DNA of 64,000 bases, taken from the IMG/VR virus record IMGVR_UViG_3300045988_162656, one strand, 5' to 3'. The stretch comes from a virus (lineage: Duplodnaviria > Heunggongvirae > Uroviricota > Caudoviricetes). The notes under the pieces were generated by a model, which worked only from the letters and a program-made list of their open reading frames with translations, had not been told where the DNA came from and made no database searches. The translations under genes and the position numbers were made by a program. Position 1 is the first letter of the stretch. Every line of letters begins with the position of its first letter. This document shows positions 1 through 64,000 of the stretch, piece after piece.

Positions 1-15
1 GTTAAAGTTGCCATA

Positions 16-537
16 TCACTCTCCTTTGATGCGAATGCCTGTTGCAATGCTGTTTATGATGCTGTCAGTGCATGGAGTAGAAAGCTGGGCATCTCCAGCA
101 ATTTTCATGACCTCAACATCCGCATATCGAATACCGAGGTGTATCAGACCGGCTATACCTGACTTAAGTCGAACATTTTCCATAAACAGATCTTTTTCCC
201 GCTGTTTAGCGGCTTCCAACTCCATCGACAATTTTTCCAACTGCTCTTTATGCTTCTTGTATTCCTGATACGCGTGCCAAGACTGACCTTTGCGCACACT
301 ATCAGTGATATCAGCAACCTGCTCCGGTGTTAGCGTGGTCAGTGGCTGTGCTGGAAAAATCATCACTTTCCCGGCATCCCAATCAAAACCCGCCTGAATT
401 GACTGAACCTCAACTGATGGTGTTGAACCGATGCGACCAGGCGAATGAACAACGATCGTTACATCCATATCGCGACGATGGCTGTGGTTGTTGGACAAAA
501 TACGATTCACCAACTCAGAAAATTTGGAAAATTTCAT
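16..537 (-). CDS. hypothetical protein; C-terminus ends GIRIKGE, the same tail as the gene at 859..1389
   Basis: ORF track 16..666 trimmed to ATG (cat 535-537) overlapping the upstream stop; last 24 nt identical to 858-881; no recognisable domain. Confidence 0.45.
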
Positions 538-857
538 GCTGATCCCTCTTTCTCTCCCCGGATAATTCTGTTGCACACATCCACACACTCGTCGCAGATG
601 AAAACGGCGTCCCCAGCAATTAACTTTTTGACGGCGTACTGGGATTTGTTGCAGAAGCTGCAACAAAGTGTTCGCCTGACTGATAAGGATGGAGCGCCAG
701 ATGTCAGCCGCTCCATATCGTTCTTGCGACGCAATATCACACGGCTGAACTCAACCAGTTTCTCCGGGGATATCTCCTCCTCCGTAGCAAGCGCCTCTAA
801 TCGTTCGAGTATGTGGAAGGCTTTTTTCTGGGTAATTGCAGAATGCGATGTGGTCAT
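534..857 (-). CDS. small zinc-ribbon protein resembling the ClpX N-terminal zinc-binding domain
   Basis: Motif CCSFCNKSQ...[17 protein letters not shown] matches the ClpX C4 zinc-binding domain pattern as I recall it; start ATG (cat 855-857) preceded by AAAGGAGAG; ORF track 534..899 trimmed. Confidence 0.5.
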
Positions 858-858
858 C

Positions 859-1389
859 TCACTCTCCTTTGATGCGAATGCCAGCGGCGCGGGAATCATT
901 CCATCGCTTTACTTCTTCACGAATTACGTCAATGCATTCTTTCGAATCCATTAGGTAATCTTCATCAAAAAGACGTTCCTGTTCGTTTTCTATCGCAACA
1001 ATGATTGCTTCAACTAACTTTTGTGCCTGAGAATCACTTTCTAACTCTGCTATGCGCTTACTTCCATCCGAGATAACGCCCTCGTAATACTCACGCTGCT
1101 CGTTGAGTTTTGATTTTGCCAACTCCAGTTGTTTTGTTAGTTCCGCAATACGGCAAACATCGTTGATACGCGTTTCCTCTAATGCGTTGATCTCATCCAG
1201 TAGTGCCAGCACGGTTTCTGGTCCGGCCAGAAATTTGAAGGCGTTGAGGGCATCAATATCAACACCGCTATCTTTAAGTTCCTGTTCACTTAACAAGTCA
1301 TCATCAGCTGGCAACATTAACAGGCGTTCCATTGCTGGAATTGCACGTTCCGCCACCTCACGCAGTGCCTGGTAATTAATTTCGCTCAC
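859..1389 (-). CDS. hypothetical coiled-coil protein
   Basis: ORF track; GTG start overlapping the upstream stop (GTGA), SD AAGGAGG 6 nt upstream; ends GIRIKGE. Confidence 0.5.
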
Positions 1390-1928
1390 TGGTTGCCTCC
1401 TTTGCGAAGCTGGGCAGCAAAGTCAACTAACCACTCAGTCATTTCAACCTTCCCTACCAGGTCTGAACCAGGGTGCATACAGCAATCACTCTGCGCCGCT
1501 TTGAAATCCTTATACTCATATTCTTGGGCCACCAGATTTTTTGCAGCTTCTATAGCAGCATCCACCCCCTGCGCACGTACTTCAGCCAGAAAAGCATCGG
1601 TGGCTGGAGTCTCCGTTAATTCGCTAACCCAATTATCTCCGTGTTCCTCGGCACACATCGCATCGAATGCTCGCTCAGATTCTTTCAGGGCTGCATTCTC
1701 CGCCGCTAATGCGTCTCTCTGCGCCCGCAACTTCTCAATTTCGGCAGCCATGTAGTAACCAACCATAGCGAAGACGGCAAAAGAGTTGTCTGCCTCATCA
1801 GGCGACACTGAGGCCATTAGCAGACCATCGTAATAATCGTGACTCCCATTGGTGATCGCCACCGCATAGGAGTCGTGGTTCTCACGCTTGTGAATGAGAA
1901 CTACGGGGTTTTCGATTTTGTTACTCAT
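1386..1928 (-). CDS. hypothetical protein
   Basis: ORF track; ATG preceded by the conserved initiation region GAAAAACACATG. Confidence 0.5.
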   Translation of the reverse strand: MSNKIENPVVLIHKRENHDSYAVAITNGSHDYYDGLLMASVSPDEADNSFAVFAMVGYYMAAEIEKLRAQRDALAAENAALKESERAFDAMCAEEHGDNWVSELTETPATDAFLAEVRAQGVDAAIEAAKNLVAQEYEYKDFKAAQSDCCMHPGSDLVGKVEMTEWLVDFAAQLRKGGNQ

Positions 1929-2066
1929 GTGTTTTTCTCTTCTTTGCTGTTACATAAGCACTACCAAGTGCTGGTTTATTTTCACAAATAAGAAAATGTA
2001 GAAAACAATTTATTTAAGGCCACAACTTATGGCCTTTATTTATTCATGCCGAAGGATTTGTAGCGT

Positions 2067-2447
2067 CTAATTGCCGTATAAAATGGGGTGAGGTGCTTGC
2101 CAGTAGGCTCCACCGGTCCATGTGAACCCCATGCGAATAAGAGTGTTTATTGCGGCTTTGGTAGACTCCGATTCGACACTGGCTTTACGAAACTCTTGAA
2201 CCTCTTTCGCCAACCTGTATGTAATTGTGCAGGGGACGATTGCAGCCCAGCCTTTCTCATGACTGTTAATGACCATCTGGATGTGACCATCCAGAATAGG
2301 TTGATTAGACATGTTATTGAAAATGTCTGCCTGTTTTTGAATGTGAAGAAAAAGCCTTGCCAGCTCCATTTGCTCACTACGAGACAAGGGATTATCAAGA
2401 GGGCTTTTTGCAAAAGCGGCTATACGCTGTGCGTCAATGCCAAACAT
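2067..2447 (-). CDS. hypothetical protein
   Basis: ORF track; start abuts the stop of the upstream gene. Confidence 0.45.
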   Translation of the reverse strand: MFGIDAQRIAAFAKSPLDNPLSRSEQMELARLFLHIQKQADIFNNMSNQPILDGHIQMVINSHEKGWAAIVPCTITYRLAKEVQEFRKASVESESTKAAINTLIRMGFTWTGGAYWQAPHPILYGN

Positions 2448-3151
2448 CAGCGCACCTCACCATCTTTATGGCTGGAGTTAACTTCCGCCATTAAATGTCT
2501 GACGTAATCGACAAGAGAGCCACCTGGTGGAATCTGGCATTCCTCAACTAACTGGAAGTAGATATCCGCAGCATTACGTGTATTGCTACCCGCGCATATT
2601 CTTTCTTCCCGAAGTGCATGAAGCTCGTTGATCAAACGGTCACACTCTCCGTTACGCTGATCCACAACAGCCTCAAGTTCTGCGACGCGTTCACCTGGCG
2701 TCTTACCTTCTTCGCGTTGGATGGTAACGACGAAATCGCCAATTGCAGGGACGTTGTAATCCAGCTCAAGGTAGTTTTTGGCACCGCTGCGGACGAACTC
2801 ACCCGCGAACATGGTGGCGAACATCTCAGAGGCCATTGTGCTGTTGAAAAGTGACTCCAGATCTAACGGAGTCCCGGCAGCCAGAGCCTCTTTTGCTGTA
2901 TCCATTGTATCCATGAACCGATCAAACTCATTAGCGCGCTTTTCCAGGTCTTTCCATTGCTCGCTCCAACGTTTGGCAATGAAGTCTATGAATGTTTTCG
3001 CGGATTCATCAAAATCCCCCTCAAACTTAACGATGCCTTTATCAATAATGATCTGGCCTACCGCATCCTCTGCATAACCTTTCAATGTAAACTTGAAAGG
3101 AAAATCAGAATGGCCTGTGACGTTAAAATGCTCTAACTGGAGGTTGTTCAT
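2447..3151 (-). CDS. hypothetical protein
   Basis: ORF track; ATG preceded by AAGAGAAAAACAT. Confidence 0.5.
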   Translation of the reverse strand: MNNLQLEHFNVTGHSDFPFKFTLKGYAEDAVGQIIIDKGIVKFEGDFDESAKTFIDFIAKRWSEQWKDLEKRANEFDRFMDTMDTAKEALAAGTPLDLESLFNSTMASEMFATMFAGEFVRSGAKNYLELDYNVPAIGDFVVTIQREEGKTPGERVAELEAVVDQRNGECDRLINELHALREERICAGSNTRNAADIYFQLVEECQIPPGGSLVDYVRHLMAEVNSSHKDGEVR

Positions 3152-3212
3152 ATGTTTTTCTCTTATCGTTTAGTTATTACATTCTTACACAAATTAAGTA
3201 AGTATTTACCTA

Positions 3213-4898
3213 TCATTTAACGCGTTTGAAAACGTATACGCTGACTGTGATCCCTGTGTCTTCAAACTCGTTGGTAAACGACTTCCCTCTGGCATAAACG
3301 TAATTATCCATCGTCATCCAGTCCAGTATTGGCGCAGTGCCCGGCAATACTGCTACAAGACGCCCGCCGACTTTCAGATGCCCCAGCGCAGCCAGCGTGT
3401 GCTCTCTATGACGACCAAGCGAGTACGGCGGGTTCATAACGATTTTGTCGAACTGATAACCTGCGTTGTCCTCAGACCACTTTATGAAGTCGCAGCAAAT
3501 CGTGTTCGTATACCCTTTTCCACGCAGGATATCAGCGAAGAGAGGTGCGATTTCTATGCAGGTAACATCTTCCAGATCGGCGTTAATATAGGCCAGAAGA
3601 TCCCCACGTCCGGCTTGAGGCTCCAACAGCTTCTCACCAGGCTTCAATTCAGTGGCTCTGGCAACGTACTCAGCAATCAAGCGTGGGGTAGGGTAGAACT
3701 GGTGTGATTTTGTATCCGGTATTAAACCGGTAGCCACAATCGTATTTAGCGTATGGCCGATCTCATACGGGAACTGCCAGTGCTTTTTCTCCTGCACGCC
3801 GCCAATGAAGCTCAGTGTGCGCTCAAGCTCTTCCACCTGCGACTTCTGGAGAGCTGAATCAGAGAAGTACCATACGCCTTTGTCTTTGCTCAATCGCCCG
3901 TCACGAAGCGCAGTGCGAACCGGCACGGAGATCGTCTTCTGGATTAACCCGAACTGCTTTGGTGCCCGTGTTTTTGGCGCAGTTCGGCATGGCGCGGGGA
4001 TTGCAGCAGGCATACTGTAAGCCAGCACCTCATTCAACTTCCAGGCCACGTCAGGATGTATTTCAAAGTGAACGTTGCCGTTCTTGAACATCTTCACGCG
4101 CATCAGATTTCCATCGACGTTCATCCAGTCACCGGTCTGGCAGTCGTTTGCCCGATACGCAGCTGATAGCACCTCAGCAGTGCGGTTGATGGTAATAAAT
4201 TCTTTGTGCGCGAAGAAATGAAGCAAGACACGCAGATCGTCGATGTAGTCCTCTTTGCGATAGTTCACGCTAACGCTGTCACGCCAGAAATCAGAAATGC
4301 AGTCAGCGATTATCAGACGCTCGCTGAAACCGTTTGTCTTATTTGTCTTGTGCGCAGGACTCAGCGCCTTAAACAAGCCATACACGCGCTCAGAGAGATA
4401 TTTGTGCCTGTCATTCAGCAAATTAAGCATCGTTGGTATGACCGTTTCTGCTTTGAACTCCGGTACACCAACGAACTCTTTAACCTTCATCTGATAGCCG
4501 GTTCTGTCAGTTTTGATGACTTCCTGCTTGCCCTCGATAAATAGCTCACGCCACTCGTCGCGACGGGAAGCTGGCATGATCAGCAGAACGTTAGTCATAT
4601 CCGTAACCTTCCTCCAGTACTCGGCCCAAATATTCTGTTTCACCCATTCCAGATCGACGTTATCCAGCCAGACTCGATTCAAACGTGAGCGATCTTCATC
4701 TGGTCGGTGGTTTAGTCGAAGCAGGCGATTAATCATGTTGTGGCGTTCATCGCCATAAACGAAGTCGTGTACCTGATACATGAAGGAGATCTCTTTCTCG
4801 CACTCGGCCACAATTTCGTGGATGACGTTCATTTCCTGTCGATAGTCGATAGCAGTGTTTGAGCTGGCATCGCCCATGATGGAAAGGGCTGTATTCAT
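3213..4898 (-). CDS. putative N6-adenine DNA methyltransferase with large N-terminal domain of unknown function
   Basis: C-terminal third carries LEPQAGRGDL (motif I-like) followed by NPPY (motif IV), the order seen in N6-adenine MTases; N-terminal ~350 aa unrecognised. Confidence 0.6.
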   Translation of the reverse strand: MNTALSIMGDASSNTAIDYRQEMNVIHEIVAECEKEISFMYQVHDFVYGDERHNMINRLLRLNHRPDEDRSRLNRVWLDNVDLEWVKQNIWAEYWRKVTDMTNVLLIMPASRRDEWRELFIEGKQEVIKTDRTGYQMKVKEFVGVPEFKAETVIPTMLNLLNDRHKYLSERVYGLFKALSPAHKTNKTNGFSERLIIADCISDFWRDSVSVNYRKEDYIDDLRVLLHFFAHKEFITINRTAEVLSAAYRANDCQTGDWMNVDGNLMRVKMFKNGNVHFEIHPDVAWKLNEVLAYSMPAAIPAPCRTAPKTRAPKQFGLIQKTISVPVRTALRDGRLSKDKGVWYFSDSALQKSQVEELERTLSFIGGVQEKKHWQFPYEIGHTLNTIVATGLIPDTKSHQFYPTPRLIAEYVARATELKPGEKLLEPQAGRGDLLAYINADLEDVTCIEIAPLFADILRGKGYTNTICCDFIKWSEDNAGYQFDKIVMNPPYSLGRHREHTLAALGHLKVGGRLVAVLPGTAPILDWMTMDNYVYARGKSFTNEFEDTGITVSVYVFKRVK

Positions 4899-5001
4899 AA
4901 TTGCACCATTAAGAAATGATTTGTTTAATGATGCAATTATTTCAAAAATAAAAAGGTGCTAAATAGAAATTAACAGGCAATACTTAAAATAAAGGCATTG
5001 A

Positions 5002-5676
5002 CTAATCATACTTGGATGTATTTATAACCAGGACTTTATTTGTATATAGTTTTTTTACATTCCATGTAACATTACTTGAATACCATTCACCATTATATAT
5101 TTGGTTTCCCGTTGCGCCTGTCATTGTTACGTATACAGGTCTGTCGTAAGGTGTTCGTCTATAGTTATATACTCCAACCATTGCAGGCATTATCGCACAC
5201 GGGTATCCCATATTTATGGTAAATTGAGGATTTGTAATAGTGATAATCTCTGCATCAAGGGGCATCATCTCACCGTGATATACCATTTTACCTGCGCTAT
5301 TATACATGGCAATACCATATCCTGAATGTGGTAACACCATATCAGAAAAAGCATAAACTGTTATCGTTCCGGGGTTTCCTCCAACCTGATTCAGTCTGAG
5401 AACATTATACCCATCTCTAAATTCATGAACGAACATCATATTCGCCTTATTACTGCTTTTTATAAAGAAAAAACATGATTTGTTCGACGGTATTGAAGTC
5501 TTAAAAACAGAACCTTTAGACGTGGACATTGTCCCCCTATTAATCAAATTTTGCGGTGTAAATTCTGGACTCATCCACACATTACCATTTGACTGAGTAA
5601 TTGACATCCCGAACATTATTGTTATCCCCAATATGTATATATATAAGATCCAAGTCCCTTGTATAAATTTGACCAA
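5002..5676 (-). CDS. hypothetical protein in AT-rich island (hydrophobic N-terminal segment)
   Basis: ORF track; region 4900-5950 is visibly AT-richer than its flanks; overlaps ORF 5622..5903 in another frame at a TA-repeat tract. Confidence 0.35.
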   Translation of the reverse strand: MVKFIQGTWILYIYILGITIMFGMSITQSNGNVWMSPEFTPQNLINRGTMSTSKGSVFKTSIPSNKSCFFFIKSSNKANMMFVHEFRDGYNVLRLNQVGGNPGTITVYAFSDMVLPHSGYGIAMYNSAGKMVYHGEMMPLDAEIITITNPQFTINMGYPCAIMPAMVGVYNYRRTPYDRPVYVTMTGATGNQIYNGEWYSSNVTWNVKKLYTNKVLVINTSKYD

Positions 5677-5903
5677 CTTACTGTATTGCCGTTAATAGTG
5701 ATAGTTGGTGTAGGTATATTTACATGGTTATCGTTATTTAAAGGCATCAATGAGCACACAGCATGTAATGATTTGCCAGGTGGTGGATTTGGGTAAGTCT
5801 TAGAGCCTGACGTGGTTGTAAATCGATCAAGAAAAAAAATAGGAGTAAGGAAGCCGGTAACGTTAACTCCCTTATTATTGTAGATCCCTGTACCGTATGC
5901 CAT
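5622..5903 (-). CDS. hypothetical protein in AT-rich island (possibly the N-terminal part of a frameshifted gene)
   Basis: ORF track; overlaps 5002..5676 by ~55 nt at a short TA repeat. Confidence 0.3.
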   Translation of the reverse strand: MAYGTGIYNNKGVNVTGFLTPIFFLDRFTTTSGSKTYPNPPPGKSLHAVCSLMPLNNDNHVNIPTPTITINGNTVSWSNLYKGLGSYIYTYWG

Positions 5904-5957
5904 TTTTCATCCTTGTTTTTATCAACATAATATGGCCGATCATGCGGCCATATCAGA

Positions 5958-6527
5958 TCAATTAGAGCTTTGAAAGGCTTTGTGTGGCTGTGTTGCGAGG
6001 TTATGTCGATGGCTTAACTCACGCATCATGTCTTCAAGGCGACTCTTTGTGTCGTCGAGTTGGTCAGCCATTGCTCCTAAAAGCTGACGAACTACCATCG
6101 GATCGTCGCTGTTTAGTGATGGCATTTTATAACCCGCCTGAGAAGACATCAGATTGAATGCTGACATCAACATCGTTAGAGAGGATTTAAGCCCGGCAAT
6201 TTCACGATCTTTGCTGGCAATAATCGTCTCACTTTTGTTACTGTCATGAGTTCCTTGAGTCTCGATCACCATATCCAAAGTCTCTTGCAACTTATCAGCT
6301 CTCTGTTTTTCAGCAAGATAATGAACACCGAAATGATGTGCTAAAGCTACAACCTGAGTTGGCTCTTCAAAGGTGGACTCAAAATTAAGTGCTGTAACCA
6401 CTCTCTCAAAAATGGAAACGTCTTCTATTCCTCGAAGAATGGCTAACATTTTGACAAGTTCATTAGCATCCATTTCTTCGAATAGGGCGTTTTGTTCATC
6501 AGCTATTGCTTTGCATTTCTCGCACAT
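5958..6527 (-). CDS. hypothetical protein
   Basis: ORF track; SD AAGGAAAACAT upstream, preceded by AAACAAGTTGTTTTC palindrome. Confidence 0.5.
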   Translation of the reverse strand: MCEKCKAIADEQNALFEEMDANELVKMLAILRGIEDVSIFERVVTALNFESTFEEPTQVVALAHHFGVHYLAEKQRADKLQETLDMVIETQGTHDSNKSETIIASKDREIAGLKSSLTMLMSAFNLMSSQAGYKMPSLNSDDPMVVRQLLGAMADQLDDTKSRLEDMMRELSHRHNLATQPHKAFQSSN

Positions 6528-6666
6528 ATGTTTTCCTTAATGCTTAAACAAGTTGTTTTCTTATTGGCTTTATTGTGATGTGGCATAAAAGGGGAGCAAG
6601 CTAAACGTAAAGGTGCAAACTCTCTATTTCGGTCAACGAAACACAATGGCCATTTGACCCTTGTCA

Positions 6667-6825
6667 TTAACACGTTGCTTTACGGACTAGCGGATAAGCG
6701 AAGTAGATCGCCAGACCAATGAGGACGCCATCAGAAATGACAGACATCATCTTTCCCGTAAAATCCACCAACACCGCCATCACCAGAAGAGCAATGACGG
6801 TCACAAGCCGGAATCTCTCAAGCAT
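6667..6825 (-). CDS. small hydrophobic protein (~52 aa), translationally coupled to the TerB-like gene
   Basis: Hand-translated (MLERFRLVTVIALLVMAVLVDFTG...); ATG overlaps upstream stop as TAATG; not in ORF track. Confidence 0.3.
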   Translation of the reverse strand: MLERFRLVTVIALLVMAVLVDFTGKMMSVISDGVLIGLAIYFAYPLVRKATC

Positions 6826-7250
6826 TAGAGATAAACATCCAGTGACAACTGAAGCGCCTGGGCGATCTTTTTCAGCGCCTGCTCTTCTGGTTCATCAATG
6901 CCGTCTTGGTCGGCAATATCAAGGCACAGACAAAGTACATCTACTGCATCATCAGTCCCGGCCACATCCGCCAGCTCACGTAAAGCCTGGGCATTAGCAC
7001 GGCGCGGTGAGGCTTCGTATTGAGCGCGGATATTGGCGCTCATCTGGGCAATCTCACCAGCAAAAGGAGAAAATGCAGGCAGAGCTGCAATTGTTTTCTC
7101 AAGAATGGAAATTTCTTTTGCATCGCATGTACCGTTGGCATAGGAGATCATGTACCCACCCCACACGGTGGCTTCAACCGCATCACGGTTCTCCATTTTT
7201 TTGACTTCGATAACTGCTTTACGAGTTTTCTTTTTGAAGAAACCTAACAT
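6825..7250 (-). CDS. TerB-like domain protein
   Basis: Overall resemblance to TerB-family proteins (helical, acidic C-terminal region DQDGIDEPEEQALKKIAQAL); conserved initiation region upstream. Confidence 0.5.
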   Translation of the reverse strand: MLGFFKKKTRKAVIEVKKMENRDAVEATVWGGYMISYANGTCDAKEISILEKTIAALPAFSPFAGEIAQMSANIRAQYEASPRRANAQALRELADVAGTDDAVDVLCLCLDIADQDGIDEPEEQALKKIAQALQLSLDVYL

Positions 7251-7293
7251 GTGTTTTCCTTTTGTTATTGGTCAAAACAAGTTGTTTTCTAGT

Positions 7294-7323
7294 TAAATAA
7301 ATTGCTTACGCAAAGACGGTCAA
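7294..7323 (-). promoter_or_regulatory. candidate sigma70 promoter for the TerB-like operon
   Basis: TTGACC, 17-18 bp spacer, TTATTT/TATTTA on minus strand, followed by AAACAACTTGTTTT palindrome near predicted +1. Confidence 0.35.
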
Positions 7324-7343
7324 TGCATATGCACTAACAACCG

Positions 7344-7532
7344 TCAGAAATAACCAAGTACCGAACCGACTGGAAAAATAAAAATCCCAACTACACGAGC
7401 CAAGGTCATGCCAGCCTGAAACTGGAGATCGCCAGAGCAAACAAGTTTTATAATGTTCGATACCCAACCGGCGGCCATGAGGGCAAGAATTGCCAGCCAA
7501 ATTTTTCCAAAGTGATTTGAAAACCAGTTCAT
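7344..7532 (-). CDS. small membrane protein
   Basis: 62 aa, two hydrophobic segments; SD AAGGCGG upstream. Confidence 0.45.
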   Translation of the reverse strand: MNWFSNHFGKIWLAILALMAAGWVSNIIKLVCSGDLQFQAGMTLARVVGIFIFPVGSVLGYF

Positions 7533-7747
7533 ACAACCGCCTTAGTCACAGCATGATCCTGAGTAACTGGATGAACTTGAGGTATCGCATCCACCGTCAT
7601 CCCATCCAGAGTGACAGGTCGCTCTACTGGAGTGGTGGTAATTGTCGTCGACGGAGGTGTGGTGATGGATGAATCCGGCATCAAAAGGCTCTGACCGGCT
7701 GGAACGGCTACCGTCGCCAGTGAAACTATAATGAGAACGTAGGCCAT
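7529..7747 (-). CDS. small secreted Thr/Pro-rich protein
   Basis: Signal-peptide-like N-terminus MAYVLIIVSLATVAVPAG; SD AAGAGG 9 nt upstream; conflicts with ORF 7542..8057 in another frame. Confidence 0.4.
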   Translation of the reverse strand: MAYVLIIVSLATVAVPAGQSLLMPDSSITTPPSTTITTTPVERPVTLDGMTVDAIPQVHPVTQDHAVTKAVV

Positions 7748-8034
7748 TGGTTTCAGCCTCTTTCTTTGAAAATTTTCCATTCGAACTGTCCTTGTTGTTT
7801 TTCTCCTTCACTAAAGGCCGTGCATTTTTCGCTTCGCGTGAAGAACCAGAGGCAACAATCGCCCACACGTTCGCAACAACTGACGCTTGATTATCTAAAC
7901 GTTCATTCAGCAACCGAACGGTAGTCTCTAGTTCATCAAGGCGTGACATAACACGACCGCTAAATAATTCGGCCAAAATTTGACGTAAAGAACGAGGACG
8001 TTTAGTTACAGAAGTGAAATAGGTTTGACGTGCC
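7542..8034 (-). CDS. hypothetical protein (uncertain; C-terminal part overlaps 7529..7747 and looks like wrong-frame translation)
   Basis: ORF track 7542..8057; N-terminal ~85 aa look protein-like (coiled coil), C-terminal region is low complexity. Confidence 0.25.
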
Positions 8035-8181
8035 ATGTGGACTCCATCCAGTGTCATAAAGAGTTGCGGCTGGCAATCGCCAGCCGCCTTTCTCGTTCCA
8101 TCCTGGAACTGTGTCTTACCGACACATTGTCATCCTGACGCCGATAAGATACATGATTTATAATGATAGGTAAACACTTAC

Positions 8182-8775
8182 TTACTGTTTGTTATAAACA
8201 AAACCAATATCTTTCTTGTGAGGCATATCTGCTGCTGAAAAAGCTGCGATCTTCGCGAGTCGATCACATATTTCATTTTCACGATGCCCGGCGTGACCTT
8301 TAACCCACTTCCAGCGAACATTATGTCGACTTGCGGCCTCATCCAGACGCTTCCACAGATCAACATTCTTTACCGGTTTTTTGTCAGAAGTCATCCATCC
8401 ATTGCGTTTCCACCATTTCATCCACTGTGTCATGCCGTTTTTCAGATACTGGCTATCAGAGTGCAAAATAACGTTGCATGGATATTTCAAACGCTCCAGC
8501 CCGATAAGTGCCCCCATCATCTCCATGCGGTTATTGGTGGTGCTATGAAAACCATCTGAGAACTCGCGTTCCTCGCCACGATACTGGAGAACGATACCGT
8601 AACCGCCCGGGCCACCCGGATTTTTAAGGCAAGAGCCATCACTAAAGATTTTCACGGTTTTAAGCTGGGGATTGAACTCTACGACAGGCGTTGTGGGATT
8701 GGTGCGGGGAGAATTTTTGTTTTTGTCTTTTTTGCGAGTTTTTGCTTGCGGTCGGGCTGGTGTCTTCGTTGTCAT
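8182..8775 (-). CDS. rnhA: ribonuclease H
   Basis: RNase HI-like blocks (IFSDGSC...[40 protein letters not shown]); start set at MTTKT with SD GGAG; ORF track 8182..8859 trimmed. Confidence 0.85.
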
Positions 8776-9356
8776 ATAAACTCCTGAATCAAGCGCCGCG
8801 CCGATTTTTCCTCGCGCGTGCGCACACGCGTGCGTGTTAATAATTATTAAAATAAACAAATTACTTCCCAGAACAGGTTTTTATAAACCTGAACTGAACG
8901 AACGAAGTGAGTGAAGTTCACCTCGAACGAAGTGAGAGGTTGTCTTTTCAGGTAATACTCTCCCAGGGAGGTGAGTATAAAATTCCTCACCAACCTGGTC
9001 GTTTCATAACCTGAAAAGCTATGGTCTAAGTCTACTGCCAGCTTAGACTTGGGAAGTTATGGATGACAGCACCCCAGAACCGAGATCTTCCCACACTTTA
9101 TGAAGGGGAGTACTGGATTCAACCTCTCGAAACACCCCAGACTCGACAATCATAAAGTGACCCTTGTCTCCGCTCACTTTGGTTCCCCCTTCCCCGACAC
9201 CTAAACGGCACCGGTTCTACGCTGGTAGTGAGCTTTTTTAAACCTGACGCCAGTGACGCTTACCCCCACCCATCAGGTCGAGTCTCCAGTCTACGACTGG
9301 AAACTATCAGATCTTAGCACTTACAATTCATCTTATGAATAGTTTGTACTTATCTA

Positions 9357-9587
9357 TCATTTCGATTGATTATTTTCTCGACCATGTAGTTGAACATTCA
9401 AGGCAAACACCTCGTTGATCAACTCACCTAAAAGCTGTTCAACAAGTTCGCGATGCTCCCCAAGATGCAAGCACTTAATTGCCCACTCGTACAAGTTGAA
9501 AGCCTGCTCACGATCTTTCATCATTTCACGAGCCTGGGCCAGAAAATCGCTGTCTACGAGCGCAACGACATTAGTCGGGTATGACAT
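9357..9587 (-). CDS. hypothetical protein
   Basis: ORF track 9357..9611 trimmed to ATG preceded by TAAGGAAACCAAC. Confidence 0.45.
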   Translation of the reverse strand: MSYPTNVVALVDSDFLAQAREMMKDREQAFNLYEWAIKCLHLGEHRELVEQLLGELINEVFALNVQLHGRENNQSK

Positions 9588-9774
9588 GTTGGTTTCCTTA
9601 AAGTGGTTCATAAAATCGATTTTAAAGCGTCTGGGAAGGGGGTCTAGTGGATTCTGTAGTGATGTTCAGGTCTGGAGTCTCTGATACAAAACAGCCTGCT
9701 TCCGTATATTAATAATTAATATGTAGTTATTTATATATATACAGAAGCAGGCTAATTACAGACGCCAGAACAAA

Positions 9775-10368
9775 CTAAGCAGCCTTCTTTGATGGTCTTT
9801 TTTTCCTGATCACATTCGCAGGATCATACCCTCCCAGACTTTTCATGACGTCCAAAGGGATCTTGCTTATAGAGTGCCCAGCGTCCTGACAGAATCCTCG
9901 AAAAACAACGAGCATACTGCCACCGGGGTTGATGTTTACTTCTACCTGACCCAAATTGACGTCAGGCTCGACAAACGCTACGCGGCCACCAGACAGAATA
10001 ATCGTCTCATTCGCATACTCTGTTGCACGCTCATACCACTTTGTATCGAGGGATTGAGGAATTAGCATCACTGTAGTAACTCCGCGAGCCTGCTCACGTA
10101 TAGCAGCATCAATCCAGGGGGAGATTTTGGAGTAGGGTGGATTGAGGAAGGCAATTGTACCTGGCTGTCCCCATTCAGATTTCAAAGCATCACGCTCAAT
10201 GCCTATGAAATTAGGCAGCTTTGCGTTGTCCTTGTTGCAGGCAACGTCAACATCAAATGTCACTCCAAGATAACGTTGAATGGCAGAAAACAGCCAATCA
10301 GGTGTTCTCCAGAGGTCACGAAGAGAGTTGTCGCGCTTTCGCTGTTTGATTTTTTCGGCTGCAATCAT
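9775..10368 (-). CDS. phage-type DNA N6-adenine methyltransferase (Dam-like)
   Basis: WRTPDWLF motif and FLNPPYS catalytic motif. Confidence 0.75.
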   Translation of the reverse strand: MIAAEKIKQRKRDNSLRDLWRTPDWLFSAIQRYLGVTFDVDVACNKDNAKLPNFIGIERDALKSEWGQPGTIAFLNPPYSKISPWIDAAIREQARGVTTVMLIPQSLDTKWYERATEYANETIILSGGRVAFVEPDVNLGQVEVNINPGGSMLVVFRGFCQDAGHSISKIPLDVMKSLGGYDPANVIRKKRPSKKAA

Positions 10369-10550
10369 CTTCTTTCTCGATAGGTAAGCAAATACCTATT
10401 TTTGCATTTGATTTTATGTATGGCAATCAAATAAAACGCGCCAGAAATGCGAACAAGAAGCTCTCTGGCGCGTTTTTTTGGTGCTGGGTATGGGTTATCT
10501 TACCCAGCACTATAAAGCTCTCTATGGGCTTTATTTTCAGTAGGGGAACG

Positions 10551-11360
10551 TCATCCAATAGTGTACTCCGCGACAAACTTCTTAACGATCGGTGATTCTT
10601 CGTTCAATGTTAGATTTCCACCGTCTCTAACGGCAATTCCTGTAGCTGGAAATACAGCCATCATTTGCCCAGCCTGAGTTGACGCAGTGTTAAGCGGATA
10701 CGGTTTTTCTGGATTGCTCATTAAAGCAATCTTAATACTATTACTTGTAGCCTTCTTTTCTGTAAGAAGGTGTCTCATGGAAATTACCGTGTAAACACTA
10801 ATATCTGGACCTCCGCTAAACCAATTAAGAAGGTTTAATATCTTATCCTTCGCTTTGACAGGCGCGTTTTCGTAAGCGTCTAAGAAAATATCTTTTTCTA
10901 AGCCTGCTTTATTGAAAAACGAATCATCTTTATCACTTAAAGTAAAACTAGGACCTCTTGCAGCACGAGTTTTTTTATTTGTATTGCTATCATTTGACTG
11001 TTGAACTTTTAATTCATCATTAACCTCAACACAATCTTCAACCTCAATGATCCCCAACTGTTCTGGCTCATTTTCGGCAGCTTCACCACTTTCAGCGTTA
11101 ATTACGTTTATAGGCTCATGCGCTAACTCCAACTCATTTAAAGCAGAGCTGAAATCACCTGCTTTTTCTTCATTGAACAGTTCTTCGGCAACATCATCAG
11201 AACTCATGGCTACGCCAGCATCGAGGCCGAGAAGCAGATCGTCAATATCATCAGTATTTTCAACCTGTGCAGCTTTTTTTACTGGTTCATCAAGTGATTG
11301 CAACATGGCTGTCAGCTCATCCAGATCATCATTTGTCATTACATTTTCAACCGAACTCAT
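10551..11360 (-). CDS. hypothetical protein with strongly acidic N-terminal half
   Basis: ORF track; N-terminal ~110 aa very rich in D/E; SD GAAGGAGA upstream. Confidence 0.55.
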   Translation of the reverse strand: MSSVENVMTNDDLDELTAMLQSLDEPVKKAAQVENTDDIDDLLLGLDAGVAMSSDDVAEELFNEEKAGDFSSALNELELAHEPINVINAESGEAAENEPEQLGIIEVEDCVEVNDELKVQQSNDSNTNKKTRAARGPSFTLSDKDDSFFNKAGLEKDIFLDAYENAPVKAKDKILNLLNWFSGGPDISVYTVISMRHLLTEKKATSNSIKIALMSNPEKPYPLNTASTQAGQMMAVFPATGIAVRDGGNLTLNEESPIVKKFVAEYTIG

Positions 11361-11471
11361 GTAAGTCTCCTTCTGTTTAGTTGCATTTGCGTTTCGATGG
11401 CTACATTTTGACTAAACCTATCAGGCGGAAAAGTATTAAATACAGGCAGGAAATGATTGAAAGGCGACTGT

Positions 11472-11516
11472 TCTTTAAAAGAAAGCCTGCTTCAAACTCT
11501 CTTTAAAGCAGGCTTT
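11472..11516 (-). terminator. rho-independent terminator after exonuclease gene
   Basis: 10-bp stem AAGCCTGCTT/AAGCAGGCTT followed on minus strand by TCTTTT. Confidence 0.6.
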
Positions 11517-11520
11517 TGTT

Positions 11521-12078
11521 TTACACAGTTTCAGAGGGTAATTTAAAAAATCCGTATTTATTACGTGCCTTAAAGAAGCATTGCATCATTAAGTTTGTGT
11601 CATATAAGGCACTATGTGCTTTGGCATGATCGTATATAAAGCCAAGAGAGAAGGCCAATTCTTCAAGGCGAGGACGTTTACCGTCTTCTGTGGCCCACAA
11701 TCCCGATAACATAGTATCTATAACGGGAACGTCTGGCAGTCTTACTCCATACCCTGAAAACTCGTGTCTAATAAATGGTATATCAAACGCTTCGCCGTTA
11801 TGAGCAACCCACGCACTACATGCCTCCATATAAGCGCCAATTTCGCTAGCATGATTTGACAACAAAGGTTCAGCTGCGAGCTGTTCTAATGAAATGCCAT
11901 GAACGGCTTGAGCTTTCGGATCTATGTTTCTGCGAGGGTTAAAACGCATCTCCAGACTATCAATATGTCTCTGTGTCTCCAGTTCATAGCGGGTAATTGC
12001 GATTTCAATAATTTTATGACCAGCAAGGAAATCCAGTCCCGTAGACTCGATATCGATGCCTGCAACAATCGTTGTCAT
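11521..12078 (-). CDS. DnaQ-like 3'-5' exonuclease (DEDDh family)
   Basis: Exo I motif GIDIESTGLD, C-terminal HSALYD motif; SD TAAGGAG. Confidence 0.7.
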   Translation of the reverse strand: MTTIVAGIDIESTGLDFLAGHKIIEIAITRYELETQRHIDSLEMRFNPRRNIDPKAQAVHGISLEQLAAEPLLSNHASEIGAYMEACSAWVAHNGEAFDIPFIRHEFSGYGVRLPDVPVIDTMLSGLWATEDGKRPRLEELAFSLGFIYDHAKAHSALYDTNLMMQCFFKARNKYGFFKLPSETV

Positions 12079-12087
12079 CAGAACTCC

Positions 12088-12507
12088 TTACAACTTCTTA
12101 GCGCCCTTAAGTAGTGCGCTACGTACAAATTGAGCCGCTTTTTTCAAAGTTTCTTCACTGGTTTCACAGACAATCGGATCTTTCCACTTACCTGACGCAG
12201 TGTTGAGAATATTGATTTGGTTGCTATCCAGACAAACAGAGATATAAAGCACCGTGCCACCAGCCAGCATCAAATGCATAGGAAACAGAGGCTTTTTACT
12301 GTCCTCACTGAACTGAGACATGGCGATGTTAATGGCTTCACCTACTTGTGCGCCAACAAGCCCCTGCGCAGTTTCGAATATGGCACGAATAGCCAGACGA
12401 GCCTCTCGATCGCTCATAAGCGACCGGGAATGTTCGTCCGCTACACGAATCAAAGCCTCTGTTGTTTTCCGATCCAGTTCATCTTCAAGCAACATTTCAC
12501 TAAACAT
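12088..12507 (-). CDS. hypothetical protein
   Basis: ORF track; SD TTAAGGATAAAAA upstream. Confidence 0.5.
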   Translation of the reverse strand: MFSEMLLEDELDRKTTEALIRVADEHSRSLMSDREARLAIRAIFETAQGLVGAQVGEAINIAMSQFSEDSKKPLFPMHLMLAGGTVLYISVCLDSNQINILNTASGKWKDPIVCETSEETLKKAAQFVRSALLKGAKKL

Positions 12508-12568
12508 TTTTTATCCTTAACCCATTTTGAGAGTTTTATTGTCGCAATGTCGAAGAGGCGAACAATTT

Positions 12569-13213
12569 CTAATGAACGGTCACTCGACCACAGAACCGGT
12601 TTTCTATCTTTTCTACAGCGTTATCTAGCATTCTCATCACTGATCTGGCTCTTGCTTCAACCGTGCGATATCGGTTGGAAACGACGAAGGTTTGCAGATC
12701 CCCCCTTTGCGGATGCAGGTGAATTTTTGTCAGTTCCCCGCACATCAACGCATCAATACGAGCGACATACAGACGGTCTAATGATGCTCGTTGTGATCGC
12801 AAGTAATCTCGCTCTGAGAGAGCGACTCCCGGGCGTAGGCCAGCAATGGCGTTAAAGTTTGAAATAGCAGTTTTGTGGCAAAACTTTTCGATATCGAGGG
12901 CTAACTCAATACATCGATCTTCATTGGTATGGCCGACCAAATCCAACGTGTAGGCCATAACATCAGCAGGTGTGCGATCGATAACAAAGCCTTCAACACC
13001 ACGCGTAAGTAGCTCTATATGCTTTGCGATTTCCATTTGAATCTGAAGCCGCTCATATAGAGGCATAGACTCACCTACTCGAACACCGAGTCGGCTCATC
13101 AAACTTCCGACACCAGCATCCACGTAAGGGATTCCGTAATGTTTGTCGATATATTTTGCCAGGGTTGTTTTCCCACTGCCCTGAGCACCAGTGATCCCAA
13201 TCCGGTAATCCAT
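12569..13213 (-). CDS. P-loop nucleotide kinase (possible dNMP kinase)
   Basis: Walker A GITGAQGSGKTTLAKY at N-terminus; sits in nucleotide-metabolism cluster. Confidence 0.6.
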   Translation of the reverse strand: MDYRIGITGAQGSGKTTLAKYIDKHYGIPYVDAGVGSLMSRLGVRVGESMPLYERLQIQMEIAKHIELLTRGVEGFVIDRTPADVMAYTLDLVGHTNEDRCIELALDIEKFCHKTAISNFNAIAGLRPGVALSERDYLRSQRASLDRLYVARIDALMCGELTKIHLHPQRGDLQTFVVSNRYRTVEARARSVMRMLDNAVEKIENRFCGRVTVH

Positions 13214-13689
13214 TACGACCTTCTGTATACGATCTGCGAAAAGCCAGGCTCTTCCTCGCTGGCTCGTTGGGTAAAAACTGTTTCAACAGGCACAAAGCCT
13301 AAATTACGCATCATGCTTGCCGGGAAGAATGCATCGGCGTTTGGCACATCAACGCCGATGTGGGAGAGCCAAATCTCTTCAACATGCGGCATGAATAGCG
13401 AGTAAATTTGTTCCCCGCCAATCACCCACACAAGCTCTGGTAATCGCAACACATCATCCACACCAGCAGGGTAGAATCCATTTGGTACAAAGCCATGAGA
13501 GCGCGTCAAAACGAGGTTATGACGCTCTGGAAGAGGGCGTTTGAGACTTTCCATCGTTTTACGCCCCATAACGACAGTGGCGTTTTTGGTGAGTCTCTTA
13601 AATAGCTTCAGATCGGTAGAACAACGCCAGGGCAGTTCGTTCGCTATGCCGATCTCATAGTTACGGCCAACAGCAGCTATCATCTTCAT
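13213..13689 (-). CDS. folA: dihydrofolate reductase
   Basis: 158 aa; MIAAVGRNYEIG...LPW...VVMGRKT pattern typical of DHFR; overlaps neighbours (ATGA / TAATG). Confidence 0.8.
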   Translation of the reverse strand: MKMIAAVGRNYEIGIANELPWRCSTDLKLFKRLTKNATVVMGRKTMESLKRPLPERHNLVLTRSHGFVPNGFYPAGVDDVLRLPELVWVIGGEQIYSLFMPHVEEIWLSHIGVDVPNADAFFPASMMRNLGFVPVETVFTQRASEEEPGFSQIVYRRS

Positions 13690-14087
13690 TTGCTCACCTC
13701 ATAGATGACCGGTCTATGATGAGAGTCAGCTAAAGCGGCACGGAGTCGAGGATCGTGCACCAGCGCAGCGATAAGCAGATCGCCTTTATGCTCCGCTAAT
13801 GTGCGCTTAATATGCTTCTCATAACTGGTGCCATTCGGTACGAGATGAAGCCAGTCGTAATCAACGCCAAAATCTTTCAGCCATCGTTTAGTGGGCGCTT
13901 CAAGAGTTTCAGAGCGGCTACTGATAAGCACCACTTCAGCCCCTGAGCGAGCAAAACCACGCAACATACGGCTGGTGGGGAAAATGAGTTCATCACCGGC
14001 AATGAGCTGGCCTGCATCCGTGTCAGGTACAGATTTACGATGGCTGGTATTTGCCAGCACACCTTCAATTTCGCATAAGACATACAT
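13686..14087 (-). CDS. hypothetical protein, possibly HAD-like phosphatase
   Basis: N-terminus MYVLCEIEGVL resembles HAD motif I but lacks the canonical DxD; start chosen for SD AAGAGG; alternative start at 14099. Confidence 0.35.
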   Translation of the reverse strand: MYVLCEIEGVLANTSHRKSVPDTDAGQLIAGDELIFPTSRMLRGFARSGAEVVLISSRSETLEAPTKRWLKDFGVDYDWLHLVPNGTSYEKHIKRTLAEHKGDLLIAALVHDPRLRAALADSHHRPVIYEVSK

Positions 14088-14100
14088 ACCTCTTGCCATA

Positions 14101-15204
14101 TCACACCGCCACTGGAACCTTGATCCACGGTAGAGGGTCATAGCCAAGAATCAGAATATCGTCCCATTTGAAATCATCCAGCTCAGACCATTCATGAGGG
14201 AAAATAACGACCGGATCTGAATGCTCTGGAGCCTGTCGTTTCATTAGCTCACACACACCTTCCATGTGGTTGTTGTACAAATGCACGTCAAAGCCAAAAT
14301 GCACAAATGCACCGGCCATGTGACCCGTAATCTTCGCGAGAAAATGAGTGAGAATGCCATAGCCAGCAATATTGAATGGCATACCAACAAAAGTGTCTAC
14401 GCTACGCTGTACGAGGCAGGAGTTGAGGATGCGTTTGGGGATTCCAAGTTCATCCAGTTCAGTTTCAGTAACACTGCCGTCCATCTCCAGATCGTATAGC
14501 ATCTTGGTGTAGATAGACTCATAACCGAAGCGACTGTGTTGAAGACCAATGTCAGTTGCCATCGTTAAACGGGTTTCAAAATCAAGCTCACGACTCCACA
14601 AAGAGAAGACAAAGTGGCAAGGTGGCAGTTTCATATCCTCAAGCTCGCCTACGTTCCATGCGTTAAGCATGATGCGACGATCGGTAGGGTTCGTGCGCAG
14701 TGTGTCGACAATACGCTGTAGCTGATCGATTTCACGGGACAGCACTACGCGATCTTCACTGATACCCAGGTATCCCTCGACTTTGTACCCGCGTTCACGG
14801 AAAGTAGCGATCTTGCTCAGATATTCACTATGGCTCACGATGCGGGTATCTTCCCATCGACGCCACTGCTTACCGTAAACCGGCCCCAAATCGCCATTCT
14901 CATCGGCCCATGCATCCCAAATCTTAACGCCGTTATCCTTAAGAAATTGGATGTTGCCCGTGCCTTTCAGATACCACTCAAGTTCGACAAGCAGTGGCTT
15001 AAGATTTACCGCCTTTCCAGAAATAAGCGGCACAGTCCCACCAGTAAGCATGTAGTAAGAGGGAACGTAGCAGGTGCTTAAAGTACCAGTGCCTGTGCGA
15101 TCATCAGTCTGCACGCCGCTTTTAAGCACCGTCTCAATAACTTTTGCATACGATGCGTTTGTTACCTGACCGTTCGTATGCTCACGATTCAAAAGGAGTG
15201 ACAT
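14101..15204 (-). CDS. thyA: thymidylate synthase (ThyA family, with two insertions)
   Basis: DRTGTGT, WDAWADENGDLGPVYGKQWR, active-site PCH, GMPFNIAGY blocks; 367 aa versus ~264 aa for E. coli ThyA. Confidence 0.85.
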   Translation of the reverse strand: MSLLLNREHTNGQVTNASYAKVIETVLKSGVQTDDRTGTGTLSTCYVPSYYMLTGGTVPLISGKAVNLKPLLVELEWYLKGTGNIQFLKDNGVKIWDAWADENGDLGPVYGKQWRRWEDTRIVSHSEYLSKIATFRERGYKVEGYLGISEDRVVLSREIDQLQRIVDTLRTNPTDRRIMLNAWNVGELEDMKLPPCHFVFSLWSRELDFETRLTMATDIGLQHSRFGYESIYTKMLYDLEMDGSVTETELDELGIPKRILNSCLVQRSVDTFVGMPFNIAGYGILTHFLAKITGHMAGAFVHFGFDVHLYNNHMEGVCELMKRQAPEHSDPVVIFPHEWSELDDFKWDDILILGYDPLPWIKVPVAV

Positions 15205-15275
15205 AAAACCTCACGAAGATAAGTAATCAATTATTTATCACGTGAGTTTACATTCATTGATAAAACAAGACCAGA

Positions 15276-15306
15276 TAGATAAAAAATGGTGGCCATAGGC
15301 CACCAA
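15276..15306 (-). terminator. rho-independent terminator (possibly bidirectional)
   Basis: Stem TGGTGGCC/GGCCACCA flanked by A/T runs on both sides. Confidence 0.6.
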
Positions 15307-15371
15307 AAAGAATAGTCGTTCCAGAGTTTTATACGCAAATCAAATATACATTAGTAGATAATCACCTACAA

Positions 15372-16241
15372 TTATTTTTTGATCATTCCGTACATTGCTG
15401 AGGCTTTAGCTTGCTCAACAAAGGAGGATAAATCGACATCACTATAGGTTGGAGACTTCAGAATCTTTCCATCGGAAATTCGAAAACCGATCATCTTATC
15501 GGTGCCATCAGCATGGCGAAATCCCAGGTCTGAAGAGTCGTATTTGCAGTTGGCCACAGCCTGGCGACGTTCCTCTACATCAGCAGGCCATAATTTTGTC
15601 ATGTTAGACCGATGAATTTCGCCAACCAGCTCGACTACATTGATACCGAGGAAATCAGCCAGTCGATAGGTCATCATGCACGCCACATAGATTTTGTTCA
15701 TGACACGGCGCAGTTCCTGAATCAGCTCAGAATCCTTAACAGTCTTGTTCTCAAGTTTATCTGCCAGCTCTTCGAGCATACATGACGCCTCACGAGCTTC
15801 CTGAAATGGCATTGCCATATCATCGAAAACAGTGTTACCGGGCACAAAAATTGTCTGCATAAAGCGATCAATGCTCTGTTCCTGCGTGTAATAGGTCATG
15901 CCGGTAGAAATACCACCTTTGATGGCGACCATCGTACCAACACCAACGTATAAAAAGTCGGCCATTGCATCCAGCAGTTGCTCAATATCCCCATTCATTG
16001 CAGCTGGAATACCTTCCACTACAGCTTCTTCATGAATCAGGCTTGCACGGAGACGAAGCAGCTCTGGTGTCGGCATAACGCGTCTCGGATGCTGGAAGAG
16101 TTCATGAAACTGATCGACCATCTTGTAAATACTTTCAGTAGCTACACCATGACCTTCATGCAACTCATATGGTTCTGGCTTAAATCCAATGAGACGATCG
16201 GTGGCAAGTTTCAGGTGGTCAGTCAGTTTGGTAAAGTTCAT
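15372..16241 (-). CDS. putative MazG-like nucleotide pyrophosphohydrolase
   Basis: Two helical EE..E/..D..F-type blocks (LIHEEAVVEG...DAMADFLYV; ELRRVMNKIYVACMMTYRLADFLG); start set at MNFTKL; ORF track 15372..16439 trimmed because it overlaps nrdB. Confidence 0.45.
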   Translation of the reverse strand: MNFTKLTDHLKLATDRLIGFKPEPYELHEGHGVATESIYKMVDQFHELFQHPRRVMPTPELLRLRASLIHEEAVVEGIPAAMNGDIEQLLDAMADFLYVGVGTMVAIKGGISTGMTYYTQEQSIDRFMQTIFVPGNTVFDDMAMPFQEAREASCMLEELADKLENKTVKDSELIQELRRVMNKIYVACMMTYRLADFLGINVVELVGEIHRSNMTKLWPADVEERRQAVANCKYDSSDLGFRHADGTDKMIGFRISDGKILKSPTYSDVDLSSFVEQAKASAMYGMIKK

Positions 16242-16318
16242 GCTAGTTTTGTTCCTTCTTAATTCTTGTGATCCATTGTGGCCCAGCGTTGCCAGGTCAC
16301 ATAATGCTTTGTATCGGT

Positions 16319-17461
16319 TCACAGGTCTGCAAACTGGCTTAGAGAAGCCTTGTCCACGGTAGAATCGATCTGACCTACCAGATATGTGCTTTGCTCTGCC
16401 TCTTGTGGTGCAATTTGCAGTGTGTCGGTTAACAACCACTTGTTCATCCAGACCAGCGGATCGGTGGTAACCTCTGGAAATAAAGCCTTCAGGCCAAGAC
16501 GATTCATAGCCAGATTGGTGCGGTATTTTACATAGGTCTTCAAAATATCCGCGTTTAAACCAATCATCGAACCGTCTTTGAAGAGATACTCGGCCCAGTT
16601 CATTTCTTGTTCGGCGACTGATTTCATGGTGTCGTAAATGACGTTTTCTTCATCAGCAGCAATCTCTTTCCACAATAAACCTTCGCGACCGGTACGCATG
16701 AAGCGGATCATGCGTTCAGTTCCTTCGCAATGCAGAGCTTCATCACGGGCAATAAAGCGCATAATTTTGGTGTTACCCTCAAGCAACTTCCGTTCGCCAA
16801 AGGCAAACGTACATGCAAAACTTACATAGAAACGGATCGCCTCAAGCGCATTAATGGACACCAACGTGCGGAAAAGCTGACGGTGCAAAGGATATGGCTC
16901 CCAGCCATATTCATTTACGTACAGACGCTCAAATTCCTTCTCGCCTAACGACTGGCGCTCGCAGGTCATCCCATAAAGCCTGTCATATTCAGCAGAGATA
17001 CTGATCGCTCGGTTGATGATTTCTTCATCCGTAACAATACCGTCAAAAACAATGCTCGGATCGTCCACCATGCCACGAATAATGTGGGTGTAGCTGCGGC
17101 TATGGATAGTCTCAGAGAAAGACCATGTTTCAACCCACGTTTCCAGTTCAGGAATAGAGATAAGCGGCAGCAGCGTTGCATTTGGGCTACGTCCCTGAAC
17201 TGAATCGAGTAACGTTTGATAACGGAGATTGCTCAGAAAAATGTGACGTTCGTGGTCCCGCAGCTTCGTGTTGAAGTCGATACGATCGCTCGAAATATCA
17301 ACTTCTTCCGGCCGCCAGAAGAAAGACAATTGACGTTCAATCAACTTTTCAAAATCACGGTATTTTTGCTGATCGTAACGTGCCACGTTGACAGATTGTC
17401 CGAGGAACATAGGCTCTTTGGTTGCATCATTAGCACCCAAACGGAACGTTGAATATGACAT
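16319..17461 (-). CDS. nrdB: ribonucleotide reductase class Ia beta subunit
   Basis: Colinear near-identity blocks to E. coli NrdB as recalled ([57 protein letters not shown]); start MSYSTF with conserved initiation region. Confidence 0.9.
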
Positions 17462-17527
17462 GTGTTTTTCCTTTTGCTTTTTGATGTGTTTAAACAAGTT
17501 GTTATCCTATTTGTTTAAACAAGGCTT

Positions 17528-17561
17528 ACAAATCAAAGAGAAGGTGGGGATACACCCCACC
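17528..17561 (-). terminator. terminator between nrdA and nrdB
   Basis: Stem GGTGGGG/CCCCACC followed on minus strand by TTCTCTTTGATTTG. Confidence 0.55.
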
Positions 17562-17566
17562 ATATG

Positions 17567-19882
17567 TCAGATTTTGCAGGCTCCGTCGCACTCATCTTCT
17601 GGCTCGACGGCTACAGCTTGCGTCAGTGGATTCTGCGGTTCGTCGTCATCACGCTTTCCTGCCCCATCTCTGGTGTTGTGGTAGTAAAGCGTTTTAACTC
17701 CCATCTTGTAGGCGAGAAGCAAATCTGACAGTAGCGTCATCATTGGGACTTTATCGCCTTCAAAGCGAGAAGGGTCATAGTTGGTATTGGCCGAAATAGC
17801 CTGGTCAAAGAACTTCTGGATGATCGCCACCTTTGTCAGATAGCCGCGGTTGTCCGGCATATCCCACAGGTATTCATACTGTTCCTTCAGTTTTTCAATC
17901 TCAGGCACGACCATCTTAACGATGCCGTCCTTAGAAGATTTCACCGACACCGGTCCACGAGGCGGTTCGATGCCGTTTGTGGAATTAGTGATCTGGCTGG
18001 AAGTCTCGCATGGCATTTGTGCCGTCAGTGTGGAGTTGCGAAGACCGTATTTTGCAATACGTTCACGCAGTTCTTCCCACGGCATCTTTAACTCAAAGTT
18101 GGTTTCGCCACTTTCGTCTAATGAAGAACGGTAATGGTCGATCGGCAACTGACCAATTGCGTACTTGGTCTGCTCAAACCAGTCACACTCACCTTTTGCT
18201 TCAGCAAGTTGGCAGCTGGCATCAAGAAGGTAATACTGGATAGCTTCGAACGTTTCATGCACCAGTTTATTACCAGCGGTATCAGAATAACGAATGCCAT
18301 TCTTTGCCAGGTAATAAGCAAAGTTGGTTACACCGATCCCCAGGCTACGACGAGCTTTGGCAGGCACTTCGGCTGCCTCCATCGGATAGTCTTGATAATC
18401 CAGTAACGAATCCAGTGCAGCAACGGCATAGAACGCCACCTCTTTAAGAGACTCCAGTGAACGGATGGCTCCGAGGTTAAAAGCGGATAAAGTGCATAGC
18501 GCGATCTCACCGTTCGGGTCGTCGGTAAATGCCAGTGGACGGGTAGGTAGGGTGATCTCCATACACAGGTTTGACTGGCGGACAGGTGCAAGAGCAGGAA
18601 TGAAAGCGCCATGCTCATTAATATGATCGACGTTCGCAATATAAATTCGGCCCGTGGACGCTCGTTCCTGCATCAGAGATGAGAACAGCTCAATGGCAGG
18701 TACTGACTTCTTGCGAATTGAATCATCGGCTTCGTATTTATGGTACAGCTTTTCAAACAGCTCCTGGTCTGTGAAGAAGGCTTCGTACATATCAGGCACA
18801 TCATGCGGGCTGAACAGAGTGATGTTCTCGCTTCTGACGAGTCGACGGTACATTAGACGGTTACTCATGACGCCGTAATCAAGATGGCGAACGCGGTTTT
18901 CATCAATACCACGGTTATTTTTCACCACCAGCAGACTTTCAACTTCAAGATGCCAGATCGGGTAAAACGCTGTTGCTGCGCCACCACGAACACCACCTTG
19001 CGAACAAGATTTAACAGCCGTCTGGAAATGCTTCAGGAATGGAATAACTCCGGTATGGGTGGCTTCACCATTGCGGATCTCGCTGCCCAGCGCACGGATA
19101 CGGCCAAAACCAATACCAATTCCAGCACGACGTGAAACGTAGTCGATAATTGCGGCTGAAGCTGCACTAATCCCTTTCAGACTATCGCCAGACTCAATCA
19201 GCACACAACTGGAGAACTGACGGGTTGGAGTACGGACGCCGGCCATGATTGGTGTGGGCAGAGACAGTTTGAACGTACTTGTAACGTCATAGAAACCTTT
19301 GACCATCTCCATACGTGTTTTGCCAGCGCAGTCGTCTTCCCAATTCTGGAACAGACACATGCCTACCAGCATATAGATATGTTGCGGCCCCTCATGAATC
19401 TCACCAGTAACACGGTTTTGAACGAGGTATTTGCTTTGCAACTGCACCGTAGCTGCATAGCCAAAAAGATCGTCACGTTTCGGCTTAATGTAATTACCGA
19501 GTTCTTCGATCTCTTCAAACGAATAATGTGTCAGCAAATCCTTGTCATAAACGCCCTTGTTAACGTTCTTGACAATGTGTTGGTAGAAGTTCGGATAGTC
19601 GTAACGACCGAAGGCATCTTTGCGGATTTTAAAAATGTTCAGGCGGGCAGCCACCTGTGAGTAATTTGGTGCTTCTGGTGAGATCAAATCAGCGGCAGAT
19701 TTAACCAAAGCCTCATGCAACTGGCTGGTGGTCATCCCATCAAAAATGCTGGCCGCAGCTCCCATTGCTACAGCGGATGCGCTTACACCACGAATGCCTT
19801 CTACGCCATACATTACGACGCGGTTGTATTTTTCTTCGGATAACGGCTCTGTTTGGCCGTTACGTTTTACGATGCTTATCAT
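17567..19882 (-). CDS. nrdA: ribonucleotide reductase class Ia alpha subunit
   Basis: 771 aa, colinear with E. coli NrdA across the whole length (PTPIMAGVRTPTRQFSSCVLIE, SCSQGGVRGGAAT, NLCMEITLPT, C-terminal CDGACKI). Confidence 0.95.
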   Translation of the reverse strand: MISIVKRNGQTEPLSEEKYNRVVMYGVEGIRGVSASAVAMGAAASIFDGMTTSQLHEALVKSAADLISPEAPNYSQVAARLNIFKIRKDAFGRYDYPNFYQHIVKNVNKGVYDKDLLTHYSFEEIEELGNYIKPKRDDLFGYAATVQLQSKYLVQNRVTGEIHEGPQHIYMLVGMCLFQNWEDDCAGKTRMEMVKGFYDVTSTFKLSLPTPIMAGVRTPTRQFSSCVLIESGDSLKGISAASAAIIDYVSRRAGIGIGFGRIRALGSEIRNGEATHTGVIPFLKHFQTAVKSCSQGGVRGGAATAFYPIWHLEVESLLVVKNNRGIDENRVRHLDYGVMSNRLMYRRLVRSENITLFSPHDVPDMYEAFFTDQELFEKLYHKYEADDSIRKKSVPAIELFSSLMQERASTGRIYIANVDHINEHGAFIPALAPVRQSNLCMEITLPTRPLAFTDDPNGEIALCTLSAFNLGAIRSLESLKEVAFYAVAALDSLLDYQDYPMEAAEVPAKARRSLGIGVTNFAYYLAKNGIRYSDTAGNKLVHETFEAIQYYLLDASCQLAEAKGECDWFEQTKYAIGQLPIDHYRSSLDESGETNFELKMPWEELRERIAKYGLRNSTLTAQMPCETSSQITNSTNGIEPPRGPVSVKSSKDGIVKMVVPEIEKLKEQYEYLWDMPDNRGYLTKVAIIQKFFDQAISANTNYDPSRFEGDKVPMMTLLSDLLLAYKMGVKTLYYHNTRDGAGKRDDDEPQNPLTQAVAVEPEDECDGACKI

Positions 19883-19887
19883 GTATC

Positions 19888-19921
19888 ACCAAATAAAGAG
19901 GGCCACTAAATATAGTGGCCC
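19888..19921 (-). terminator. hairpin with T-tract immediately upstream of nrdA start
   Basis: Stem GGGCCACTA/TAGTGGCCC then TCTTTATTT on minus strand; could be attenuator rather than terminator. Confidence 0.5.
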
Positions 19922-19955
19922 ATGTTAATAGATAAGCACTTACCTATCAATGAAA

Positions 19956-20525
19956 TCAAATGAGAGACTTAAGAACATCGCGCACCTGGCGGAACTGATC
20001 TGTTTGCATACCGGTATGGATGGCAGCCACCGCATCAGCCAAATGTTCGTTTTTGTTCACGAGAACATCCTGTCCAGATTGCTTACGACGCAGCCACGGT
20101 GCTTTAGAGTGTTTTTTCGTAGCCCACTGGATAATCTCTTCTTTCGATGTAGTAAGTTTATTGCCGACAAAATGCTTGATTTCGTTTGGAGTAACCTGGA
20201 TCAATGGCTTATCCACACACGCAAGTACACCGATACAAATACCGTAAGACGTCTGCGAACGAGAGTTTTGGCTCCCAACCGGTAGCTCACAAAAAACCAT
20301 ATTTGCCTTATCAATGATTGGCTTCGCAACACGCCATATTTCACTGGCTCGGCGCAGATCGTCACTGTTCACACGAACGGTCTTTTTGTTACTCCCCGCT
20401 TTAGTCTCAACAAGAGTAAGGTCGTGAATCTCAAGTTCGTCCGTTTCAAGGTCTAAAGTGCCCACAGCAAGCCCAAAGTTGCTCATTGAGGGATCAACAC
20501 CAACTACGCTGATTTTTTTACTCAT
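19956..20525 (-). CDS. putative RuvC-like Holliday junction resolvase
   Basis: N-terminal VVGVDPSMSNFGLAV and C-terminal HLADAVAAIHTG resemble RuvC-fold catalytic motifs; SD AAGGAGA. Confidence 0.55.
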   Translation of the reverse strand: MSKKISVVGVDPSMSNFGLAVGTLDLETDELEIHDLTLVETKAGSNKKTVRVNSDDLRRASEIWRVAKPIIDKANMVFCELPVGSQNSRSQTSYGICIGVLACVDKPLIQVTPNEIKHFVGNKLTTSKEEIIQWATKKHSKAPWLRRKQSGQDVLVNKNEHLADAVAAIHTGMQTDQFRQVRDVLKSLI

Positions 20526-20534
20526 ATAGTCTCC

Positions 20535-21278
20535 TTACCATGTTCCCCATATAGGGTTTTCCAATAATCTCGCCTCCAACGAATTGGTTACTATTGCCGT
20601 TTGCAACGTTGGTTGGGGAGAGTTTGCAAAGTCTGAATACTCATTTTCCTGCGTGACACGTTTATCTACGGCATGTTTAACGCCACTTGCTATGAAATGA
20701 CGCATGATGCCCAACAGCCTCCGACTGTCTGCACTATCGTTTGCTAAAACATGCGGGAGCTGAAGTTCGATTTCTACCATTTCTCCATACTTACCAACAA
20801 ACTGTAGTTTGTCCGCACTGTACTTTTTATCCCTCCTTTGGATAAGGAAACCAGTAAAAGCATCACCTGGCGATGCCAAACTATCCACCCGCTTATTGGC
20901 AAGTCGAATAAGGTTGGTGAAAGCCATACAGTGATGCGCACCCATTCCCCCAAAGAACCCTTCGCTATTAATGTTAAGATCTTCATTTTCATGGGATGCA
21001 ATAAACCCAGGCCCGACGTTGGGAAGATATCCCCCCTCAACAAAAGGATTAATCAGGATCGGCGCAATACATCCAGGTGGTAGTGATTTCAAACTTTGCA
21101 TCAATGGCGTCTCGGATATTAGACCAAGCAACGCGGCAAATTGTACTCCGTCAATATTGTTGCTGCCCCACAGAATACGTGGAGCCGCACCATTGGAAGT
21201 ATGCCCATTGATCAGTTTTATCGACTGCATCACTGCAAATACCTGCAAAAACTGCGAGCGGCTTAATTTAAACGACAT
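20535..21278 (-). CDS. hypothetical protein
   Basis: ORF track; SD AAAGAGGGG; overlaps the SbcC-like stop. Confidence 0.5.
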   Translation of the reverse strand: MSFKLSRSQFLQVFAVMQSIKLINGHTSNGAAPRILWGSNNIDGVQFAALLGLISETPLMQSLKSLPPGCIAPILINPFVEGGYLPNVGPGFIASHENEDLNINSEGFFGGMGAHHCMAFTNLIRLANKRVDSLASPGDAFTGFLIQRRDKKYSADKLQFVGKYGEMVEIELQLPHVLANDSADSRRLLGIMRHFIASGVKHAVDKRVTQENEYSDFANSPQPTLQTAIVTNSLEARLLENPIWGTW

Positions 21279-23184
21279 AGCTGCGCCCCTCTTTAACTTC
21301 CAGCGTAATAGTTTCCCGGAACCATGACTTCATCTCTTTATGGGAGATAATCAGCACAGTACCTCGCTCGCGAGCTTTGGACTCCAGAATACCCATGAGG
21401 CGTTCAAGACCGGCTGTATCGAGTGCATCGTCAATTTCGTCGCCGATAAACAAATCGATGTTTTTACTCGCCCGGTTACTAACCAGATCCTGCAATGCCA
21501 AAGAACACGCAATGCGAACCTTCCGCTTCTCACCACCAGAGAGGGTCTGGAACGACTTACTTGAACCTTTCTTCTGCACACTAATGTTGAATTTGTCGCG
21601 ATACTCACCTTTTTTGGTGACATCCATCGTCGACCACTCAGCAGTAATATTCCCGTCAGACAACGTATTGAGATACTCGGCAGTGCGTGTATTCAGGAAA
21701 GGCGTAACAGACGTCAAAATATGAGAACGCACCCCGGCAGGAGAGTAGACCTGACGAGCTTTTTCCAATAGCAACGTTTGTTCCTGAATAGCCTTCAACT
21801 CATCTTTTAAGGACTTGAAGGTAGACTTACTGGATACCAGGTTATCTTCGTGTCTGGCGATAAGAGCAATAAACGGATTAATCTCTTTTGATATACGATC
21901 GACCTCAGTACGAGCACGAGTCACAAGAGACTCAATAGCAACAATCTCCTTCTCACGATGACGCAAAGATGAGAGTTGTTTCGTAAGCTCTTCAATCCGG
22001 GCAATGATAGCCGTTACATCAGGTGTCGTTTTAACAAGGGCAGACTCAATGCTTAACGCTTTCTCAAGATTCGTTTTGTGTTTAGCCATTGCCTCTGCAA
22101 GTGTCTTCGCCTGACCAATTTCCTGACGTGCTTGTTCAATGAAATTCTCCTTCACCGTTGATAGATCTTCTTCGCAGTAGGCTTTGCCACAAGTAGGGCA
22201 TGGTGATCCCACTTTAGTACCAACCTCTTCTGCTTTGGTCTTAAAATTACGCGCGCGGTTCATTGCATCAGCCTGACTATTTTCTGTAGCTTTGATGCTT
22301 GCCCGAATATCAGTTATCGCACCACGAACTTTGAGCAACTTGGCGTCATGTTCTTCTTTTGAGGCTAACTTTTTGCGCTCACTTTCGATTGCCTTCTCGG
22401 TATCACGGATCTGTTCGGGAAGAGTGCGGATCTCAAGTTCAACTTCCGTTAACTCAACTTCGGCACTTGCCAGCCCAGCCAGGGCATCGTCATAACGTTT
22501 AGAACGCTCTTGTTCCCATGATTCAGAGGAGGCTTTCGCGGACTCAATTTCTGACTGTGTTGCCTCAATGGTCGAGATTGTCGACTCCAATTTGGTTTTA
22601 ACCACATCCATACGTGCGGCAGCTGCATTAGCTCGCTCACGAGCAATAGCGTAGGCGCGTGTCAGTCTGTCAACGCCAGCGGCTTCTTCTACGATGGTTT
22701 TGAGGTTTTTGTCGGACATTCCAGGTAAATCTGGCATAGCTTCTTGGCTCGCATAGATGGAAGCCATGAAAACCTCTTTAGATGCACCGATCAGACGCTC
22801 GACGAACTCTTGCGTCAGCGCATCTTTGCCTTTCGTCATATCGCCGTCTTCACCACGAACGATAAGCCGATTTTTGAACTCTTTGTGTTTACGGTGACGA
22901 ATGATCGCATATCTCTTGCCTTCATCCTCGATGGTTACTGCAACACGACAGTTCTTTTCATGGTCGGTAGACAACACATCGTCACCCTTCACACCATGAG
23001 CTGTTTCGCCATAAAGACACCACATCAGGCTATTCATTAGCGTTGACTTTCCAGAGCCATTACTTGATGCGGAACTATCATCACTATTAACACCCTGAAT
23101 GAGCACTAAACCACGCTGATCTAACTCGACCTCCGCGCTGGCGATAGCCATAAAATTCTCAACCTGGAGCTTTAAAAACTTCAT
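21268..23184 (-). CDS. SbcC/Rad50-like SMC ATPase
   Basis: N-terminal Walker A GSGKST, long coiled-coil middle, C-terminal LSGGEKRKV signature and LFIGDEIDDALD Walker B. Confidence 0.7.
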   Translation of the reverse strand: MKFLKLQVENFMAIASAEVELDQRGLVLIQGVNSDDSSASSNGSGKSTLMNSLMWCLYGETAHGVKGDDVLSTDHEKNCRVAVTIEDEGKRYAIIRHRKHKEFKNRLIVRGEDGDMTKGKDALTQEFVERLIGASKEVFMASIYASQEAMPDLPGMSDKNLKTIVEEAAGVDRLTRAYAIARERANAAAARMDVVKTKLESTISTIEATQSEIESAKASSESWEQERSKRYDDALAGLASAEVELTEVELEIRTLPEQIRDTEKAIESERKKLASKEEHDAKLLKVRGAITDIRASIKATENSQADAMNRARNFKTKAEEVGTKVGSPCPTCGKAYCEEDLSTVKENFIEQARQEIGQAKTLAEAMAKHKTNLEKALSIESALVKTTPDVTAIIARIEELTKQLSSLRHREKEIVAIESLVTRARTEVDRISKEINPFIALIARHEDNLVSSKSTFKSLKDELKAIQEQTLLLEKARQVYSPAGVRSHILTSVTPFLNTRTAEYLNTLSDGNITAEWSTMDVTKKGEYRDKFNISVQKKGSSKSFQTLSGGEKRKVRIACSLALQDLVSNRASKNIDLFIGDEIDDALDTAGLERLMGILESKARERGTVLIISHKEMKSWFRETITLEVKEGRSYVV

Positions 23185-23413
23185 ATAACACCTTTGATAC
23201 CGTGTGTTAGCTTTTGACCTTCTTTCAATCAGAACTCCGTATGCGCCGGGAAGGATCTGCGCCTCAATACGCCTTTTCTGGTTAACCTTCCAAGATAAAA
23301 CGCTACGGGATTTCCTTGTGGCGGGTAGGGCTTGTGAAACATCACCGTCTGGCCTCGTTCAAGTCTTTTCATCGTGATGGCAAAGTCTCGAAAGCTCCCA
23401 TAACGACTTTGTC

Positions 23414-24499
23414 TCACACAGCCTCCGAACTCTCCGCTTCGGTGAGGATTTCCTGACACAAAATATCCAACTTGCTCAGATCAAATCCGCCGTCAGTATC
23501 GTGGACAATCTTGCAATAAGCAGATACCGACTCTCCCAGGCTATCGATTTTGCTGGTTTCAGTTGTGCTGGCTGTCCCTTCCATCATTGATGACTTACGG
23601 ATGAAGTTGCACACGACACCTTTTGCGCCCATTGTTTTGAGGATGTTCTGGTACTTAATGCCTTCTTCATCGTTCTCAATTACGGCGCGGAAACGCACGT
23701 AGTTGCCGCGAATTTGGTCATCAGCAACATCATCTTCCAGGTTAATGAATTTAGGCGCACTGGTTTCGTAGTGACTGAAACTGCCGTCCGGGTTTACGAT
23801 CATGTAACCAGCCAGAGATCCAACATCTCCCCAATTTTGATGGGTCAGTGCACCGACACTGATAACTCCAGGAATGACCTCTTTGTGGTTGTGGTAATGC
23901 CCACTAAGCACGAGACGAAAGCCGATATCCTTTAACTCCTGCGCATCGATACCGACGTCAGGCATTGTTGGAATGGCTTTGTTAATGGATGTATGGATAA
24001 CAACGTCATGATTATCACCTTCTACGCTCTTACGTAATGCTTTCAGATCGCTGATAAGCTCCGCATGATTGTTACGCCAGCTAATCAGGTGGACAGTCAC
24101 ATCACCAATTTTTATTGAGTGTGGGCGTTTGCCACATACGATTACCACGCCGATAGAACTCAGCGATGCTGCTGCGTTGGCGCTATATACTGAATCGTTG
24201 GTTTCAAGATCGTGATTACCGGCCAGCATTACTACTGTCAGATCAAGCTCGTTGATAATCCACTTGTACGTTTCAGTTACGTAATGCAAAACAGAAGGGG
24301 ACACAGTTCCTCGGACGTGAAATGTATCACCGGCAACCAACATGTACTTACAACCGGCCTTCTTCATGGCGATGGCTGCTTCTTTCGTTGCTTCCAACTG
24401 TATTTCAAGTCTGGAGTTAAGCCCCTCTGCGTTCGTCGTGGAGAACGCATCCCATTTGTGGTAGTGGCAGTCAGAAATGACGCCGTATGGCAAAGTCAT
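23414..24499 (-). CDS. SbcD/Mre11-like nuclease (calcineurin-like phosphoesterase)
   Basis: Motifs DCHYH, AGDTFH, LAGNHD, GHYH; immediately downstream of SbcC-like gene; conserved initiation region. Confidence 0.75.
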   Translation of the reverse strand: MTLPYGVISDCHYHKWDAFSTTNAEGLNSRLEIQLEATKEAAIAMKKAGCKYMLVAGDTFHVRGTVSPSVLHYVTETYKWIINELDLTVVMLAGNHDLETNDSVYSANAAASLSSIGVVIVCGKRPHSIKIGDVTVHLISWRNNHAELISDLKALRKSVEGDNHDVVIHTSINKAIPTMPDVGIDAQELKDIGFRLVLSGHYHNHKEVIPGVISVGALTHQNWGDVGSLAGYMIVNPDGSFSHYETSAPKFINLEDDVADDQIRGNYVRFRAVIENDEEGIKYQNILKTMGAKGVVCNFIRKSSMMEGTASTTETSKIDSLGESVSAYCKIVHDTDGGFDLSKLDILCQEILTEAESSEAV

Positions 24500-24753
24500 G
24501 TGTTTTTCCTTTGTGGTTATTTTGATACAAATTTTAAGAGCAATGAGAAGGTAAACAACTATGCATAACGGTATGTTAGGAATGAAACGAGCGTCTTAAT
24601 ATACAAAATTTATAAGTAAGTATATACCTATTTATTGTGGCGCAACTTTGCTTGTCTGTATGACTAAAAATAAGACAGGATCACTGTAGAACGCTATGAG
24701 AGCTATTTTGAGGAGGCGTAGATTCTATCTACGCCAATATACGATCTGGAGGG

Positions 24754-25398
24754 TTACAGCGCGTCAGTGGGCTTTTTACGCGCTGCGTTTATGCTTATGA
24801 CGCCAGCTTTTGGACGTGGGTCAACAAGGTTAAGCTCTTCTTCGCTGTGGTATTCGAGGTCGAACTCACGTTTTACATGTCTGATGTAGATTGCGGTGAG
24901 CAGGCTATCTTTGGTCAGAAAGTGTCCGTAGGATTTGCGGATCACTTCTTCTACCTTCTCGATTTTCTCACCACCCATACAGAGATGATTAAACCGGCTG
25001 TGTTTCCGCAACATTTCGTCTACTGGGCCTGAGTAAACCTTGTCTACTTTCCCAAAACGGATGATTTTTCCTGTGTCTGCGGATACGAGGCAAATCAGCT
25101 TGTCTGGTGATAAACGATCTCGCCACGTCACACCTGAACGGAGTGTGTTGAAGTAGGGGGCATCCAATCCGATGATCGGTTTACGAAATGCGAGTAATGG
25201 AACGTACCTGATGCAACTGTTTAAATGAAAATTCACACCAGCCTTATCAAGTTTAATTCTGGTTTCGTAGATCTGGCACTTCGCCGCTATACCGCAGATG
25301 TCACAAAGCAACTTCTGCTTATTCAGGTTGGAATTTGATTCGATAGTGTAGGAGCCGTCTTCAAGACGACGAACCCAGCGCGTGCGTTTTAGATCCAT
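24754..25398 (-). CDS. hypothetical protein (divergent from repA)
   Basis: ORF track; no recognised domain. Confidence 0.45.
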   Translation of the reverse strand: MDLKRTRWVRRLEDGSYTIESNSNLNKQKLLCDICGIAAKCQIYETRIKLDKAGVNFHLNSCIRYVPLLAFRKPIIGLDAPYFNTLRSGVTWRDRLSPDKLICLVSADTGKIIRFGKVDKVYSGPVDEMLRKHSRFNHLCMGGEKIEKVEEVIRKSYGHFLTKDSLLTAIYIRHVKREFDLEYHSEEELNLVDPRPKAGVISINAARKKPTDAL

Positions 25399-25439
25399 AT
25401 GTCATTTTTCTGTGATTGTTAGCCGAGGCAACGATAACC

Positions 25440-25705
25440 CACCAGGTGCGCCGAAGGTAGTAAATGCCTGTTTTAATTATTCACATATCCACAGGATAGA
25501 TCCTAATAAAGAGATCCATAGATAGATCCTTATATAGATCAAATAAGATCCCCGATCGCTGTAAGCCGCGCCACGACTGGTCTGAAGTCATGTTCATGTA
25601 TGCTGTCAGCGGTAATTGATAGTCTGTCAGCGGTTCACCGTATGCTGCCAACTGTTTTTGGTATTCTGTCAGCGGCAAATCAAGTATGCTGTCAGCGGTT
25701 GAATG
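25440..25705. promoter_or_regulatory. plasmid-type replication origin: DnaA-box-like site, GATC cluster and upstream iterons
   Basis: ATATCCACA (one mismatch to TTATCCACA) near 25485; five or six GATC within ~70 bp (25490-25560); about 5 copies/partials of TATGCTGTCAGCGGT at 25598-25700. Confidence 0.6.
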
Positions 25706-25719
25706 ACAAAGGTGTCCAC

Positions 25720-26814
25720 ATGTCCACAAAAAATAAAAAAGGTAAAAATAACAAAGAAGTAGAAGATAACATCGACAACTTTGAAGAAGGTTCCCTTGAA
25801 TTGTACACAGGGGAACTTGTCCCTAATAGCAACAATACAGTCCAACCAATTGCGTTGATGCGACTGGGGTTGTTCGTCCCCACGCTTAAGGGAACAAAAT
25901 ACAGTAAACGTAACAAGCCAAATGAGATCGATGCTTCAAAGGAGCTTGTCCAGCTCGAAGTAGCCCGTTCTGAAGGCTATTCCGATATCAAGATAACCGG
26001 TCCTCGTCTCGACATGGATCATGATTTCAAAACGTGGGTGGGCGTTGTGCGTTCGCTGGCAGAATACGGCGAACCTAACGGTCGTGTCGAGTTAAGCATC
26101 ACGAAATTTGCTAAGTTTTGTGGCTATCCATCGTCACAGATCCGCAAAACACTCCGCGACCGGCTTACAAACAGTCTTTTGAAGATCATGCGTACAACTC
26201 TGTCTTTCCAGAGAACGTATGAAGAAAAGAACGTCGACGGCTCTAACAAGATCTCGCTTCTGATGGTGCACCTCATCAATAGCGTGGACTACAACGAGCA
26301 GAAAGATACGGTGGTGTTCTATGCAGAACCGAAGCTGGCCGAACTATATCGCTTTGACCATAAGGTTCTTTTGCAGTTAAAGGTTATCAATAAGCTACCA
26401 CGCAAAGAAACAGCACAGGCTCTGTACACCTTCATCGAAAGTCTTCCAACCAAGCCTGCGCCGGTATCGCTTGCTCGATTGCGTGCGCGACTCAATTTGA
26501 GTAGCAGGAATGTCAGCTCGCAGAATCAGACTATACGTAACGGCTTAAAAGCTCTCCAAGATTTGGGCTATCTCGAATACAGCGAGATTAAGCGTGGGCG
26601 GTCGATCTATATCCAGATTCACAGCCGCAATCCAAAACTCAAAGTCGCACCGCCAAAACCTGAAGACATCGAACCCAAAAAACCAGATGAGAAAGCTGGG
26701 GAAATTGATGCCAAACAGAACATTATCAACAAGATAACCGAACTTTCGCAGAATTTGACGCCTGAAAATATCAAGATGATTGAGATCCTTTCCAATAGTC
26801 TCAAACTGCTTTGA
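25720..26814 (+). CDS. repA: iteron-binding plasmid replication initiator (RepA-like)
   Basis: Flanked by iteron arrays; ORF track start 25600 lies inside an iteron, so start set at ATG 25720 (MSTKNKK) with SD AAAGGTG. Confidence 0.7.
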   Translation: MSTKNKKGKNNKEVEDNIDNFEEGSLELYTGELVPNSNNTVQPIALMRLGLFVPTLKGTKYSKRNKPNEIDASKELVQLEVARSEGYSDIKITGPRLDMDHDFKTWVGVVRSLAEYGEPNGRVELSITKFAKFCGYPSSQIRKTLRDRLTNSLLKIMRTTLSFQRTYEEKNVDGSNKISLLMVHLINSVDYNEQKDTVVFYAEPKLAELYRFDHKVLLQLKVINKLPRKETAQALYTFIESLPTKPAPVSLARLRARLNLSSRNVSSQNQTIRNGLKALQDLGYLEYSEIKRGRSIYIQIHSRNPKLKVAPPKPEDIEPKKPDEKAGEIDAKQNIINKITELSQNLTPENIKMIEILSNSLKLL

Positions 26815-26931
26815 TATGCTGTCAGCGGTGAAATGTATGCTATCAGCGGCTATTTTTCTGAAAAGTATGCTGTGAACGGTTAAAGATATGCTACCAGCGG
26901 TATAGTGAGATGAACGTATGCTGTGAGCGGT
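26814..26931. repeat. iteron array (5 copies) downstream of repA
   Basis: (G/A)TATGCT(G/A)(T/C)(C/G)A(G/A)CGG(T/C) at ~26814, 26835, 26865, 26886, 26916; spacing alternates 21/30 bp. Confidence 0.8.
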
Positions 26932-27090
26932 AAATCATCTATCACCACTCAATGCTCTGTCATACCTCCCCAGTGGTTACTAACCTCGAAGAGTGCATTC
27001 CATATAGGTTTGCGCTCACTAACATTCTATTGCTATTGCGCTGATTGCTTGTAGTGAAAGGCATTTATTGCCTGCTACTCCCTGATAGAA

Positions 27091-27346
27091 CGTATGCTGT
27101 CAGCGGTGTTTTATTGAGGAATTTTTGTTTGGATATGCTATCAGCGGTAATTAATGGCATATGTCAGACATTCGTATGCTGCCAGCGGTAATTTTGTTCT
27201 GGTTATACCCATACCGGTACACATTATTCATGCAATGTCTTAAGTATGCTGTCAGCGGTAAAAAATCGAGTAAAGTATGCTGTGAGCGGTGAGATAGACT
27301 CTCGATATGCTATCAGCGGTAGTTGATTGTGTATGCTGTCAGCGGT
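27091..27346. repeat. second iteron array (about 7 copies), incA-like
   Basis: Same 16-bp repeat at ~27091, 27132, 27174, 27244, 27275, 27305, 27331. Confidence 0.8.
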
Positions 27347-27393
27347 GACGACTATGAAATATGACTGCGGAACGTGCCGCAGTCAGTTTGCAT

Positions 27394-27606
27394 TTAGTGT
27401 ATTTTCTTTAACAGACCCCAAAGTGTTCCGGCTTTTGTAGTCAGTTTTCCTGTTTCTGGATCGTACATACGCCATTCACGCCGCTGGTGGACGATATACC
27501 CATCTTCACGTTCCAGACGCTCAAGAATGCCAGGCTGCTTGAAACCCTTAGCACGCCAGTAGCCGCTTGTTTTCTCGATTTCCAGACCTGCCAGTGTTAA
27601 TGCCAT
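27394..27606 (-). CDS. hypothetical protein
   Basis: ORF track; start overlaps upstream stop. Confidence 0.4.
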   Translation of the reverse strand: MALTLAGLEIEKTSGYWRAKGFKQPGILERLEREDGYIVHQRREWRMYDPETGKLTTKAGTLWGLLKKIH

Positions 27607-27941
27607 TACCCAACCTCCTTGCAGTCATCGAAAAGGTAGCTTTGCTGAGAAGCGTGAACGCCATAGAAGCCCTTGTATTTGTTGTATACGAAGTGGTCTT
27701 CTCCGACGCCGGTTAATTTGCCATTACGATTTGTGAGATATGGGGATGACAACACTCGATCGTCACGCACAACATAGAACTGGTCGCCGCTGTCTACGAC
27801 CATCGCTCCATATGGTGCTTTTATGACGTCGGTAAGAGCGCCATTCTTAACGTCGGCTACAGACATTTCACACTGATAAACAGTGGTGTCGGCCACAACG
27901 ATCGAAGAAAGAAACAACAGCGCGAATGGGATGGTCTTCAT
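27606..27941 (-). CDS. small secreted protein
   Basis: Signal-peptide-like MKTIPFALLFLSSIVVA; SD AAAGAGGTGG. Confidence 0.5.
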   Translation of the reverse strand: MKTIPFALLFLSSIVVADTTVYQCEMSVADVKNGALTDVIKAPYGAMVVDSGDQFYVVRDDRVLSSPYLTNRNGKLTGVGEDHFVYNKYKGFYGVHASQQSYLFDDCKEVG

Positions 27942-28156
27942 GCTGCCACCTCTTTGATTACATCAAATGCTGAATTAAATACGAGCACGATAGCCAAAGC
28001 GTTTATGACTACGTCGTGCACCGGGGAAAAGACTTTACGAATGACACCAGTGAAAATGCAGTCGATGACAAAAGCTATTGAAACGATGAGTAACAAGTAT
28101 TCAATAAAAATCTTCATGATAGGTAGATACTAACTTATATAAACTTTACTGTAAAC

Positions 28157-28432
28157 TCACTCAAAAGTGCTGATGCTTAAAATACGCTCAAGATGTTCAG
28201 CATCTTCATTACTGATTTGTTGAGTCTCTTCTACGTACCAACAGTTGCCGTTATGCCAACAAACACCATCATCATCAACCATCACTGAATCAGCGTCATG
28301 ACCTGTATATTCAACAAGAGTACGCTGGATCAGCGCGTCAGTTTCTTCATCGTTAAGGCCATCGACTTTGACCATAAAAAGCGGAAACACGTCATAGACA
28401 GTGCTGGTAACGATTCGAACTAAAACTCTCAT
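28157..28432 (-). CDS. hypothetical protein
   Basis: ORF track; conserved initiation region AAAGGAAAAACACATG. Confidence 0.5.
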   Translation of the reverse strand: MRVLVRIVTSTVYDVFPLFMVKVDGLNDEETDALIQRTLVEYTGHDADSVMVDDDGVCWHNGNCWYVEETQQISNEDAEHLERILSISTFE

Positions 28433-28487
28433 GTGTTTTTCCTTTTGTGGTTAGTGTTTACTTATTTTGTTAGTTATGAATAGGCGA

Positions 28488-28913
28488 TCAATCTTCTTGG
28501 TTAGGGAAAAACTGTTCAATAACTCTGTCAACGGCTGTGTCTATATGGAGTAGATGCCACACAACCATATCTTTGCTTCCCATGCCTTGTGTGAATATCA
28601 CGTCATACTTACGCCATGCGCAGTGGAACCAATATGCTGAGTCATCAATTGGTAAATCCTCTCCCGCCTCTTTGAAGTATTTCAGCAGCATTGCCTGCTC
28701 TGCCGTTGGCGTTGGACCTATTTCCTGAGCGTACATACGGATGAATCGCTGCCAGTCTGTCTCGTCGGGGGTTGGATCTGGTGGGGTCATTTCTGCGATA
28801 GCGTTTCGTAGCTGATGCGCCCAATCAGGTTCAGGAAAGCCTTTTGCTACTTCATCATCAATAACATCCAGAGCCACGTTTGCGGCATCGTAGAGTTTCT
28901 TAATTGCTGCCAT
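28488..28913 (-). CDS. hypothetical protein
   Basis: ORF track; SD AAGGAGAAG. Confidence 0.5.
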   Translation of the reverse strand: MAAIKKLYDAANVALDVIDDEVAKGFPEPDWAHQLRNAIAEMTPPDPTPDETDWQRFIRMYAQEIGPTPTAEQAMLLKYFKEAGEDLPIDDSAYWFHCAWRKYDVIFTQGMGSKDMVVWHLLHIDTAVDRVIEQFFPNQED

Positions 28914-28974
28914 GTTTACTTCTCCTTATAAATAGGAAAATAATCACCTTTGAAAAAATAAAGCAAAGATATAT

Positions 28975-29364
28975 TCACTCCGATACAAGACGTTTATATG
29001 CTTCGATGTCTCGACGTGCTTCACCGAGTTTTCTTCTTAGGTCCATATTTTCTGATTCAAGTTTTTCAATGTTTTTTTGGTATCGGCCACGATGTTCTTC
29101 CCAGGCATCCTGATATGCCTTCATATATGTCGTATTAGCCTTTCTTTTTGCCTGACGAACCGCGTGGTGATTTTCTACAAACCAGTCAGGGTCGTTAAAT
29201 GCTGCTCTTGCGCATTTATACCAATAATCGGTTGACTCTCTGTTTAACCAATGAATGGTGATAAATGGTAATCGAATAGACAGAATTTTTCGTTTGGAAT
29301 CTCGCTCACCAAACATATGCCCTTTTTTTATCTTTAAACCGAACCCAGGTTGAATTAAAAGCAT
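28975..29364 (-). CDS. hypothetical protein
   Basis: ORF track; SD TGAGGTA. Confidence 0.45.
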   Translation of the reverse strand: MLLIQPGFGLKIKKGHMFGERDSKRKILSIRLPFITIHWLNRESTDYWYKCARAAFNDPDWFVENHHAVRQAKRKANTTYMKAYQDAWEEHRGRYQKNIEKLESENMDLRRKLGEARRDIEAYKRLVSE

Positions 29365-29384
29365 TGTCAGTACCTCAGATGCAT

Positions 29385-30125
29385 TTATGGCAGTAATTCT
29401 TTACCGCTTTCCATTTTGGTGATAGAGACAGTAGGATCATCGTTAATGCATGATTCTGTGCCTAATGCTGCTAACCCTTTACGCATAACCGTGCCCGCAA
29501 CATACGCCTCAATCTCCGCCTTTCCAGATGAGACAATTTCATCCATTTGTTCCTGCATTAATTCGGTAGCAAAGCACAGATTTTCAGGAAGGTTAGCTAC
29601 AGCAGATGCTAGTTTTCTATATAGTTCTTCAAGGTCACGTTTTCCAGCTCTTCCTTTTTTCACAAGTTCACCTAGCTCTGAAACTTGCTGATTAAGTCGA
29701 TCAATCTCACTATTCGTAGCGGCCTTTATTTGATCGTTGAATTTTTGCCGAATACTTTTTTGCTCGGCAATATCATGAACTCTAATTGAGTCTCCAATGG
29801 TTTTATATGAAATAGTGCATGGCACACCTTCGCCCACTCCAAAACTGCTAACCATAGCAGCCCATTGTGCCTGGCTAAGTCTAATTTCAACTAAAGGCCG
29901 TCTATTGCAACTTCTTTGTGGGCGGGTTCGTTCATTGTCTAAGGACAGTTCCGCCTCGTAAACGCCTATTTCAATATAGTCTCTATGTTCCAGTTCTGAA
30001 TCAAATAGGCGAATGCCAGTTGTGCTAACACGGCTTGTTTTCACAAGACCGAACGCTGGATGTGTTTGAATTTTTTCCCCATGTTTATTAAGGGTCGTTT
30101 TTGGTTCTTCAATTTTTCTTTTCAT
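29385..30125 (-). CDS. hypothetical protein
   Basis: ORF track; SD AGAGGT. Confidence 0.5.
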   Translation of the reverse strand: MKRKIEEPKTTLNKHGEKIQTHPAFGLVKTSRVSTTGIRLFDSELEHRDYIEIGVYEAELSLDNERTRPQRSCNRRPLVEIRLSQAQWAAMVSSFGVGEGVPCTISYKTIGDSIRVHDIAEQKSIRQKFNDQIKAATNSEIDRLNQQVSELGELVKKGRAGKRDLEELYRKLASAVANLPENLCFATELMQEQMDEIVSSGKAEIEAYVAGTVMRKGLAALGTESCINDDPTVSITKMESGKELLP

Positions 30126-30172
30126 CTTATTAACCTCTATGCTTCATGCGTAAAGCTAAATGACAATTTTTT

Positions 30173-30997
30173 TTAATATCCGGCGTATTCGTATTCTTCA
30201 TTTAGACCGTATTCTTGTGGAGTGATACCAGGACAACATAACTCAAAGGCGAACTTGCGCCATTTGATTTTTTCTTCTGACGATTGTTTGTTATTCGCCG
30301 GTGCAATGTAGTCATATTCCCATTTGCCGTTGCGAAGTAAAATGAATCCGCAGTTATTGCCGAAGTCTTCGTCTGCATAACGTATTACAAACTCAAGGTG
30401 CGGGAACTTTCTAGCCATCGCTTGATAAATTGGTTTTGGCATAGACCAGGCTGTTTCAAAGCGAATCACCAACTCACCACCAGTTGCGGCATGTCTTGCA
30501 AGACGTTTTTTATAGATTCGTTTTGCATATGCTCGAACGTGTGTATGGCGGAAATTATGGCCGTACTTAATACGTGTAGGGATACGTTTTACGGGCATTT
30601 CGATGTTGTAGGCATTCCATTTTGTTCCCCAATTAGCTCGCGACCAGTCAAACCATGAGTAATAGCCATAGCGACGATAATTCTCAAGCCGCATAAGAGC
30701 CTGCTCTTTGATTTTGCGAATTTCCTTGCGTGTCATTCCTGATTCACGCATAGCTAATTCGACCTGTTCTGGAGTCTTTAATTCACCGAACATGTGGTCG
30801 TAAACTGTTTCGCCCGCCATTGCAGAGGCCATGCGCCTGATATGATTGTTTTCTTCCATTTCTATACTTTTCGGACGTCTGCAAATGGTATTAAAGTCAA
30901 TTAGACCTTTTTTGTTAGTTATGGCACGTATGAAATCTAAGCGTTGTTTATTTGTACCACCTATGACTCGGATTTCGTTTGTAATGTGGTTGGGCAT
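30173..30997 (-). CDS. hypothetical protein
   Basis: ORF track; AAACAATTTGTT palindrome plus SD upstream; contains WFDWSRANWGTKWN block that I cannot place. Confidence 0.5.
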   Translation of the reverse strand: MPNHITNEIRVIGGTNKQRLDFIRAITNKKGLIDFNTICRRPKSIEMEENNHIRRMASAMAGETVYDHMFGELKTPEQVELAMRESGMTRKEIRKIKEQALMRLENYRRYGYYSWFDWSRANWGTKWNAYNIEMPVKRIPTRIKYGHNFRHTHVRAYAKRIYKKRLARHAATGGELVIRFETAWSMPKPIYQAMARKFPHLEFVIRYADEDFGNNCGFILLRNGKWEYDYIAPANNKQSSEEKIKWRKFAFELCCPGITPQEYGLNEEYEYAGY

Positions 30998-31044
30998 AAT
31001 TAACTTAACCTTTTAACAAATTGTTTTCTTGTGTGTGATAATAA

Positions 31045-31074
31045 CGAGAATAAAACGGCGTCCAACTGGACGCC
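31045..31074 (-). terminator. rho-independent terminator after SPFH gene
   Basis: Stem GGCGTCC/GGACGCC then GTTTTATT on minus strand. Confidence 0.65.
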
Positions 31075-31092
31075 TGATCTTCTTAATGAGAG

Positions 31093-31923
31093 TTATTTCA
31101 CTGTAATGAAAGGAGTGTTAGCCCCTTGAGTCATGTACTGCGGTAACTGGCCATTCCATTTATTGATGGCTTCCAGTTCCATAACGTTCGGGTTTTGACG
31201 CAGAGCTTCACCGCGCAGACGAATGGCGTCTGCTTCTGCTTGCGCACGAGCACGGATAGCATCAGCTTCACCATTAGCCTGTTCACGTAGCATATTCGCC
31301 TCAGCTTTACGTTGTTCAACTTCCTGCTGACGTTGCAGAGTACGCTGGTTAGCCGTTACTTTGGCGTTGATAGATTCAATGACGGTTTTTGGGTAATCAG
31401 GCTTTCCAACCCATGACAGGCTCAGTACCTCAATACCAACCGGAGACATCTCTTTCTGAATATCTTTCAGTGCGTTGTCCAGCAATTGCGCCTTACCACC
31501 GTCGATAAATGAGTCAGTGGTCATACGGCTGGCCAAACGGTTTAGAGAGTCGGCAATTTTCTGACGCAGATCTGATTCGGTGATATCGTCTACGCCTTTG
31601 CGATAGGTCTGGAACACCGTCGTTACCTTGTCACGATTAACCAGATACGCAACGCCAATTTTGTGACCAATAGCAGTACCGTCACTCATCTGGAATGTGA
31701 ACGGTTCGTCGTAGGTCTTCATTTGTTTGAAGGTCGGGAATACGTAAAGTTCGGTGTTAAGACCTGTCCATTGGCGACCAACGCCAACCACTTCACCGAT
31801 CCCTTTGTCTTCACCTAATTTGTTTACTTTGATGCCAACGTATCCAGGCTCCACGCGATCACAGCCAGTAAGACCCATTGTGCAAATAGCCGCCAGAGCA
31901 ACTGCAAGTAAACCTTTCTTCAT
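31093..31923 (-). CDS. SPFH/band-7 domain lipoprotein
   Basis: Lipobox MGLTGC after signal peptide; SPFH-like core; C-terminal A/E/R-rich coiled coil. Confidence 0.7.
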   Translation of the reverse strand: MKKGLLAVALAAICTMGLTGCDRVEPGYVGIKVNKLGEDKGIGEVVGVGRQWTGLNTELYVFPTFKQMKTYDEPFTFQMSDGTAIGHKIGVAYLVNRDKVTTVFQTYRKGVDDITESDLRQKIADSLNRLASRMTTDSFIDGGKAQLLDNALKDIQKEMSPVGIEVLSLSWVGKPDYPKTVIESINAKVTANQRTLQRQQEVEQRKAEANMLREQANGEADAIRARAQAEADAIRLRGEALRQNPNVMELEAINKWNGQLPQYMTQGANTPFITVK

Positions 31924-31926
31924 TAC

Positions 31927-32127
31927 TTATTTCCCCTTTGCTTTGATTAATGAGTTGATAAACTTACGACCAGCAATAAGACCGATTACAGGAGCACCAA
32001 AACCAACGATAACTCCAAACATGACGGCTAAATCACTCTTGGTAGAAATCAGCGACGGAACCAGTAAACTGTAGATGAGAGCCACTGAAACGCCTGTGGC
32101 TACTGCCAATAGATAGATTTTGATCAT
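31927..32127 (-). CDS. small membrane protein (partner of SPFH protein)
   Basis: 66 aa, two hydrophobic helices; conserved initiation region. Confidence 0.5.
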   Translation of the reverse strand: MIKIYLLAVATGVSVALIYSLLVPSLISTKSDLAVMFGVIVGFGAPVIGLIAGRKFINSLIKAKGK

Positions 32128-32129
32128 GT

Positions 32130-32185
32130 GTTTTCCTATGTGGTTGTTATGCGAAAATAATAAGTAAGTACTTATATATTTTCAA
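32130..32185 (-). promoter_or_regulatory. candidate sigma70 promoter overlapping a dyad motif
   Basis: Minus strand TTGAAA - 17 bp (ATATATAAGTACTTACT) - TATTAT, then conserved initiation region. Confidence 0.4.
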
Positions 32186-32215
32186 GAGATAAAAAAGGCG
32201 TCCTGTGGACGCCTT
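32186..32215 (-). terminator. rho-independent terminator after RecA-like gene
   Basis: Stem AAGGCGTCC/GGACGCCTT then TTTTTTAT on minus strand. Confidence 0.75.
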
Positions 32216-32219
32216 GTGT

Positions 32220-33293
32220 TTACTCTTCTACTGACTCGGTGGGGTTGTCTTTTGCTCTTCGGTCGTCGATTGCCTGCAAAGCCGCAATGATTTCAGCCAG
32301 TGGCTTCTCCCGATACATCTCGACGATCTGCGATTTGGTGTATTTCTTGTCACCAATTTCAACTCGCCCGCTGGCGTTCTTTGGCAGGTATCCTTCTTCC
32401 AGCATGTACTCGACGAGCGATTCGATAACGTCGAGGCCACGAGTAGGATCGAAGTAGAATTTCCAGGTGCATTTGCCATACGGTGGTGCAACTTTGTTTT
32501 TGATGCATTCTGCGCCTACGTCCTGGCCGATCTTCTCTTTACCATCCTTCATCACCGATGCACCAAGACGGATACGTACAGAAGCGTAGAACTTCGGTGA
32601 ATCTCCACCTGGAGACGTAGTAGGGTCGCCAAACATTACACCGATTTTTGTGCGAACCTGATTCAAGAAGATGATGCAGGCGTTGTATTTGCGTGCCCAC
32701 AAAGCCAGAGTAGGGAAGTTCGCACTTGTCGCACGAGCCAGTGCCGTATTGTCGTTCATGTTTAGCTGATCTTTGTCTTTGGCAGTGCCTTCAGCCATCT
32801 TTTCGAACTTCTCGGCTTTGGAGTTCGGAACCATAGACGCAAGTGAGTCAGCCACGATACAGATAGGTGCTGATTCAGGAATAAGCTCTTCATCACGTAC
32901 CAATTTAAGAATTGTGCCGATCAACTCTACAGAGTCTTCGAAGGTATCAGGCTGCTTGTATACCCACTGACCGTCATCCTCATCTGCATTCAAACCATTG
33001 GCTACAGCCAGGCCAACGTCAAAACTGTTCTCATGATCGAGGAATACCGCCAGACCATCTTGTTTCTGTGCGGAGATCATTGCTGCCGTTGCCAAAAAGG
33101 TTTTCCCCGCGCTTGGTGGCCCGAATACTTCTACGATACGACCACATGGGAAACCGCCATCGTAACGACCGGAAATCGCTTTGTTTAACGGAGGAAAGCC
33201 TGTGTCAATCCAATGAGTTACTTTCTGAATTTCGTCGTTGCTACCGATTTTCTTTTTCAGAGCAAGTGCCAGTGCGGATTTTCCTTTTGCCAT
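32220..33293 (-). CDS. RecA-family recombinase
   Basis: Walker A GPPSAGKT; block FLNQVRTKIGVMFGDPTTSPGG parallels RecA [22 protein letters not shown]. Confidence 0.8.
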   Translation of the reverse strand: MAKGKSALALALKKKIGSNDEIQKVTHWIDTGFPPLNKAISGRYDGGFPCGRIVEVFGPPSAGKTFLATAAMISAQKQDGLAVFLDHENSFDVGLAVANGLNADEDDGQWVYKQPDTFEDSVELIGTILKLVRDEELIPESAPICIVADSLASMVPNSKAEKFEKMAEGTAKDKDQLNMNDNTALARATSANFPTLALWARKYNACIIFLNQVRTKIGVMFGDPTTSPGGDSPKFYASVRIRLGASVMKDGKEKIGQDVGAECIKNKVAPPYGKCTWKFYFDPTRGLDVIESLVEYMLEEGYLPKNASGRVEIGDKKYTKSQIVEMYREKPLAEIIAALQAIDDRRAKDNPTESVEE

Positions 33294-33295
33294 GA

Positions 33296-33568
33296 TCAGG
33301 CTCCTTTTGTTTCGTTGATTCGTTTTAAAGCGGCGGATTCGTCGAATACAATCGCATCGTGGTTAAGGAGTCTGGATACACGAGCGAGGATTTTTACGAC
33401 CTGCTCGCTGACTAATCCAAACTCGCGATCTGTCGCTTTCATTCCGGCAGCGCCTAGAATTGACGGCAGTGCGATGACAGCGTACTCACCGTGATAAAAG
33501 ACAATCTCTTTTGCCAGTTGGGTAGGGGTGGTTGTAGCGCCATTAATAATCGATTTAAGCATTAGCAA
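33296..33568 (-). CDS. hypothetical protein
   Basis: ORF track; overlaps flap endonuclease stop. Confidence 0.4.
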   Translation of the reverse strand: MLMLKSIINGATTTPTQLAKEIVFYHGEYAVIALPSILGAAGMKATDREFGLVSEQVVKILARVSRLLNHDAIVFDESAALKRINETKGA

Positions 33569-34506
33569 TACCTTTCGAATGGAAGAACAAACACTTCAAG
33601 GTCTTCAAGGAACGAACGGAAATTCAGCTCGTAGCACAGTTGCTCGAATGCTTTCACGTCACGATTGCCTTTGATTGTTTCGATTTCGGTAGGCGGAAAC
33701 TTCGTCTCAATCAGGTTCATTAGCGTGATGTTTCTCTTGAACGCTTCGAGCATTCGACAGCCTGTTTTCTCGTTGAAGGCATTCTTCGCTAGTTTGTTGA
33801 AGGCGGTCTTATGGCGTCCTTTGTCAACCACGATTGAGCCGTCGTTGATGCCGCGTACCATCGTTGCGACACTTCCCCATTCATGCAGCAGCTCTTTCGC
33901 ACCGCCAGCACCAATGCCACCAACACCGCTAATGTTGTCCGATTTATCGCCTTGTAATGCTTTTGCTTCCAAAAATGCGCGAGGAGTAGCGAATCCTGTC
34001 AGCTCCGCAAATTGCTCAAAATTAACCTGCTTGTTTTTGGCGTCTTCGCGCAGGCTTACCCAGCTTACGTTTTCGCGAACTAACTGAAGCCAGTCGCTAT
34101 CGCCTGTTAACAGATAGATGTGTTCAACAATTGGCTGCGGTGCAATGCTGGCTACCAGCAGCCCGGCCAGATCATCCGCTTCTGCATCTTTTGCAATGAG
34201 TTGGGTAACTCCAAGCGCGGTCATCATTTTGAGGATGTATGGCTTCTGGATAGCAAAGCCTTCCTTCATCTTTTTCATATCAGGATCGTCGTCGCGATTT
34301 GCTTTGTAGTCCGGGTAAAAGTCGCGACGCTTGTCACTAAATCCATCCCAAAGAATCATAGGTCGGGCATGGAGGATGGAGGCATAACGACGGACGTTCT
34401 TAACAAAGCCGAAAGCAGCCTGTACTTCCATTTCGCCGTTGTGCAATTTGTCAGATTGTTGGTGGTAATAACCCAGGCTATTGCCATCTACGAAGAGATA
34501 ATTCAC
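33562..34506 (-). CDS. flap endonuclease / 5'-3' exonuclease
   Basis: N-terminal LFVDGNSLGYY, acidic clusters and H3TH region; ORF track start (34557) lies inside a terminator hairpin, so start reset to GTG 34506 with SD GGAAGGAA. Confidence 0.75.
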   Translation of the reverse strand: MNYLFVDGNSLGYYHQQSDKLHNGEMEVQAAFGFVKNVRRYASILHARPMILWDGFSDKRRDFYPDYKANRDDDPDMKKMKEGFAIQKPYILKMMTALGVTQLIAKDAEADDLAGLLVASIAPQPIVEHIYLLTGDSDWLQLVRENVSWVSLREDAKNKQVNFEQFAELTGFATPRAFLEAKALQGDKSDNISGVGGIGAGGAKELLHEWGSVATMVRGINDGSIVVDKGRHKTAFNKLAKNAFNEKTGCRMLEAFKRNITLMNLIETKFPPTEIETIKGNRDVKAFEQLCYELNFRSFLEDLEVFVLPFERYC

Positions 34507-34518
34507 CGGTACATTCCT

Positions 34519-34550
34519 TCCAAAAAGTAAGGCGTCCGTAGACGCCTTAC
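34519..34550 (-). terminator. rho-independent terminator after SSB-like gene
   Basis: Stem GTAAGGCGTC/GACGCCTTAC then TTTTTG on minus strand. Confidence 0.65.
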
Positions 34551-34566
34551 TGGTCACGTAATGGGA

Positions 34567-35595
34567 TTACAGAGAGTCCAGCTCTCTCAGTAGGTCATCC
34601 AGACCTTCATCTTCCGTCGCAGATGCGGCTGCTACAGATGTCGCTGCGACTGCTTCAGACTCTTTGACTGATACTGCAACGGCAGCGGAACTTGCTTCTG
34701 GTTTAAATTCAGTTTCAACGGCACGGAGGATTTCTTCATCAACCAGACTGGTTGGTTCAGAAGCTGGGGTGTGAGCGGTAGCTACAGCAGTCGCACCCTC
34801 CGTATGACCAGTGACAGAGCCAAATCCAGGCAGTGCCGCGGCCGATGTTTTCGCGGTAGAGGAAATTGCTGGTGCCGATGCAGAGGCAGTTGGTGCTGCG
34901 ATGCCAATCAGACGACCCATAGTGCGAACTGTCGAGAGAAGACGAGTTTCATCAGCCTGATTTGCGTATGCGATCAGATCATGCTGGGTATTCCAGAATT
35001 TATCTTCGATATCGCCTTTGTAGACTTTACGCTTAGGCGAGACGTCATATTTGGTATCGCGACCAGAGCCAGTACGTTTAATCAGGAATGCGTAGCCTTC
35101 CTCTTTGCTCAGTGGATTGCCGATATCATCAGCGATGTCTTCGGTGATTGCTTTGCAGATATCATCGAATACAGTAGACGGCAGCTCGATTAACTGGCAT
35201 TTCTCAGCATCTGCGAAATCCTCACGAGCAGAAAGAATGCCGTTGACCAGATAGCGAGGAGTGGCACGCATTTGACCGATGCGTTCTTCCATTGCTTTGT
35301 TACCCTTGTGACGAGCGCGACCTTCCATCACCATTTCGCATAGCTGACAAGCGCGACCGTGAGTATGTTGCTCACAAATATAAGCGTTGGTTGCTTCTTT
35401 ACCTTCCTCGTTCTGATACTTAACGTAGTGCATACCGAAAGTCTGGAAGAACTTACCGTTTGGGTCGTCTTTATTCGGGAAGATGCGGATATAGTTGACG
35501 CCGTCTTTTAAGCGAGTCAGATCAACGTTGTTACCACGTTTGGCGGCAATGTCTTCACGAGTTTTGTTAAGCAAATCAAGTAATGTCTTAGACAT
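34567..35595 (-). CDS. putative single-stranded DNA-binding protein (gp32-like)
   Basis: Cys/His cluster CEQHTHGRACQLCEM and acidic C-terminal tail DEGLDDLLRELDSL; position beside replication genes. Confidence 0.5.
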   Translation of the reverse strand: MSKTLLDLLNKTREDIAAKRGNNVDLTRLKDGVNYIRIFPNKDDPNGKFFQTFGMHYVKYQNEEGKEATNAYICEQHTHGRACQLCEMVMEGRARHKGNKAMEERIGQMRATPRYLVNGILSAREDFADAEKCQLIELPSTVFDDICKAITEDIADDIGNPLSKEEGYAFLIKRTGSGRDTKYDVSPKRKVYKGDIEDKFWNTQHDLIAYANQADETRLLSTVRTMGRLIGIAAPTASASAPAISSTAKTSAAALPGFGSVTGHTEGATAVATAHTPASEPTSLVDEEILRAVETEFKPEASSAAVAVSVKESEAVAATSVAAASATEDEGLDDLLRELDSL

Positions 35596-35712
35596 GTGTT
35601 TCTCCTTGTTGTGATTTGGCCGATGGCGCTATGCGCGTTGGGCTTTCGTTCATTCGTGGCTCTTTCGAGCTGTTAAATGATAGATCAGTACTTACTTATT
35701 ATCTATCAAAAA

Positions 35713-36144
35713 TCAACGGGGAGTAATAAAGCGTTCAGAGCCTAATCGCTCTAATTCAACGATGGCCATCTTTGACGCCTGAACGATCATGTCTCGGCGA
35801 TGCGAAAAGGCGGCGACAGCATGTTTGTATATGTCTGCGATGTGCCGTGCTTCATCCAACTTCTGCCGTTTAGACAGATACTGTGGGTTTGTTTTAACCT
35901 TAGCGTCCAGTACAGACTCGTTGAACTTAATGCCGTTCATACTCAAGTTCTTACGCTCTGTGTCGTATAGCTTTGCTTCAACAGCTTCAAGGTTAAGTTT
36001 TGCCTCTGCGACACTTCTTTCTGCATGAGCGAGTTTTGAGCCATACTCCATTAAAAGGCGGGGTTGTCTACGCCAGACTTCCTCCAGATTGTCTCGGTCA
36101 AACTCGAGATCAGACATTATTTTCTCGTAAATATCGGTGATCAT
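35713..36144 (-). CDS. hypothetical protein
   Basis: ORF track; conserved initiation region. Confidence 0.5.
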   Translation of the reverse strand: MITDIYEKIMSDLEFDRDNLEEVWRRQPRLLMEYGSKLAHAERSVAEAKLNLEAVEAKLYDTERKNLSMNGIKFNESVLDAKVKTNPQYLSKRQKLDEARHIADIYKHAVAAFSHRRDMIVQASKMAIVELERLGSERFITPR

Positions 36145-36227
36145 GTGCTTTCCTTTTTACTTATCATTTTATATTGATTATATCATTGTGATGATAAGGC
36201 AAGGAGTTCGAGGATAGGGGATATGAG

Positions 36228-36263
36228 GGGATAAGGGAAAACATGGCCATAGAGGCCATGTTT
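36228..36263 (-). terminator. rho-independent terminator after dnaE
   Basis: Stem AACATGGCC/GGCCATGTT then TTTTCCC on minus strand. Confidence 0.6.
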
Positions 36264-36269
36264 ATGGGA

Positions 36270-39200
36270 TCACGTCTTAATGGTTTCTGCTACGTCGGCT
36301 AATATCGCTTCTAGTCGTTCTCCCTCTTCAGGTCTGAAGTAAAGAATGTTGGGGTTAAACCCGTAAAAGACAGTAACGTCAAGGTCTGGAAGGTACTCCT
36401 TCCTGCCGACCAAATCGGATGGCTTGTTTTTGTTGTTAAACAATGCCGTTGCCCGGCTGCCACACGTCAGCACATAGGTCGGACGCACCAGATTGATCTC
36501 TTCACGTATAAAGTCGGTGAACTGGCCGATCTCGTCTTTGGTGTAGTCTTTTTCTTTGTCTTTAACCTTCTTGCAAACGCCTGTGACATAGAGATCGCCC
36601 ATGCGTAAATCTCCAGCCGTCAATAGCTTGGCCTTAAAGTCGTCGTATCCGTTCTCCATAAAGTAACCGGTTCGAGCATCATTGCCGTTCGCATTGTCCA
36701 GAATGATCATGATTTTCGGCTTAATGCCAATGCTAGGGCGGATTAGTTCATCACCTAATCCCATTTCAGCCGCCATCCGTGTCATGAGCACGTTAATCTC
36801 AGCCGAACGTTTGGGGTTCATCTCAAACGGACGTGAGGCTTTAACTGCGTCTATGACAAGGTTTCCCATCAATTCAGCCTGGTCGCGGAGACGCTCTGGA
36901 TCAGTTGCTGGCAGACTACCTGGCTCGATGGATGCAAACGCACCTACTTTTTGCAGTGATTCGCGCACTCGACTATTACAGGCACGTTTCTCGACAGCTT
37001 CTTCGAATTGCGCCAGTGACTCGAATTTGCCGCCAACTTTTTCTCGCGCTCTCATGATGGCTTGGCAGCCATTCTCAGAACACCCTTTCACAGCAGAGAA
37101 GGGCGCATACAGCACCTGGCTGCCATCTTCAAGCGTGCGGATCTCGATTCGGTTAGATGACACGTTAACGTCTGGTGGCAATACGCGAATACCATAGGTC
37201 AGCGCATCTTTAACCAGCCCCTGGTGTTTATCTTCGCCAAGAATAGTGAGAGCAGCAGCGAAGAACTCCGCGGGATAATGAGTTTTCAACCACATAGATT
37301 GATAACTGATTAAGGAGTAAGCAACAGAGTGTGATTTGTTGAACTGGTAGGCACCATTCTTTTCGAATGCGGTCCAGATCTCCTTCGCTTTCATCTCTGA
37401 TAGCCCTGGATGTGACGCTGTAACGCGTACTGCGTTTATAGGTAGTTTTGCGCCGTACTCAAGTGCCTCTTCGACAGTTTTCAGAGTTCCGTCTTCGCAT
37501 TTAAAATGTTCCGCACGGTGAATGCGCTGTGTAGTGCCATCTTCCAGCTCAACGTCTATCCAGCCAGCTTGAGCCTGAACGATGAACTTCTCGCCCATGC
37601 TCTTCATTTTTTCCATGTCTTTTTTGCCGATCGCTTTACGAACGCCGTCAGCTTCAGCCATTGTGAAGCCAGCAAGCAATCGAGTCGCGTTCATCGTCTG
37701 TTCCTGATAGAGAATCACGCCATTTGTTTCTGCGGTAAGTTCATCAAGAACGGGGTGTAATGATTCCGGCGTCATAAAGCCTTTGGCTACAGAAACATAG
37801 TCATCCAACATGCCTGACTGAATTGGCCCCGGCCGGAAGAGCGCAGTCGTAGCAACAACCGTTTTAAAGCTCATTGGCTCAATTCCACCACCTAAATCTT
37901 TAAGCAGCTTGCGCATTGGGCCTGATTCAAGCTGGAAAACACCTTGAGTGTACCCAGCAGCAAAACCATCCAGCACCTTGCGATCTTCAAGAGAAATGGC
38001 ATCAAGATTGATATCTTCACCTGTGTTCTCTTTTATGTAGCGTTTTGCACTATCGAGCAAATCGAGAGTTGCCAGACCAAGTACGTCCAGCTTAATTAGG
38101 CCCATAGCCTCGCAGTAACGCTTGTCAAATGCGATACAACGCGCGTCACCACGGCGTTCAACCGGTGTACGTTCTGTCAGAGGAACACCTGCTACGATCA
38201 TCCCTGCCGCATGTCTACCAAAGCCACGCATAAGACTTTGTAACTTGCAGGCAGCATTGAATGCATCAGGGTATTTTGTCGCGTATTTGTCGAGACTTGC
38301 CAGTTGTTCGCGCAGCTCCTCCAATGGAAGGCTATCATCCTCGACGTTCTTCAGCTCTTTTGATACCGCCATATCTGCGGACTCCACACCATAAATACGA
38401 GCGGTATCACGTAGTGCTGAGGCTGCGCCCAGGTAGGTGAAGTTCGGAATGCCTGCAACGTAATCTTCGCCGTAGCGTTCATTCAGATACTCGATCACCT
38501 CATGGCGACGTGCCTGGCTGAAGTCCAAGTCCGCATCCGGCAAGTCGAGACGCTCAGGGTTGATGAAACGCTCAAACAGAAGACCGTGACGGATTGGGTC
38601 GACGTTGGTTATGCCTATGCACCACGCCACCAGAGAACCGGCAGAGGAACCACGACCAGGCCCGACAGGAATGCCAGTTTCACGGCTGTGATTCATCAGA
38701 TCGCGTACCATCAGGAAGTAACCACAAAATCCCAGGCGAGTCAGCGTGTCCATTTCGTACTTTAGCCGCTCAACATAAACCCTGTTCTCAGAAGCAGGTG
38801 GTGTGTAGCCAAACTCTTTTGTGGTAAGACGTTTACGCAGCCCTGCAACAGCCAGTTTCATAAGCGTTGCAGGCTCGTCGTCTGCCATCTTTGGCAGTGC
38901 TGGTGGCAATTCATGCCAGCGCCATGTGCAGGCATCGATAATGGTATCCTGCGTTGTTGAGGCCATTGCAGCTGTTACCGGCACATCCATGCGAACGGAG
39001 AAGGTTTTCAGCGCCTCAAGGAGATGGCGGCGACCATTGACGGCGTTATCTCGCTGGTGGGGGATACGCAGACGATGCGGCTGGTCGATTTTGATGTTGT
39101 TCGTAACCATGTGCGCAATGTCTTTAATGTCTGCATCGTCGATCGATTCGTAATAAGCGGGATAGAACGCCACTGGCTCTATTTTCAATGCGCTGGCGAC

Positions 39201-39788
39201 TTTCATCGCCCGGACGTTAATCTGGTCGTAGAATGGGGTAGGGTGCGGATAAACCACACTATAGAAGTTGTCTTTTCCACCCGCTGTAATCAGTGTGCTT
39301 ATGATTTTTGCAAAATCGTTGCGTTGGAACACGCTACCGATGTCGGAAGTGAGCAGGATGATGTTGCCTTTGGCATATGTAGAAACCAACTGTTCGAGCG
39401 AGAGACGCGGTACAAAGTAGAACTGTTCTCGTGTGTTGGCCACCGTCATTAGTTCGCAGATGTCGCGATATCCTTGCTCATTTTTAATTAGAGCGGTAAA
39501 CGAGTAGTTACGTCCTCGCTCTAATGATTCCATACATCCCTTAGACTCTTTAGCAATTTTAGCCCGGTACTCGTATGTGGGATCATCAACAATGTTTAGT
39601 TTCACACCACAAATAACCGCCATGTCGTCACCAGCGGCACGTTGTAGTGGAATAACACTCGCAATATTCATGCTATCTGCCGAAATTACAGCGGTGTAGC
39701 CAGCTTCTCTGGCAATCTTCACCGCGTTTTCTGCTTTTAGAGCCGACTCCCCAAGAGAGAAGTCAGTTCGAACCATCAGAGCCTTCAT
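36270..39788 (-). CDS. dnaE: DnaE-type DNA polymerase III alpha-like replicative polymerase
   Basis: 1172 aa; block GFCGYFLMVRDLMNHSRETGIPVGPGRGSSAGSLVAWCIGITNVDP typical of DnaE family. Confidence 0.9.
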   Translation of the reverse strand: MKALMVRTDFSLGESALKAENAVKIAREAGYTAVISADSMNIASVIPLQRAAGDDMAVICGVKLNIVDDPTYEYRAKIAKESKGCMESLERGRNYSFTALIKNEQGYRDICELMTVANTREQFYFVPRLSLEQLVSTYAKGNIILLTSDIGSVFQRNDFAKIISTLITAGGKDNFYSVVYPHPTPFYDQINVRAMKVASALKIEPVAFYPAYYESIDDADIKDIAHMVTNNIKIDQPHRLRIPHQRDNAVNGRRHLLEALKTFSVRMDVPVTAAMASTTQDTIIDACTWRWHELPPALPKMADDEPATLMKLAVAGLRKRLTTKEFGYTPPASENRVYVERLKYEMDTLTRLGFCGYFLMVRDLMNHSRETGIPVGPGRGSSAGSLVAWCIGITNVDPIRHGLLFERFINPERLDLPDADLDFSQARRHEVIEYLNERYGEDYVAGIPNFTYLGAASALRDTARIYGVESADMAVSKELKNVEDDSLPLEELREQLASLDKYATKYPDAFNAACKLQSLMRGFGRHAAGMIVAGVPLTERTPVERRGDARCIAFDKRYCEAMGLIKLDVLGLATLDLLDSAKRYIKENTGEDINLDAISLEDRKVLDGFAAGYTQGVFQLESGPMRKLLKDLGGGIEPMSFKTVVATTALFRPGPIQSGMLDDYVSVAKGFMTPESLHPVLDELTAETNGVILYQEQTMNATRLLAGFTMAEADGVRKAIGKKDMEKMKSMGEKFIVQAQAGWIDVELEDGTTQRIHRAEHFKCEDGTLKTVEEALEYGAKLPINAVRVTASHPGLSEMKAKEIWTAFEKNGAYQFNKSHSVAYSLISYQSMWLKTHYPAEFFAAALTILGEDKHQGLVKDALTYGIRVLPPDVNVSSNRIEIRTLEDGSQVLYAPFSAVKGCSENGCQAIMRAREKVGGKFESLAQFEEAVEKRACNSRVRESLQKVGAFASIEPGSLPATDPERLRDQAELMGNLVIDAVKASRPFEMNPKRSAEINVLMTRMAAEMGLGDELIRPSIGIKPKIMIILDNANGNDARTGYFMENGYDDFKAKLLTAGDLRMGDLYVTGVCKKVKDKEKDYTKDEIGQFTDFIREEINLVRPTYVLTCGSRATALFNNKNKPSDLVGRKEYLPDLDVTVFYGFNPNILYFRPEEGERLEAILADVAETIKT

Positions 39789-39968
39789 GTGTTTTTACCT
39801 TTCTGGTTTTTTTGATTTTGTCATTGGGGAAGCCTACGAACTTCCCATACATCGAAATCGCAACTTCTTTTGCTGATTGGTGACAATCGGGCTTGTCTGG
39901 ACACACCAGGCAAGCCTTGCCAGTTTCAGAAGCAGCGATAAGAGAGCCGAAACATCCTTTACGCACGA

Positions 39969-41204
39969 TTAACCAAATATTTTTTGAACAACTTCACGTG
40001 CCGCTTGCGCAGAAGCTGAAGGGAGTTTGTTAATGAAAGAACGCTCAATACCTGTCACAAAGTCGCCTCGCATCATTCCAATCTTGGCCGACAACAAAAG
40101 TTCACGAGGGCCAATCGGCTGACTGATCAGGTGTTCTTCGTATCCATCGCGAACGATACCGGCAAACTTAACCATCTTTTCAGCGTATTCATCCACGATG
40201 CCAGCATTTATCAACATGCTGATCTCTGCCTCTTTGCTCATGTATTTCACATTCGAAACGATGCCAAAACGCGAAAAGTTAGCGGCGTTCTGGATGTTTG
40301 TACCCTGGTACAAGCCGGTTTCATCACCAGATCCGTTCGTGTTGCCAGTGCCAATGAAAGCAAACCGTTCATGCGGAGTAATGCGACGCCATTCTGGAGT
40401 CGCCTCTTTGATGACCAACGCTTCACCTTCCAGCACTGGCTGATACACGCCAAGAATCTGTGGAAACGCAAAGTCGTATTCATCCGCGAGGTAAACCCAG
40501 CCATGCTTCATTGCGAGCGCAAGCAAGCCAGGCTCGAAATACGTAGAGCCATCACGCGCCAGAATTTGTCCCGTAACATGAGCCTCTTCCATTGATGCTG
40601 TATGTTGGGCACGGATTAACGGACGATTGAGCAAAGCACATAGTTGTGTAGGCAATGAAGATTTGCCTGTTCCTGCATGACCCCACAAATAGCCTGGTAT
40701 GCCAAGTTCAAGCATCATGAAAATGTCTTTGATCAGTTCGAAGTCGCCATATACGTATCCCTTCTTCACTTCTGGAACGAACTCTGGAAACGGCGTATTG
40801 ACGTTGACGCTAACCATGAGCGGCGTCCCACGTTTTGTTCCGAGTTCTTCCACCGTTACGTTTAGCAGTTCGTGAGCTGCGACCAGATCTGTCTTGTACT
40901 CAACTGTGCCTGTGTAGCCAGGGCTACTGGTCAAGCCAGAAGATTTGGCCATTTCGCTTTTTTGCTCGGCACGTTTAGCTTGAATTGCATCAAGTGCCTT
41001 TTTCGATAGCGTTGGTTCATCTGGAAACTGCGTTGTGTACATTTTCAGTACGGTGTCAGGATCGGCATCTTTTACTGACTCAGGAATGCCCTCGCAATTA
41101 CCATTGGCTACATGGGACTTAAAATAGTGAAATGATTTGCCGCACCACTTGCAAACAAGGTAATCAGAAGGATTTTTTTCATTTTGCAGTGCAGTAGTCG
41201 TCAT
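39969..41204 (-). CDS. CobS/MoxR-like AAA+ ATPase
   Basis: Walker A GHAGTGKSS; size and layout like phage CobS-like proteins. Confidence 0.7.
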   Translation of the reverse strand: MTTTALQNEKNPSDYLVCKWCGKSFHYFKSHVANGNCEGIPESVKDADPDTVLKMYTTQFPDEPTLSKKALDAIQAKRAEQKSEMAKSSGLTSSPGYTGTVEYKTDLVAAHELLNVTVEELGTKRGTPLMVSVNVNTPFPEFVPEVKKGYVYGDFELIKDIFMMLELGIPGYLWGHAGTGKSSLPTQLCALLNRPLIRAQHTASMEEAHVTGQILARDGSTYFEPGLLALAMKHGWVYLADEYDFAFPQILGVYQPVLEGEALVIKEATPEWRRITPHERFAFIGTGNTNGSGDETGLYQGTNIQNAANFSRFGIVSNVKYMSKEAEISMLINAGIVDEYAEKMVKFAGIVRDGYEEHLISQPIGPRELLLSAKIGMMRGDFVTGIERSFINKLPSASAQAAREVVQKIFG

Positions 41205-41299
41205 GCGTTTTTCCTTTGTTCTCTAATGAGCGTTCAACTTCTTATATAAATATACCATTAACTATCGTAAGTGGTTACTTATCATTAAGGCTGTTTTAT

Positions 41300-43408
41300 T
41301 CACTTCAAAATGATACGAGATAGTTCAGTAACTACAGATGAACCAAGACTATCAACGCTCGTTACCAGGGCATGATTTGAGTAAAATCTCTCCGGTGCGT
41401 CAGTCATGATGCCAATTGCCATCAAATCAATGTCAGTCTGCGTTTCAATTTGCTTCGCAACCGAACGCAAATGAGCGTCAAAATCTCTCCCAACAGCCCA
41501 CGGCGCGCCATCGCTCAGAACAAGCATGATCTTCCTGTCCTCCAAGCGACCGGAAAATAACGATGCAAGGCTGGCTATGCTTTCACCATCCACGTTATTA
41601 AGAAGTGGGAATGTGTAGCCTACGCACCCCATACGTGAGCGAACTTCGCGAGAATTTACCTTTTCATTCCAATTTTTGATGATAGGTAGCATTAAAGATT
41701 CAAAGCGAGAGAACTCATACTTGACAGCCTTAAGTTCTCCTGCCGCCATATGACTACCAAATGTAGTGAAGCCGGTGATAATGTTGGGAACATTTATTCG
41801 ATCAAGAGCATCGGCGATGGTATATGCACTTGCAAGAGCCAATTGTATCGTTATACCACTCATTGAACCTGATAAATCAATAACTTGTTGAACACAGGCG
41901 TTAACGGCTTTAGATTCTTCTTTTTTACGAAACACGCGATCATCATTCATTGCTAATCTGTAGATACTAGAACCATGAATGCGCCCCCGACGCTGGCCCG
42001 GTATAAACTGAACTCTGTTTCTGCTTGCTATTGCTCGCTCCAGGTCTTTTGCCAGCGTCGACGAAACACCTGACGAAAGATGCTTTTCAATATATTTGTC
42101 GAAGAGCTGGTTGCCTTCAGGAACGATGCGATAGCGGCTGATTGGATATCCTCCTAAATCAATATCGGAGAATGTTTTAATAAGCCGTTTGATATGGGCT
42201 TCTGCCTGATCAATCGAGCCGATGAAGTCGTATGAGCGATTGTATGGCCTGTATTCGCTTTTCGAGCTTTCTGTTAACTCGCTTTTAATCGTTTCGGATA
42301 GAGCATCTTCTGTCATGCCTCCGACTTCATCTTCTATGCTATCCAGCTCCTCTAAAGCCTCTTCCAGACTTATTTTTGACGGAGTTGGAATATCTGAAGA
42401 GCCGTCTTCTGTCGTTTTTCTTTTTTCGTGGTCAGCGGTTAATGATTCTGACGCCGCGTTATCAGAAGCATCAGAATCTGATACCTCTTTATCATTTTCT
42501 GTATCATCGAATATTGTTTCTGATGATTCAGAATTATCTGAATCATCACTGTCGTTAATATCATGTTTGTGCTTACTGTGTGATTCAGATTTGATAGATT
42601 TGTGGCTATCTAACGCTTCGGGTGTCTCATGATCTCCGTTGTCTTCATTGTTTTCTCCAGAGGCATCCGTCTGGTCAGCGTCTGAAGGATCGGGTGTTTT
42701 TCCCGGAGCTGACTCCTTACCTTTGCTTTCACTTTCAGTGTCTTTGAGGATCTTAGCTATGGTCGCAGCCACCTTTACACAATCCTCGGTGCAGGACATG
42801 TTACGCACGGCCACATCGATACCATGTTCTTTTAATAATGAAATTGGTTTCTCAATGACAGGCCAGTATTCATCCATGAAATCTACGAACGGTGCTTGGC
42901 CATCCCAGGCTCTTACAACCGGACAGAGAAAGAAGTTTAGAAAAAGCGCGCGCTGATCTTTGCCACAATAAGCAATAGCCTCTGAAGCCTTTGGTTTAAA
43001 GACTTTTTCGATTATAAGGCGCTGAGTTGCCATCAGATTACGTCTCGTTCCGTTAAAGACCTGCCCCATTTTTCGCTCGATGAACACGTCTTCTAATGCA
43101 TTCCATAGTGACCGGGAAGGAACGCGTCCTTTTTCTCTCATTTTGTTGGACACACGAATATCGGTAAACAAAATGTGAGCAACCTCATGATCGAGAAATC
43201 CGCGCACAGCATTCATCAATGCCGGTGTTGCGTTATCCGGAATTGATGGGATGTTTACGAGAATTGGCTCTCCATCATCGTTATAGCGTACATAAGCGTC
43301 GTCTCCTCGTTCTGCAACAGGGATGTTTTTACCTGAAAGGAGAGCGACTACTCGTTTTACACTGTCACGGAAGTCCTGAACCTCTTTGATGGAACGTTTT
43401 TTAGACAT
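41300..43408 (-). CDS. von Willebrand factor A domain protein (CobT-like) with acidic Ser/Asp-rich central region
   Basis: MIDAS motif DLSGSMSG in C-terminal region; adjacent to AAA+ ATPase. Confidence 0.65.
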   Translation of the reverse strand: MSKKRSIKEVQDFRDSVKRVVALLSGKNIPVAERGDDAYVRYNDDGEPILVNIPSIPDNATPALMNAVRGFLDHEVAHILFTDIRVSNKMREKGRVPSRSLWNALEDVFIERKMGQVFNGTRRNLMATQRLIIEKVFKPKASEAIAYCGKDQRALFLNFFLCPVVRAWDGQAPFVDFMDEYWPVIEKPISLLKEHGIDVAVRNMSCTEDCVKVAATIAKILKDTESESKGKESAPGKTPDPSDADQTDASGENNEDNGDHETPEALDSHKSIKSESHSKHKHDINDSDDSDNSESSETIFDDTENDKEVSDSDASDNAASESLTADHEKRKTTEDGSSDIPTPSKISLEEALEELDSIEDEVGGMTEDALSETIKSELTESSKSEYRPYNRSYDFIGSIDQAEAHIKRLIKTFSDIDLGGYPISRYRIVPEGNQLFDKYIEKHLSSGVSSTLAKDLERAIASRNRVQFIPGQRRGRIHGSSIYRLAMNDDRVFRKKEESKAVNACVQQVIDLSGSMSGITIQLALASAYTIADALDRINVPNIITGFTTFGSHMAAGELKAVKYEFSRFESLMLPIIKNWNEKVNSREVRSRMGCVGYTFPLLNNVDGESIASLASLFSGRLEDRKIMLVLSDGAPWAVGRDFDAHLRSVAKQIETQTDIDLMAIGIMTDAPERFYSNHALVTSVDSLGSSVVTELSRIILK

Positions 43409-43508
43409 GGCTAATCCTTTGTTATGAAAACAAATTATTTACTAGTGTGTTTAATGTAGCACTGCGCGAACAGGGAACTAAGCCATTCGCGCAGGTAGCA
43501 GAGAGGGG

Positions 43509-43721
43509 TTAACAGGTTCTGACGGCTAAAGAGCCAGAGCCGGTATTGATAAGCGTGAAGCGTTTGTTATTAAGTAGGAATATAAAGGCTGTTGCGTCAT
43601 GCATACCAACCTGAATCTGCTCATTTGGTAATTCGGTGAGAATGTCAGCTACACATTCATCAGCTAATTTTTCAACGTGTCCGATCTCAAGAGTGATTAG
43701 GCTGGAAATAGTTGTTTTCAT
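43509..43721 (-). CDS. hypothetical protein
   Basis: ORF track; weak SD. Confidence 0.35.
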   Translation of the reverse strand: MKTTISSLITLEIGHVEKLADECVADILTELPNEQIQVGMHDATAFIFLLNNKRFTLINTGSGSLAVRTC

Positions 43722-43968
43722 TCAATCAATCCATTCTAACTTAAAGTATGGTAGGGAGTACTATTAAATCTTATATCATAATTGAACTTATCTATATCAT
43801 ATCTGAGTTAGTTTTGTTACATGTTATTAGTCGTTTTTCTCCATTAATGAATGCTGATTGGTTAATATTTGTGCCTGTAGAAAAAATGATTATATCTTTA
43901 CAACCCTAACCTTTGATGTAATATCGGTAAGCACTTACCAGAGAGTTTAACGCGCAAAGGTCGCAATA

Positions 43969-44355
43969 ATGTCTGACAAAAACATTGAATTTATAGAAAG
44001 TCGCTATGCTGCTTTTATCGCAGGGCTGATTGAATCCTCACCTATGAGTCAGGCCCAAATAGCCAGACTTATTGGTTATAAAAATGCCAACAACCTTTCT
44101 TTAATTAAAAGTGGTAAAATTCCTTTGCCTATCGATAAGGTTCGTCCGCTGGCGTTGGCGCTGGGTATTGAGCCAAGTCGTCTTATGATGATGGTGCTGG
44201 AAGAACGCCAACCTGAACTCGCAGCATTTTTATACAAAGAAGGCACCGCTCCTCTTAACGAGGACGAAAAACAGGTTCTTGCTGCATATAACGAGCGATT
44301 CGGTAAAGAGAAAGGCGCATCACAAAAGGTTGTTGAGGCCATAAAGTCTCTATGA
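43969..44355 (+). CDS. helix-turn-helix DNA-binding protein
   Basis: HTH-like segment SQAQIARLIGYKNANNLSLIKSGK; perfect palindrome GGTAAGCACTTACC ~30 bp upstream of the start. Confidence 0.6.
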   Translation: MSDKNIEFIESRYAAFIAGLIESSPMSQAQIARLIGYKNANNLSLIKSGKIPLPIDKVRPLALALGIEPSRLMMMVLEERQPELAAFLYKEGTAPLNEDEKQVLAAYNERFGKEKGASQKVVEAIKSL

Positions 44356-45453
44356 AAAATTTAGACGAATAAGCTCTGTTGATAGACGATCTCCCTTGAA
44401 TTTGTGGTCAATTTCGTCTAAATCCGGTTGCTCTACGATTGATGCGATGTACGTTGAGAAACTTTCTAAGGCGTCTCGCATCTCGTCCATATAATCGTGC
44501 CGGTCGTAGACCCGATCTATCCCCTCAAGACTGTGGTTCATTATTTTGCGTGATACCTCCTGGCTTATACCTAATGCTGGGAAGTAACTACGCGCAGTAC
44601 GACGCAAATCTCGAGGTGTAAATGGCGCAAGCTCCATCAGTTCTGGTCGTTCCAGAATACGACGTAATGCCTGGGCTATTGCCACTTTAGACATAGGAAG
44701 GTCTTTCCCGATTTTTTTATTCGAAGGCACGAGCCACTGGCTGTCTTTACCGTATTCGAACAACTCTTCAATGCATGTGCGCATTAATGTGCTTAAAGGC
44801 AGCGAATGCTCACGTGCTGACTTGTTTCTCTTGCCTTGATTCCAAACTCCACGCTTAAGATTGAACTCACTTTTTTTAGCCCTCAGTACTTCGTCAGGTC
44901 GTCTTGCTGATACAAGACACAGCCTGGCCGCCCATTTTGTACCAGCGCACACATTGAAGTAGTCCCATATATTCCAGAACACCCATACCTCTGCGTCGGT
45001 CAGCTTCCGCTCGCGAGGTGTGGGCTTTGCGCCACCGGCAACTTTGTTTAGTGACATATCGTTTAACGGTGACACGTCTATCATCCCCTGGAAGGCGCAC
45101 CAGCTAAGGAACTGCTTCATCAGAGAGAAAACGCGGCGGCCCATAACAATTTTGCCATCCAATATTAGAGGGTTGACCAGTTGGTTAACCATGAACCTAT
45201 TAATGTCACTTACTTTTACATCAGCAATGTGCGGCAAAACATGTATCAAAATACAATGAACAGCGATCTCTGGCCGACGTCTGGTTATCAGCAGAGATAA
45301 GCGAGTGAATAACATGAATGCGTCCGAGAATATCATGTTATTGTTGATCTGTGAGATCATAATGGCCTGCATTTGAGATGCTCTTTCGAGATACTCAATT
45401 GCCTCTTTTGAGGTGTTTTCTGCTGCGCGTGCTCTGTCAAAGCTATTTTTCAT
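44350..45453 (-). CDS. int: tyrosine recombinase / integrase
   Basis: Catalytic-region motifs ARRPDEVLRAK, FTPRDLRRTARSY, MNHS...IDRVYDRHDY (C-terminal tyrosine). Confidence 0.75.
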   Translation of the reverse strand: MKNSFDRARAAENTSKEAIEYLERASQMQAIMISQINNNMIFSDAFMLFTRLSLLITRRRPEIAVHCILIHVLPHIADVKVSDINRFMVNQLVNPLILDGKIVMGRRVFSLMKQFLSWCAFQGMIDVSPLNDMSLNKVAGGAKPTPRERKLTDAEVWVFWNIWDYFNVCAGTKWAARLCLVSARRPDEVLRAKKSEFNLKRGVWNQGKRNKSAREHSLPLSTLMRTCIEELFEYGKDSQWLVPSNKKIGKDLPMSKVAIAQALRRILERPELMELAPFTPRDLRRTARSYFPALGISQEVSRKIMNHSLEGIDRVYDRHDYMDEMRDALESFSTYIASIVEQPDLDEIDHKFKGDRLSTELIRLNFS

Positions 45454-45549
45454 TTATTGGCATTCACCTAGTTACGCTGATCACCTGTATAAGTAACCAG
45501 TATATTAGGCATTGATTCTTTTGGAATCAAGCTAAAATCTTTCATGCGG

Positions 45550-45586
45550 AAAATGATTCCATACCTAAAGAGTATGGAATCATTTT
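45550..45586. terminator. long hairpin, possible bidirectional terminator after esterase gene
   Basis: 14-bp stem AAAATGATTCCATA/TATGGAATCATTTT with T-run on plus side. Confidence 0.5.
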
Positions 45587-45660
45587 TTTCTGTAGAGCTA
45601 GTTTTAAATATTTGATTCGATATGAAGCCAGGCAATTTCATGCCTGGCTGTTACTTTGTG

Positions 45661-47574
45661 TTAGGTTGGGTTGTTGATGCTAATGGTAAGTGTTTCGATA
45701 GCAAGATCATGAGTTTGGTTGTTTGTTATATCTGTTAAAACAAAAGCCTCATCACCAAGAGCAATATTGTCTTTAACCAGCTTGAATTTACTCCCCGCCT
45801 TGCCATCGAGAACGGGAATTACAGTTCCTGTGCCTTTCTCATATTGCAACTCAAGAGTGTGCCAATTGTTGTCGTAGTCACCATATGAGTCTATCTGAAC
45901 ATTTCGATTATTGCCTGTCCTGTGCATCATAATGTTCAACTTGCCTCCAATTGTTTGAAGGAAGAAGTTAGCCAGAAACAGGCTCCCAGTACCGTCGAAT
46001 GATATATCGTCAGCAACAGGTTTACTGGTTTTGTAATATATACCAAAGCCAAACTTAGCTTTTTTTGGATCAGGGTTTCCAGATAATTTAAACTTACAAA
46101 GTAATTTACCTCCATTCTCAAGAAGAGTCTGTGCTATGTCAGTAGCTTTACTGATCGTCCAAGTTTCGTTGGAAACCGCTTTAGTTAAAGCAATTGCTTT
46201 TCCGTTTTCAACTGACTGAATATTTGCACCAGTTACAGTCCATCCTTGTTCAGTAGCGACATCACCACCAGCTCCAGTTAAGGAAATAACCGTTCGCGGG
46301 GTTGGAGTTGTGACAATGTTGTCATTTTTAGGTTGAGTAGGTTGTTCTTGTTTAATAATCTCACCTGTAACGCCATTCACAAAAGCAGATGATTTCGCTG
46401 AATGTGCAAGCAGCGCAGTTGCGAGACGATCAGATATTATTCCGCGTCGCTGCCATGAACCAAAATGACTCTCTCTACTCTCGGAAGTCCATGTTTTATT
46501 ATCCTTGCGATGACCGGAACCATAATAGCCAATAGATGTGATGTCTGGATCATCTGTAGGGCTATTGGTTAATACGTTATTATCATTCTCATCTTTCATG
46601 AATGGAACGAAATAAATTGCTTGTGAGGTTTTTCCCTTATAACCACCATAAACAATTTCGTACTGTTTTGGATATTTGTTTTTCCACCAGTGGGTCGTAT
46701 CGCCACAAATCCAGGGTACATTTGCAGCACTTCCGAAAACACATTGTGCGTCGTATTGAGATAGCTCTTTTCTGAAACCTTCGACCATCTTGAGGAACAG
46801 TTCGTTATGCTGCGAGTACTTGCCAGTTGCCAAATCAGCTTCGCCTTGCATCCAGACAACACCAAGAAATACATTCTTTTTGTTTTTACTTAAGGCCGCT
46901 TTTGTTCTGGCTACAATATCCTTATACAAAGGAGTATTTAATCCCCATTTTAAAGATGATTCGATTGCACCTGACTCTTCATAATATTGGCCTTCAGAGC
47001 CTGTAACAGTGAAACCAGAACCACCTCTTCCGCAAGGAACGAGCAAAATACCTGCGTTTGCTGGAATGAATGGTAATAGTTTTTTGCCAATGTGTAGTCC
47101 CTGACCAACACATCCATATTCAGAGTCGTTTGCTTTTGGATGCTTGAATTTAGTCATGTCTTGTACATCATGAAGACAGTGATCAGCGGGAATTATTTCA
47201 TTGTACTTACAGGCAAAACCACCAGGTTTAATATTGCTGCGTCGAGCTAACTGTTTTACGCGAGGATGTGGCCGATCAAAAGTTTTTGGCATAGGCAGTC
47301 CTTCGCCGTATGACATTGAGTTGGATTGACCTGCGATAGTAACTACATAATAATAGTCAGGCTCTTCATCTTCATTTGATACCGGTGTGGGCAATTGTGA
47401 TAAATCACCAGATCGCACAATTGCTTGATTGTACGCATTTGGTCCGCCCTTACTTGGTTCAACAATGTTTGGTGACTCGAAAGGTTGCCAACCCTCTGCG
47501 ATTTTCTTCGCAAGTTTTTCTCTAAGCTCTTTGCTTGATGATGCTGACAAAATATCATAGTCAATGAATGACAT
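45661..47574 (-). CDS. SGNH-type carbohydrate esterase (sialate O-acetylesterase-like) with C-terminal beta-rich domain
   Basis: Motif YYVVTIAGQSNSMSYG resembles the GQSN block of SGNH/O-acetylesterases; SD AAAGGAG. Confidence 0.6.
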   Translation of the reverse strand: MSFIDYDILSASSSKELREKLAKKIAEGWQPFESPNIVEPSKGGPNAYNQAIVRSGDLSQLPTPVSNEDEEPDYYYVVTIAGQSNSMSYGEGLPMPKTFDRPHPRVKQLARRSNIKPGGFACKYNEIIPADHCLHDVQDMTKFKHPKANDSEYGCVGQGLHIGKKLLPFIPANAGILLVPCGRGGSGFTVTGSEGQYYEESGAIESSLKWGLNTPLYKDIVARTKAALSKNKKNVFLGVVWMQGEADLATGKYSQHNELFLKMVEGFRKELSQYDAQCVFGSAANVPWICGDTTHWWKNKYPKQYEIVYGGYKGKTSQAIYFVPFMKDENDNNVLTNSPTDDPDITSIGYYGSGHRKDNKTWTSESRESHFGSWQRRGIISDRLATALLAHSAKSSAFVNGVTGEIIKQEQPTQPKNDNIVTTPTPRTVISLTGAGGDVATEQGWTVTGANIQSVENGKAIALTKAVSNETWTISKATDIAQTLLENGGKLLCKFKLSGNPDPKKAKFGFGIYYKTSKPVADDISFDGTGSLFLANFFLQTIGGKLNIMMHRTGNNRNVQIDSYGDYDNNWHTLELQYEKGTGTVIPVLDGKAGSKFKLVKDNIALGDEAFVLTDITNNQTHDLAIETLTISINNPT

Positions 47575-47799
47575 AATCGTTACTCCTTTAACGATAAACT
47601 TTAGCTAAAATCGATACGATTTTAGCAGTTAAAAAACGACAATAAAATATAAGAGTAATGTATGAAAGAACAATAAAAATTGCGTAAATGGATATGTGTA
47701 AAATATGTGGAATTTCACACACAGCGTTGAGCGGTCTGGTTTATGTTAGCGGAGTCTTAATCGAGTTGATTAAAAGGCCAAACCGCTCAACGCTGTGTC

Positions 47800-47886
47800 T
47801 GGCGGAGAGTAATGGAATCGAACCATCATCGCTTGCGCAATGGGACGGTTTTCAAGACCGCTTGAGCACCATGCTCCCTACTCTCC
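47800..47886 (-). tRNA. tRNA-Ser (anticodon UGA), type II
   Basis: Hand-folded: acceptor GGAGAGT/ACTCTCC, anticodon arm GCGGT-CTTGAAA-ACCGT, long variable arm, T-loop TTCGATT, encoded CCA; D-arm atypical. Confidence 0.7.
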
Positions 47887-48110
47887 GGCCGTTGTGGTGG
47901 CCGGTACTGAATCTCCGGCATACGGTGCAGCCAATTAGGACTACGGACGATCACCGCTCGCGAAAGGGAAGATTTGCGGCCGCATTTCCCTAACATCCAA
48001 GAAAGCTATCGCATTAGTCTGCGAATCCACCACAACGGTAAGATCACTACCTTTCGACCAGTCATTGTGCACATGAACGACGATTAACCGTAATGATCTT
48101 ATCGTTGTAT

Positions 48111-48186
48111 TGGTGCCGGTTAGCGGACTCGAACCGCTGACATCCTGCTTACAAGGCAGGCGCTCTACCAACTGAGCTAAACCGGC
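48111..48186 (-). tRNA. tRNA-Thr (anticodon UGU)
   Basis: Hand-folded cloverleaf: acceptor GCCGGTT/AACCGGC, D-arm GCTC-AGTTGGTA-GAGC, anticodon loop CTTGTAA, T-loop TTCGAGT, CCA. Confidence 0.85.
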
Positions 48187-48190
48187 AATT

Positions 48191-48277
48191 TGGTGGGGAG
48201 TGATGGAGTCGAACCACCCGAGTTGCAATGACAGTAGATTTACAGTCTACCCAGCTGCCCCTACGGACTAACTCCCC
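48191..48277 (-). tRNA. tRNA-Tyr (anticodon GUA), type II
   Basis: Acceptor GGGGAGT/ACTCCCC, anticodon arm GTAGA-CTGTAAA-TCTAC, long variable arm, T-loop TTCGACT, CCA. Confidence 0.8.
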
Positions 48278-48282
48278 TAAAT

Positions 48283-48357
48283 TGGCGATGGTGGGTGGAT
48301 TCGAACCACCGACCAGTTGGTTAACAGCCAACTGCTCTACCGCTGAGCTACACCATC
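48283..48357 (-). tRNA. tRNA-Asn (anticodon GUU)
   Basis: Acceptor GATGGTG/CACCATC, D-arm GCTC-AGCGGTA-GAGC, anticodon arm GTTGG-CTGTTAA-CCAAC, T-loop TTCGAAT, CCA. Confidence 0.85.
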
Positions 48358-49117
48358 AATTCAGCACTGCCAGTATTTATTACTCAACAGTGCCAATCGC
48401 GGCGGTGTTAGTTTCTGCCAGGAAACGCACCGCTACTTGCACTTTTTCGTTAGTGTCAGACGCTTTCGACTTCTCTCAATAGAAGGCAAAATCTTTAAGT
48501 AGATGATGTTTCTGAGGACAGCACCTACTTTGTAATTTATACAATGTGATGTATGGAATCATTTGTTGTGGAAAAGTGGTTAAACCTACACAACAATCCT
48601 GTCTTCACAACGTTGAGGCCACTACTCCGATTGAATGTTTGCCCAACATGTTACATATCAACGCTCGCCGGTATCTCTGTGAATAGAACCTTAGAATTGA
48701 TAAAAATGTAATGGCCTCAACGTTGTGTGCTGGCTAACCATACCAGCCGGGCTACGTCGCCGCTTTTTAACCCAGTATAAACGACATAATTGAACAAAAT
48801 GACGTAACAGAATGGGCGGTCAGTGGCTAAGAATCCGGGAGTCATATGGAGTTGAAAATATACCGACCGCCCATTCTGTTACTTCATCGGAGGGAACATG
48901 AGTGTTCCCTCCTGCGTTCTGCAATCACACTCGCTCAGTGTGTCCCATTTCGGTAACGAGGCTGGAAACTGACCTCGCTGGTGTTTGGCTTATTAGGCTA
49001 CTGCCAGATAGACTTCTTCGTTTGCACTTGTATTTAAGTTCAAACAGTCGCATCTCAACGAAAACAAAGTCATCTTATACACAAAGGATAAGTAAGTAAA
49101 TACTTATCGATATGTTT

Positions 49118-49408
49118 TTATTCGGTTGTGACTTTTTTGATCAAGGCCACTCTACGACTAGGTGTTCTTGTGATGGTGGCAGTGAATCGTTTCGCTTGGA
49201 TAGTAATGGTTTCGTTCTCCTTAAGTTGCCCGTAGCGAGTTTCCACCAGGGTGCCAAGACGCCACAGACCATCATCGATACGTTTATGACTAGCAAATTT
49301 AATCAGCAACAGTTTTACGACTAACTGACCTACGTAAAAGGCGAATGCGACTCCGACCGCTAAGAAATAGGTGGCCAACCACCAGTCCCAAGAAGTTAAA
49401 TTGCTCAT
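49118..49408 (-). CDS. membrane protein
   Basis: N-terminal hydrophobic helix WWLATYFLAVGVAFAFYV; SD AAAGG. Confidence 0.5.
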   Translation of the reverse strand: MSNLTSWDWWLATYFLAVGVAFAFYVGQLVVKLLLIKFASHKRIDDGLWRLGTLVETRYGQLKENETITIQAKRFTATITRTPSRRVALIKKVTTE

Positions 49409-49553
49409 TTTCTAACCTTTGTTTCATGAACTACCCGATACACACGCTTTCCGATGCACAGTGTTTTGGTTTTAAGTTCCTGCTTAATTAAATCACGACA
49501 GATGCCGAAGCCGATAAGGAAGCCACCAATAAAAGCTAATGAGATGTATGGAA
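49405..49553 (-). CDS. small membrane protein (~49 aa)
   Basis: Hand-translated MIPYISLAFIGGFLIGFGIC...; SD AGGAG 8 nt upstream; stop overlaps next start; not in ORF track. Confidence 0.35.
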
Positions 49554-49769
49554 TCATTTTAACACTCCTGATTCTACTAATTGCTGTAGCAATACTTTCC
49601 CTTTATCAGTTAACTGGTAGTTGGCTGAGCACCACGTTTCCGAAATGTTTGCAACCAACCCTAAACGCTCTAAATTAGCTCGCGTTTTAGGCTTCCAGTA
49701 CTGAGGGAACTCCGGCCACTTACTTATTTCATGAAGCGTTTCTTTCTCCCGTTTACTTAATACGATCAT
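49554..49769 (-). CDS. hypothetical protein
   Basis: ORF track; start overlaps ligase stop. Confidence 0.45.
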   Translation of the reverse strand: MIVLSKREKETLHEISKWPEFPQYWKPKTRANLERLGLVANISETWCSANYQLTDKGKVLLQQLVESGVLK

Positions 49770-51088
49770 TCTTTATCTCCGATTCGATCTTCGGTATCGC
49801 GTAAGCAACGCGGCCATTTCAGTCGTGGGTGGCGTAAGCTGCCATCAGGTGTTTTCTCGTGACAATGAACCTCGACAATACGACCACGGTACTTCTCTTT
49901 GTTGTTCCAGATCTCGTCCAGATATTTATGCTTAATGCCGCTCGCACGAACGATGACGCCGTTTTCAAGACGAATAACTATTTTTCCAAGCGTGTTGGCA
50001 AAACCAGAGTCCGGGTCGCCCGGCTCAAAATCGATAATTTCACCATCTTCTGAATCTTCGTCTTTTAACTTCCACCAGCTGCGGGTACGTTTAAACTCGT
50101 AAACAGAGTTCGGATCTTTGCCCATCTCCCCTTCTTCGTTATCGTCCAGGCGTTTCATGAAGCGTTCGATGAAGTCTTCGTGGCTATGGATGATATAGAA
50201 CGGATGCAGGTGAATGTCTTGTGTGTAGCCTTCACTGCGATCGTTTTTAAACAACGCCACCAGCATAGCCAGGCGCTCTTTCAGCTTCATACCTGTCTTT
50301 GCATACTCTTTGGATTTAGCCTGTGCTCGCCATTCCGGTAGGAAGAAGTCGAAAACATGATAAATAGCGCCAATTGCCTGCACGTTCTTTTTGCGCAATG
50401 CAGATACGGACTGGTTAAATGAACCGGCAGTTCCTTCACCATCGAAGAAGATGTGTTTGTGGCCTGAAAGTTTGCCTAATTCTAGCATTGCTGGCTTTAG
50501 GTGATCGAGAGACGTGATTGGATTACCAGTACGAGAAAGGAAGTTAACCTCTTCCTCGTCAACAATAACCTCGCAAATTACTCGCAAACCATCGAGCTTA
50601 AGACTGCCAATCATCGGCCATTTTGCTTTAGGATTTGGCTTGAAGGGGTATTTGTCGCCTTTTTCTTTATACGGTGACGCCAGCTGCACCTCGAATTTCG
50701 GAATGGGATTTTCAAAAACCTTGTTGCATAGGCTAATCCCAACACCTGCTTTCGGGTCTTTTAAGAGGAAACGACGGAACACGTCCTGCCCATCGGCGCA
50801 CATTGACGCCACGATAGACTCAACAGCTGCTATTGCTGCGTTCCCCGTTAGCTCGCGAGAGGCCAGCTTATTCAGTACATCAATGGCTTTTTCGTCACTT
50901 GGGATGGACTCACTAAGCGGCTCTGCCACTTTGTATTTCTTTACCCCAAAACGGATGAAAGGGTTGAGCATCAATGAAACCATGCTTTGCTCGAAGTCAT
51001 CCATGTTGGCCAATGCCTCTTTTTTTGCATTGGTTCCCATAGCTTTCATTTCGTCCAGCTTATGCTTAAGTGCGATCAACTTTTTCAT
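49766..51088 (-). CDS. ATP-dependent DNA ligase
   Basis: Adenylation motif I KLDG (SLKLDGLRV) and overall size; SD GGAGG. Confidence 0.75.
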   Translation of the reverse strand: MKKLIALKHKLDEMKAMGTNAKKEALANMDDFEQSMVSLMLNPFIRFGVKKYKVAEPLSESIPSDEKAIDVLNKLASRELTGNAAIAAVESIVASMCADGQDVFRRFLLKDPKAGVGISLCNKVFENPIPKFEVQLASPYKEKGDKYPFKPNPKAKWPMIGSLKLDGLRVICEVIVDEEEVNFLSRTGNPITSLDHLKPAMLELGKLSGHKHIFFDGEGTAGSFNQSVSALRKKNVQAIGAIYHVFDFFLPEWRAQAKSKEYAKTGMKLKERLAMLVALFKNDRSEGYTQDIHLHPFYIIHSHEDFIERFMKRLDDNEEGEMGKDPNSVYEFKRTRSWWKLKDEDSEDGEIIDFEPGDPDSGFANTLGKIVIRLENGVIVRASGIKHKYLDEIWNNKEKYRGRIVEVHCHEKTPDGSLRHPRLKWPRCLRDTEDRIGDKE

Positions 51089-51567
51089 TGTTGTTTTACC
51101 TCCATATGTTGATCGATTTGCTCATGTGTTTCTTTTGTTGTTTCTTCAAGCAACGCCGCATACACGTCAGTGATCGCTGTTTGTGATGTGGTGCTCTTCT
51201 TAACCATGCTATTAATCGTTACACTGTCACGTTTTCGTTTTAAAGTTCTGGCTTGTTTATTCCGTTCTTCAACCTCCTTAATGAGCGCGGTCATATCTTC
51301 GAAATACAGAGATTCTCCTTTACGAATCTCTTCAACCATCATTTTTAACGCCTTGCATTTGCCTGCTTTGATAGCGGTTGCGCACGACTGGAATGAAGTT
51401 CGAGGAAGACGGTTTTCTTTGAAGGCAAGAATGGTGTGCTGGCAAACGGAGTAGCTGCAATATGCCGACTCACCGTTTATCTTTACTTCCTCACAACGAA
51501 GTGAATAACCATTATTTCCTGAAATAGAGGGGATTTTTGACAAATCAGCTTTCACAACTACCGCCAT
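51085..51567 (-). CDS. hypothetical Cys-rich protein (possible zinc-binding)
   Basis: Cys cluster C..C...C......C; start uncertain (no SD). Confidence 0.45.
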   Translation of the reverse strand: MAVVVKADLSKIPSISGNNGYSLRCEEVKINGESAYCSYSVCQHTILAFKENRLPRTSFQSCATAIKAGKCKALKMMVEEIRKGESLYFEDMTALIKEVEERNKQARTLKRKRDSVTINSMVKKSTTSQTAITDVYAALLEETTKETHEQIDQHMEVKQQ

Positions 51568-51622
51568 AAATAATCTTGTACTTACCTATCGTTATTTGCG
51601 TAAAAAACGACGCGCGGAGAGA

Positions 51623-52399
51623 TTACCAACTTCCCCAGCTAATCATCTTGCGCTGATTGCTTTCTAAGCGATAGGGGGCAAGAAGCTCTGTGACATGATT
51701 GGTGGCGTATGATTTAGCCTCTTGCTCTATCATCGGTAATTCGTTAGCAATCCTGACCACCTTCCAAGCAAATTCCGCCATTACGCCATCACATGCCTTC
51801 CCAGCATCAATAACGATATGCACCAGATCCAACTGGCTTTTGCACATGTCGCAAAGAGACGCATACTCACTCTCTCTGATTACATTTACGGCATCATTAG
51901 CCCCTTTATTAAGCAAGACTTCCAACAGATTTTTCGGGGTAACGAAATCTGCTTTCAGAGATAATGTCTTTTCACCACTTATCGAACGCAAGTACTCTTC
52001 GTAGTTATTCTTCATCAAACCGCTGCTGCGCATTGCTAGAACTGCTTCTTGAATGGCCGCTTCAATAGTTTCGTCGTTTGAAAGACAAAAAACGGTATTT
52101 GTGTAGATCACTCTGCCATCAAGCCATGCTCCAACCTGCACTTTAAGACTGAGCGGGTTTTCTTTGCTAATAAAAACAACTAATGCAGAACGTCGTGCAC
52201 AAGAAGGTTCACCCCATACGTGTAACTTAACCTTCAGATAAGGTAGCCCCGGTAGCGGGATCTCGACCAAACGAGTGGCGATATGATCCATTGCTGTTTT
52301 TACCGCTTTTTCAATGATGTCTAGTCGATTGCTCTCGCTGATTTCTAAACCAGTTTTATCAATGATGTCGCAGGCTAATTTCTGAATTTCGTCTTTCAT
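51623..52399 (-). CDS. hypothetical protein
   Basis: ORF track; SD AGGAG. Confidence 0.5.
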   Translation of the reverse strand: MKDEIQKLACDIIDKTGLEISESNRLDIIEKAVKTAMDHIATRLVEIPLPGLPYLKVKLHVWGEPSCARRSALVVFISKENPLSLKVQVGAWLDGRVIYTNTVFCLSNDETIEAAIQEAVLAMRSSGLMKNNYEEYLRSISGEKTLSLKADFVTPKNLLEVLLNKGANDAVNVIRESEYASLCDMCKSQLDLVHIVIDAGKACDGVMAEFAWKVVRIANELPMIEQEAKSYATNHVTELLAPYRLESNQRKMISWGSW

Positions 52400-52474
52400 A
52401 CCAACTCCTAGCTAACAGATGAAAGTATTCTCACAGAAAGATAAGTAATCATCTACTTATTTTAAAGGTGATTG

Positions 52475-53656
52475 TTATGATAGAGCCTTAATGCCCAAAA
52501 CCTTGCTTTGCAACTCCAACTGTTTGGTATACGGTTTTGCCCGATAATAGGCTTTGATAATTTGTTCTGGCGTTGCACCGCCCGGGTCGAGTCCTTCCTC
52601 ACCCAAACACGCAACTTTGACATTAAGACCGATACTGGTCAGTCGCCTGGCTGCGGCCATCGTGTTGCGTATAGCTTGCTTTTCACTATCCCACATCATG
52701 ATCACATTACGTAATCCACGCGCCTTGAGCGTCAGGAACGCGCCCAACTGATCTTCTGCATCCTGAGTGGTGTTGCCAGATAGATGCATCCCGAACGTTC
52801 CTATTGGCTCCACGTAATCACGTAATGTTTCTTCGTCGAAAATAGCTCGTTTGACCCCCATAACATCGAACGCACCCTCACAGACAACTACAGTCTGTTT
52901 GCCGACTGCATTATGGCCGTTGTAGAGAAATTTACCTGAAGCTGGAAGCTGCATAGGAAAGAGGTAGCGGCGTTCTGCTGTACCGGTAATGTCTCGTCCC
53001 TGAAATGTCTTCATTACCCCATCCAGATCGTAAACCGGTATCAGTATTCGCATATCGAATATCTGCCCTTTTACCTGATCTGTATACGGATCTACATAAG
53101 CGTGCTTGCCTTCGACGCAGTATCGTAGGTCAAAATACTTTGCCATTTCAGGTGATATGTTTCGTTCAACCAGATAATCTGGAAGACGGCCATCTATAGG
53201 AAGCTCGTAATGACGAGGGAGTGCAACTGGCCCCTCTAACTCGACTGTGCTTGCAAGCACTAGCTCTTCTTTCTTTGGTGCCCACCCCTGGGAAAGAAGA
53301 GCGTTCTGCACATATTCCTCGAACTGTCGTCGTGATTTACCGCTGTAGTGCTTGAGGAAGACCAGCTTATTGAACTGAATCTCTTCGGGATGATCACCAG
53401 CGAAGCATTTGCCGACGCCACTGGTCAGATTGAAATATACCTTCCAGTTGGAGCTGCCGCATACCGGACACTCCTTGATATTCACTTCACGACCGCGAGT
53501 ACTCACGCCTCCACGTCGATAAACGATACCTTCAGTATCCAACCATTGTTCAAAATCTAATTCGGCAATTAGCTCTTTCAGCTCGCTCACGATAATTCCA
53601 CTTTTAACAGGCAATATTGTGACCAATCTAAATGTTGATATAACATAAAGGCTCAT
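52475..53656 (-). CDS. DNA primase (zinc-ribbon + TOPRIM)
   Basis: Zinc ribbon CPVCGSS...KCFAGDH and TOPRIM-like VVVCEGAFDVMGV; start set at MSLYV with conserved initiation region; ORF track 52475..53728 trimmed. Confidence 0.8.
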   Translation of the reverse strand: MSLYVISTFRLVTILPVKSGIIVSELKELIAELDFEQWLDTEGIVYRRGGVSTRGREVNIKECPVCGSSNWKVYFNLTSGVGKCFAGDHPEEIQFNKLVFLKHYSGKSRRQFEEYVQNALLSQGWAPKKEELVLASTVELEGPVALPRHYELPIDGRLPDYLVERNISPEMAKYFDLRYCVEGKHAYVDPYTDQVKGQIFDMRILIPVYDLDGVMKTFQGRDITGTAERRYLFPMQLPASGKFLYNGHNAVGKQTVVVCEGAFDVMGVKRAIFDEETLRDYVEPIGTFGMHLSGNTTQDAEDQLGAFLTLKARGLRNVIMMWDSEKQAIRNTMAAARRLTSIGLNVKVACLGEEGLDPGGATPEQIIKAYYRAKPYTKQLELQSKVLGIKALS

Positions 53657-53737
53657 GTGTTTTTCTTTTGTGGTTTGGCAAAAGAAAAGTTGTTTCACCA
53701 ATGAATCAAGCGTGGAGGTGTTCTCCACGCTTATTTT

Positions 53738-55078
53738 TTAGGTAACGTCTAAGATTCGCTCAATGAAGCGCATTTGTTCGAGGTTTTGTTTAACGCGAAT
53801 GCTGATCCCTCCCTGCTGGTTACGTGAACCAGCAAAGTAGAGACGAGCCTCTCCTTTCGCTTCTTCTTCTTCGGTTTTGTTGATCGTTATTACCAGGTCA
53901 GCAATACGTACTTTTTCGATGTTGTCGGCAGCGTGCATCATTGTGGCAACTTCTGACGCGCCACCTTCACGGTTTGTCTGCGATGCCGTGATCCCAGCAA
54001 CGTTATGCTTGTCATAAAGAGCACGTAAATCGGTGTAGATACTACGAATGTTGGCGCGATCATCACGAAGGTCATAACTGGCACGCATCAAATCTGCGTA
54101 GTCGACAACAACCATGTCAGGCACCATGCCGTTGGCTTTCATGCTGTTAAGCATACGGTCCAGATCTGCCGGTGACATACTTCCTGACGGACGCTCAACC
54201 ACCCACAAACTACCAATCCCCTTCGTGGCTCCCAACTCTGCCAACTTACGATGAACCTCATCGCGCCGTTCCACCAGCTTGGACATTTCTGTCTCCGACA
54301 ATCTTGCATCAAAACGGTCGGATAAAATGGTGGTGTGAACCTCCAGCGAGAGATACAGAACATTGTAGCCAGCAAGCGTTGCGTTTATGGAAAACTCACC
54401 CATTGCGGTCGATTTACCGGATTTAGCGAACCCCATGAAGAGCACCATTTCACGCTTCGCCCAGCCTTTTTGGTACAGCAACCTATCGAGCAGAGGGAGT
54501 CCAGTTGTAATGCTGTTTGGCACATACTCCTCTGAAGCCTCATATTCACGCGCTTTCAATCGCTCACTTGCGGAGGTGTAGTAGTCATAGATTCCGGTCG
54601 CTTCGTTCGATCCAATCTGCTGAACCTTAGCCATGATTGCCATCGCTCCCTGAAAGTCGCCTTTCTCTTTCAGTTCAGCAGCCTTAATCAGAGCATCATC
54701 AAACGCTACACTTTTTGCGAAGGTTGATACCTGGTCAACCATGTACGAGGTATCGGACAATTTTTCTGCAAGAATGCGCTTAAACGCAGCAACAACATCG
54801 GCGAATAGTTCCTCACGGATAGTCTTATCGCGTTTCGCACGCTTAAGCATATCCAGAATTGCAGATGAAGAGGGCGCGCTCTTGTACATACGGTAATAGC
54901 CCGAAACCATATTAACCAATATGGCATTGGCCGCATTGGCAAATTGGCTAGGCACAACCAGATCTCCCGCACGAGTAAGAAACTCGTGATCACGACAAAA
55001 ATATGCCGTCAGTCTGTTCTGGAAATCTTCATCAAACTCTTCGGACAGCCCGCGTCCTGTATGGCAAAGTTCTGTCAT
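53738..55078 (-). CDS. DnaB-like replicative helicase
   Basis: Walker A GFAKSGKST and downstream RecA-fold blocks; conserved initiation region. Confidence 0.8.
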   Translation of the reverse strand: MTELCHTGRGLSEEFDEDFQNRLTAYFCRDHEFLTRAGDLVVPSQFANAANAILVNMVSGYYRMYKSAPSSSAILDMLKRAKRDKTIREELFADVVAAFKRILAEKLSDTSYMVDQVSTFAKSVAFDDALIKAAELKEKGDFQGAMAIMAKVQQIGSNEATGIYDYYTSASERLKAREYEASEEYVPNSITTGLPLLDRLLYQKGWAKREMVLFMGFAKSGKSTAMGEFSINATLAGYNVLYLSLEVHTTILSDRFDARLSETEMSKLVERRDEVHRKLAELGATKGIGSLWVVERPSGSMSPADLDRMLNSMKANGMVPDMVVVDYADLMRASYDLRDDRANIRSIYTDLRALYDKHNVAGITASQTNREGGASEVATMMHAADNIEKVRIADLVITINKTEEEEAKGEARLYFAGSRNQQGGISIRVKQNLEQMRFIERILDVT

Positions 55079-55121
55079 GTGCTTTCCTTTGTTTTTTAAA
55101 CAAATTGTTTTCTAGTATTAG

Positions 55122-55862
55122 TTAATTAGATAGGGGATCAATAAACCGCCGTGCTTCTTCCAGTTCTTCTGGAAAGTGGGCGGAAATAAGGCGCTCTGGA
55201 ACGATTTCCATTAGCCAGATAGCGGAGAAAATTGCGCGTATGCGCTTGCTGCGAGGGATGGTGCGCAAACACTCCAGAATCCACTCAAAATAGCTTTCCT
55301 GAATCGGGTTGAACTGCATGTCTCCCATATGCTTAAAGCTAACAAGAGAGTCATCCAGACGGGTTGTTGCGCGTCTGGCTAATTTCTCTTCGAATATCTC
55401 AACCAGCTCTGGCTGCCACAAATGCTGTGGGCGCGGCAGCTTGTCCCACAGCCGTCGTGCAGCTGCGGAAAGAACGGTGGAGATAAAGTAGTCGTATGAG
55501 CAGCAATAGCGGTCAGCAAACTGGCGTGCTTTCCATAGAGACGTTTTATTGGCAGTCGACAACTCCTGATAAGGCAGGCGTTTTAACCCGGTGGTGAACG
55601 GAGCTGTTTCAAAGTGTTCGCGACCGTGCGTCAGCATGATATTTGAGTACTGACGTTTGTATGCCTCCGTAAACAGACAGGTGGCCATAAGAGGATGCAT
55701 GTCTCGGTAATCAAACCACTTCGTCTCGAAGAGTTCAGCCTCGTCTTTACAGCGCGACAAACCAATGTTTTCAGCGACCCACTTGTCCATAACAGCGGTA
55801 TTCCACTCTGTCATGAAGTCGTACTGGTCGTTGTCGATGGTATCGAAAAAGATTTGGCTCAT
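55122..55862 (-). CDS. hypothetical protein (possible helicase-associated replication factor)
   Basis: ORF track; GTG at 55871 rejected in favour of ATG 55862 with SD AGGTGA. Confidence 0.5.
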   Translation of the reverse strand: MSQIFFDTIDNDQYDFMTEWNTAVMDKWVAENIGLSRCKDEAELFETKWFDYRDMHPLMATCLFTEAYKRQYSNIMLTHGREHFETAPFTTGLKRLPYQELSTANKTSLWKARQFADRYCCSYDYFISTVLSAAARRLWDKLPRPQHLWQPELVEIFEEKLARRATTRLDDSLVSFKHMGDMQFNPIQESYFEWILECLRTIPRSKRIRAIFSAIWLMEIVPERLISAHFPEELEEARRFIDPLSN

Positions 55863-56136
55863 GTGGCTCACCTGGTAGGTAGTTACTTACTTATCACAAT
55901 GGACGGATGATAGCGACTGGTGTCAGTTTTTGGAAGTGAAAACGGAAGGGAGTTGTTCTGGTGGTGTCTTTTAAAAGACCTGCTTCCGTATATATTTAAT
56001 AAGTTACTTATTATTTATATACAGAAACAGGCTCCTAATGGATACCAAGAACAACATAATTTGACTCCAACTCCAGATGCTATGTCATTGACAGATTTAT
56101 CAAGGGAGATCATGTTAGAATTAGTGTTTTAGCCTC

Positions 56137-57210
56137 GTGGATATTGTCACCATGCGCATGAATAGACTTCCAGGATATGGCCTTCCCGAACTGGCTTTTT
56201 GGCCTCAGCCTAAATATGAACGGAATAAATGGTCGATGTTCTGTCTGAAACTCCGTAATGATGGAACCCTTGCTTGGTATCGGCGATATGTTGATCGTGG
56301 TATGCCAAACCACGCTGTTGATGACGACTACGATAACTATCCTGAAGCAAGAAAAGCGGCATTAGAGCTGAATAAAAACGTGAGCTTTGACATTGAAAAA
56401 CTTCCTCTATCTATGTTTCAAAAGAAGTCATTGCGTTTGAAAGTTGACAAAGCACTCAAAGCCAAATCACGTCTCATGGATGAAGAGTATATAATGCTCA
56501 ACGAAGCAATTAAGGCACACGCCAACGATCCGCGAGTGACATTAAATGAGTTAATAATTAACCCAGATTACGAAACTTTGCGTCAACCCCTTTTTGACGT
56601 GCTAAGCGAGATGCCTTACTTACATTTTGTTTTTCTTCCCAAATTCCAAGTTTCACTTCAACTCGTTGCTCCTAACACTTGGGAATGTTCATATAACAAC
56701 AAAGCTAAGACAGCGAAGATCTGCTACCAAGAACGCATAGCCAGAGGTTTTGGTTTATCAGGTGCTGCACATTGGGGAAAAACAAAAGCGACTATTCGCT
56801 CAATGCTTCTGCCGCGTGCTAACCGGTTACTGCAACTCGCCAGCGTAAAAAGAATGCTGGATGAAGCTCTCAGGAATGGGCAAAAGGTACTGGTTGTTGG
56901 CAACTTTGTTTTCTGGTTTGAGGACAAAAATCAGGTAGGTTGGAGTGTTAAAGTTGCTAGCGAAAGCGAAACCACCTCAAGAGGCAATACGCTCTGGAAA
57001 GAAGGAACTATCATTTCAAAAAATCACGGTCGAATTGTCGTGCTGCCGTATACAAAAGAAAACGGTAAACATGTAAAAGGTTATACCAAGAATGCCCCTA
57101 ACGACGGCAATGCAATTCCGAGACATAAGGATGAGTATGTTGAGTTGCCCTTTGAAATTTTGGATGGTGACTTGATGTTCAGTCTGTTCGGTGAGCTTAA
57201 CTACGAATAG
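56137..57210 (+). CDS. hypothetical protein (plus-strand, opposite to surrounding operons)
   Basis: ORF track; start ambiguous (GTG 56137 or ATG 56152/56158); preceded by a 6-codon ORF with strong SD. Confidence 0.45.
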   Translation: MDIVTMRMNRLPGYGLPELAFWPQPKYERNKWSMFCLKLRNDGTLAWYRRYVDRGMPNHAVDDDYDNYPEARKAALELNKNVSFDIEKLPLSMFQKKSLRLKVDKALKAKSRLMDEEYIMLNEAIKAHANDPRVTLNELIINPDYETLRQPLFDVLSEMPYLHFVFLPKFQVSLQLVAPNTWECSYNNKAKTAKICYQERIARGFGLSGAAHWGKTKATIRSMLLPRANRLLQLASVKRMLDEALRNGQKVLVVGNFVFWFEDKNQVGWSVKVASESETTSRGNTLWKEGTIISKNHGRIVVLPYTKENGKHVKGYTKNAPNDGNAIPRHKDEYVELPFEILDGDLMFSLFGELNYE

Positions 57211-57270
57211 CTTTCATAGAACGAAATATTTCTAAGGCTGTCCAATGCAGACCAGCCTTAGAGATTTATA

Positions 57271-57630
57271 TCAACCTTTCTTCATTAACTCGCGTTTAAT
57301 TTCATCGGTACGCATCGTGACATCGGCAGCAGTGATCGCCTCGTTAAGCTTCACGATGTCCTCGATTTCCTGCGGTGACTTCTCTGCCAGATGGAAAATA
57401 GCAGCACGAATCACATCAGAGCGGGTGAATTTCTCGAAGCGAGGGATGAACTTCATCATCTCCAGCAGTTCGAAGTATTCGTCCTCCAGTGACATTGTGC
57501 GGCTTTTAATTTTCTCTTTGCCACGAGTCGGGCGTCCCTGTGGTCTGACTGGTTGGCGCAAAGGAGTTGTGTTCTTAGCCGGTGCATCAGACTCTTTGCG
57601 CTTTGCTAGGTCACCCATTTTCATGGACAT
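57271..57630 (-). CDS. ribbon-helix-helix partition protein (ParG/ParB-like)
   Basis: C-terminal RHH-like segment FTRSDVIRAAIFHL; immediately downstream of parA, TAATG overlap. Confidence 0.5.
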   Translation of the reverse strand: MSMKMGDLAKRKESDAPAKNTTPLRQPVRPQGRPTRGKEKIKSRTMSLEDEYFELLEMMKFIPRFEKFTRSDVIRAAIFHLAEKSPQEIEDIVKLNEAITAADVTMRTDEIKRELMKKG

Positions 57631-58298
57631 TATTCTTCTTCCTCCAGACTCAACAGATAATCTACAAATTCTTCAAACTCGGCTTCCGCCTTTTTGTCGC
57701 GCTCGCTACCGGTCATTTCAAAGATAGAACGACCAGACTCTTCCGCATCATCATAGACGTTGCGGTTATATAGATTGACTGGCGCAGACTCGATGCCAAA
57801 CGTCTCAACAATCTCTTTAGCCGCCAGAATGCGAGACACTTGTGATGGCAAAGCCGGGCACTGGTTCATGACCGCGCGGACCTTCACTTTATCGTTTACA
57901 TTGCGAACATTGTCGATAATAGGATCGATGTCACGTAAAGATTTCAAATCACGACGCTTAGGACGCAGCGGGATAATGATAACGTCAGCCATCAGCATCG
58001 CTTGTCGCTGAATTTCGGAGTCGAAGCCACCAGCATCTACCACTACAAACTCAGCTCTACCCTGAAGCGATTTTAGGTGCTTAATGATGTCATCCTGAAC
58101 GTATGCAAAAGGAATCAGCTCAAGGTCTTCGTTCTGTCGACGGTCTTCACACCAGCTCGTTGTCGTGCGCTGAATATCTATATCGGTAATATAAACCTTC
58201 TTCTTCTTTTTGACTTTCAGGCAAACGGCAATTTGCTGGGCAACGGTGGATTTGCCAGGCCCGCCCTTTGTGCCGCCAACCACAAAGATCTTGGTCAT
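57630..58298 (-). CDS. parA: ParA-family partition ATPase (small, type Ib)
   Basis: Deviant Walker A GGTKGGPGKST; 222 aa. Confidence 0.8.
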   Translation of the reverse strand: MTKIFVVGGTKGGPGKSTVAQQIAVCLKVKKKKKVYITDIDIQRTTTSWCEDRRQNEDLELIPFAYVQDDIIKHLKSLQGRAEFVVVDAGGFDSEIQRQAMLMADVIIIPLRPKRRDLKSLRDIDPIIDNVRNVNDKVKVRAVMNQCPALPSQVSRILAAKEIVETFGIESAPVNLYNRNVYDDAEESGRSIFEMTGSERDKKAEAEFEEFVDYLLSLEEEE

Positions 58299-58424
58299 TG
58301 GAGAGTTTCCTTTGCGTCTATTATTATTGTCTGAAACAACTTGTTTTCTTATATGTGATATAGCCTAAATGCCTACGGCTGCTGTGTAAAGGTTTAATGA
58401 TAGGTACATAGATTTGGTAAGGAC

Positions 58425-58456
58425 TTAATAACAAAAAACCCGCCGTAGCGGGTTTA
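58425..58456 (-). terminator. rho-independent terminator upstream of the par operon
   Basis: Stem AAACCCGC/GCGGGTTT then TTTGTTATT on minus strand. Confidence 0.75.
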
Positions 58457-58460
58457 GGAA

Positions 58461-59237
58461 TTAGTGGTTGGTAGACCTGGCATCAAATGTTGTAACGCCC
58501 ACTTCAATGTGGCGGTCTTCTTTGGAGATGATGGTGAGAATCTGACTAGATGGGTCTATGCTGACAGCCATAGGGTTCCAGTGACGTAACTGAGCCTCGC
58601 TGTTCAATAGCAGCGCATCCCACGGTTTGACGCCATTCTGCCCAATACCACCTTCAACAAGGACATCTATAAATTCTTTATTTAAATTGTCATAGATTTG
58701 GACACGACCGACCAAAAGCATACCTACAGCCCAAATTCTGGCACCGTAAACCGTCTGATGGTCATCACATACTACATGGTCATGCCAATTGAGAAGAAAA
58801 TTGTAAACTCTTCTAGCAAGTCCCTTTTGTTCCTTTGAAGGGGTTACAAATGCCCCTTTAATCTGGACCCCAAGGTGAGAGCCTTTTTGTGAGCGAAACT
58901 GGAATCGTTTGTAGACGAACCTGGCGATCTGAATGCCGTCATCATCTTCTTGCTCATCACCAACTAATTCACGAACACTATGAACTATCTCTTCTTCTGA
59001 ATGCCCCTGCTCGTCAAGATCCATTGCATGTTCTTGAAGCCAATCTGCATCAGGGTCGCCTACAAATGACACTGTCAAACAGTAATCATAATTAGACCCG
59101 ATCAAGGACCACTCTGTGAGCCGTAAAACAGAAAAATCAGAGTTAACCATGTAGCCAACTCTGATTTTCTCTCTTGCTTCACATTCAGGGAAATCAGACA
59201 GTACTTTTGAATACTCTGCTATGAATGATGGTGACAT
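58461..59237 (-). CDS. hypothetical protein
   Basis: ORF track; followed by a strong terminator. Confidence 0.5.
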   Translation of the reverse strand: MSPSFIAEYSKVLSDFPECEAREKIRVGYMVNSDFSVLRLTEWSLIGSNYDYCLTVSFVGDPDADWLQEHAMDLDEQGHSEEEIVHSVRELVGDEQEDDDGIQIARFVYKRFQFRSQKGSHLGVQIKGAFVTPSKEQKGLARRVYNFLLNWHDHVVCDDHQTVYGARIWAVGMLLVGRVQIYDNLNKEFIDVLVEGGIGQNGVKPWDALLLNSEAQLRHWNPMAVSIDPSSQILTIISKEDRHIEVGVTTFDARSTNH

Positions 59238-59636
59238 TTAGTTAGCAAGCCGCATATCCGTAGATGAATCCAGTTTCGCTATTTTAACATCTACGCGGTA
59301 TTTATCTTTGATAAATTTAGCTATTTTGCTTTCAATCTCATAGAAAGCATCCTGTTCACAACGCACAACATCGGGAAACTGTTTTTCTGGCTTAACAAGA
59401 AAACGTAACCGATTGTTGAGCACCATCATTTCTGCAAACAATTTGATGGTAAACTTGCCTTCTTCAACGTCACTTTTAAGGTTAACGATGAAACGCTGAT
59501 CCTTAAGCATACCCGGTTTGTTCATTTCACGAATTTGGAGCGAGTCATTCCAATGCCGCAACGGAACCGATGCGATCATCTTGGTACAGTCTCTTATCGT
59601 CTGAATAGAACGAGATGCGTTAAGCGCAGTATGCAT
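59238..59636 (-). CDS. hypothetical protein
   Basis: ORF track; SD AAGGTGGAAAC. Confidence 0.5.
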   Translation of the reverse strand: MHTALNASRSIQTIRDCTKMIASVPLRHWNDSLQIREMNKPGMLKDQRFIVNLKSDVEEGKFTIKLFAEMMVLNNRLRFLVKPEKQFPDVVRCEQDAFYEIESKIAKFIKDKYRVDVKIAKLDSSTDMRLAN

Positions 59637-59810
59637 GTTTCCACCTTAGCCGGTAATAACTTTATGTCATAGCGGCGACCTTGTCGGTTTAGAGGCTACG
59701 AGTATGCGTCGATTTATTAAAACAAGGTATGATTTACTTGACATCCATGCTTCAAATCTACCTTGTGCTCTAATAATATGCAAATTTTATGTTAGAAAAT
59801 TCCGCTTTTA

Positions 59811-60041
59811 TTATGGCACTTTTCTGCCCCATCCACACAATCGCTCCCCTATCATATTGTGAAAAAGTACTTCCCTTTCAGTCTCTTCGGTCATGAGATC
59901 ATCACGGCTGATGTATAGCGGTGTAGCCGCATCGCAGAAAAGCACACCAGAGGATTGAGGCTTAATCACGCAACCACTTATTGTGCAACTCATGATGAAC
60001 AGTAGAAGCATCTTTGCGCCGTAACTCATCAAGTGTTTCAT
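59811..60041 (-). CDS. Rz1-like outer-membrane spanin lipoprotein
   Basis: Signal peptide plus lipobox LLLFIMSCTISGC in a frame overlapping the 3' end of the Rz-like gene; exact start uncertain. Confidence 0.45.
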   Translation of the reverse strand: MKHLMSYGAKMLLLFIMSCTISGCVIKPQSSGVLFCDAATPLYISRDDLMTEETEREVLFHNMIGERLCGWGRKVP

Positions 60042-60213
60042 TTTTGACATCCACTGTGCTTTGAAGTCGTTTCCTGTCTTCCTGTTTTGCCTTCTCTTCC
60101 ATTGCTCGTCGCGCCGCATTTCCGCCCATCGTGTAAGCGCCGACAAGAACGAAAAGTACGGCAGCCAGCGTAATCAAAGCAACTTTTAGCTTTGTCATCA
60201 GGCTGCCTAGCAT
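59962..60213 (-). CDS. Rz-like inner-membrane spanin
   Basis: N-terminal TM helix then charged coiled coil; SD AAAGGGATGG; overlapped by Rz1-like frame. Confidence 0.55.
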   Translation of the reverse strand: MLGSLMTKLKVALITLAAVLFVLVGAYTMGGNAARRAMEEKAKQEDRKRLQSTVDVKNETLDELRRKDASTVHHELHNKWLRD

Positions 60214-60214
60214 A

Positions 60215-60907
60215 TTAGACCATCCCTTTCTGGTGTTTTCTTACCTGCGACCAGGCAATGAATCCTGCCACAACAATAGTGGCAATACCGAAGATGATGC
60301 GTACTGTATCCCCACTAGAGATATGACCTTGTGCTTTATCCATAGCAGCGGAAACCTGCGGCATAACATCGGCCAGCTGCGCCAGACCAATACCTGCTGT
60401 AACAGTTGCGCCTGCTGTTTCTTTAGTTACAGGAACAGCCTTCACGGTTTTCACCGGCTTAACGACGCCAGCTCGACGCAGACCTTCCTCAATAACTTCT
60501 GCCGCATACCAGGTGTTCAGCGTTTTTAGCGGACCTCGCCCATTCTCATGGCGAATGATTGCCTCAACCAAAGGTCGAAGAATGTCGTAATCATGCAGAT
60601 CGATAATCATGTCTGCGGTCACACCAACGGCTTTAGACACCTCATTAATGTAGGCGTCAGTGTTGTTTTCATTCGGCGGTGCCCAACGTTCAATAACTTC
60701 ACGAATGGTATCGATACTTGAGCCGTCTTTTGCGCGACGTTTGTCGTGGTAGGTAATTAGAGTCACCGCCAGCGCACGAATCCCCCAAACAGGGTCTTTA
60801 AACGTACAAAAGCGCGGTTCGTCTGGATTCGCAACCAGACCTTGCCACGGTGATCCTTTATCAAGATTACCGGGGTTATTATTACGAATGCCTCTCGGAG
60901 TCTTCAT
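60215..60907 (-). CDS. putative cell-wall hydrolase (endolysin candidate) with C-terminal membrane anchor
   Basis: Sits directly upstream of the Rz/Rz1 pair; N-terminal GIRNNNPGNL block; C-terminal hydrophobic helix IIFGIATIVVAGFIAW; function inferred from context only. Confidence 0.4.
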   Translation of the reverse strand: MKTPRGIRNNNPGNLDKGSPWQGLVANPDEPRFCTFKDPVWGIRALAVTLITYHDKRRAKDGSSIDTIREVIERWAPPNENNTDAYINEVSKAVGVTADMIIDLHDYDILRPLVEAIIRHENGRGPLKTLNTWYAAEVIEEGLRRAGVVKPVKTVKAVPVTKETAGATVTAGIGLAQLADVMPQVSAAMDKAQGHISSGDTVRIIFGIATIVVAGFIAWSQVRKHQKGMV

Positions 60908-60920
60908 CCTCAATCTCCTG

Positions 60921-61244
60921 TTATTGCAGTCCATTTTTTACGCCATACGCGGCTAACCCCAAAAGCAGTGCGGTAATAATGAACGACGTTATTTTAGAAA
61001 CAATGCCGCCAAAGAACCCACTGGAGATGGAATCTAACCGGTTAAGGAGTTTGTCAAGGTTGGAGTGTTGAATACTATGTTGCGCCGGGGTCATATCACC
61101 AAAGTAGGTTTTCAGCTGATCATTGACCTCCTGGCCAATTTCTTCACGTATCTCTTTACCTAATTTGCCAACAACCTCCCTAGCAACGATCGCGGCAATA
61201 CGCTCAACATGCTCTGTTGTAACGCCCGCCATCTCGTTCGACAT
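60921..61244 (-). CDS. small membrane protein (holin or lysis-regulator candidate)
   Basis: C-terminal TM helix; SD GGAGGAAAC; start set at MSNEM; ORF track 60921..61265 trimmed. Confidence 0.4.
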   Translation of the reverse strand: MSNEMAGVTTEHVERIAAIVAREVVGKLGKEIREEIGQEVNDQLKTYFGDMTPAQHSIQHSNLDKLLNRLDSISSGFFGGIVSKITSFIITALLLGLAAYGVKNGLQ

Positions 61245-61376
61245 GTTTCCTCCGTGAAAAGTCAAATCGGGATGGCGTGTTTATATCATATTTTAACCAT
61301 TTGTAGTAGGTGTGTACCTACCTAGCATATATCTTGCAAACTAATCGTTGTTAATAATGCAGATATAATCTGCCCC

Positions 61377-61958
61377 TTACTCTGCTGGTATTGTTGGCCA
61401 CTCAATATCAGGTGCAGTTGATGTATCAACACGGTTCAGCAACACCCGATACTTTTTCCAGGCTTCCAGCAATGAGGTTTCTTCCTCCGTTGCAATTTCC
61501 AGATCTGCAGCATCCTGAAGCGGCGCAATATGCTCACTGGCTACCTGCATCAGGTTGTTTTTTGTTTCTTCCGCCTCCCGGATCCGGAACAGTTTTTCTG
61601 CTTCCGTATCCTTCACCCAGGCTGTGCCGTTCCACTTCTGAAACTCCCCTTCCGGCGATAACCAGGTAACATTTTCCGGTAACGGACCGAGTTCAGAAAT
61701 AAATAACTCGTCCCCTGACGCTACGTCATAAACCGTTTTACCCCGATGGTCTTCAACGAGATGCCACGATGCCTCATCACTGTTGAAAACAGCCACAAAG
61801 CCAGCCGGAATATCTGGCGGTGCAATATCGGTACTGTTTGCTGGCAGACCTGTATGAGGCGGAATATATGCGTCACCTTCACCAATAAATTCATTAGTTC
61901 CGGCCAGCAGATTATAAATTTTTATGGTCCGTGGTTGTTCACTCATTCTGAATGCCAT
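61377..61958 (-). CDS. tfa: tail fibre assembly protein (lambda Tfa-like)
   Basis: N-terminus [20 protein letters not shown] and C-terminal [21 protein letters not shown] match my recollection of lambda-family Tfa proteins. Confidence 0.85.
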
Positions 61959-64000
61959 TATGCAAGCCTCACAATATAGTTAAATGCGATGTTTTTGACG
62001 GTGTTTTCCGCGTTACCAGCAGCGTTAACGGTGATGGTGTGTCCGTGTGAGCCAATCGCAACGGAGTGCGTATGAGCACCAATACCGACAGTATGTGCAT
62101 GTGCGCCTGCGCTTGCAGCAGTGCCGGACAGCGAGTGGGTATGAGCACCATCTGATGATGTCTTCCCTGCATTACGAGTCTGGCCACTACCGCTTGTTGT
62201 GCTCATAATCCCCGCGCTTAGATTTGAAATCGCGGTATAACCATTAGGGAAAATGCTCGTGTTCGTGCCACCAAATGCACCGGAACTCTTGTGTTGGTGC
62301 GCACCGGCACTATTTGCAGTCCCGCTAATACTATGGGTATGCGCCCCGGTGTTATTCGTGGATTTGGTTCCGTAATCAAACGACGATGTGTTTTTCGTCC
62401 CCAAATCCGTACTGGATGCGCTGGCGCTGTGGGTGTGCGATTTAATGCCGTCCTGTTCCTGAGACAATACGGCACGACCACTGGCGGGTTTGCCCTTAAT
62501 CGTCCAGCCACGCATATCAGGGATCACGCCTGACGGATAAGCCGCTGCAAGTTTCGGGTATGCAGATTTGTCAAAAGTCTGCCCCTGCATCAGGGCATAA
62601 CCAGACGGAACGGTATCTGATGGCCACGGGATTGGTGCACCGACTGGGTAGCTTTCTGGTGGAAGATTTTTCGAGGTATAAACTTCTGCCCAGTCTTCCT
62701 CAAAACCATAACCGTCTCTTGAAGAACGGTAGAACAGACCACCATTTCTGTAATGCGCCTTCATCTGCAGGGTCCGGCAACTTCCGACTCCGGTATAGAA
62801 GTTAACCAGAATATAGCTGTCGCCAGAGCGGGTGACTTTGTAAGCGCCTGATTCGGCATTCCAGGGAACGGCTCCATCCGAATCCGCATAAGCCCCCGTC
62901 GAACGTCGGGCAAATGCACCAATATTTTCCGGCGTGAGGTTAATATCCGCCGAGCCATCAAACTTAACACCGTTAATTTTTGGGGCTGCCGCAAGTTTCG
63001 TCGCGGTATCGGCGTTCCCCTTCAGTGCCCCGGTGATCCCATCAGTAACAGACAACGGACCTGAAATAGTCCCTCCAGTCGTTGGCAGCGCTCCAATATC
63101 TGATGGTGTAGGTTTCTGATGTGAGCTATACATCGTATAAACAACACCATAGGTAACGCTGGAAGGCTTACTCGCTGAATATGTTGGCGAGGTATAAACA
63201 GAAACTGACGCATTTGCAGTACAATCCCAATGGATATTTACACTCGTCGCATAATTGCCAATCTCAACGTAAATATCATATGTATCGCCGGATGTGTTGA
63301 TCCAGGCGAAATTCGTTAATCCGACGGCTGTACGCTTCCACAAAGCCCCGGTAATTCCTTTGGGGTTTCCATTGCCTGCTCGTAGAACCAGTTCTGAAAT
63401 GCCTGCCTGATGTGGGGAACCGACGTTGTAACCAGCGCCACCAATCAATGCGATGTAAACGATGGAACTCGCTTGTGGCATGGTAACCGTAGCCAGTTTG
63501 AACCACCCAGCCCCGCCAGAGAAAGACATCGTTACTGAATTTAAAGTACCAATATCTTTCGGCGTTAATGTTATATCCGCAGTCAATGCTTTTCCGTTAA
63601 CTTTTCGGTTAGATGGCACCCTGCTATTCGCATTGTCATTGGCTGCTTTAACTGCTTTTGGCGTTGCGGCCAGCGATTCACTGGTGCTATCAACAGCACT
63701 GCTAAGTTTCACAACACCTTTAGTTGTAAGGCTTGCGTCTTCCATCGCAACTGCACCGGCAATCTCTTCAGCACGATCAGCAGCAGCTTCCGCACGGGTC
63801 GCAGCGGATTCAGCAGTAGTTTTGCTCTGAGATGCTGCCGTCGCACTGCCTGCCGCCTCTGTTGCCTTCGTGGATGCTGTCGTGGCGCTGCCCTTCGCTG
63901 CGGACGCTTGTCTGGTCGCCTCATCTTTTGAAGCTGACGCCGATGATGCCGATGACGCCGCCGAACTGGCGGACGATGCGGCAGGCGGTTCCGCAGCCAG
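61958..64000 (-). CDS. stf: side tail fibre protein (lambda Stf-like), 5' end outside window
   Basis: Frame stays open to the window edge (ORF track starts at an internal Met, 63745); conserved [31 protein letters not shown] block; Gly/Ser/Thr-rich repeats with SAGAH..H motifs. Confidence 0.85.

Follow-up and report, generated by a model that had tools for sequence, protein, structure and literature searches.

A module junction shared among phages and a stand-alone ClpX zinc-binding-domain protein in a coupled gene array of an SSU5-like phage-plasmid

The window analyzed here, a stretch of 64,000 nucleotides of viral DNA, opens with a compact run of genes in which a gene for a protein resembling the zinc-binding domain (ZBD) of ClpX stands between two genes with the same C-terminal tail, GIRIKGE. 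This raises the question of whether the tail is a peptide that works together with the ClpX-like protein or a property of the DNA that joins the genes. Our explanation is that the genes form a junction-bounded cassette array, that the tail is a by-product of the junction, and that the ClpX-like protein is a stand-alone ZBD homologue whose likeliest activity would be interference with ClpXP; we give this explanation as a whole a probability of about 0.85. The window is part of an SSU5-like phage-plasmid with a hypervariable accessory cassette array, and its contiguous arrangement at 1-2000 was reproduced by no record in the three collections searched.

The coupled genes and their junctions

The minus strand of positions 1-1928 carries five genes, and their translational coupling, proposed in the first-pass annotation, was borne out; every junction overlaps or leaves a single nucleotide (GTGA overlap at 1389-1386, TGA-G-ATG at 861-855, ATGA overlap at 537-534 and TGA-T-ATG at 18-12). 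The first gene, of 180 aa (1386..1928, minus strand), belongs to phrog_492 and found no match in Pfam, NCBIfam or PADLOC; its tail, LRKGGNQ, is read through a junction designated J2 (1385..1400; GGAGGCAACCAGTGAG), which combines an SD sequence (GGAGG) with the GTGA stop/start overlap. The second, a 176-aa gene with a GTG start (859..1389), ends in AAGIRIKGE; its product matches the Ead/Ea22 family (Pfam PF13935) with 85.3 bits against a cut-off of 27, and RefSeq labels the gene “ead/Ea22-like family protein”. The 107-aa zf-C4_ClpX gene (534..857) follows, and its stop codon is overlapped by the ATG of a gene for a 173-aa mosaic protein (16..537) with the tail ATGIRIKGE. The start of the next cassette (MATL...) occupies 1..14, where the ORF leaves the window; this start is that of the 87-aa gene of p09EL50 and belongs to downstream family D3.

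The 173-aa protein is composed of an N-terminal phrog_6026, a middle phrog_368 and a C-terminal phrog_11761 segment, and other phages carry its C-terminal module fused to Ea22 N-termini. Neither this protein nor the 180-aa protein has a Pfam match, yet the two have mosaic PHROG segments in common (phrog_368). A PADLOC scan of the operon proteins yielded no defence system, the MTase models matching only the nearby methyltransferase, and an operon promoter was sought on the minus strand at 1929-2066 and was not found.

The core of the repeated junction, J1 (GGCATTCGCATCAAAGGAGAGTGA), lies at 16-39 and 859-882 on the minus strand. The two copies are identical at 24/24 positions, as had been noticed; the coordinates originally given (15-38 and 858-881) were one base off. 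The repeat stretches to 33 nt at 91% identity (copy B, 7..39; copy A, 850..882), and 0 of 100 dinucleotide-preserving shuffles contained such a match. Copy A is followed by a G and the ATG at 857-855 of the ClpX-like gene, and copy B by a T and the ATG at 14-12, which is the further start codon, after TGA-T, that the first reading had pointed out. That reading also had the 24-mer supply the SD of the next gene, and we agree: AAAGGAGAG lies 6 nt upstream of the ATG, with a predicted pairing to the 16S rRNA 3' end of -9.1 kcal/mol as against -5.4 kcal/mol for a mutated control. The unit between the two copies, 843 bp in length, contains the ClpX-like gene and the 173-aa gene.

Origin of the GIRIKGE tail and spread of J1

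Because an upstream ORF is read through J1, its protein ends in G-I-R-I-K-G-E. The residues K-G-E are AAA-GGA-GAG, the SD of the next gene; in our reading, GIRIKGE arises as a by-product of the junction and is not a functional peptide. The conservation lies at the level of DNA: 2,304 synonymous codings of J1 are possible, and among the 120 matches listed 106 had one sequence and 14 were one-base variants, with none having two or more changes. In seven contigs J1 lies within a 55-nt gap behind an in-frame stop codon and thus is not a protein end. Moreover, the tail of one upstream module changes with the downstream gene: it is TGIRIKGE when the 87-aa gene follows and AGIFTKEGAAR when a 61-aa gene does. 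A literature search for “GIRIKGE” found no mention of it.

The exact J1 24-mer occurs in at least 120 IMG/VR contigs and in 169 phage records (lambda, HK630, Stx1/Stx2 phages and Salmonella P22-like phages among them). Of 5,426 complete E. coli genomes, at least 1,450 contain it, some as many as six times. Since IMG/VR and the E. coli set both include redundant entries, these numbers exceed those of independent events, a problem that cluster-level counts do not share. The range of J1 extends beyond lambdoid phages to SSU5-like and P1-like phage-plasmids. Across 124 J1 copies, 11 unrelated upstream C-terminal modules were joined to 10 unrelated downstream families in 35 combinations, giving 67 complete four-gamete squares, and an ATG or GTG stood exactly 1 nt past the TGA in 121 of the 124. 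Information content peaked over the 24-mer and TGA-N-ATG and fell to about zero past roughly -9 and +28, with a sharp loss of similarity at the J1 edges. In lambda, J1 is a relic without the downstream ATG.

Cassettes are also gained and lost at these sites. L117 has an “empty site”, in which the 87-aa gene comes immediately after the same Ea22 C-terminus; related phage-plasmids hold differing gene sets between the same flanks, and J2 and J1 mark the limits of the cassette indels. J2 (GGAGGCAACCAGTGA, tail KGGNQ) is a second shared module joint that works as J1 does. The fetched loci contained 65 copies of it behind at least seven unrelated upstream modules; in p09EL50 it stands on both sides of an 84-aa cassette that is absent from the window, and this cassette reads the downstream J2 copy in another frame. 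J1 shows what characterizes lambdoid boundary sequences, namely a short conserved sequence with unrelated flanks across phages and the reassortment of modules, here seen in the combinations, four-gamete squares, cassette indels and tail swap. We infer exchange breakpoints at J1 from where similarity ends, and likewise recombination inside J1 itself and the enzymes doing it.

We propose that the array shares its stock of small cassettes with the exo-xis/ea22 region of lambdoid prophages. J1 (24-33 bp) is a conserved module junction combining an SD (AAGGAG), the upstream stop and the downstream start one base on, and very probably has two roles: it provides tight translational coupling for any incoming gene, and it offers a patch of perfect homology of about the minimum length for homologous recombination. 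Cassettes would be exchanged, inserted or lost at J1 between co-resident phages, and the 843-bp unit of the window would be one J1-bounded insert. This arrangement fits a published concept, that of boundary sequences, and the genes had been annotated before.

The first-pass annotation had offered a “decoy with protease-targeting tails”, in which GIRIKGE would be a functional peptide, either a degron or a ClpX/ZBD-binding tag, and the ClpX-like protein a decoy acting with tagged clients. The flanking of the ClpX-like gene by two tail-bearing genes in the window and the strict amino-acid conservation of the tail speak for this, but the two elements part company elsewhere, and we regard a functional link between them as extremely improbable. 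The ClpX-like gene follows only 4 of 124 J1 copies, and at least 1,450 E. coli genomes contain J1, compared with 108 that have close copies (at least 85% nucleotide identity) of the ClpX-like gene. This gene comes after other tails in SP15_P2 (NIEGERK) and D6 (FEGKR) and after a partition operon in P88, and its downstream neighbor ends in GIFTKEGAAR in pERB3f3 and SP15_P2. The fixed codon choice is unexpected under selection on the peptide, and J1 is retained in relic contexts and in untranslated ones, where it is not a protein end. ClpX recognizes C-terminal degrons of the ssrA-like (LAA) and MuA-like (RRKKAI) classes. By inspection, we take RIKGE-COOH to be like neither, which counts further against the peptide. 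The other suggestion, a “duplicated coupling cassette”, came closer: its coupling part holds, while a local duplication does not, since the junction is common to hundreds of phages including lambda.

Tandem duplication inside the element could account for direct copies 843 bp apart, a spacing shared by the two copies in L053 and L097. However, the flanks of the two J1 copies are unrelated on either side, neither the upstream nor the downstream gene pair consists of paralogues, and identical junctions have other flanks in hundreds of other phages; a J1-bounded insert fits better, given the empty site in L117, and we consider duplication very unlikely. A somewhat less remote but still improbable alternative is that J1 owes its conservation chiefly to a cis-acting role in RNA or DNA that goes beyond the SD, as a coupling hairpin through which downstream translation would depend on upstream ribosomes or as a site recognized by a nuclease or regulator, with reassortment as a side effect. 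Third-codon positions outside the SD are invariant, a 5-bp hairpin (CAUUC/GAGUG) partly covering the SD appears in four of five flank contexts with its pairing kept by both stem variants seen (C3>U and G21>A), and an HNH/AP2-like module is among those ending in J1. Against this, the hairpin is weak, one stem pair is broken by the NIGIKGE variant, the three variant types are too few for a real covariation test, and no dedicated enzyme co-occurs with J1. A structured RNA at J1 was rejected when the five flank contexts were folded, z-scores being near 0 in four and the internal 5-bp hairpin being all that appeared. That four third-codon positions upstream of the SD do not vary could be due to recent spread, gene conversion or an RNA-level role instead of selection for recombination. 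We favor the junction-bounded cassette array.

The stand-alone ClpX zinc-binding domain

Sequence and model together indicate that the 107-aa protein is a genuine ClpX ZBD homologue fused to a rare helical hairpin. Helices at residues 10-26 and 31-53 form the N-terminal hairpin, and a linker leads to the ZBD at about 62-102. The protein matched Pfam PF06689 (zf-C4_ClpX) over residues 65-100 with 57.4 bits (cut-off 27), phrog_6797 with E = 2.9e-58, and the E. coli ClpX ZBD structures in phmmer with E = 1e-14. The zinc-ligand residues Cys66, 69, 88 and 91 (CxxC...CxxC) were invariant among 37 sequences. In the AlphaFold model, the 10-residue blocks over 61-100 averaged pLDDT values of 78-87, and the top eight Foldseek matches in the PDB were all ClpX ZBDs with rmsd of 1.6-2.0 Å (71% identity at 1.6 Å), beyond which there was a gap to E > 0.5. 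A search of the viral structure library gave nothing better than E = 0.03. A generic, unrelated zinc ribbon, the result that would have spoken against the original assignment, was thus not seen.

The AAA+ module is absent, as the first-pass annotation had stated. The protein scored 41.9 bits with the ClpX equivalog model TIGR00382 of NCBIfam and 39.7 bits with PRK05342 against cut-offs of 359 and 371, respectively, and just the first 46-48 or so positions of these models matched. The N-terminal hairpin, searched in 1.84 billion representatives, was found in its own family and otherwise only in one eukaryotic 650-aa helical-repeat protein (E = 6.6e-5), which we treated as compositional similarity. 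Close copies of the gene were plasmid-borne in 103 of the 108 E. coli genomes (95%), and P2-like variants adjoin ParM/ParR genes. A conserved partner gene was considered and rejected: in P88 and D6, the gene that follows the ClpX-like one shows no relation to the 173-aa protein (E = 16 and 22).

An isolated ZBD is reported to be inhibitory in trans. Lambda O, TF, SspB and RssB use the pocket residues F16 and I46 of the ClpX ZBD (PMC7804408). In the 107-aa protein, F16 aligns with F68, which is invariant in the family, and I46 with I98. The Pro of the ClpX-conserved “AGP” is replaced by D, E or Q in most family members, and binding properties may therefore differ from those of ClpX. Judged from its sequence, the protein could plausibly interfere with ClpX recognition. 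The most likely mode would be a block of ZBD-dependent recognition by host ClpXP, either through titration of adaptors and substrates that bind the hydrophobic pocket or through pairing with the ZBD of ClpX itself. More tentatively, it may be a ClpX N-domain mimic that reprograms host ClpXP, sequestering adaptors and substrates or pairing with the ClpX ZBD and so stabilizing plasmid-prophage maintenance proteins; we regard this fuller reading as possible and rather doubtful. Candidate targets in the mimic reading are SspB, RssB, lambda O-type initiators and ClpXP-labile antitoxins, with pairing through the private helical hairpin. Literature searches found no ZBD-only phage protein among work on phage-encoded ClpX inhibitors, and nothing related under “zf-C4_ClpX”.

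Significance and relation to known systems

Our analysis gives a DNA-level account of the “+GE” of Ea22 proteins, in which the ribosome-binding site of the next gene is read as protein, and it cautions that conserved C-terminal peptides in phage accessory genes need not be functional motifs. A single 24-bp junction ties together the cassette pools of lambdoid prophages and of P1-like and SSU5-like phage-plasmids. Roughly one in four complete E. coli genomes contains it, and this reach bears on the diversification of accessory and resistance-adjacent phage-plasmid regions. For work on viral manipulation of ClpXP, the stand-alone ClpX-domain protein offers an inexpensive and well-defined candidate; if the mimic reading were true, it would be the first viral decoy of the ClpX recognition domain.

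Seven lambdoid boundary sequences were reportedly described by Clark, Inwood, Cloutier and Dhillon in 2001 (J Mol Biol 311:657). Boundary sequences are short and conserved, have unrelated flanks, lie in the early/metabolic part of the genome and were suggested to be places where homologous recombination reshuffles modules, an idea that PMC3029335 credits to Clark and colleagues. J1 and J2 fit this description exactly; J1 differs in occurring also in SSU5-like and P1-like phage-plasmids and in being shown as an SD-stop-start unit that sets the tail of the upstream protein. Lambda Ea22 ends in AGIRIKGE from the identical 24-mer, and the 176-aa gene belongs to the same Ead/Ea22 family. The “+GE” ending of all Ea22 proteins was left unexplained (PMC7093339). 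It has been taken as a protein motif (PMC7093339; PMC10834534), whereas our results indicate the SD of the downstream cassette (AAA/AGA-GGA-GAG), whose translation probably accounts for it.

The 107-aa protein shares with the E. coli ClpX ZBD (PDB 1OVX and 2DS5-2DS8) the C4 fold, 68-71% identity over about 40 residues, the four Cys and the F16/I46 equivalents. It differs from ClpX in lacking the AAA+ ATPase, in an extra N-terminal hairpin confined to its family and in the replacement of the AGP Pro in most members. SPO1 gp53, an adaptor-like modulator of ClpCP (PMC6873191), is a precedent for modulation of a Clp protease by a phage, and mycobacterial ClpC2 is a stand-alone partial homologue of the ClpC1 N-domain that acts as a molecular sponge (PMC10030653). 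Both concern the unfoldase ClpC, not ClpX, with other folds and in other organisms. ClpC2 nevertheless resembles it in joining a separate N-terminal part to a copy of a recognition domain, and the logic would be the same, that of competition for the ligands of an unfoldase N-domain.

Gene run and repeated junction at window 1-1928

Five genes lie on the minus strand at window 1-1928 and adjoin without gaps: a 180-aa gene (1928..1386), a 176-aa gene with a GTG start (1389..859), a 107-aa ClpX-like gene (857..534), a 173-aa gene (537..16), and a gene whose ATG lies at 14..12 and which exits the window. The successive joints are GTGA, TGA-G-ATG, ATGA, and TGA-T-ATG, and RefSeq labels the genes “ead/Ea22-like family protein”, “ClpX C4-type zinc finger protein”, or hypotheticals. 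Each of the two genes, 176 and 173 aa, terminates in GGCATTCGCATCAAAGGAGAGTGA, confirming the identical 24 bp reported by the first-pass annotation, whose coordinates were one base off; the exact copies occupy 859-882 and 16-39, similarity reaches 33 nt at 91%, and no such pair occurred in 100 shuffles. As had been proposed, the repeat supplies the Shine–Dalgarno (SD) sequence of the next gene, since AAGGAG lies 6 nt upstream of the ATG with a computed pairing energy of −9.1 kcal/mol to the 16S rRNA 3′ end, and the second copy is indeed followed by a further start codon. We refer to this junction, at which the upstream protein ends in GIRIKGE, as J1.

Three adjoining proteins, encoded at 16-537, 859-1389, and 1386-1928 (minus strand), matched phrog_368 in different segments (16-151, 1-171, and 111-239). 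This pattern indicates intragenic mosaicism inside the Ea22-type family, probably via shared coiled-coil segments.

The window matches E. coli and Shigella plasmids of roughly 106-111 kb at 97-100% identity, and its matches include p09EL50 (O104:H4 2009EL-2050) and phages CMS-2020a, PhiR41_1, and Cyrano. The contiguous arrangement of window 1-2000 was found in no record among the listed best matches in the phage, plasmid, and E. coli collections. The gene sets of p09EL50, Cyrano, SP15_P2, and pERB3f3 differ between conserved flanks, one on the DUF4942 methylase side and the other on the S24 peptidase/ApbC side. The former comprises a 561-aa DUF4942 and N6-adenine methyltransferase protein (3213-4898, minus strand; NPPY motif; phrog_6263) with weak PADLOC mad2/MTase matches. 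In the related phage-plasmid pERB3f3 (L140 7478-9434), blaCTX-M-15 with ISEcp1 is inserted directly beside the same cassette array.

Reassortment and DNA-level conservation of the junctions

At least 120 IMG/VR contigs carry the exact J1 24-mer, as do 169 phage records, among them lambda, HK630, many Stx1/Stx2 phages, and Salmonella phages. Of 5,426 complete E. coli genomes, at least 1,450 contain it, with as many as six copies each, mostly in chromosomal prophages. At 124 copies, the 60 residues that lead into the tail and the complete downstream proteins were grouped. This gave 11 upstream modules and 10 downstream families, each unrelated to the others, joined in 35 combinations with 67 complete four-gamete squares. 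With one representative per combination, the 24-mer and TGA-N-ATG were invariant, approximately 9 nt upstream were partly conserved, and positions farther out carried zero information; the start codon lay exactly 1 base past the stop in 121 copies. One upstream module ended by J1 (locus L089) resembles an HNH/AP2-type homing endonuclease, and HNH endonuclease genes are annotated adjoining J1 in some genomes (H112; H5). Such proteins may be active drivers of some cassette moves.

A second junction, J2 (GGAGGCA[A/G]CCAGTGA, read as ...KGGNQ*; 65 copies), behaved like J1: at least seven mutually unrelated modules precede it, and the gene that follows is one of several. The nearest plasmids carry an additional 84-aa gene (241 bp) with CTCACTGG(C/T)TGCCTCC, that is J2, on both sides; in p09EL50 this gene reads the downstream J2 in another frame. 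The window has a single J2 copy at 1385-1400 and lacks this gene, which is present in all closest relatives (for example, L001 7376-7630). Analogous to this cassette, the 843 bp between the two J1 copies of the window, holding the ClpX-like and 173-aa genes, is a J1-bounded unit, and locus L117 has the predicted empty site, where the same Ea22 C-terminus is joined straight to the 87-aa gene.

The junction is conserved at the DNA rather than the peptide level. A scan of all 2,304 synonymous codings of G-I-R-I-K-G-E-stop yielded 106 copies identical to the repeat and 14 that differ from it by one base, in three variant types, and no coding with two or more changes. In seven contigs, J1 is preceded by an in-frame stop and lies within the 55 nt that separate an unrelated gene from the following ATG. 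In lambda (L141 625-695, lambda 29824-29894), J1 is intact after ea22 and the downstream ATG is gone, with TGAGATCGG in place of TGAGATGATCGG, the start of a 63-aa gene in other phages; ea8.5 begins approximately 190 nt beyond. The lambda J1 is a relic of a lost cassette. Furthermore, one upstream module ends in TGIRIKGE* before the 87-aa gene in the window and in AGIFTKEGAAR* before a 61-aa gene in pERB3f3, SP15_P2, and Cyrano, indicating that the final codons move together with the gene that follows. The K-G-E residues are thus the translation of AAA-GGA-GAG, the SD sequence. Ea22 proteins all end in “+GE”, the significance of which was called unknown (PMC7093339); a translated SD probably explains this ending.

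The ClpX-like protein

The resemblance of the 107-aa protein to the ClpX zinc-binding domain (ZBD) noted in the first-pass annotation proved correct: it matched Pfam zf-C4_ClpX at 57.4 bits and E. coli ClpX ZBD structures by phmmer (E = 1e-14; 28 of 41 residues identical), and no AAA+ module was found in it, as also stated there. In the AlphaFold model (mean pLDDT 77), residues 10-26 and 31-53 are helical, and a disordered linker leads from them to the ZBD. The best eight Foldseek PDB matches were all ClpX ZBDs (rmsd 1.6-2.0 Å; next E > 0.5), not a generic ribbon. Across the family, the four Cys and F68, G82, V85, I87, D89, V92, and C95 do not vary. In the alignment with ClpX, F68 and I98 correspond to F16 and I46, the hydrophobic pocket that lambda O, trigger factor, SspB, and RssB use (PMC7804408). 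The ClpX-conserved Pro of “AGP” is D/E/Q in most members; the P88 branch retains AGPSVYIC...DLCN, in this alignment common only to E. coli ClpX, which hints at capture from enterobacterial clpX. The N-terminal hairpin (window 678-857, minus strand) was confined to the family in a search of 1.84 billion representatives. It matched a repeated helical unit of P0122, a eukaryote-like protein of 650 aa whose N-terminus seems ubiquitin-like; the E value over the whole library was 6.6e-5, and the similarity is probably compositional.

The full-length family is limited to Escherichia and Salmonella temperate elements, namely SSU5-like and P1-like (D6) phage-plasmids and P2-like P88-type prophages; close gene variants (≥85% nucleotide identity) occurred in 108 of 5,426 genomes, in 103 of them plasmid-borne. 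A link between the GIRIKGE tail and this gene was not supported, as no conserved neighbour was found and the preceding junction varies between elements. P88-type prophages carry a ParM (StbA_N/ParM_N) and Plasmid_stab_B pair between the gpA replication gene and the ClpX-like gene (L123 2129-2440 and 1165-2124; L142-L146 3439-4714); plasmid partition genes are unexpected for a P2-like phage. Judging from the analogy with ClpC2 (PMC10030653) and known ZBD roles, a decoy, sponge, or heterodimer acting against ClpXP recognition would be the most likely mechanism, at somewhat less than even odds.

Junctions as module boundaries

J1 is a phage module boundary sequence, a known type of element. Recombination would take place inside the 24-33 bp junction, a length near the minimum that RecA- or Red-type recombination needs in E. 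coli. A possible alternative is that an RNA function conserves the part of J1 outside the SD: a weak CAUUC...GAGUG hairpin that overlaps some of the SD was seen in four of five contexts, but four of the five folds have z-scores close to zero. At window 835-905 (minus strand), where J1 precedes the ClpX-like gene, codons 4-7 of that gene (CAUUCU) pair with the SD/start region; this fold (z = −2.05) is the only one of five with energy below random.

The explanation of the “+GE” motif and the evidence that the boundary junction spans lambdoid prophages and phage-plasmids are modest additions. The stand-alone ClpX ZBD protein, on which the real upside solely rests, is already annotated. It has been proposed that lambdoid phages recombine preferentially at short conserved boundary sequences (Clark et al. 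2001, as cited in PMC3029335), and the cassette behaviour fits this published idea.

Follow-up and report, generated by a model that had tools for sequence, protein, structure and literature searches.

Dispersed dyads as probable operators of an element-encoded repressor in an SSU5-type phage-plasmid

Most transcription units of a 109-kb E. coli phage-plasmid are preceded by one copy of a dyad that lies on or adjoining a host sigma-70 promoter. These dyads are probably the operators of a dimeric repressor encoded by the element itself, with the HTH protein at 43969-44355 as its most likely reader. We analysed a 64-kb stretch of this element (64,000 nucleotides; the window), which belongs to the SSU5 family and is 99.9% identical to Escherichia phage CMS-2020a. 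The dyad-headed units include replication, recombination and nucleotide metabolism genes, tRNA genes and lysis genes and, outside the window, virion genes.

Results

A fixed pseudo-palindrome recurs between genes

Each copy is a pseudo-palindrome of 22–26 bp, aTGATARGTAAGTACTTACYTATCAt, with one fixed geometry; its spacer of 6 belongs to the palindrome too. The original prediction had half-sites at variable distances, and this does not hold: GATARGTA-N(4-8)-TACYTATC is found exactly once, at 49087, and seeming N2 and N10 versions arise because the motif has an internal 4-bp periodicity. Its claim that the motif exceeds chance frequency is borne out. The half-site GATARGTA occurs 16 times where 2.4 are expected, a count reached by 0 of 100 shuffles; a symmetrised 30-column PWM with a 12-bit cutoff yields 27 matches where 0.5 would be expected; and with the cutoff raised to 16 bits, 28 sites are found in the complete genome (window plus L001), compared with 0.0 in Markov simulations.

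There are about 18 strong sites inside the window and about 30 copies in the whole genome. As had been proposed, they are intergenic; 16 of the 18 strong sites fall in the 8% of the window that is non-ORF (P = 4e-16), occupying gaps that separate co-directional genes. Sixteen of the 19 positions listed earlier are full dyads (16-29 bits), while 36176 is a solitary half-site whose partner is missing, 58399 is marginal (13.4 bits), and 43926, discussed below, lacks outer arms. Dyads at 15349 and 28931 had been missed, as had weaker ones at 28445 and 42593. PWM matches at 9714 and 55998 were rejected as members of a different palindrome family. A long palindrome lies at 55979-56031. The supposed link to two ORF-free regions is not supported, these being an iteron array beside the Rep3 initiator and a set of four tRNA genes.

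A palindrome might act as a hairpin, either an RNA stem-loop (in processing, stabilising or anti-termination) or a DNA cruciform. The consensus would give a 9-11 bp stem, and copies are found in gaps separating co-directional genes, in many cases right behind a stop codon and in some adjoining a terminator. The arms, however, do not covary: 8.32 of the 13 arm-to-arm pairs are complementary, against 8.32 +/- 0.13 for independent arms (p = 0.48). Mismatches comprise 81 G:T and 59 A:C, with no clear strand bias; the typical dyad is AT-rich with 3-5 mismatches; and the promoter association described below is strand-specific though the dyad is symmetric. Because the arms vary independently, the site appears to be read by a protein, and we consider a hairpin very improbable.

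Dyads overlap promoters in several conserved arrangements

A sigma-70 promoter scoring at least 9 lies near the dyad on the transcribed strand at 23 of 68 sites and on the opposite strand at 4 of 68. By the promoter-search rule used, full minus-strand promoters overlap 5 of the 18 dyads in the window, where random placement gives 0.31 and random intergenic placement 1.45, and between 27.9 and 36.3 kb four of five minus-strand promoter-like matches fall on dyads; all of these promoters are consensus matches, a kind common in AT-rich intergenic DNA. Depending on the site, the dyad overlaps the -35, the spacer together with the -10, or the predicted transcription start; SSU5 and Klebsiella share each of these layouts with the window.

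Some dyads occupy the spacer. The dyad 5' of nrdA (19927-19948, 27.9 bits) fills that of minus-strand TTGATA-17-TAACAT (promoter-rule match 19922-19950), a layout kept in SSU5 and Klebsiella. A terminator-like hairpin follows. At 32159-32180 (25.8 bits), directly after an intrinsic terminator at 32215-32195, the dyad fills both spacer and -10 of minus-strand TTGAAA-17-TATTAT (promoter match 32185-32157, 10 of 12 positions; conserved in SSU5). The dyad 5' of a gp32-like SSB gene (35679-35700, 26.4 bits) lies within minus-strand TAGATA-17-TATCAT, with a promoter match at 35705-35677.

Elsewhere the -35 is covered. At 8165-8186 (28.5 bits) a -35-like TTTACC within one arm stands 17 bp from TATCTT on the minus strand, as it does in SSU5 and Klebsiella. 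The top dyad of the window (49087-49108, 28.5 bits), two mismatches from the 22-bp consensus and upstream of the tRNA cluster, likewise contains a -35-like TTTACT, 17 bp from minus-strand TAAGAT. Still other dyads cover the start. The one at 10379-10400 (25.8 bits), just 3' of minus-strand TTGCCA-17-AAAAAT, spans the leader and predicted start site, stopping 10 nt short of the start codon of an adenine-methyltransferase-like gene; promoter hexamers and dyad are kept across 4-5 genomes, with the spacer diverging. The dyad at 28118-28139 (26.6 bits) overlaps the -10 and start site of minus-strand TTTACA-17-TAGTAT (promoter match 28155-28127; conserved in SSU5) and abuts a start codon.

In a further subset an extended -10 lies +7 to +10 nt past the dyad with no canonical -35 (14 of 68 sites forward, 2 of 68 reverse). 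The dyad at 3193-3214 (29.2 bits), directly 3' of the stop codon of a DUF4942/methylase-like gene, is upstream of minus-strand TGtAAGAAT; dyad and TGTArGAAT are kept in Cyrano, SSU5 and Klebsiella, and the downstream leader diverges. Minus-strand extended -10 matches also lie downstream of the dyad 5' of an SbcD-like gene (24611-24632, 29.1 bits; extended -10-like TGTATATT), of a weak dyad between cobT-like and cobS-like genes (41262-41283, 16.3 bits; TGgTATATT), and of the dyad at 52440-52461 (23.1 bits; TGtGAGAAT), whose orthologs have TGtAAGAAT or TGtAATAAT at an unchanged distance.

No recognisable promoter was found at 6 of the 18 strong sites. One is the dyad at 51569-51590 (19.2 bits), which ends 1-2 nt 5' of a start codon. 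The dyad upstream of a ThyX-like gene (15218-15239, 21.9 bits) has no clear promoter, and in its SSU5 ortholog CTGACA-17-TAATAT overlaps the dyad; an additional degenerate dyad at 15349-15370 (19.2 bits) is overlapped by TTGTAG-17-TATATT. Promoter assignment is uncertain for a weaker dyad with one degenerate arm (9337-9358, 23.2 bits). The dyad at 55874-55895 (22.7 bits) lies over the ribosome-binding region and ends 11 nt 5' of a start codon, and a borderline dyad is found at 28931-28952 (17.0 bits). The degenerate dyad 5' of the holin/lysis genes (61305-61326, 18.3 bits) has orthologs that are better palindromes, at SSU5 27473 (TGTAGGTAAGCGCTTACCTACA) and Cyrano 26656.

The original prediction had also raised a phage-specific promoter class. 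Here a phage activator or a factor redirecting host sigma would bind the dyad and replace the -35 contact, much as at the MotA boxes of T4 or the Lpa-dependent late promoters of P1. The extended -10 subset, with its fixed distance, is consistent with such a positive element, as are the silence of downstream genes in lysogens and the persistence of sites in SSU5, which is HTH-less; a sigma-70-like protein in Acinetobacter relatives also diverges between lineages with different motifs. The geometry is not fixed across sites, however: measured from the dyad centre, the -10 starts at -14, -4, +1, +7, +10, +15, +18 to +24 or +31. Several dyads occupy both the 17-bp spacer and the -10 despite a good -35 (TTGAAA, TTGATA), and others lie over the start site (TTGCCA-17-AAAAAT, then the dyad) or abut start codons, positions from which no activator could function. 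The enteric genomes yielded no sigma-factor homolog, and no conserved candidate activator is evident. We regard a positive element as improbable; overlap with promoter parts that is variable yet conserved between orthologs is the behaviour of operators.

Genes behind dyads are silent in lysogens of a close relative

Expression in Cyrano, a 96%-identical relative, is consistent with operator function. In LB lysogens, genes behind dyads are at background, and several units show a rise in macrophages that begins exactly at a dyad. CYRAN_60-62, just past the 28118-type dyad, go from log2 2.3 to 8-9 while the upstream gene stays near 5; CYRAN_56/57, downstream of the 32159-type dyad, are induced and the upstream gene is not. 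Macrophage changes at dyads run both up and down, and read counts are low. CYRAN_81, downstream of the 9337 dyad, is expressed in the lysogen.

Cyrano expression drops across two of the dyads near start codons. Across the 51569 interval the lysogen signal falls from 43.7 (CYRAN_34) to 8.8 (CYRAN_35), and this dyad may be a transcription roadblock. The 55874 dyad lies downstream of the ParA operon, which is expressed in the lysogen, and across its interval, which also contains the 55979-56031 palindrome, the signal falls from 54.6 (CYRAN_30) to 6.2 (CYRAN_31).

A candidate reader and its relatives

The gene at 43969-44355 (plus strand) encodes an XRE/Cro-CI-type HTH protein of 128 aa, the ortholog of CYRAN_45 'putative repressor'. 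The gene points away from the lytic genes and towards the integrase gene. The protein matches PHROG 8 (E = 7e-12) and has a five-helix HTH fold whose best matches include P22 c2, 434 repressor and C-proteins. In the Cyrano lysogen its ortholog stands at 95.8, ten-fold above the background of 9.8, making it the only clearly lysogen-expressed DNA-binding candidate within the window (the ParB-like genes are at 5.0 and 9.5). Homologs occur in 961 plasmid records, and among the matches listed an integrase gene is adjacent wherever annotated.

The site that had been called perfect upstream of this gene has a perfect 14-bp core palindrome, GGTAAGCACTTACC (43925-43938), and is missing the outer arms, the PWM positions with the most information (5.1 bits). 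The sole promoter-like match in 43400-44100 is the predicted HTH-gene promoter TTTACA-16-TAATAT (43897-43924, plus strand), identical in Y. pestis pMT. We propose that the core is a low-affinity operator variant and, because it covers the predicted HTH-gene start site, a candidate autoregulatory site. The core is conserved as GGTAAGTACTTACCGATA in Klebsiella pJN2-26 and CAGTAAGCACTTACC in pMT, and motif-related sites also lie 5' of the HTH gene in hvKP859 and both Acinetobacter lineages; motif variants stand over or before the HTH promoter in 6 of 6 examined lineages carrying the gene.

On sequence comparison, the dyad system is conserved among relatives, with its specificity evolving. SSU5, Cyrano, two Klebsiella plasmids and Y. 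pestis pMT have the motif in common, and two Acinetobacter lineages have their own variants: ATCAGTCAGTACTGACTGAT in lineage 1 (about 25-34 copies) and TTAGTAAGCGCTTACTAA in lineage 2 (about 30 copies), which gave zero sites when scanned with the lineage 1 PWM. A host reader (a nucleoid-associated protein or regulator), or a recombination hotspot marking module boundaries, would suit sites that are intergenic, AT-rich, rich in TA steps and placed at gene-module junctions. Yet A. baumannii, a single host species, harbours two plasmid lineages with mutually exclusive variants, which argues against a host factor, and a single variant is found across enteric hosts as unlike as Yersinia, Klebsiella and E. 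coli. Dyad position is also kept relative to promoter hexamers, which points to transcription, and we find a host site or hotspot scarcely credible.

The HTH protein diverges where the motif changes. Enteric lineages with the common motif have a conserved recognition helix, which differs in Acinetobacter. The two Acinetobacter lineages share 30% identity in the HTH protein, compared with 55-75% in backbone proteins and 98% in the adjacent integrase. A Klebsiella HTH protein of just 39% identity is paired with an unchanged motif. The residue-base correlation (Asn/Gln with A, Arg with C:G) is a single one, from one evolutionary switch.

It is a lesser possibility, and on balance an unlikely one, that the sites and the repression are as described with another element-encoded protein as reader, HTH 43969 having other operators. 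Phage SSU5 lacks the HTH-integrase module although it keeps 25 high-scoring dyads, which implies either a recent deletion or another reader or role. The atypical HTH-promoter site could also be where a lytic regulator shuts the repressor gene. One candidate is a Cro-like first-lytic-gene product, the 70-aa ORF at 43509-43721: the gene is unrelated between the Acinetobacter lineages, whose motifs also differ, and its Cyrano ortholog is up about 90-fold in macrophages. But a search for a DNA-binding domain in it detected none, and a protein that appears only once induction has begun could not hold the sites during lysogeny. Another candidate, a CYRAN_114-type regulator, is only about 2x background. 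A ParB/KorB-like protein could be a global silencer as in IncP plasmids, and every lineage retains two ParB-like genes; these, however, are at lysogen background, are themselves behind a dyad, and, where lineages differ in motif, diverge at the backbone level (56-65%). The HTH protein is the most likely reader of the dyads.

Discussion

The original observation of a dispersed dyad is thus partly confirmed. Its interpretation as a global repressor's operators is partly supported, favoured by promoter coincidence and silent lysogen genes, with the HTH gene as best candidate reader. In the plasmid state, the repressor would sit on the dyads and so shut RNA polymerase out from the -35, from the spacer and -10, or from the start site; the minority of dyads without a recognisable promoter may be roadblocks. 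Nearly the whole 109-kb element would then be silent, maintenance genes excepted, and the weaker core-only operator over the HTH start site would provide negative autoregulation. Were the repressor lost or inactivated, all promoters would be freed together; in Cyrano, induction responds to DNA damage.

Late genes of P1 depend on a separate activator, whereas here the same dyad also stands in the virion operon, upstream of a terminator, a placement that our model leaves unexplained. The arrangement is comparable to other dispersed-operator prophage repression, namely P1 C1 and the L5 stoperators. The 'P1 C1-type control' first suggested holds as an analogy, P1 operators being asymmetric 17-mers with a different protein as reader (PMC8546580). 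This type of control is familiar, yet apparently undescribed for the clinically widespread family of SSU5-type phage-plasmids.

Identity and layout of the element

At 99.9% identity, 'Escherichia phage CMS-2020a' (CP054387.1, 109 kb, circular) matches the window. Phage Cyrano (pLF82) and PhiR41_1 are close kin, and Salmonella phage SSU5 and Klebsiella phage-plasmids are more distant. The match to CMS-2020a, together with the kinship to SSU5 and the Klebsiella elements, identifies the window as part of an SSU5-family phage-plasmid; an initial guess that it was P1, with Lpa late-promoter sites, was dropped because the window is SSU5-like. Nearly all of its genes lie on the minus strand and, by comparison with the Cyrano annotation, they make up replication, recombination, nucleotide metabolism, tRNA, immunity, partition and lysis regions; the virion genes are in the other 45 kb of the element (L001).

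A RecA/UvsX-like gene (32220-33293, minus strand) encodes 357 aa in the window and 779 aa in Cyrano (CYRAN_55), which suggests an intein or other insertion in the Cyrano copy. Near the lysis genes there is a full-length Rfam match to IS009 (RF02111, 225 bits) at 61417-61615 on the minus strand, inside or overlapping a 193-aa ORF (61377-61958).

A long palindrome recurs between genes

The half-site GATARGTA occurs 16 times in the window, compared to 2.4 expected. The original prediction described inverted pairs of this half-site, separated by a variable spacer of 4 to 8 nt, at 19 intergenic positions. The motif does recur, but the exact pattern as written has only one match, and we replaced the exact search with mismatch counting and a symmetrised position weight matrix (PWM). 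Mismatch counting reveals a single geometry, a 22-bp pseudo-palindrome, GATARGTAAGTACTTACYTATC, that reaches about 26 bp (aTGATA...TATCAt). The spacer does not vary: the motif has a 4-bp periodicity of TA steps, and because these steps repeat inside it, apparent spacers of 2 and 10 are the same sites read again in a shifted register. The PWM yields 27 matches of at least 12 bits where 0.5 are expected; at a threshold of at least 16 bits the whole 109-kb genome contains 28 sites, compared to 0.0 in Markov simulations. Sixteen of the 19 coordinates are full sites. The other three are a lone half-site at 36176, a marginal match at 58399 and, at 43926, a perfect palindrome of the 14-bp core from which the outer arms are absent.

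The strong sites in the window are concentrated outside of genes; 16 of the 18 fall in the 8% of the window without ORF cover (P = 4e-16), and two conserved sites fall within genes. A dyad usually lies 0-30 nt past the upstream stop codon and 1-176 nt ahead of the next start codon. The original prediction also tied the dyads to two ORF-free regions, and this association dissolves, as the regions are accounted for by a replication origin and a tRNA cluster. About 11 iterons in two clusters (26813-27351, consensus TATGCTGTCAGCGGT) adjoin the ORF of a Rep3-family initiator (25600-26814, plus strand); this iteron region is the plasmid replication origin. Four tRNA genes, Ser-TGA, Thr-TGT, Tyr-GTA and Asn-GTT (47800-48357, minus strand), lie downstream of the best dyad, 49087.

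Two PWM matches, 9714 and 55998, were set aside as members of a separate, longer palindrome family. These repeats are AT-rich palindromes of 55-60 bp with GC-rich clamping arms (CCTGCTTCCGTATA...TATACAGAAGCAGG), followed by a short T-run. Copies are found at 9693-9753 and 55979-56031 in the window, in L001, and at about 33472 and 78318 in SSU5, about 31174 and 78098 in Cyrano, and 15284, 38547 and 74857 in Klebsiella. The element resembles a long hairpin or a bidirectional terminator; one copy sits between the lysogen-expressed ParA operon and silent lytic genes.

The two arms of the dyad are constrained independently

A palindrome could act as a hairpin, in the form of a terminator, an RNA processing site or a cruciform, or as a binding site on duplex DNA. 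In a set of 65 different 26-mers drawn from four genomes, 8.32 of 13 positions pair between the arms, compared to 8.32 +/- 0.13 for independent arms (p = 0.48), and there is no significant bias toward G:T over A:C. Pairing is thus not kept by compensatory change, and we rejected the hairpin. Rfam returned no match at the dyads. The two arms are statistically equivalent, with each half constrained on its own. That each half fits the consensus independently is the signature of a dimeric protein on duplex DNA rather than of a stem-loop, and by this covariation analysis the dyad is predicted to be a two-fold symmetric site for such a protein.

Dyads overlap predicted promoters at varying positions

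We asked how the dyads lie relative to promoters. The symmetry of the dyad provides an internal control, since one flank can be compared with the other. A -10 element with TGn occurs at +7 to +10 nt past the dyad at 14/68 sites on the transcribed strand and at only 2/68 on the other. Likewise, a sigma-70 score that combines the -35, a spacer of 15-19, the -10 and a TG bonus reaches the cut-off of at least 9 at 23/68 sites in the forward direction and 4/68 in reverse. An independent promoter scanner returns the same promoters; by its rule, 5/18 dyads overlap a full minus-strand promoter, compared to 0.31 when dyads are placed at random and 1.45 when they are placed at random in intergenic DNA.

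Measured from the dyad centre, the -10 has no single position, and the arrangements fall into four broad classes. At 10379, the dyad is downstream of the promoter (TTGCCA-17-AAAAAT), over the start site. At 28118 it overlaps the -10 (TTTACA-17-TAGTAT). In a third class it fills the 17-bp spacer and provides the -10, as at 32159 (TTGAAA-17-TATTAT), 19927 (TTGATA-17-TAACAT) and 35679 (TAGATA-17-TATCAT). In the fourth (3193, 8165, 24611, 41262, 49087 and 52440), the dyad lies over the -35 position, ahead of extended -10s or TTTAC(C/T)-17 promoters. Each arrangement is kept in the orthologous gaps of SSU5 and Klebsiella, while spacers and leaders diverge.

Overall, predicted promoter elements coincide with about 12 of the 18 strong window sites (roughly two thirds), leaving about six without a recognisable promoter. 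Two of the latter, 51569 and 55874, stop 1-11 nt short of a start codon. In the virion operon, a stop codon often precedes the dyad and a terminator hairpin follows it. These virion-operon dyads and the minority of promoterless sites such as 51569 and 55874 may, to judge from their placement, work as roadblocks.

A single fixed architecture, with the dyad at -31 and an extended -10, describes only about 20% of sites, and we adopted variable operator placement instead. The original prediction offered two readings of the motif, operators of a global repressor or a phage-specific promoter class. An activator site or special promoter class needs a fixed geometry, and the variable distance between dyad and promoter does not fit it. 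In contrast, varying placement over core promoter elements is how operators behave, and it favors operators of a global repressor. We consider this repressor model fairly likely.

Downstream of dyad 8165, a non-coding stretch of about 110 nt (8055-8165, minus strand) that separates it from the next gene is conserved in SSU5 and Klebsiella. It folds as three hairpins, the last terminator-like (MFE -45.4 kcal/mol, z = -5.7), and has no Rfam match; it could be a structured leader, an attenuator or a small RNA. A conserved promoter-like sequence, CTGACG-18-TATAAT, lies on the opposite strand at 8135-8164, pointing into the dyad.

The motif is dispersed across the family in distinct versions

At 18-28 copies per 100 kb, the same motif is present in SSU5, Cyrano, Klebsiella pJN2-26, the divergent Klebsiella plasmid hvKP859 and Y. 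pestis pMT, compared to 0.0-0.1 in simulations. Two lineages of Acinetobacter baumannii phage-plasmids have the same gene order and the same dispersal with their own versions of the motif: about 25-34 copies of aATCAGTCAGTACTGACTGATt in lineage 1, found by de novo discovery, and about 30 copies of ATTATTAGTAAGCGCTTACTAATAAT in lineage 2. Counting dyads of exact half-sites worked well for Acinetobacter and missed the degenerate enteric motif.

Acinetobacter lineage 1 differs in the core half-site, which is AGTCAG there and AGTAAG in both the enteric lineages and Acinetobacter lineage 2. The enteric matrix cross-detects lineage 2 sites because the AGTAAG core is common to both. When the lineage 1 matrix is applied to the lineage 2 plasmid it finds zero sites, and in the window it finds almost none, indicating that those specificities are distinct. 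Two specificities within one host species argue against a host protein as the reader of the motif. A strict LexA-box pattern finds no match in the window.

In the Acinetobacter phage-plasmids, the cobS-like and dnaE genes flank a gene of the sigma-70 family (34899-35564 in the relative L013 and 19397-20080 in L009). The lineage 1 gene is an unannotated, 27%-identical homolog, and the copies are 28% identical between the two lineages. No counterpart was found in enteric genomes by tblastn, and in the E. coli window this position is without a gene.

An XRE-type HTH protein is the candidate reader

The original prediction had singled out a helix-turn-helix (HTH) gene, 43969-44355 on the plus strand, and this gene stands as the candidate reader by virtue of its predicted fold, its lysogen expression, the motif variants at its promoter and its co-divergence with the motif. 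Its 128-aa product matches PHROG 8 'transcriptional regulator' (E = 7e-12), with Pfam HTH_19 and HTH_37 matches under the gathering scores; a PDB sequence search gave no match. The AlphaFold model predicts an N-terminal five-helix Cro/CI-XRE fold (pLDDT 86-90 over residues 10-80). The best structural matches, which include P22 c2-operator complexes, 434 repressor and restriction-modification controller proteins (C-proteins), have weak E-values of 0.01-0.1 with target TM scores of 0.7-0.8, and the model superposes on the P22 c2-operator complexes at 1.4 Å over 60 residues. We found no match to an S24 domain, and the C-terminus is helical; as the protein lacks this self-cleavage domain, induction of the element must follow a different route.

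The gene and the lytic genes are divergent, and there is an overlap with the end of an integrase gene. Homologs occur in 961 plasmid records, including Y. pestis pMT (confirmed), pHCM2-sized Salmonella plasmids and many Klebsiella plasmids, and among the matches listed, every record with annotation has an integrase gene next to the homolog. The sole promoter-like match in the region, TTTACA-16-TAATAT (43897-43924), is the predicted promoter of the HTH gene and is directly followed by the core palindrome (43925-43938), so that a bound protein would occupy the start site. Klebsiella pJN2-26 and pMT have the same arrangement, and in hvKP859 and both Acinetobacter lineages, lineage-matched copies of the motif lie ahead of the HTH gene.

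The HTH sequence changes where the motif changes. Among the enteric lineages with the shared motif it hardly varies, even when the whole proteins are 39% identical, and the Acinetobacter proteins have a different sequence. At the entry to the recognition helix, an A in the half-site goes with Asn/Gln and C:G goes with Arg; as this is a single switch, the correlation is only suggestive. Between Acinetobacter lineages 1 and 2, the HTH proteins are 30% identical, compared to 55-75% for backbone proteins, including both ParB-like proteins, and 98% for the adjacent integrase. Such a pattern is typical of an immunity determinant.

SSU5, which was isolated as a free phage, complicates this picture: the entire HTH-integrase module is absent, and yet 25 strong sites are kept. 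Either the deletion is recent, or there is a second reader, or the sites have a promoter role of their own. The only DNA-binding candidates clearly expressed in the Cyrano lysogen are the HTH gene and an S24-peptidase-like gene outside the window; the two ParB-like genes, the small regulators and the terminase-associated DNA-binding protein are at background. If the dyads are indeed repressor operators, then we judge with good confidence that the HTH protein reads them.

Genes behind dyads are silent in the Cyrano lysogen

Cyrano is about 96% identical to the window. Its copy number is about 5.5 per cell, and ciprofloxacin causes 39-fold induction (PMC9928086). In the per-gene table for lysogens in LB, genes behind dyads are at background (median 9.8 normalised reads). 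Expression is seen for toxin-antitoxin pairs, the ParA operon, RepA, a few accessory genes and the HTH gene, CYRAN_45 (95.8). Expression drops about nine-fold from CYRAN_30 to 31, across an interval that holds the ortholog of dyad 55874, and five-fold from CYRAN_34 to 35, where the ortholog of dyad 51569 lies.

In macrophages, expression rises exactly at a dyad, with the upstream gene still low, from CYRAN_55 to 56/57, from 59 to 60-62 and from 11 to 12/13. At other dyads expression does not rise, or falls, making the Cyrano evidence supportive but mixed, and a by-hand comparison of operator score with macrophage induction in Cyrano showed no clear trend.

Three further loci stand out in these data. 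CYRAN_98 (39311-39700 in Cyrano, just outside the window) is a stand-alone 'LexA-like S24 peptidase' gene with a lysogen value of 148, compared to the background of 9.8, and is further induced in macrophages; it might link DNA damage to induction, given a repressor that itself has no cleavage domain. A 70-aa ORF (43509-43721, minus strand; PHROG 2627, unknown function) is the first lytic-side gene of the immunity region. Its ortholog CYRAN_46 goes up about 90-fold in macrophages while the next gene barely moves, and the versions in the two Acinetobacter lineages are unrelated to each other. The 70-aa product is a candidate for a Cro-like protein or an anti-repressor. Finally, the tiny annotated ORF CYRAN_81 is 12-fold over background in the lysogen and further induced in macrophages. 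Its window ortholog (about 8990-9340), downstream of weak dyad 9337, is mostly without an ORF, and the locus may be a non-coding RNA rather than a protein gene.

Comparison with known repressor systems

The C1 repressor of P1 holds off lytic functions from 22 operators spread over the genome (PMC8546580). The likeness lies in the layout of a plasmid prophage of about 100 kb with dispersed operators and one repressor, with 28 sites of at least 16 bits here compared to 22 in P1; autoregulation of the C1 gene via operators at its own promoter has a putative counterpart at the HTH promoter. The molecules differ. P1 operators are asymmetric 17-mers, ATTGCTCTAATAAATTT, whereas the dyad is a 22-26 bp palindrome of unrelated sequence, and in place of C1 the candidate reader here is a 128-aa XRE/Cro-CI HTH protein. 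C1 is larger and is not known to be related to this protein. The virion genes of P1 use the Lpa activator and a separate late-promoter class; in contrast, the same dyad recurs throughout the virion operon in L001, SSU5, Cyrano, Klebsiella and pMT. Counterparts of P1 Coi, Lxc and c4 were not identified. Of the P1 C1-type control originally proposed, what survives is many dispersed operators on a plasmid-prophage; the operator sequence and symmetry, a separate late-promoter class and, going by the candidate reader, a C1-family protein do not.

Cluster A mycobacteriophages (L5, Bxb1) have 20-30 operators or stoperators per genome, with a consensus that co-varies with the repressor among heteroimmune relatives (PMC6550527). 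Here too there are 20-30 sites in the short intergenic gaps of early and late operons, some of them apparently true promoter operators, along with three motif variants and an HTH gene that stands out for its divergence. L5 sites are 13-bp, asymmetric, oriented with transcription and mostly promoter-free, and they block elongation, whereas the sites here are symmetric and about two thirds lie at promoter elements. Since both P1 and Cluster A use short asymmetric sites and unrelated readers, the system here belongs in neither family.

Lambdoid repressors (434, P22 c2) share the five-helix HTH fold predicted here, two-fold symmetric sites that overlap promoters, and a repressor gene divergent from the lytic genes with a putative operator at its own promoter. 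Lambdoid phages bind cooperatively at about six operators at two loci, compared to about 30 single sites over 109 kb here; their operators are 14-18 bp, and the dyad is 22-26 bp with an unusual 4-bp TA-step periodicity. The lambda CI/LexA subtype also has the S24 self-cleavage domain that the HTH protein does not.

In IncP plasmids, KorB, of the ParB family, binds a palindromic operator that occurs about a dozen times per plasmid at varying promoter distances, silencing many operons. A repeated palindrome around a plasmid at varying promoter distances is what we see here; the motif is unrelated to the 13-bp KorB operator. KorB/ParB-type silencing is disfavored, as both ParB-like genes are at or below the lysogen background of 9.8 (CYRAN_119, 5.0; CYRAN_120, 9.5). 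Nor do they show excess divergence where the motif changes.

Implications for SSU5-related phage-plasmids

A broader reading, which we put forward tentatively and think unlikely to hold in full, is that a small XRE repressor directly gates nearly every promoter of a 110-kb phage-plasmid, virion and lysis genes included, through about 30 copies of one long palindrome and with no dedicated late activator. Operator strength and position, including the promoterless roadblocks, would set timing and lysogen leakiness, and the operator would define heteroimmunity groups across SSU5, pHCM2, pMT1, pKpn and the Acinetobacter 'AB' plasmids. In a stronger version the dyad would play a dual role, its arm giving a -35-like TTTAC(C/T) to RNA polymerase once the repressor leaves; this would explain why the sites are kept in repressor-less SSU5.

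Phage-plasmids related to SSU5 are frequently found in clinical Enterobacteriaceae and Acinetobacter and reportedly often carry antibiotic-resistance genes (PMC9600943). Our literature search found no paper on the control of plasmid life versus lytic growth in these elements and nothing relevant on the motif sequence, SSU5 or pHCM2 operators, or phage-plasmid repressors; the dispersed-operator control predicted here thus appears to have no description in the searchable literature for this family. If true, it would provide a complete list of regulated promoters and a candidate master repressor. Mutual immunity would be predictable from sequence, with three operator specificities so far, and the lysis-lysogeny switch would be directly testable, offering ways to induce or cure the plasmids. 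It would also account for the silence of 100 kb of lytic genes in an element present at about five copies per cell.

Follow-up and report, generated by a model that had tools for sequence, protein, structure and literature searches.

The closest described counterpart of the locus studied here is the two-gene module of phage T1 and SSU5, in which a small gene comes first and is tightly coupled to a gene of about 200 codons, with a Cor-like lipoprotein alongside and a position in the tail cluster. Elsewhere among siphoviruses the module directly follows the gene for the tail-tip protein J, or comes after tail-fibre genes located downstream of J. Its proposed mode of action is docking on the conserved C-terminal domain of J and binding of the terminal outer-membrane receptor. 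Alleles of the T1-type J-adjacent locus were matched to receptors by Maffei et al. (2021, PMC8594841), and the "RBP locus" assignment of the ST32/ST31-type family is a genotype-receptor correlation rather than direct binding (PMC8594841). Deletion of each of the homologues in the Stx2 podophage Sp5, ORF72 (92 aa) and ORF73 (205 aa), placed both outside the nine genes required for plaque formation or lysogenisation on K-12. A further point of comparison is provided by receptor-binding proteins with a DUF6453 domain, namely Rtp44 and the phage Oekolampad protein that binds LptDE (PDB 9rpt, PMC12685063), which are single chains. Two other kinds of system bear on the same stretch of DNA: the M.TaqI-like gamma-type N6-adenine DNA methyltransferases, in which motif I precedes motif IV (NPPY) and a target-recognition domain lies at the C-terminus, and the simple-sequence contingency loci, such as TA-repeat promoters and dinucleotide-repeat frame switches, in which a dinucleotide repeat is placed at a gene junction.

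We analysed a stretch of 64,000 nucleotides (the window) in which a methylase gene adjoins an AT-rich island of two genes. These genes belong to the known tail-tip module, with a probable receptor-binding role, and adjoin the methylase rather than the tail genes. Our main reading, to which we give a probability of about 0.65, is that the methylase and the island are unrelated neighbours: an orphan DUF4942 methylase, and a horizontally acquired tail-tip cassette giving a receptor-binding function in trans. The parts of the locus are ordinary, and the relocation of the tail-tip module is the interesting part.

An AT-rich insertion with two intact genes

The window derives from an SSU5-like phage-plasmid of E. 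coli/Shigella, and shares 100% identity with p09EL50 (O104:H4). All genes of the methylase and island region are carried by the minus strand. Transcription therefore reaches the island before the methylase gene, so that the island lies upstream, where a first, sequence-only reading had placed it downstream. The same reading had noted an AT-richer stretch at 4.9-5.95 kb, which is real: the island (4899-5957) has a GC content of 35.5% against 45.6% for the window, the lowest value among windows of 1,059 nt and about 3.4 SD under the mean. The features of the island and its edges are as follows.

4897..4940, minus strand: 16-bp inverted repeat, forming a hairpin in which the Shine-Dalgarno sequence of the methylase gene and its start codon are paired
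5002..5616, minus strand: encodes an all-beta protein of 204 aa (phrog_425), corresponding to the larger, C-terminal part of a split tail-tip module that is receptor-binding-protein-like
5622..5903, minus strand: encodes a protein of 93 aa (phrog_557), corresponding to the smaller, N-terminal part of the same split module
5636..5645, no strand: (TA)5 tract, part of the final codons of the 93-aa gene (Y-I-Y-T)
5930..5953, no strand: perfect inverted repeat ATATGGCCG-N6-CGGCCATAT, separating the cassette from the backbone gene of 189 aa
5958..6527, minus strand: backbone gene of 189 aa, homologue of SSU5_094 (60% identity), phrog_5508, at the upstream edge of the insertion

In SSU5, in the Klebsiella and Cronobacter elements, and in pECOH89 and pRHBSTW-00905_2, a gene of about 190 codons directly adjoins the methylase gene, with a gap of about 125-140 nt, and alignment of the intergenic regions placed a terminator hairpin in this gap in SSU5, Klebsiella and Cronobacter. 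The 1.06-kb island is thus an insertion, not found in the SSU5, Klebsiella and Cronobacter relatives, and its boundaries are tight, enclosing genes only. We suggest that a horizontally acquired two-gene cassette entered the intergenic region upstream of the methylase gene and replaced the terminator of the relatives. The inverted repeat at 5930..5953 stands where the island-less relatives have a GC-rich terminator, and is present in both E. coli lineages. At the other edge, the 4897..4940 repeat has a predicted RNA fold of -16.5 kcal/mol (z = -3.5) and is preserved as a perfect 16/16 repeat in the 88% lineage. Within the island we found no consensus terminator, and promoter-like sites were not above chance.

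The two island genes are intact, independent and under purifying selection. An identical record in RefSeq has them as two separate CDS (5002..5616 and 5622..5903), and the conserved start of the 204-aa gene is the ATG at 5616, 5 nt past the TAA stop (5624-5622) of the 93-aa gene, with its GGGGA Shine-Dalgarno sequence sitting within the end of the 93-aa ORF. The overlap at a TA repeat that had been reported for the two ORFs arises only if the 204-aa ORF is extended to a TTG at 5676, and the real starts leave a 5-nt gap; this in-frame upstream extension is not conserved, and amounts to 25, 19 or 15 codons by lineage. Both genes are full length in all of the 24 phage-plasmid loci, with dN/dS values of 0.08-0.14, and the suggestion that a pseudogene is present is not supported. 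The same layout, with the small gene first and a gap of 2-11 nt, recurs in more than 270 phage records. A scan of species-representative genomes returned one 254-bp contig of Xanthomonas pisi, which is probably contamination.

Affiliation of the pair with the tail-tip module

By sequence, the island pair is best placed in the family of T1 ST32/ST31, N15 gp22/gp23 and SSU5_023/024, a module found near the tail protein J. The 93-aa protein matches phrog_557 (1.4e-29) and the 204-aa protein phrog_425 (1.2e-68), and profile searches connect the 93-aa family to SSU5_023 (2e-11) and T1 ST32 (4e-5), and the 204-aa family to SSU5_024 (3e-17) and T1 ST31 (5e-8). The 93-aa protein is 70% identical to JenP2 gp22 and 49% to atuna gp16, and the window allele as a whole is nearest to that of the Nonagvirus JenP2 (79% and 70% identity), rather than to that of SSU5 itself (26-28%).

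The genomic context of the relatives is consistent with this placement. In atuna and JenP2 the pair lies directly beside J and is convergent with it, in the same layout as rtp45-rtp44 in phage Rtp; in T1 it lies downstream of J, with cor; in SSU5 it follows the tail-fibre genes, with cor; and in Stx phages it is found beside lom. The window pair shares with the T1/SSU5 module the gene order, the tight coupling and a homologous C-terminal domain of J, the last 250 aa of J in the window lineage (encoded outside the window) being 33-36% identical to the J C-termini of T1, atuna, JenP2 and Rtp. It differs from that module in lacking Cor and in lying about 60 kb from J: tblastn searches of the window with SSU5 Cor, atuna gp15 and Rtp45 found no Cor/Rtp45-like exclusion lipoprotein. 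As separate observations, cor provides a link to FhuA for the related alleles of T1 and SSU5, and the Warwickvirus allele is found in JLBYU10 and JLBYU19.

We additionally identified, by exhaustive profile search, proteins of about 310-325 aa in which the 204-aa profile aligns from residue ~95-115 onwards. Alignment of these fused proteins with hhalign placed the 93-aa family at residues 15-78 (95.5% probability) and the 204-aa family at residues 108-252 (99.4%), and fused forms adjoin J in the Pantoea phage Vid5 and the Yersinia phage P400. In these profile alignments the 93-aa/204-aa pair is colinear with the fused chains of about 315 aa.

The AF2 model of the 204-aa protein, which was built from only 15 sequences, has its best structural match in the LptD-binding protein of phage Oekolampad. 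The BFVD viral structure library returned uncharacterised phage proteins only, with TM-scores of 0.4-0.5. The window pair is split where the DUF6453 receptor-binding proteins are single chains, and has no significant sequence relationship to them; LptD binding is not to be presumed for the window allele. A sequence link between the pair and DUF6453 was considered and dropped, as the Pfam family gave no match to the pair even at E <= 10 (against 379 bits for Rtp44), and hhalign against the DUF6453 receptor-binding proteins gave only weak, local and non-significant matches (E 8e-4 to 0.26).

Two methylases and their orphan status

The methylase next to the island and a second enzyme in the window have the following features.

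3213..4898, minus strand: 561-aa orphan methyltransferase gene (ORF), orthologue of SSU5_095; phrog_6263 "DNA methyltransferase", 2e-298
3213..3716, minus strand: catalytic methyltransferase domain, residues ~395-561, with QFYPTP, motif I LEPQAGRGDL and motif IV NPPY
4014..4481, minus strand: DUF4942 match, residues 140-295 (PF13708, 1.1e-19, 71.3 bits, cut-off 25)
9775..10368, minus strand: Dam-like N6-adenine methyltransferase of 197 aa, the second orphan enzyme (PF05869, 5.4e-38)

The N-terminal ~390 aa of the 561-aa protein contain the DUF4942 match and are followed by a TaqI-like N6-adenine methyltransferase domain at the C-terminus. This C-terminal domain (~165 aa) had been recognised from the ORF itself, and its motifs I and IV are intact. 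Across 31 homologues (33-92% identity), A429 and G430 of motif I are invariant and G432 is nearly so, and N489-P490-P491 of motif IV are invariant, with residue 492 being Y or F. Motif I aligns with that of M.TaqI, motif IV comes after it, and both the fold and the sequence of the domain match N6-adenine methyltransferases; the AF2 model (pLDDT 83.5) has METTL5, an rRNA methyltransferase, as its nearest fold match. In contrast to the M.TaqI-like enzymes, the 561-aa protein has no C-terminal target-recognition domain, there being only ~70 residues after motif IV, and has instead the ~390-aa N-terminal region with DUF4942. Speculatively, this region may replace the target-recognition domain of TaqI-like enzymes.

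The sequence-only reading had called the N-terminal domain unrecognised and the gene a methyltransferase fusion. Neither description holds, as residues 140-295 correspond to Pfam DUF4942, a family without known function, at a score above its cut-off, and DUF4942 plus methyltransferase is the standard architecture of the DUF4942 family; the protein is a member of a known family and not a novel fusion. Single-sequence and profile searches with residues 1-390 found no sequence relative in the PDB, with marginal matches to ZorA and ISWI (E ~0.3-1). Our literature search on DUF4942 returned passing mentions only, and one for an SSU5 methylase or methylome, or for biochemical data on m6A, returned nothing useful.

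Hundreds of SSU5-like plasmids encode the 561-aa protein, and IncHI2 plasmids encode relatives that align along its whole length at about 30% identity. The gene for the 561-aa protein is 90% identical in nucleotide sequence to SSU5_095; it belongs to the core of SSU5-like phage-plasmids and is inherited vertically. The stand-alone protein YdcA, encoded in the leading region of IncF plasmids, is 31% identical to the C-terminal domain of the 561-aa protein. Two other affiliations were rejected. An enzyme of the M.EcoGIX type, a single-strand-specific plasmid family, is unrelated, M.EcoGIX being a beta-class enzyme with DPPY; and a split DUF4942 enzyme in IncF plasmids did not hold, since the neighbour of YdcA, YdbA, is a DUF3560 protein without similarity to the N-terminal region, and only YdcA is related.

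The Dam-like assignment of the gene at 9775 was likewise upheld, with scores above the curated cut-offs for PF05869 (130.8 bits, cut-off 28.1) and TIGR01712 (113.6 bits, cut-off 97.05), and conservation of the gene extends to 785 plasmid records. The annotation shows no restriction endonuclease in the window part and the adjoining 11 kb (~75 kb of the identical 110-kb record), nor beside the homologous methylases in the flanks of four loci, in SSU5, Klebsiella, Cronobacter and IncHI2 plasmids; the orphan status of both enzymes is thus a matter of annotation, with many of the neighbouring genes being hypothetical. PADLOC defence-system models match the methylase domains only. The earlier observation of two methylases and no visible restriction partner stands within this scope. 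With the catalytic motifs of both methyltransferases intact and no annotated endonuclease, protective or regulatory orphan methylation is a reasonable default reading for both enzymes, which most likely methylate the DNA of the element itself and would thereby blunt host restriction or regulate the element.

Relocation and possible function of the cassette

The tail-cluster position of the module is found in atuna, JenP2, T1, SSU5 and pECOH89. In the window element a 170-aa ORF and a holin gene come after the tail fibre gene, and the cassette sits about 60 kb away from the tail genes, within a block of leftward genes of early type. We examined the two sites in six SSU5-like elements and found the module at one or the other in all six, and never at both: the window lineage, Cyrano/pLF82 and pMTY18780-3 have the island copy and no tail-cluster copy, and SSU5, pECOH89 and pRHBSTW-00905_2 have the tail-cluster copy and no island. 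In the Escherichia lineage of the window, the tail-cluster copy is gone, and the ectopic copy, which is nearest to the JenP2 allele, is the only one. The ectopic pair would then supply the receptor-binding function of the tail tip in trans.

A broader form of this reading is possible, and we put it forward tentatively. The pair may be a portable, free-standing host-range cassette, active in trans from any position by docking on a conserved C-terminal domain of tail-tip proteins, one common to siphoviruses (T1-like phages, Queuovirinae, SSU5-like phage-plasmids) and to the Stx phages with short tails (Sp5 ORF71). Temperate elements would thereby gain an exchangeable, possibly second, receptor in the outer membrane, and the target of the window allele would be a receptor as yet assigned to no phage RBP family.

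We consider it unlikely that the cassette acts outside the virion as a moron, that is, as an accessory pair expressed in the lysogen (for example in exclusion or host-surface modification) and carried passively from phage to phage. In PHROGs the category of phrog_425 is "moron, auxiliary metabolic gene and host takeover", and such a role would suit an AT-rich cassette with tight, gene-only boundaries that lies among early and accessory genes, as well as the position beside lom in Stx phages and the dispensability of the Sp5 homologues. However, neither protein has a signal peptide, a lipobox or a hydrophobic segment (maximum KD(15) of 1.21, against 1.9-2.3 for Cor-type controls), synteny with J extends across Drexlerviridae, Queuovirinae and SSU5, the 204-aa model has a receptor-binding protein as its best structural match, and each SSU5-like element examined has exactly one copy.

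Less probable again is that the pair serves the tail tip or side fibres as an adaptor, or helps in their assembly, without itself contacting the receptor. The N-terminal hairpin motifs are the most conserved parts of both proteins, which fits docking better than receptor contact, and the J proteins of SSU5-like elements are long (1,385-1,575 aa) and might contact a receptor on their own; the non-essentiality of the Sp5 homologues points the same way. Against these points, the module occurs as discrete alleles on a background of similar J C-termini, the pattern to be expected of a specificity determinant, and the 204-aa model resembles a receptor-contacting protein.

Finally, the TA repeat that had been noted at ~5635-5650 exists, as a (TA)5 tract at 5636-5645, and (TA)5 tracts are in excess in the window (2 found, 0.03 predicted by shuffles). 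The slipped-strand phase variation proposed for it is contradicted by the tract itself, which has the same length in 12 records (7 near-identical plasmids, 4 viral contigs and 1 metagenome contig, the five contigs being read from a 33-nt match that corresponds to the 10-nt tract) and is broken by substitutions elsewhere; an invariant tract, together with independence of the two genes, had been named beforehand as the outcome that would refute switching. It reads TACATATACACATAC in the 88% lineage and TATATTTATACATTC in Stx phages, by synonymous or conservative changes that keep the peptide S-Y-I-Y-T-Y/F-W-G, and so the repeat is not maintained as a repeat in these related lineages. The tract encodes the conserved peptide Tyr-Ile-Tyr-Thr-Tyr, and the TA run follows from the choice of tyrosine and isoleucine codons where the gene is AT-rich; unlike the repeats of contingency loci, it has 5 units, is coding and does not vary. 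That a single gene has been broken or is switched by TA slippage, as a phase-variable locus or pseudogene, is therefore very improbable, even with (TA)5 sitting at the junction, single-chain homologues of about 315 aa existing elsewhere and an intergenic (TA)n tract elsewhere in the element varying in length, as the split layout has its own Shine-Dalgarno sequence and ATG in more than 270 phage genomes, both halves have a dN/dS of about 0.1, and gain or loss of TA units would not yield a protein resembling the fused homologues.

Among clinical E. coli, Shigella, Salmonella and Klebsiella, SSU5-like phage-plasmids are a frequent finding, and some of them carry resistance genes. The methylase is ordinary, and its target motif would still be of value, as the family is widespread on phage-plasmids and IncHI2 plasmids. 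If the island encodes a tail-tip receptor binder, it helps to set which bacteria these elements infect. Host-range modules would then be replaceable at an ectopic site, beyond the tail cluster, and annotation pipelines and host-range predictors that scan only beside the tail genes would miss the island. The database names "outer membrane protein" and "membrane associated protein" are misleading, as neither protein has a membrane-targeting feature. The relationship between split and fused forms, together with the structural link to an LptD-binding protein, provides a testable framework for a large uncharacterised family of phage proteins.

An AT-rich insertion upstream of a methyltransferase gene

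The stretch from 4899 to 5957 has a GC content of 35.5%, against 45.6% for the window, the lowest value among all 1,059-nt segments, confirming the visibly AT-richer composition noted in the sequence-only reading. The features concerned are:

3213..4898, minus strand, ORF: 561-aa methyltransferase gene
5002..5616, minus strand: 204-aa gene, second of the island pair
5622..5903, minus strand: 93-aa gene, first ORF of the pair, ending ...S-Y-I-Y-T-Y-W-G-stop
5636-5645: (TA)5 tract, reading TAT-ATA-TAT-ACA in the frame of the 93-aa gene
5930-5953: perfect 9-bp inverted repeat
6667-7250: genes for a TerB-domain protein (141 aa, PF05099) and a DUF3927 membrane peptide (52 aa)
9775..10368, minus strand: second methyltransferase, phage Dam-like, standard type

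All genes in the first 12 kb of the window lie on the minus strand, so that the island, earlier placed downstream of the methyltransferase gene, is upstream of it in the direction of transcription. The TerB-domain and DUF3927 genes, annotated as P1 TciA-like and TciB-like in phage Cyrano, are a conserved pair of the backbone, lying just upstream of the studied region.

In SSU5, the Klebsiella and Cronobacter phage-plasmids, and the E. coli plasmids pECOH89 and pRHBSTW-00905_2, the methyltransferase gene is directly preceded by a 190-aa gene, homologous to 5958..6527 of the window (60% identity). In the three of these that were aligned (SSU5, Klebsiella and Cronobacter), a gap of ~125-140 nt with a GC-rich terminator hairpin separates the two genes. 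This terminator is gone from the window, where the region holds, in order, the 9-bp inverted repeat, the two genes, and the conserved ~85 nt before the methyltransferase start. The island is a genuine feature and arose by insertion.

Over 3.6 kb around this region, the window is 100% identical to several ~109-kb plasmids of E. coli O104:H4 (including p09EL50 of strain 2009EL-2050, and FDAARGOS_348) and Shigella sonnei, and to "Escherichia phage CMS-2020a". A larger group, including Cyrano (plasmid pLF82), shows ~94% identity. All of these are SSU5-like phage-plasmids.

The paired genes and the TA tract

The 204-aa gene starts at an ATG at 5616, 5 nt past the stop of the 93-aa gene, with a GGGGA Shine-Dalgarno sequence within the end of the latter, and RefSeq annotates the two as separate genes. 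The overlap at the TA repeat proposed in the sequence-only reading arises only from a mechanical longest-ORF rule, which extends the second ORF back to a TTG at 5676. In a comparison of 42 related loci, the layout of the junction is kept despite sequence change, with TACATATACACATAC and a 2-nt gap in a second E. coli lineage carrying the island (the 88% lineage), and TATATTTATACATTC and a 5-nt gap in Stx phages; the frame stays open for 25, 19 or 15 codons ahead of the ATG, with no conserved start. Within the near-identical lineage, all 7 plasmids, 4 viral contigs and 1 metagenome contig have the same (TA)5 length, and both ORFs are full length in 24 of 24 phage-plasmid loci (dN/dS 0.08-0.14). 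Phase variation by slippage and pseudogenisation, both suggested previously, are therefore rejected on the refuting criteria set in that reading: the tract is invariant and the ORFs are independent genes. The repeat is a coincidence of the coding sequence.

A second (TA)5 tract, at 9732-9741, is intergenic, beginning 34 nt beyond the stop of the Dam-like gene. Its length does differ between close relatives: the window, L003 and L005 have (TA)5, L004 and L006 have (TA)3, and the 88% lineage has (TA)4, within ~200 nt that are otherwise almost invariant. No consensus promoter was assigned to it. Separately, in the Stx-type locus L040 the stop of the 93-aa gene has changed from TGA to GGA, extending the ORF to 97 codons, and in two further Stx-type IMG/VR loci the 204-aa gene is truncated to 38 and 5 codons. 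Such changes amount to sporadic decay in Stx prophages, which can dispense with the pair.

With the 204-aa family as query, an exhaustive profile search recovered 117 cluster representatives, most of them 200-230 aa. In about ten representatives of 307-325 aa, the match begins only near residue 95-115, and the N-terminal ~95 residues resemble the 93-aa protein, with the common motifs F-x-x-D...GSGS(K/R)xY and SGNTVxW. In hhalign comparisons, the 93-aa family aligns to residues 15-78 of these fused proteins (95.5% probability, E 1.6e-8) and the 204-aa family to residues 108-252 (99.4%, E 3e-21). Single-chain forms adjoin the gene of the tail-tip protein J in Pantoea phage Vid5 and Yersinia phage P400, and in Pectobacterium phages the match splits into two pieces. 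These profile matches indicate that the window's two ORFs are the halves of a protein that is a single chain elsewhere. Being old, widespread and under selection, the split form does not represent a recent break.

The two methyltransferases

Residues 140-295 of the 561-aa protein match DUF4942 in Pfam (71.3 bits against a cut-off of 25), assigning the N-terminal domain, formerly taken as unrecognised, to a named family without known function. The C-terminal ~165 residues contain QFYPTP, motif I (LEPQAGRGDL) and motif IV (NPPY), with key residues invariant in an alignment of 31 homologues (33-92% identity), in agreement with the N6-adenine methyltransferase domain originally proposed. The best PDB sequence match is M.TaqI (E 0.1 with the single sequence, 7e-4 with a profile), and no solved relative resembling residues 1-390 was found in that search. 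The protein shares with gamma-class enzymes the order of motif I before motif IV, but differs from these TaqI-like enzymes in having no C-terminal target-recognition domain; we speculate that its N-terminal region supplies DNA recognition. The M.EcoGIX family was ruled out, as M.EcoGIX is a beta-class enzyme with a DPPY motif.

The gene, orthologous to SSU5_095 (90% nucleotide identity), is found across SSU5-like elements of Escherichia, Salmonella, Klebsiella, Citrobacter, Cronobacter, Enterobacter, Xenorhabdus, Providencia and Morganella, and IncHI2 conjugative plasmids carry full-length relatives of ~30% identity. YdcA, a 187-aa methyltransferase of the IncF leading region, shows 31% identity to the catalytic domain alone, indicating that this domain also circulates as a stand-alone leading-region gene. 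In one such region (L056, 3506-5477), ydbA (DUF3560, 453 aa) and ydcA, encoding this minimal enzyme, sit between an antirestriction gene and ssb, a ParB-like gene and psiA. In the window, a 16-bp inverted repeat at 4897-4940 places the Shine-Dalgarno sequence and the ATG of the 561-aa gene in a hairpin (-16.5 kcal/mol, z = -3.5), which may repress translation or serve as an operator. The repeat is perfect in the 88% lineage, and less strong in SSU5.

The Dam-like gene was found at 9775 as previously described. No restriction endonuclease is annotated in ~75 kb of the identical 110-kb RefSeq record (the window's part and the adjoining 11 kb), or beside the methyltransferase homologues in SSU5, Klebsiella, Cronobacter and IncHI2 elements, consistent with the earlier view that no restriction partner is visible. 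Self-directed methylation by two orphan enzymes is therefore a sensible reading; no methylome data were found in the literature. Both are ordinary orphan enzymes from known families.

Six-base palindromes are strongly avoided across window positions 1-64000. Eleven of 64 (GAATTC, TCTAGA, AGGCCT, CCATGG, CCTAGG, CGTACG, GAGCTC, GCATGC, GGTACC, GGCGCC and GGGCCC) are absent, each being expected 9-18 times, and observed/expected ratios fall below 0.15 for 16 of 64 palindromes, compared with 2.1% of hexamers that are not palindromes; GATC shows no such avoidance. The pattern resembles avoidance of restriction sites, complementing the methyltransferases.

The island pair and the tail-tip locus

The pair corresponds to phrog_557 ("outer membrane protein") and phrog_425 ("membrane associated protein"), names that are unfounded, since both proteins lack signal peptides, lipoboxes and hydrophobic segments. 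Phage records with the pair, always led by the small gene, number about 280-320 and include 933W-type Stx phages, Nonagvirus JenP1 and JenP2, and Warwickvirus-type T1-like phages. Contamination or wrong host labels seem to account for eleven "Campylobacter phage" records (including MG065640.1, MG065657.1 and MG065681.1) with versions from T1-like E. coli phages, and for a 254-bp contig labelled Xanthomonas pisi (L045) that encodes part of the 93-aa protein at 69% identity.

In atuna and JenP2, the pair immediately adjoins the J-like tail-tip gene, convergently, exactly as rtp45-rtp44 are arranged in phage Rtp. Rtp44-type proteins are LptD-binding receptor-binding proteins (RBPs), with a structure solved on LptDE (PMC12685063). 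The link of the pair to DUF6453, the Pfam family of Rtp44 and the Oekolampad LptD-binding RBP, is drawn from structure, genomic position and size only, sequence comparisons being not significant. In T1, the homologues ST32 and ST31 (profile E 4e-5 and 5e-8) follow J and precede the superinfection-exclusion gene cor; SSU5_023 and SSU5_024, distant homologues (28% and 26% identity; profile E 2e-11 and 3e-17), follow the tail-fibre genes and likewise precede cor. [quoted passage not shown] No Cor-type exclusion gene accompanies the island. The Warwickvirus allele is present in JLBYU10 and JLBYU19, which a passage of PMC10373560 sets against the FhuA-dependent JLBYU41, and from which we infer that these two are not FhuA-dependent. 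The homologues in the Stx2 podophage Sp5, ORF72 (92 aa) and ORF73 (205 aa), were each deleted, and neither is among the nine genes needed for K-12 infectivity.

The J of the window's lineage, encoded outside the window, is 33-36% identical over its last 250 aa to the J C-termini of T1, atuna, JenP2 and Rtp, and 81% identical to SSU5 J; its last 24 residues match the essential Sp5 tail protein ORF71. The Stx2 phage II equivalent of ORF71, the tail protein p033 of a short-tailed phage (L053, 6431-7699), has a C-terminal region in common with siphovirus J (24-27% identity to JenP2 and atuna, and 62% to the J of the window's lineage over the last 24 aa), and this likeness suggests that podoviral Stx phages may use the same docking domain.

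In the window's lineage, Cyrano and pMTY18780-3, all of which carry the island, the holin gene comes almost directly after the tail-fibre gene, with no pair there; in SSU5, pECOH89 and pRHBSTW-00905_2 the island is absent and the pair sits in the tail cluster. Exactly one copy is thus present in six of six elements. The island allele is closest to that of JenP2 (79% and 70% identity), and not to SSU5's own. We think that the island pair is this phage's own, putative tail-tip module; in the simplest reading, the resident tail-cluster module would have been lost, and a foreign allele gained at a new site, the island.

The observation in the sequence-only reading was largely real, its interpretation only partly right: the island represents a phage module of a known kind, unusual in its location. 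The useful outcomes are the pattern of relocation and mutual exclusivity, the relationship between split and fused forms, and the correction of misleading database names.
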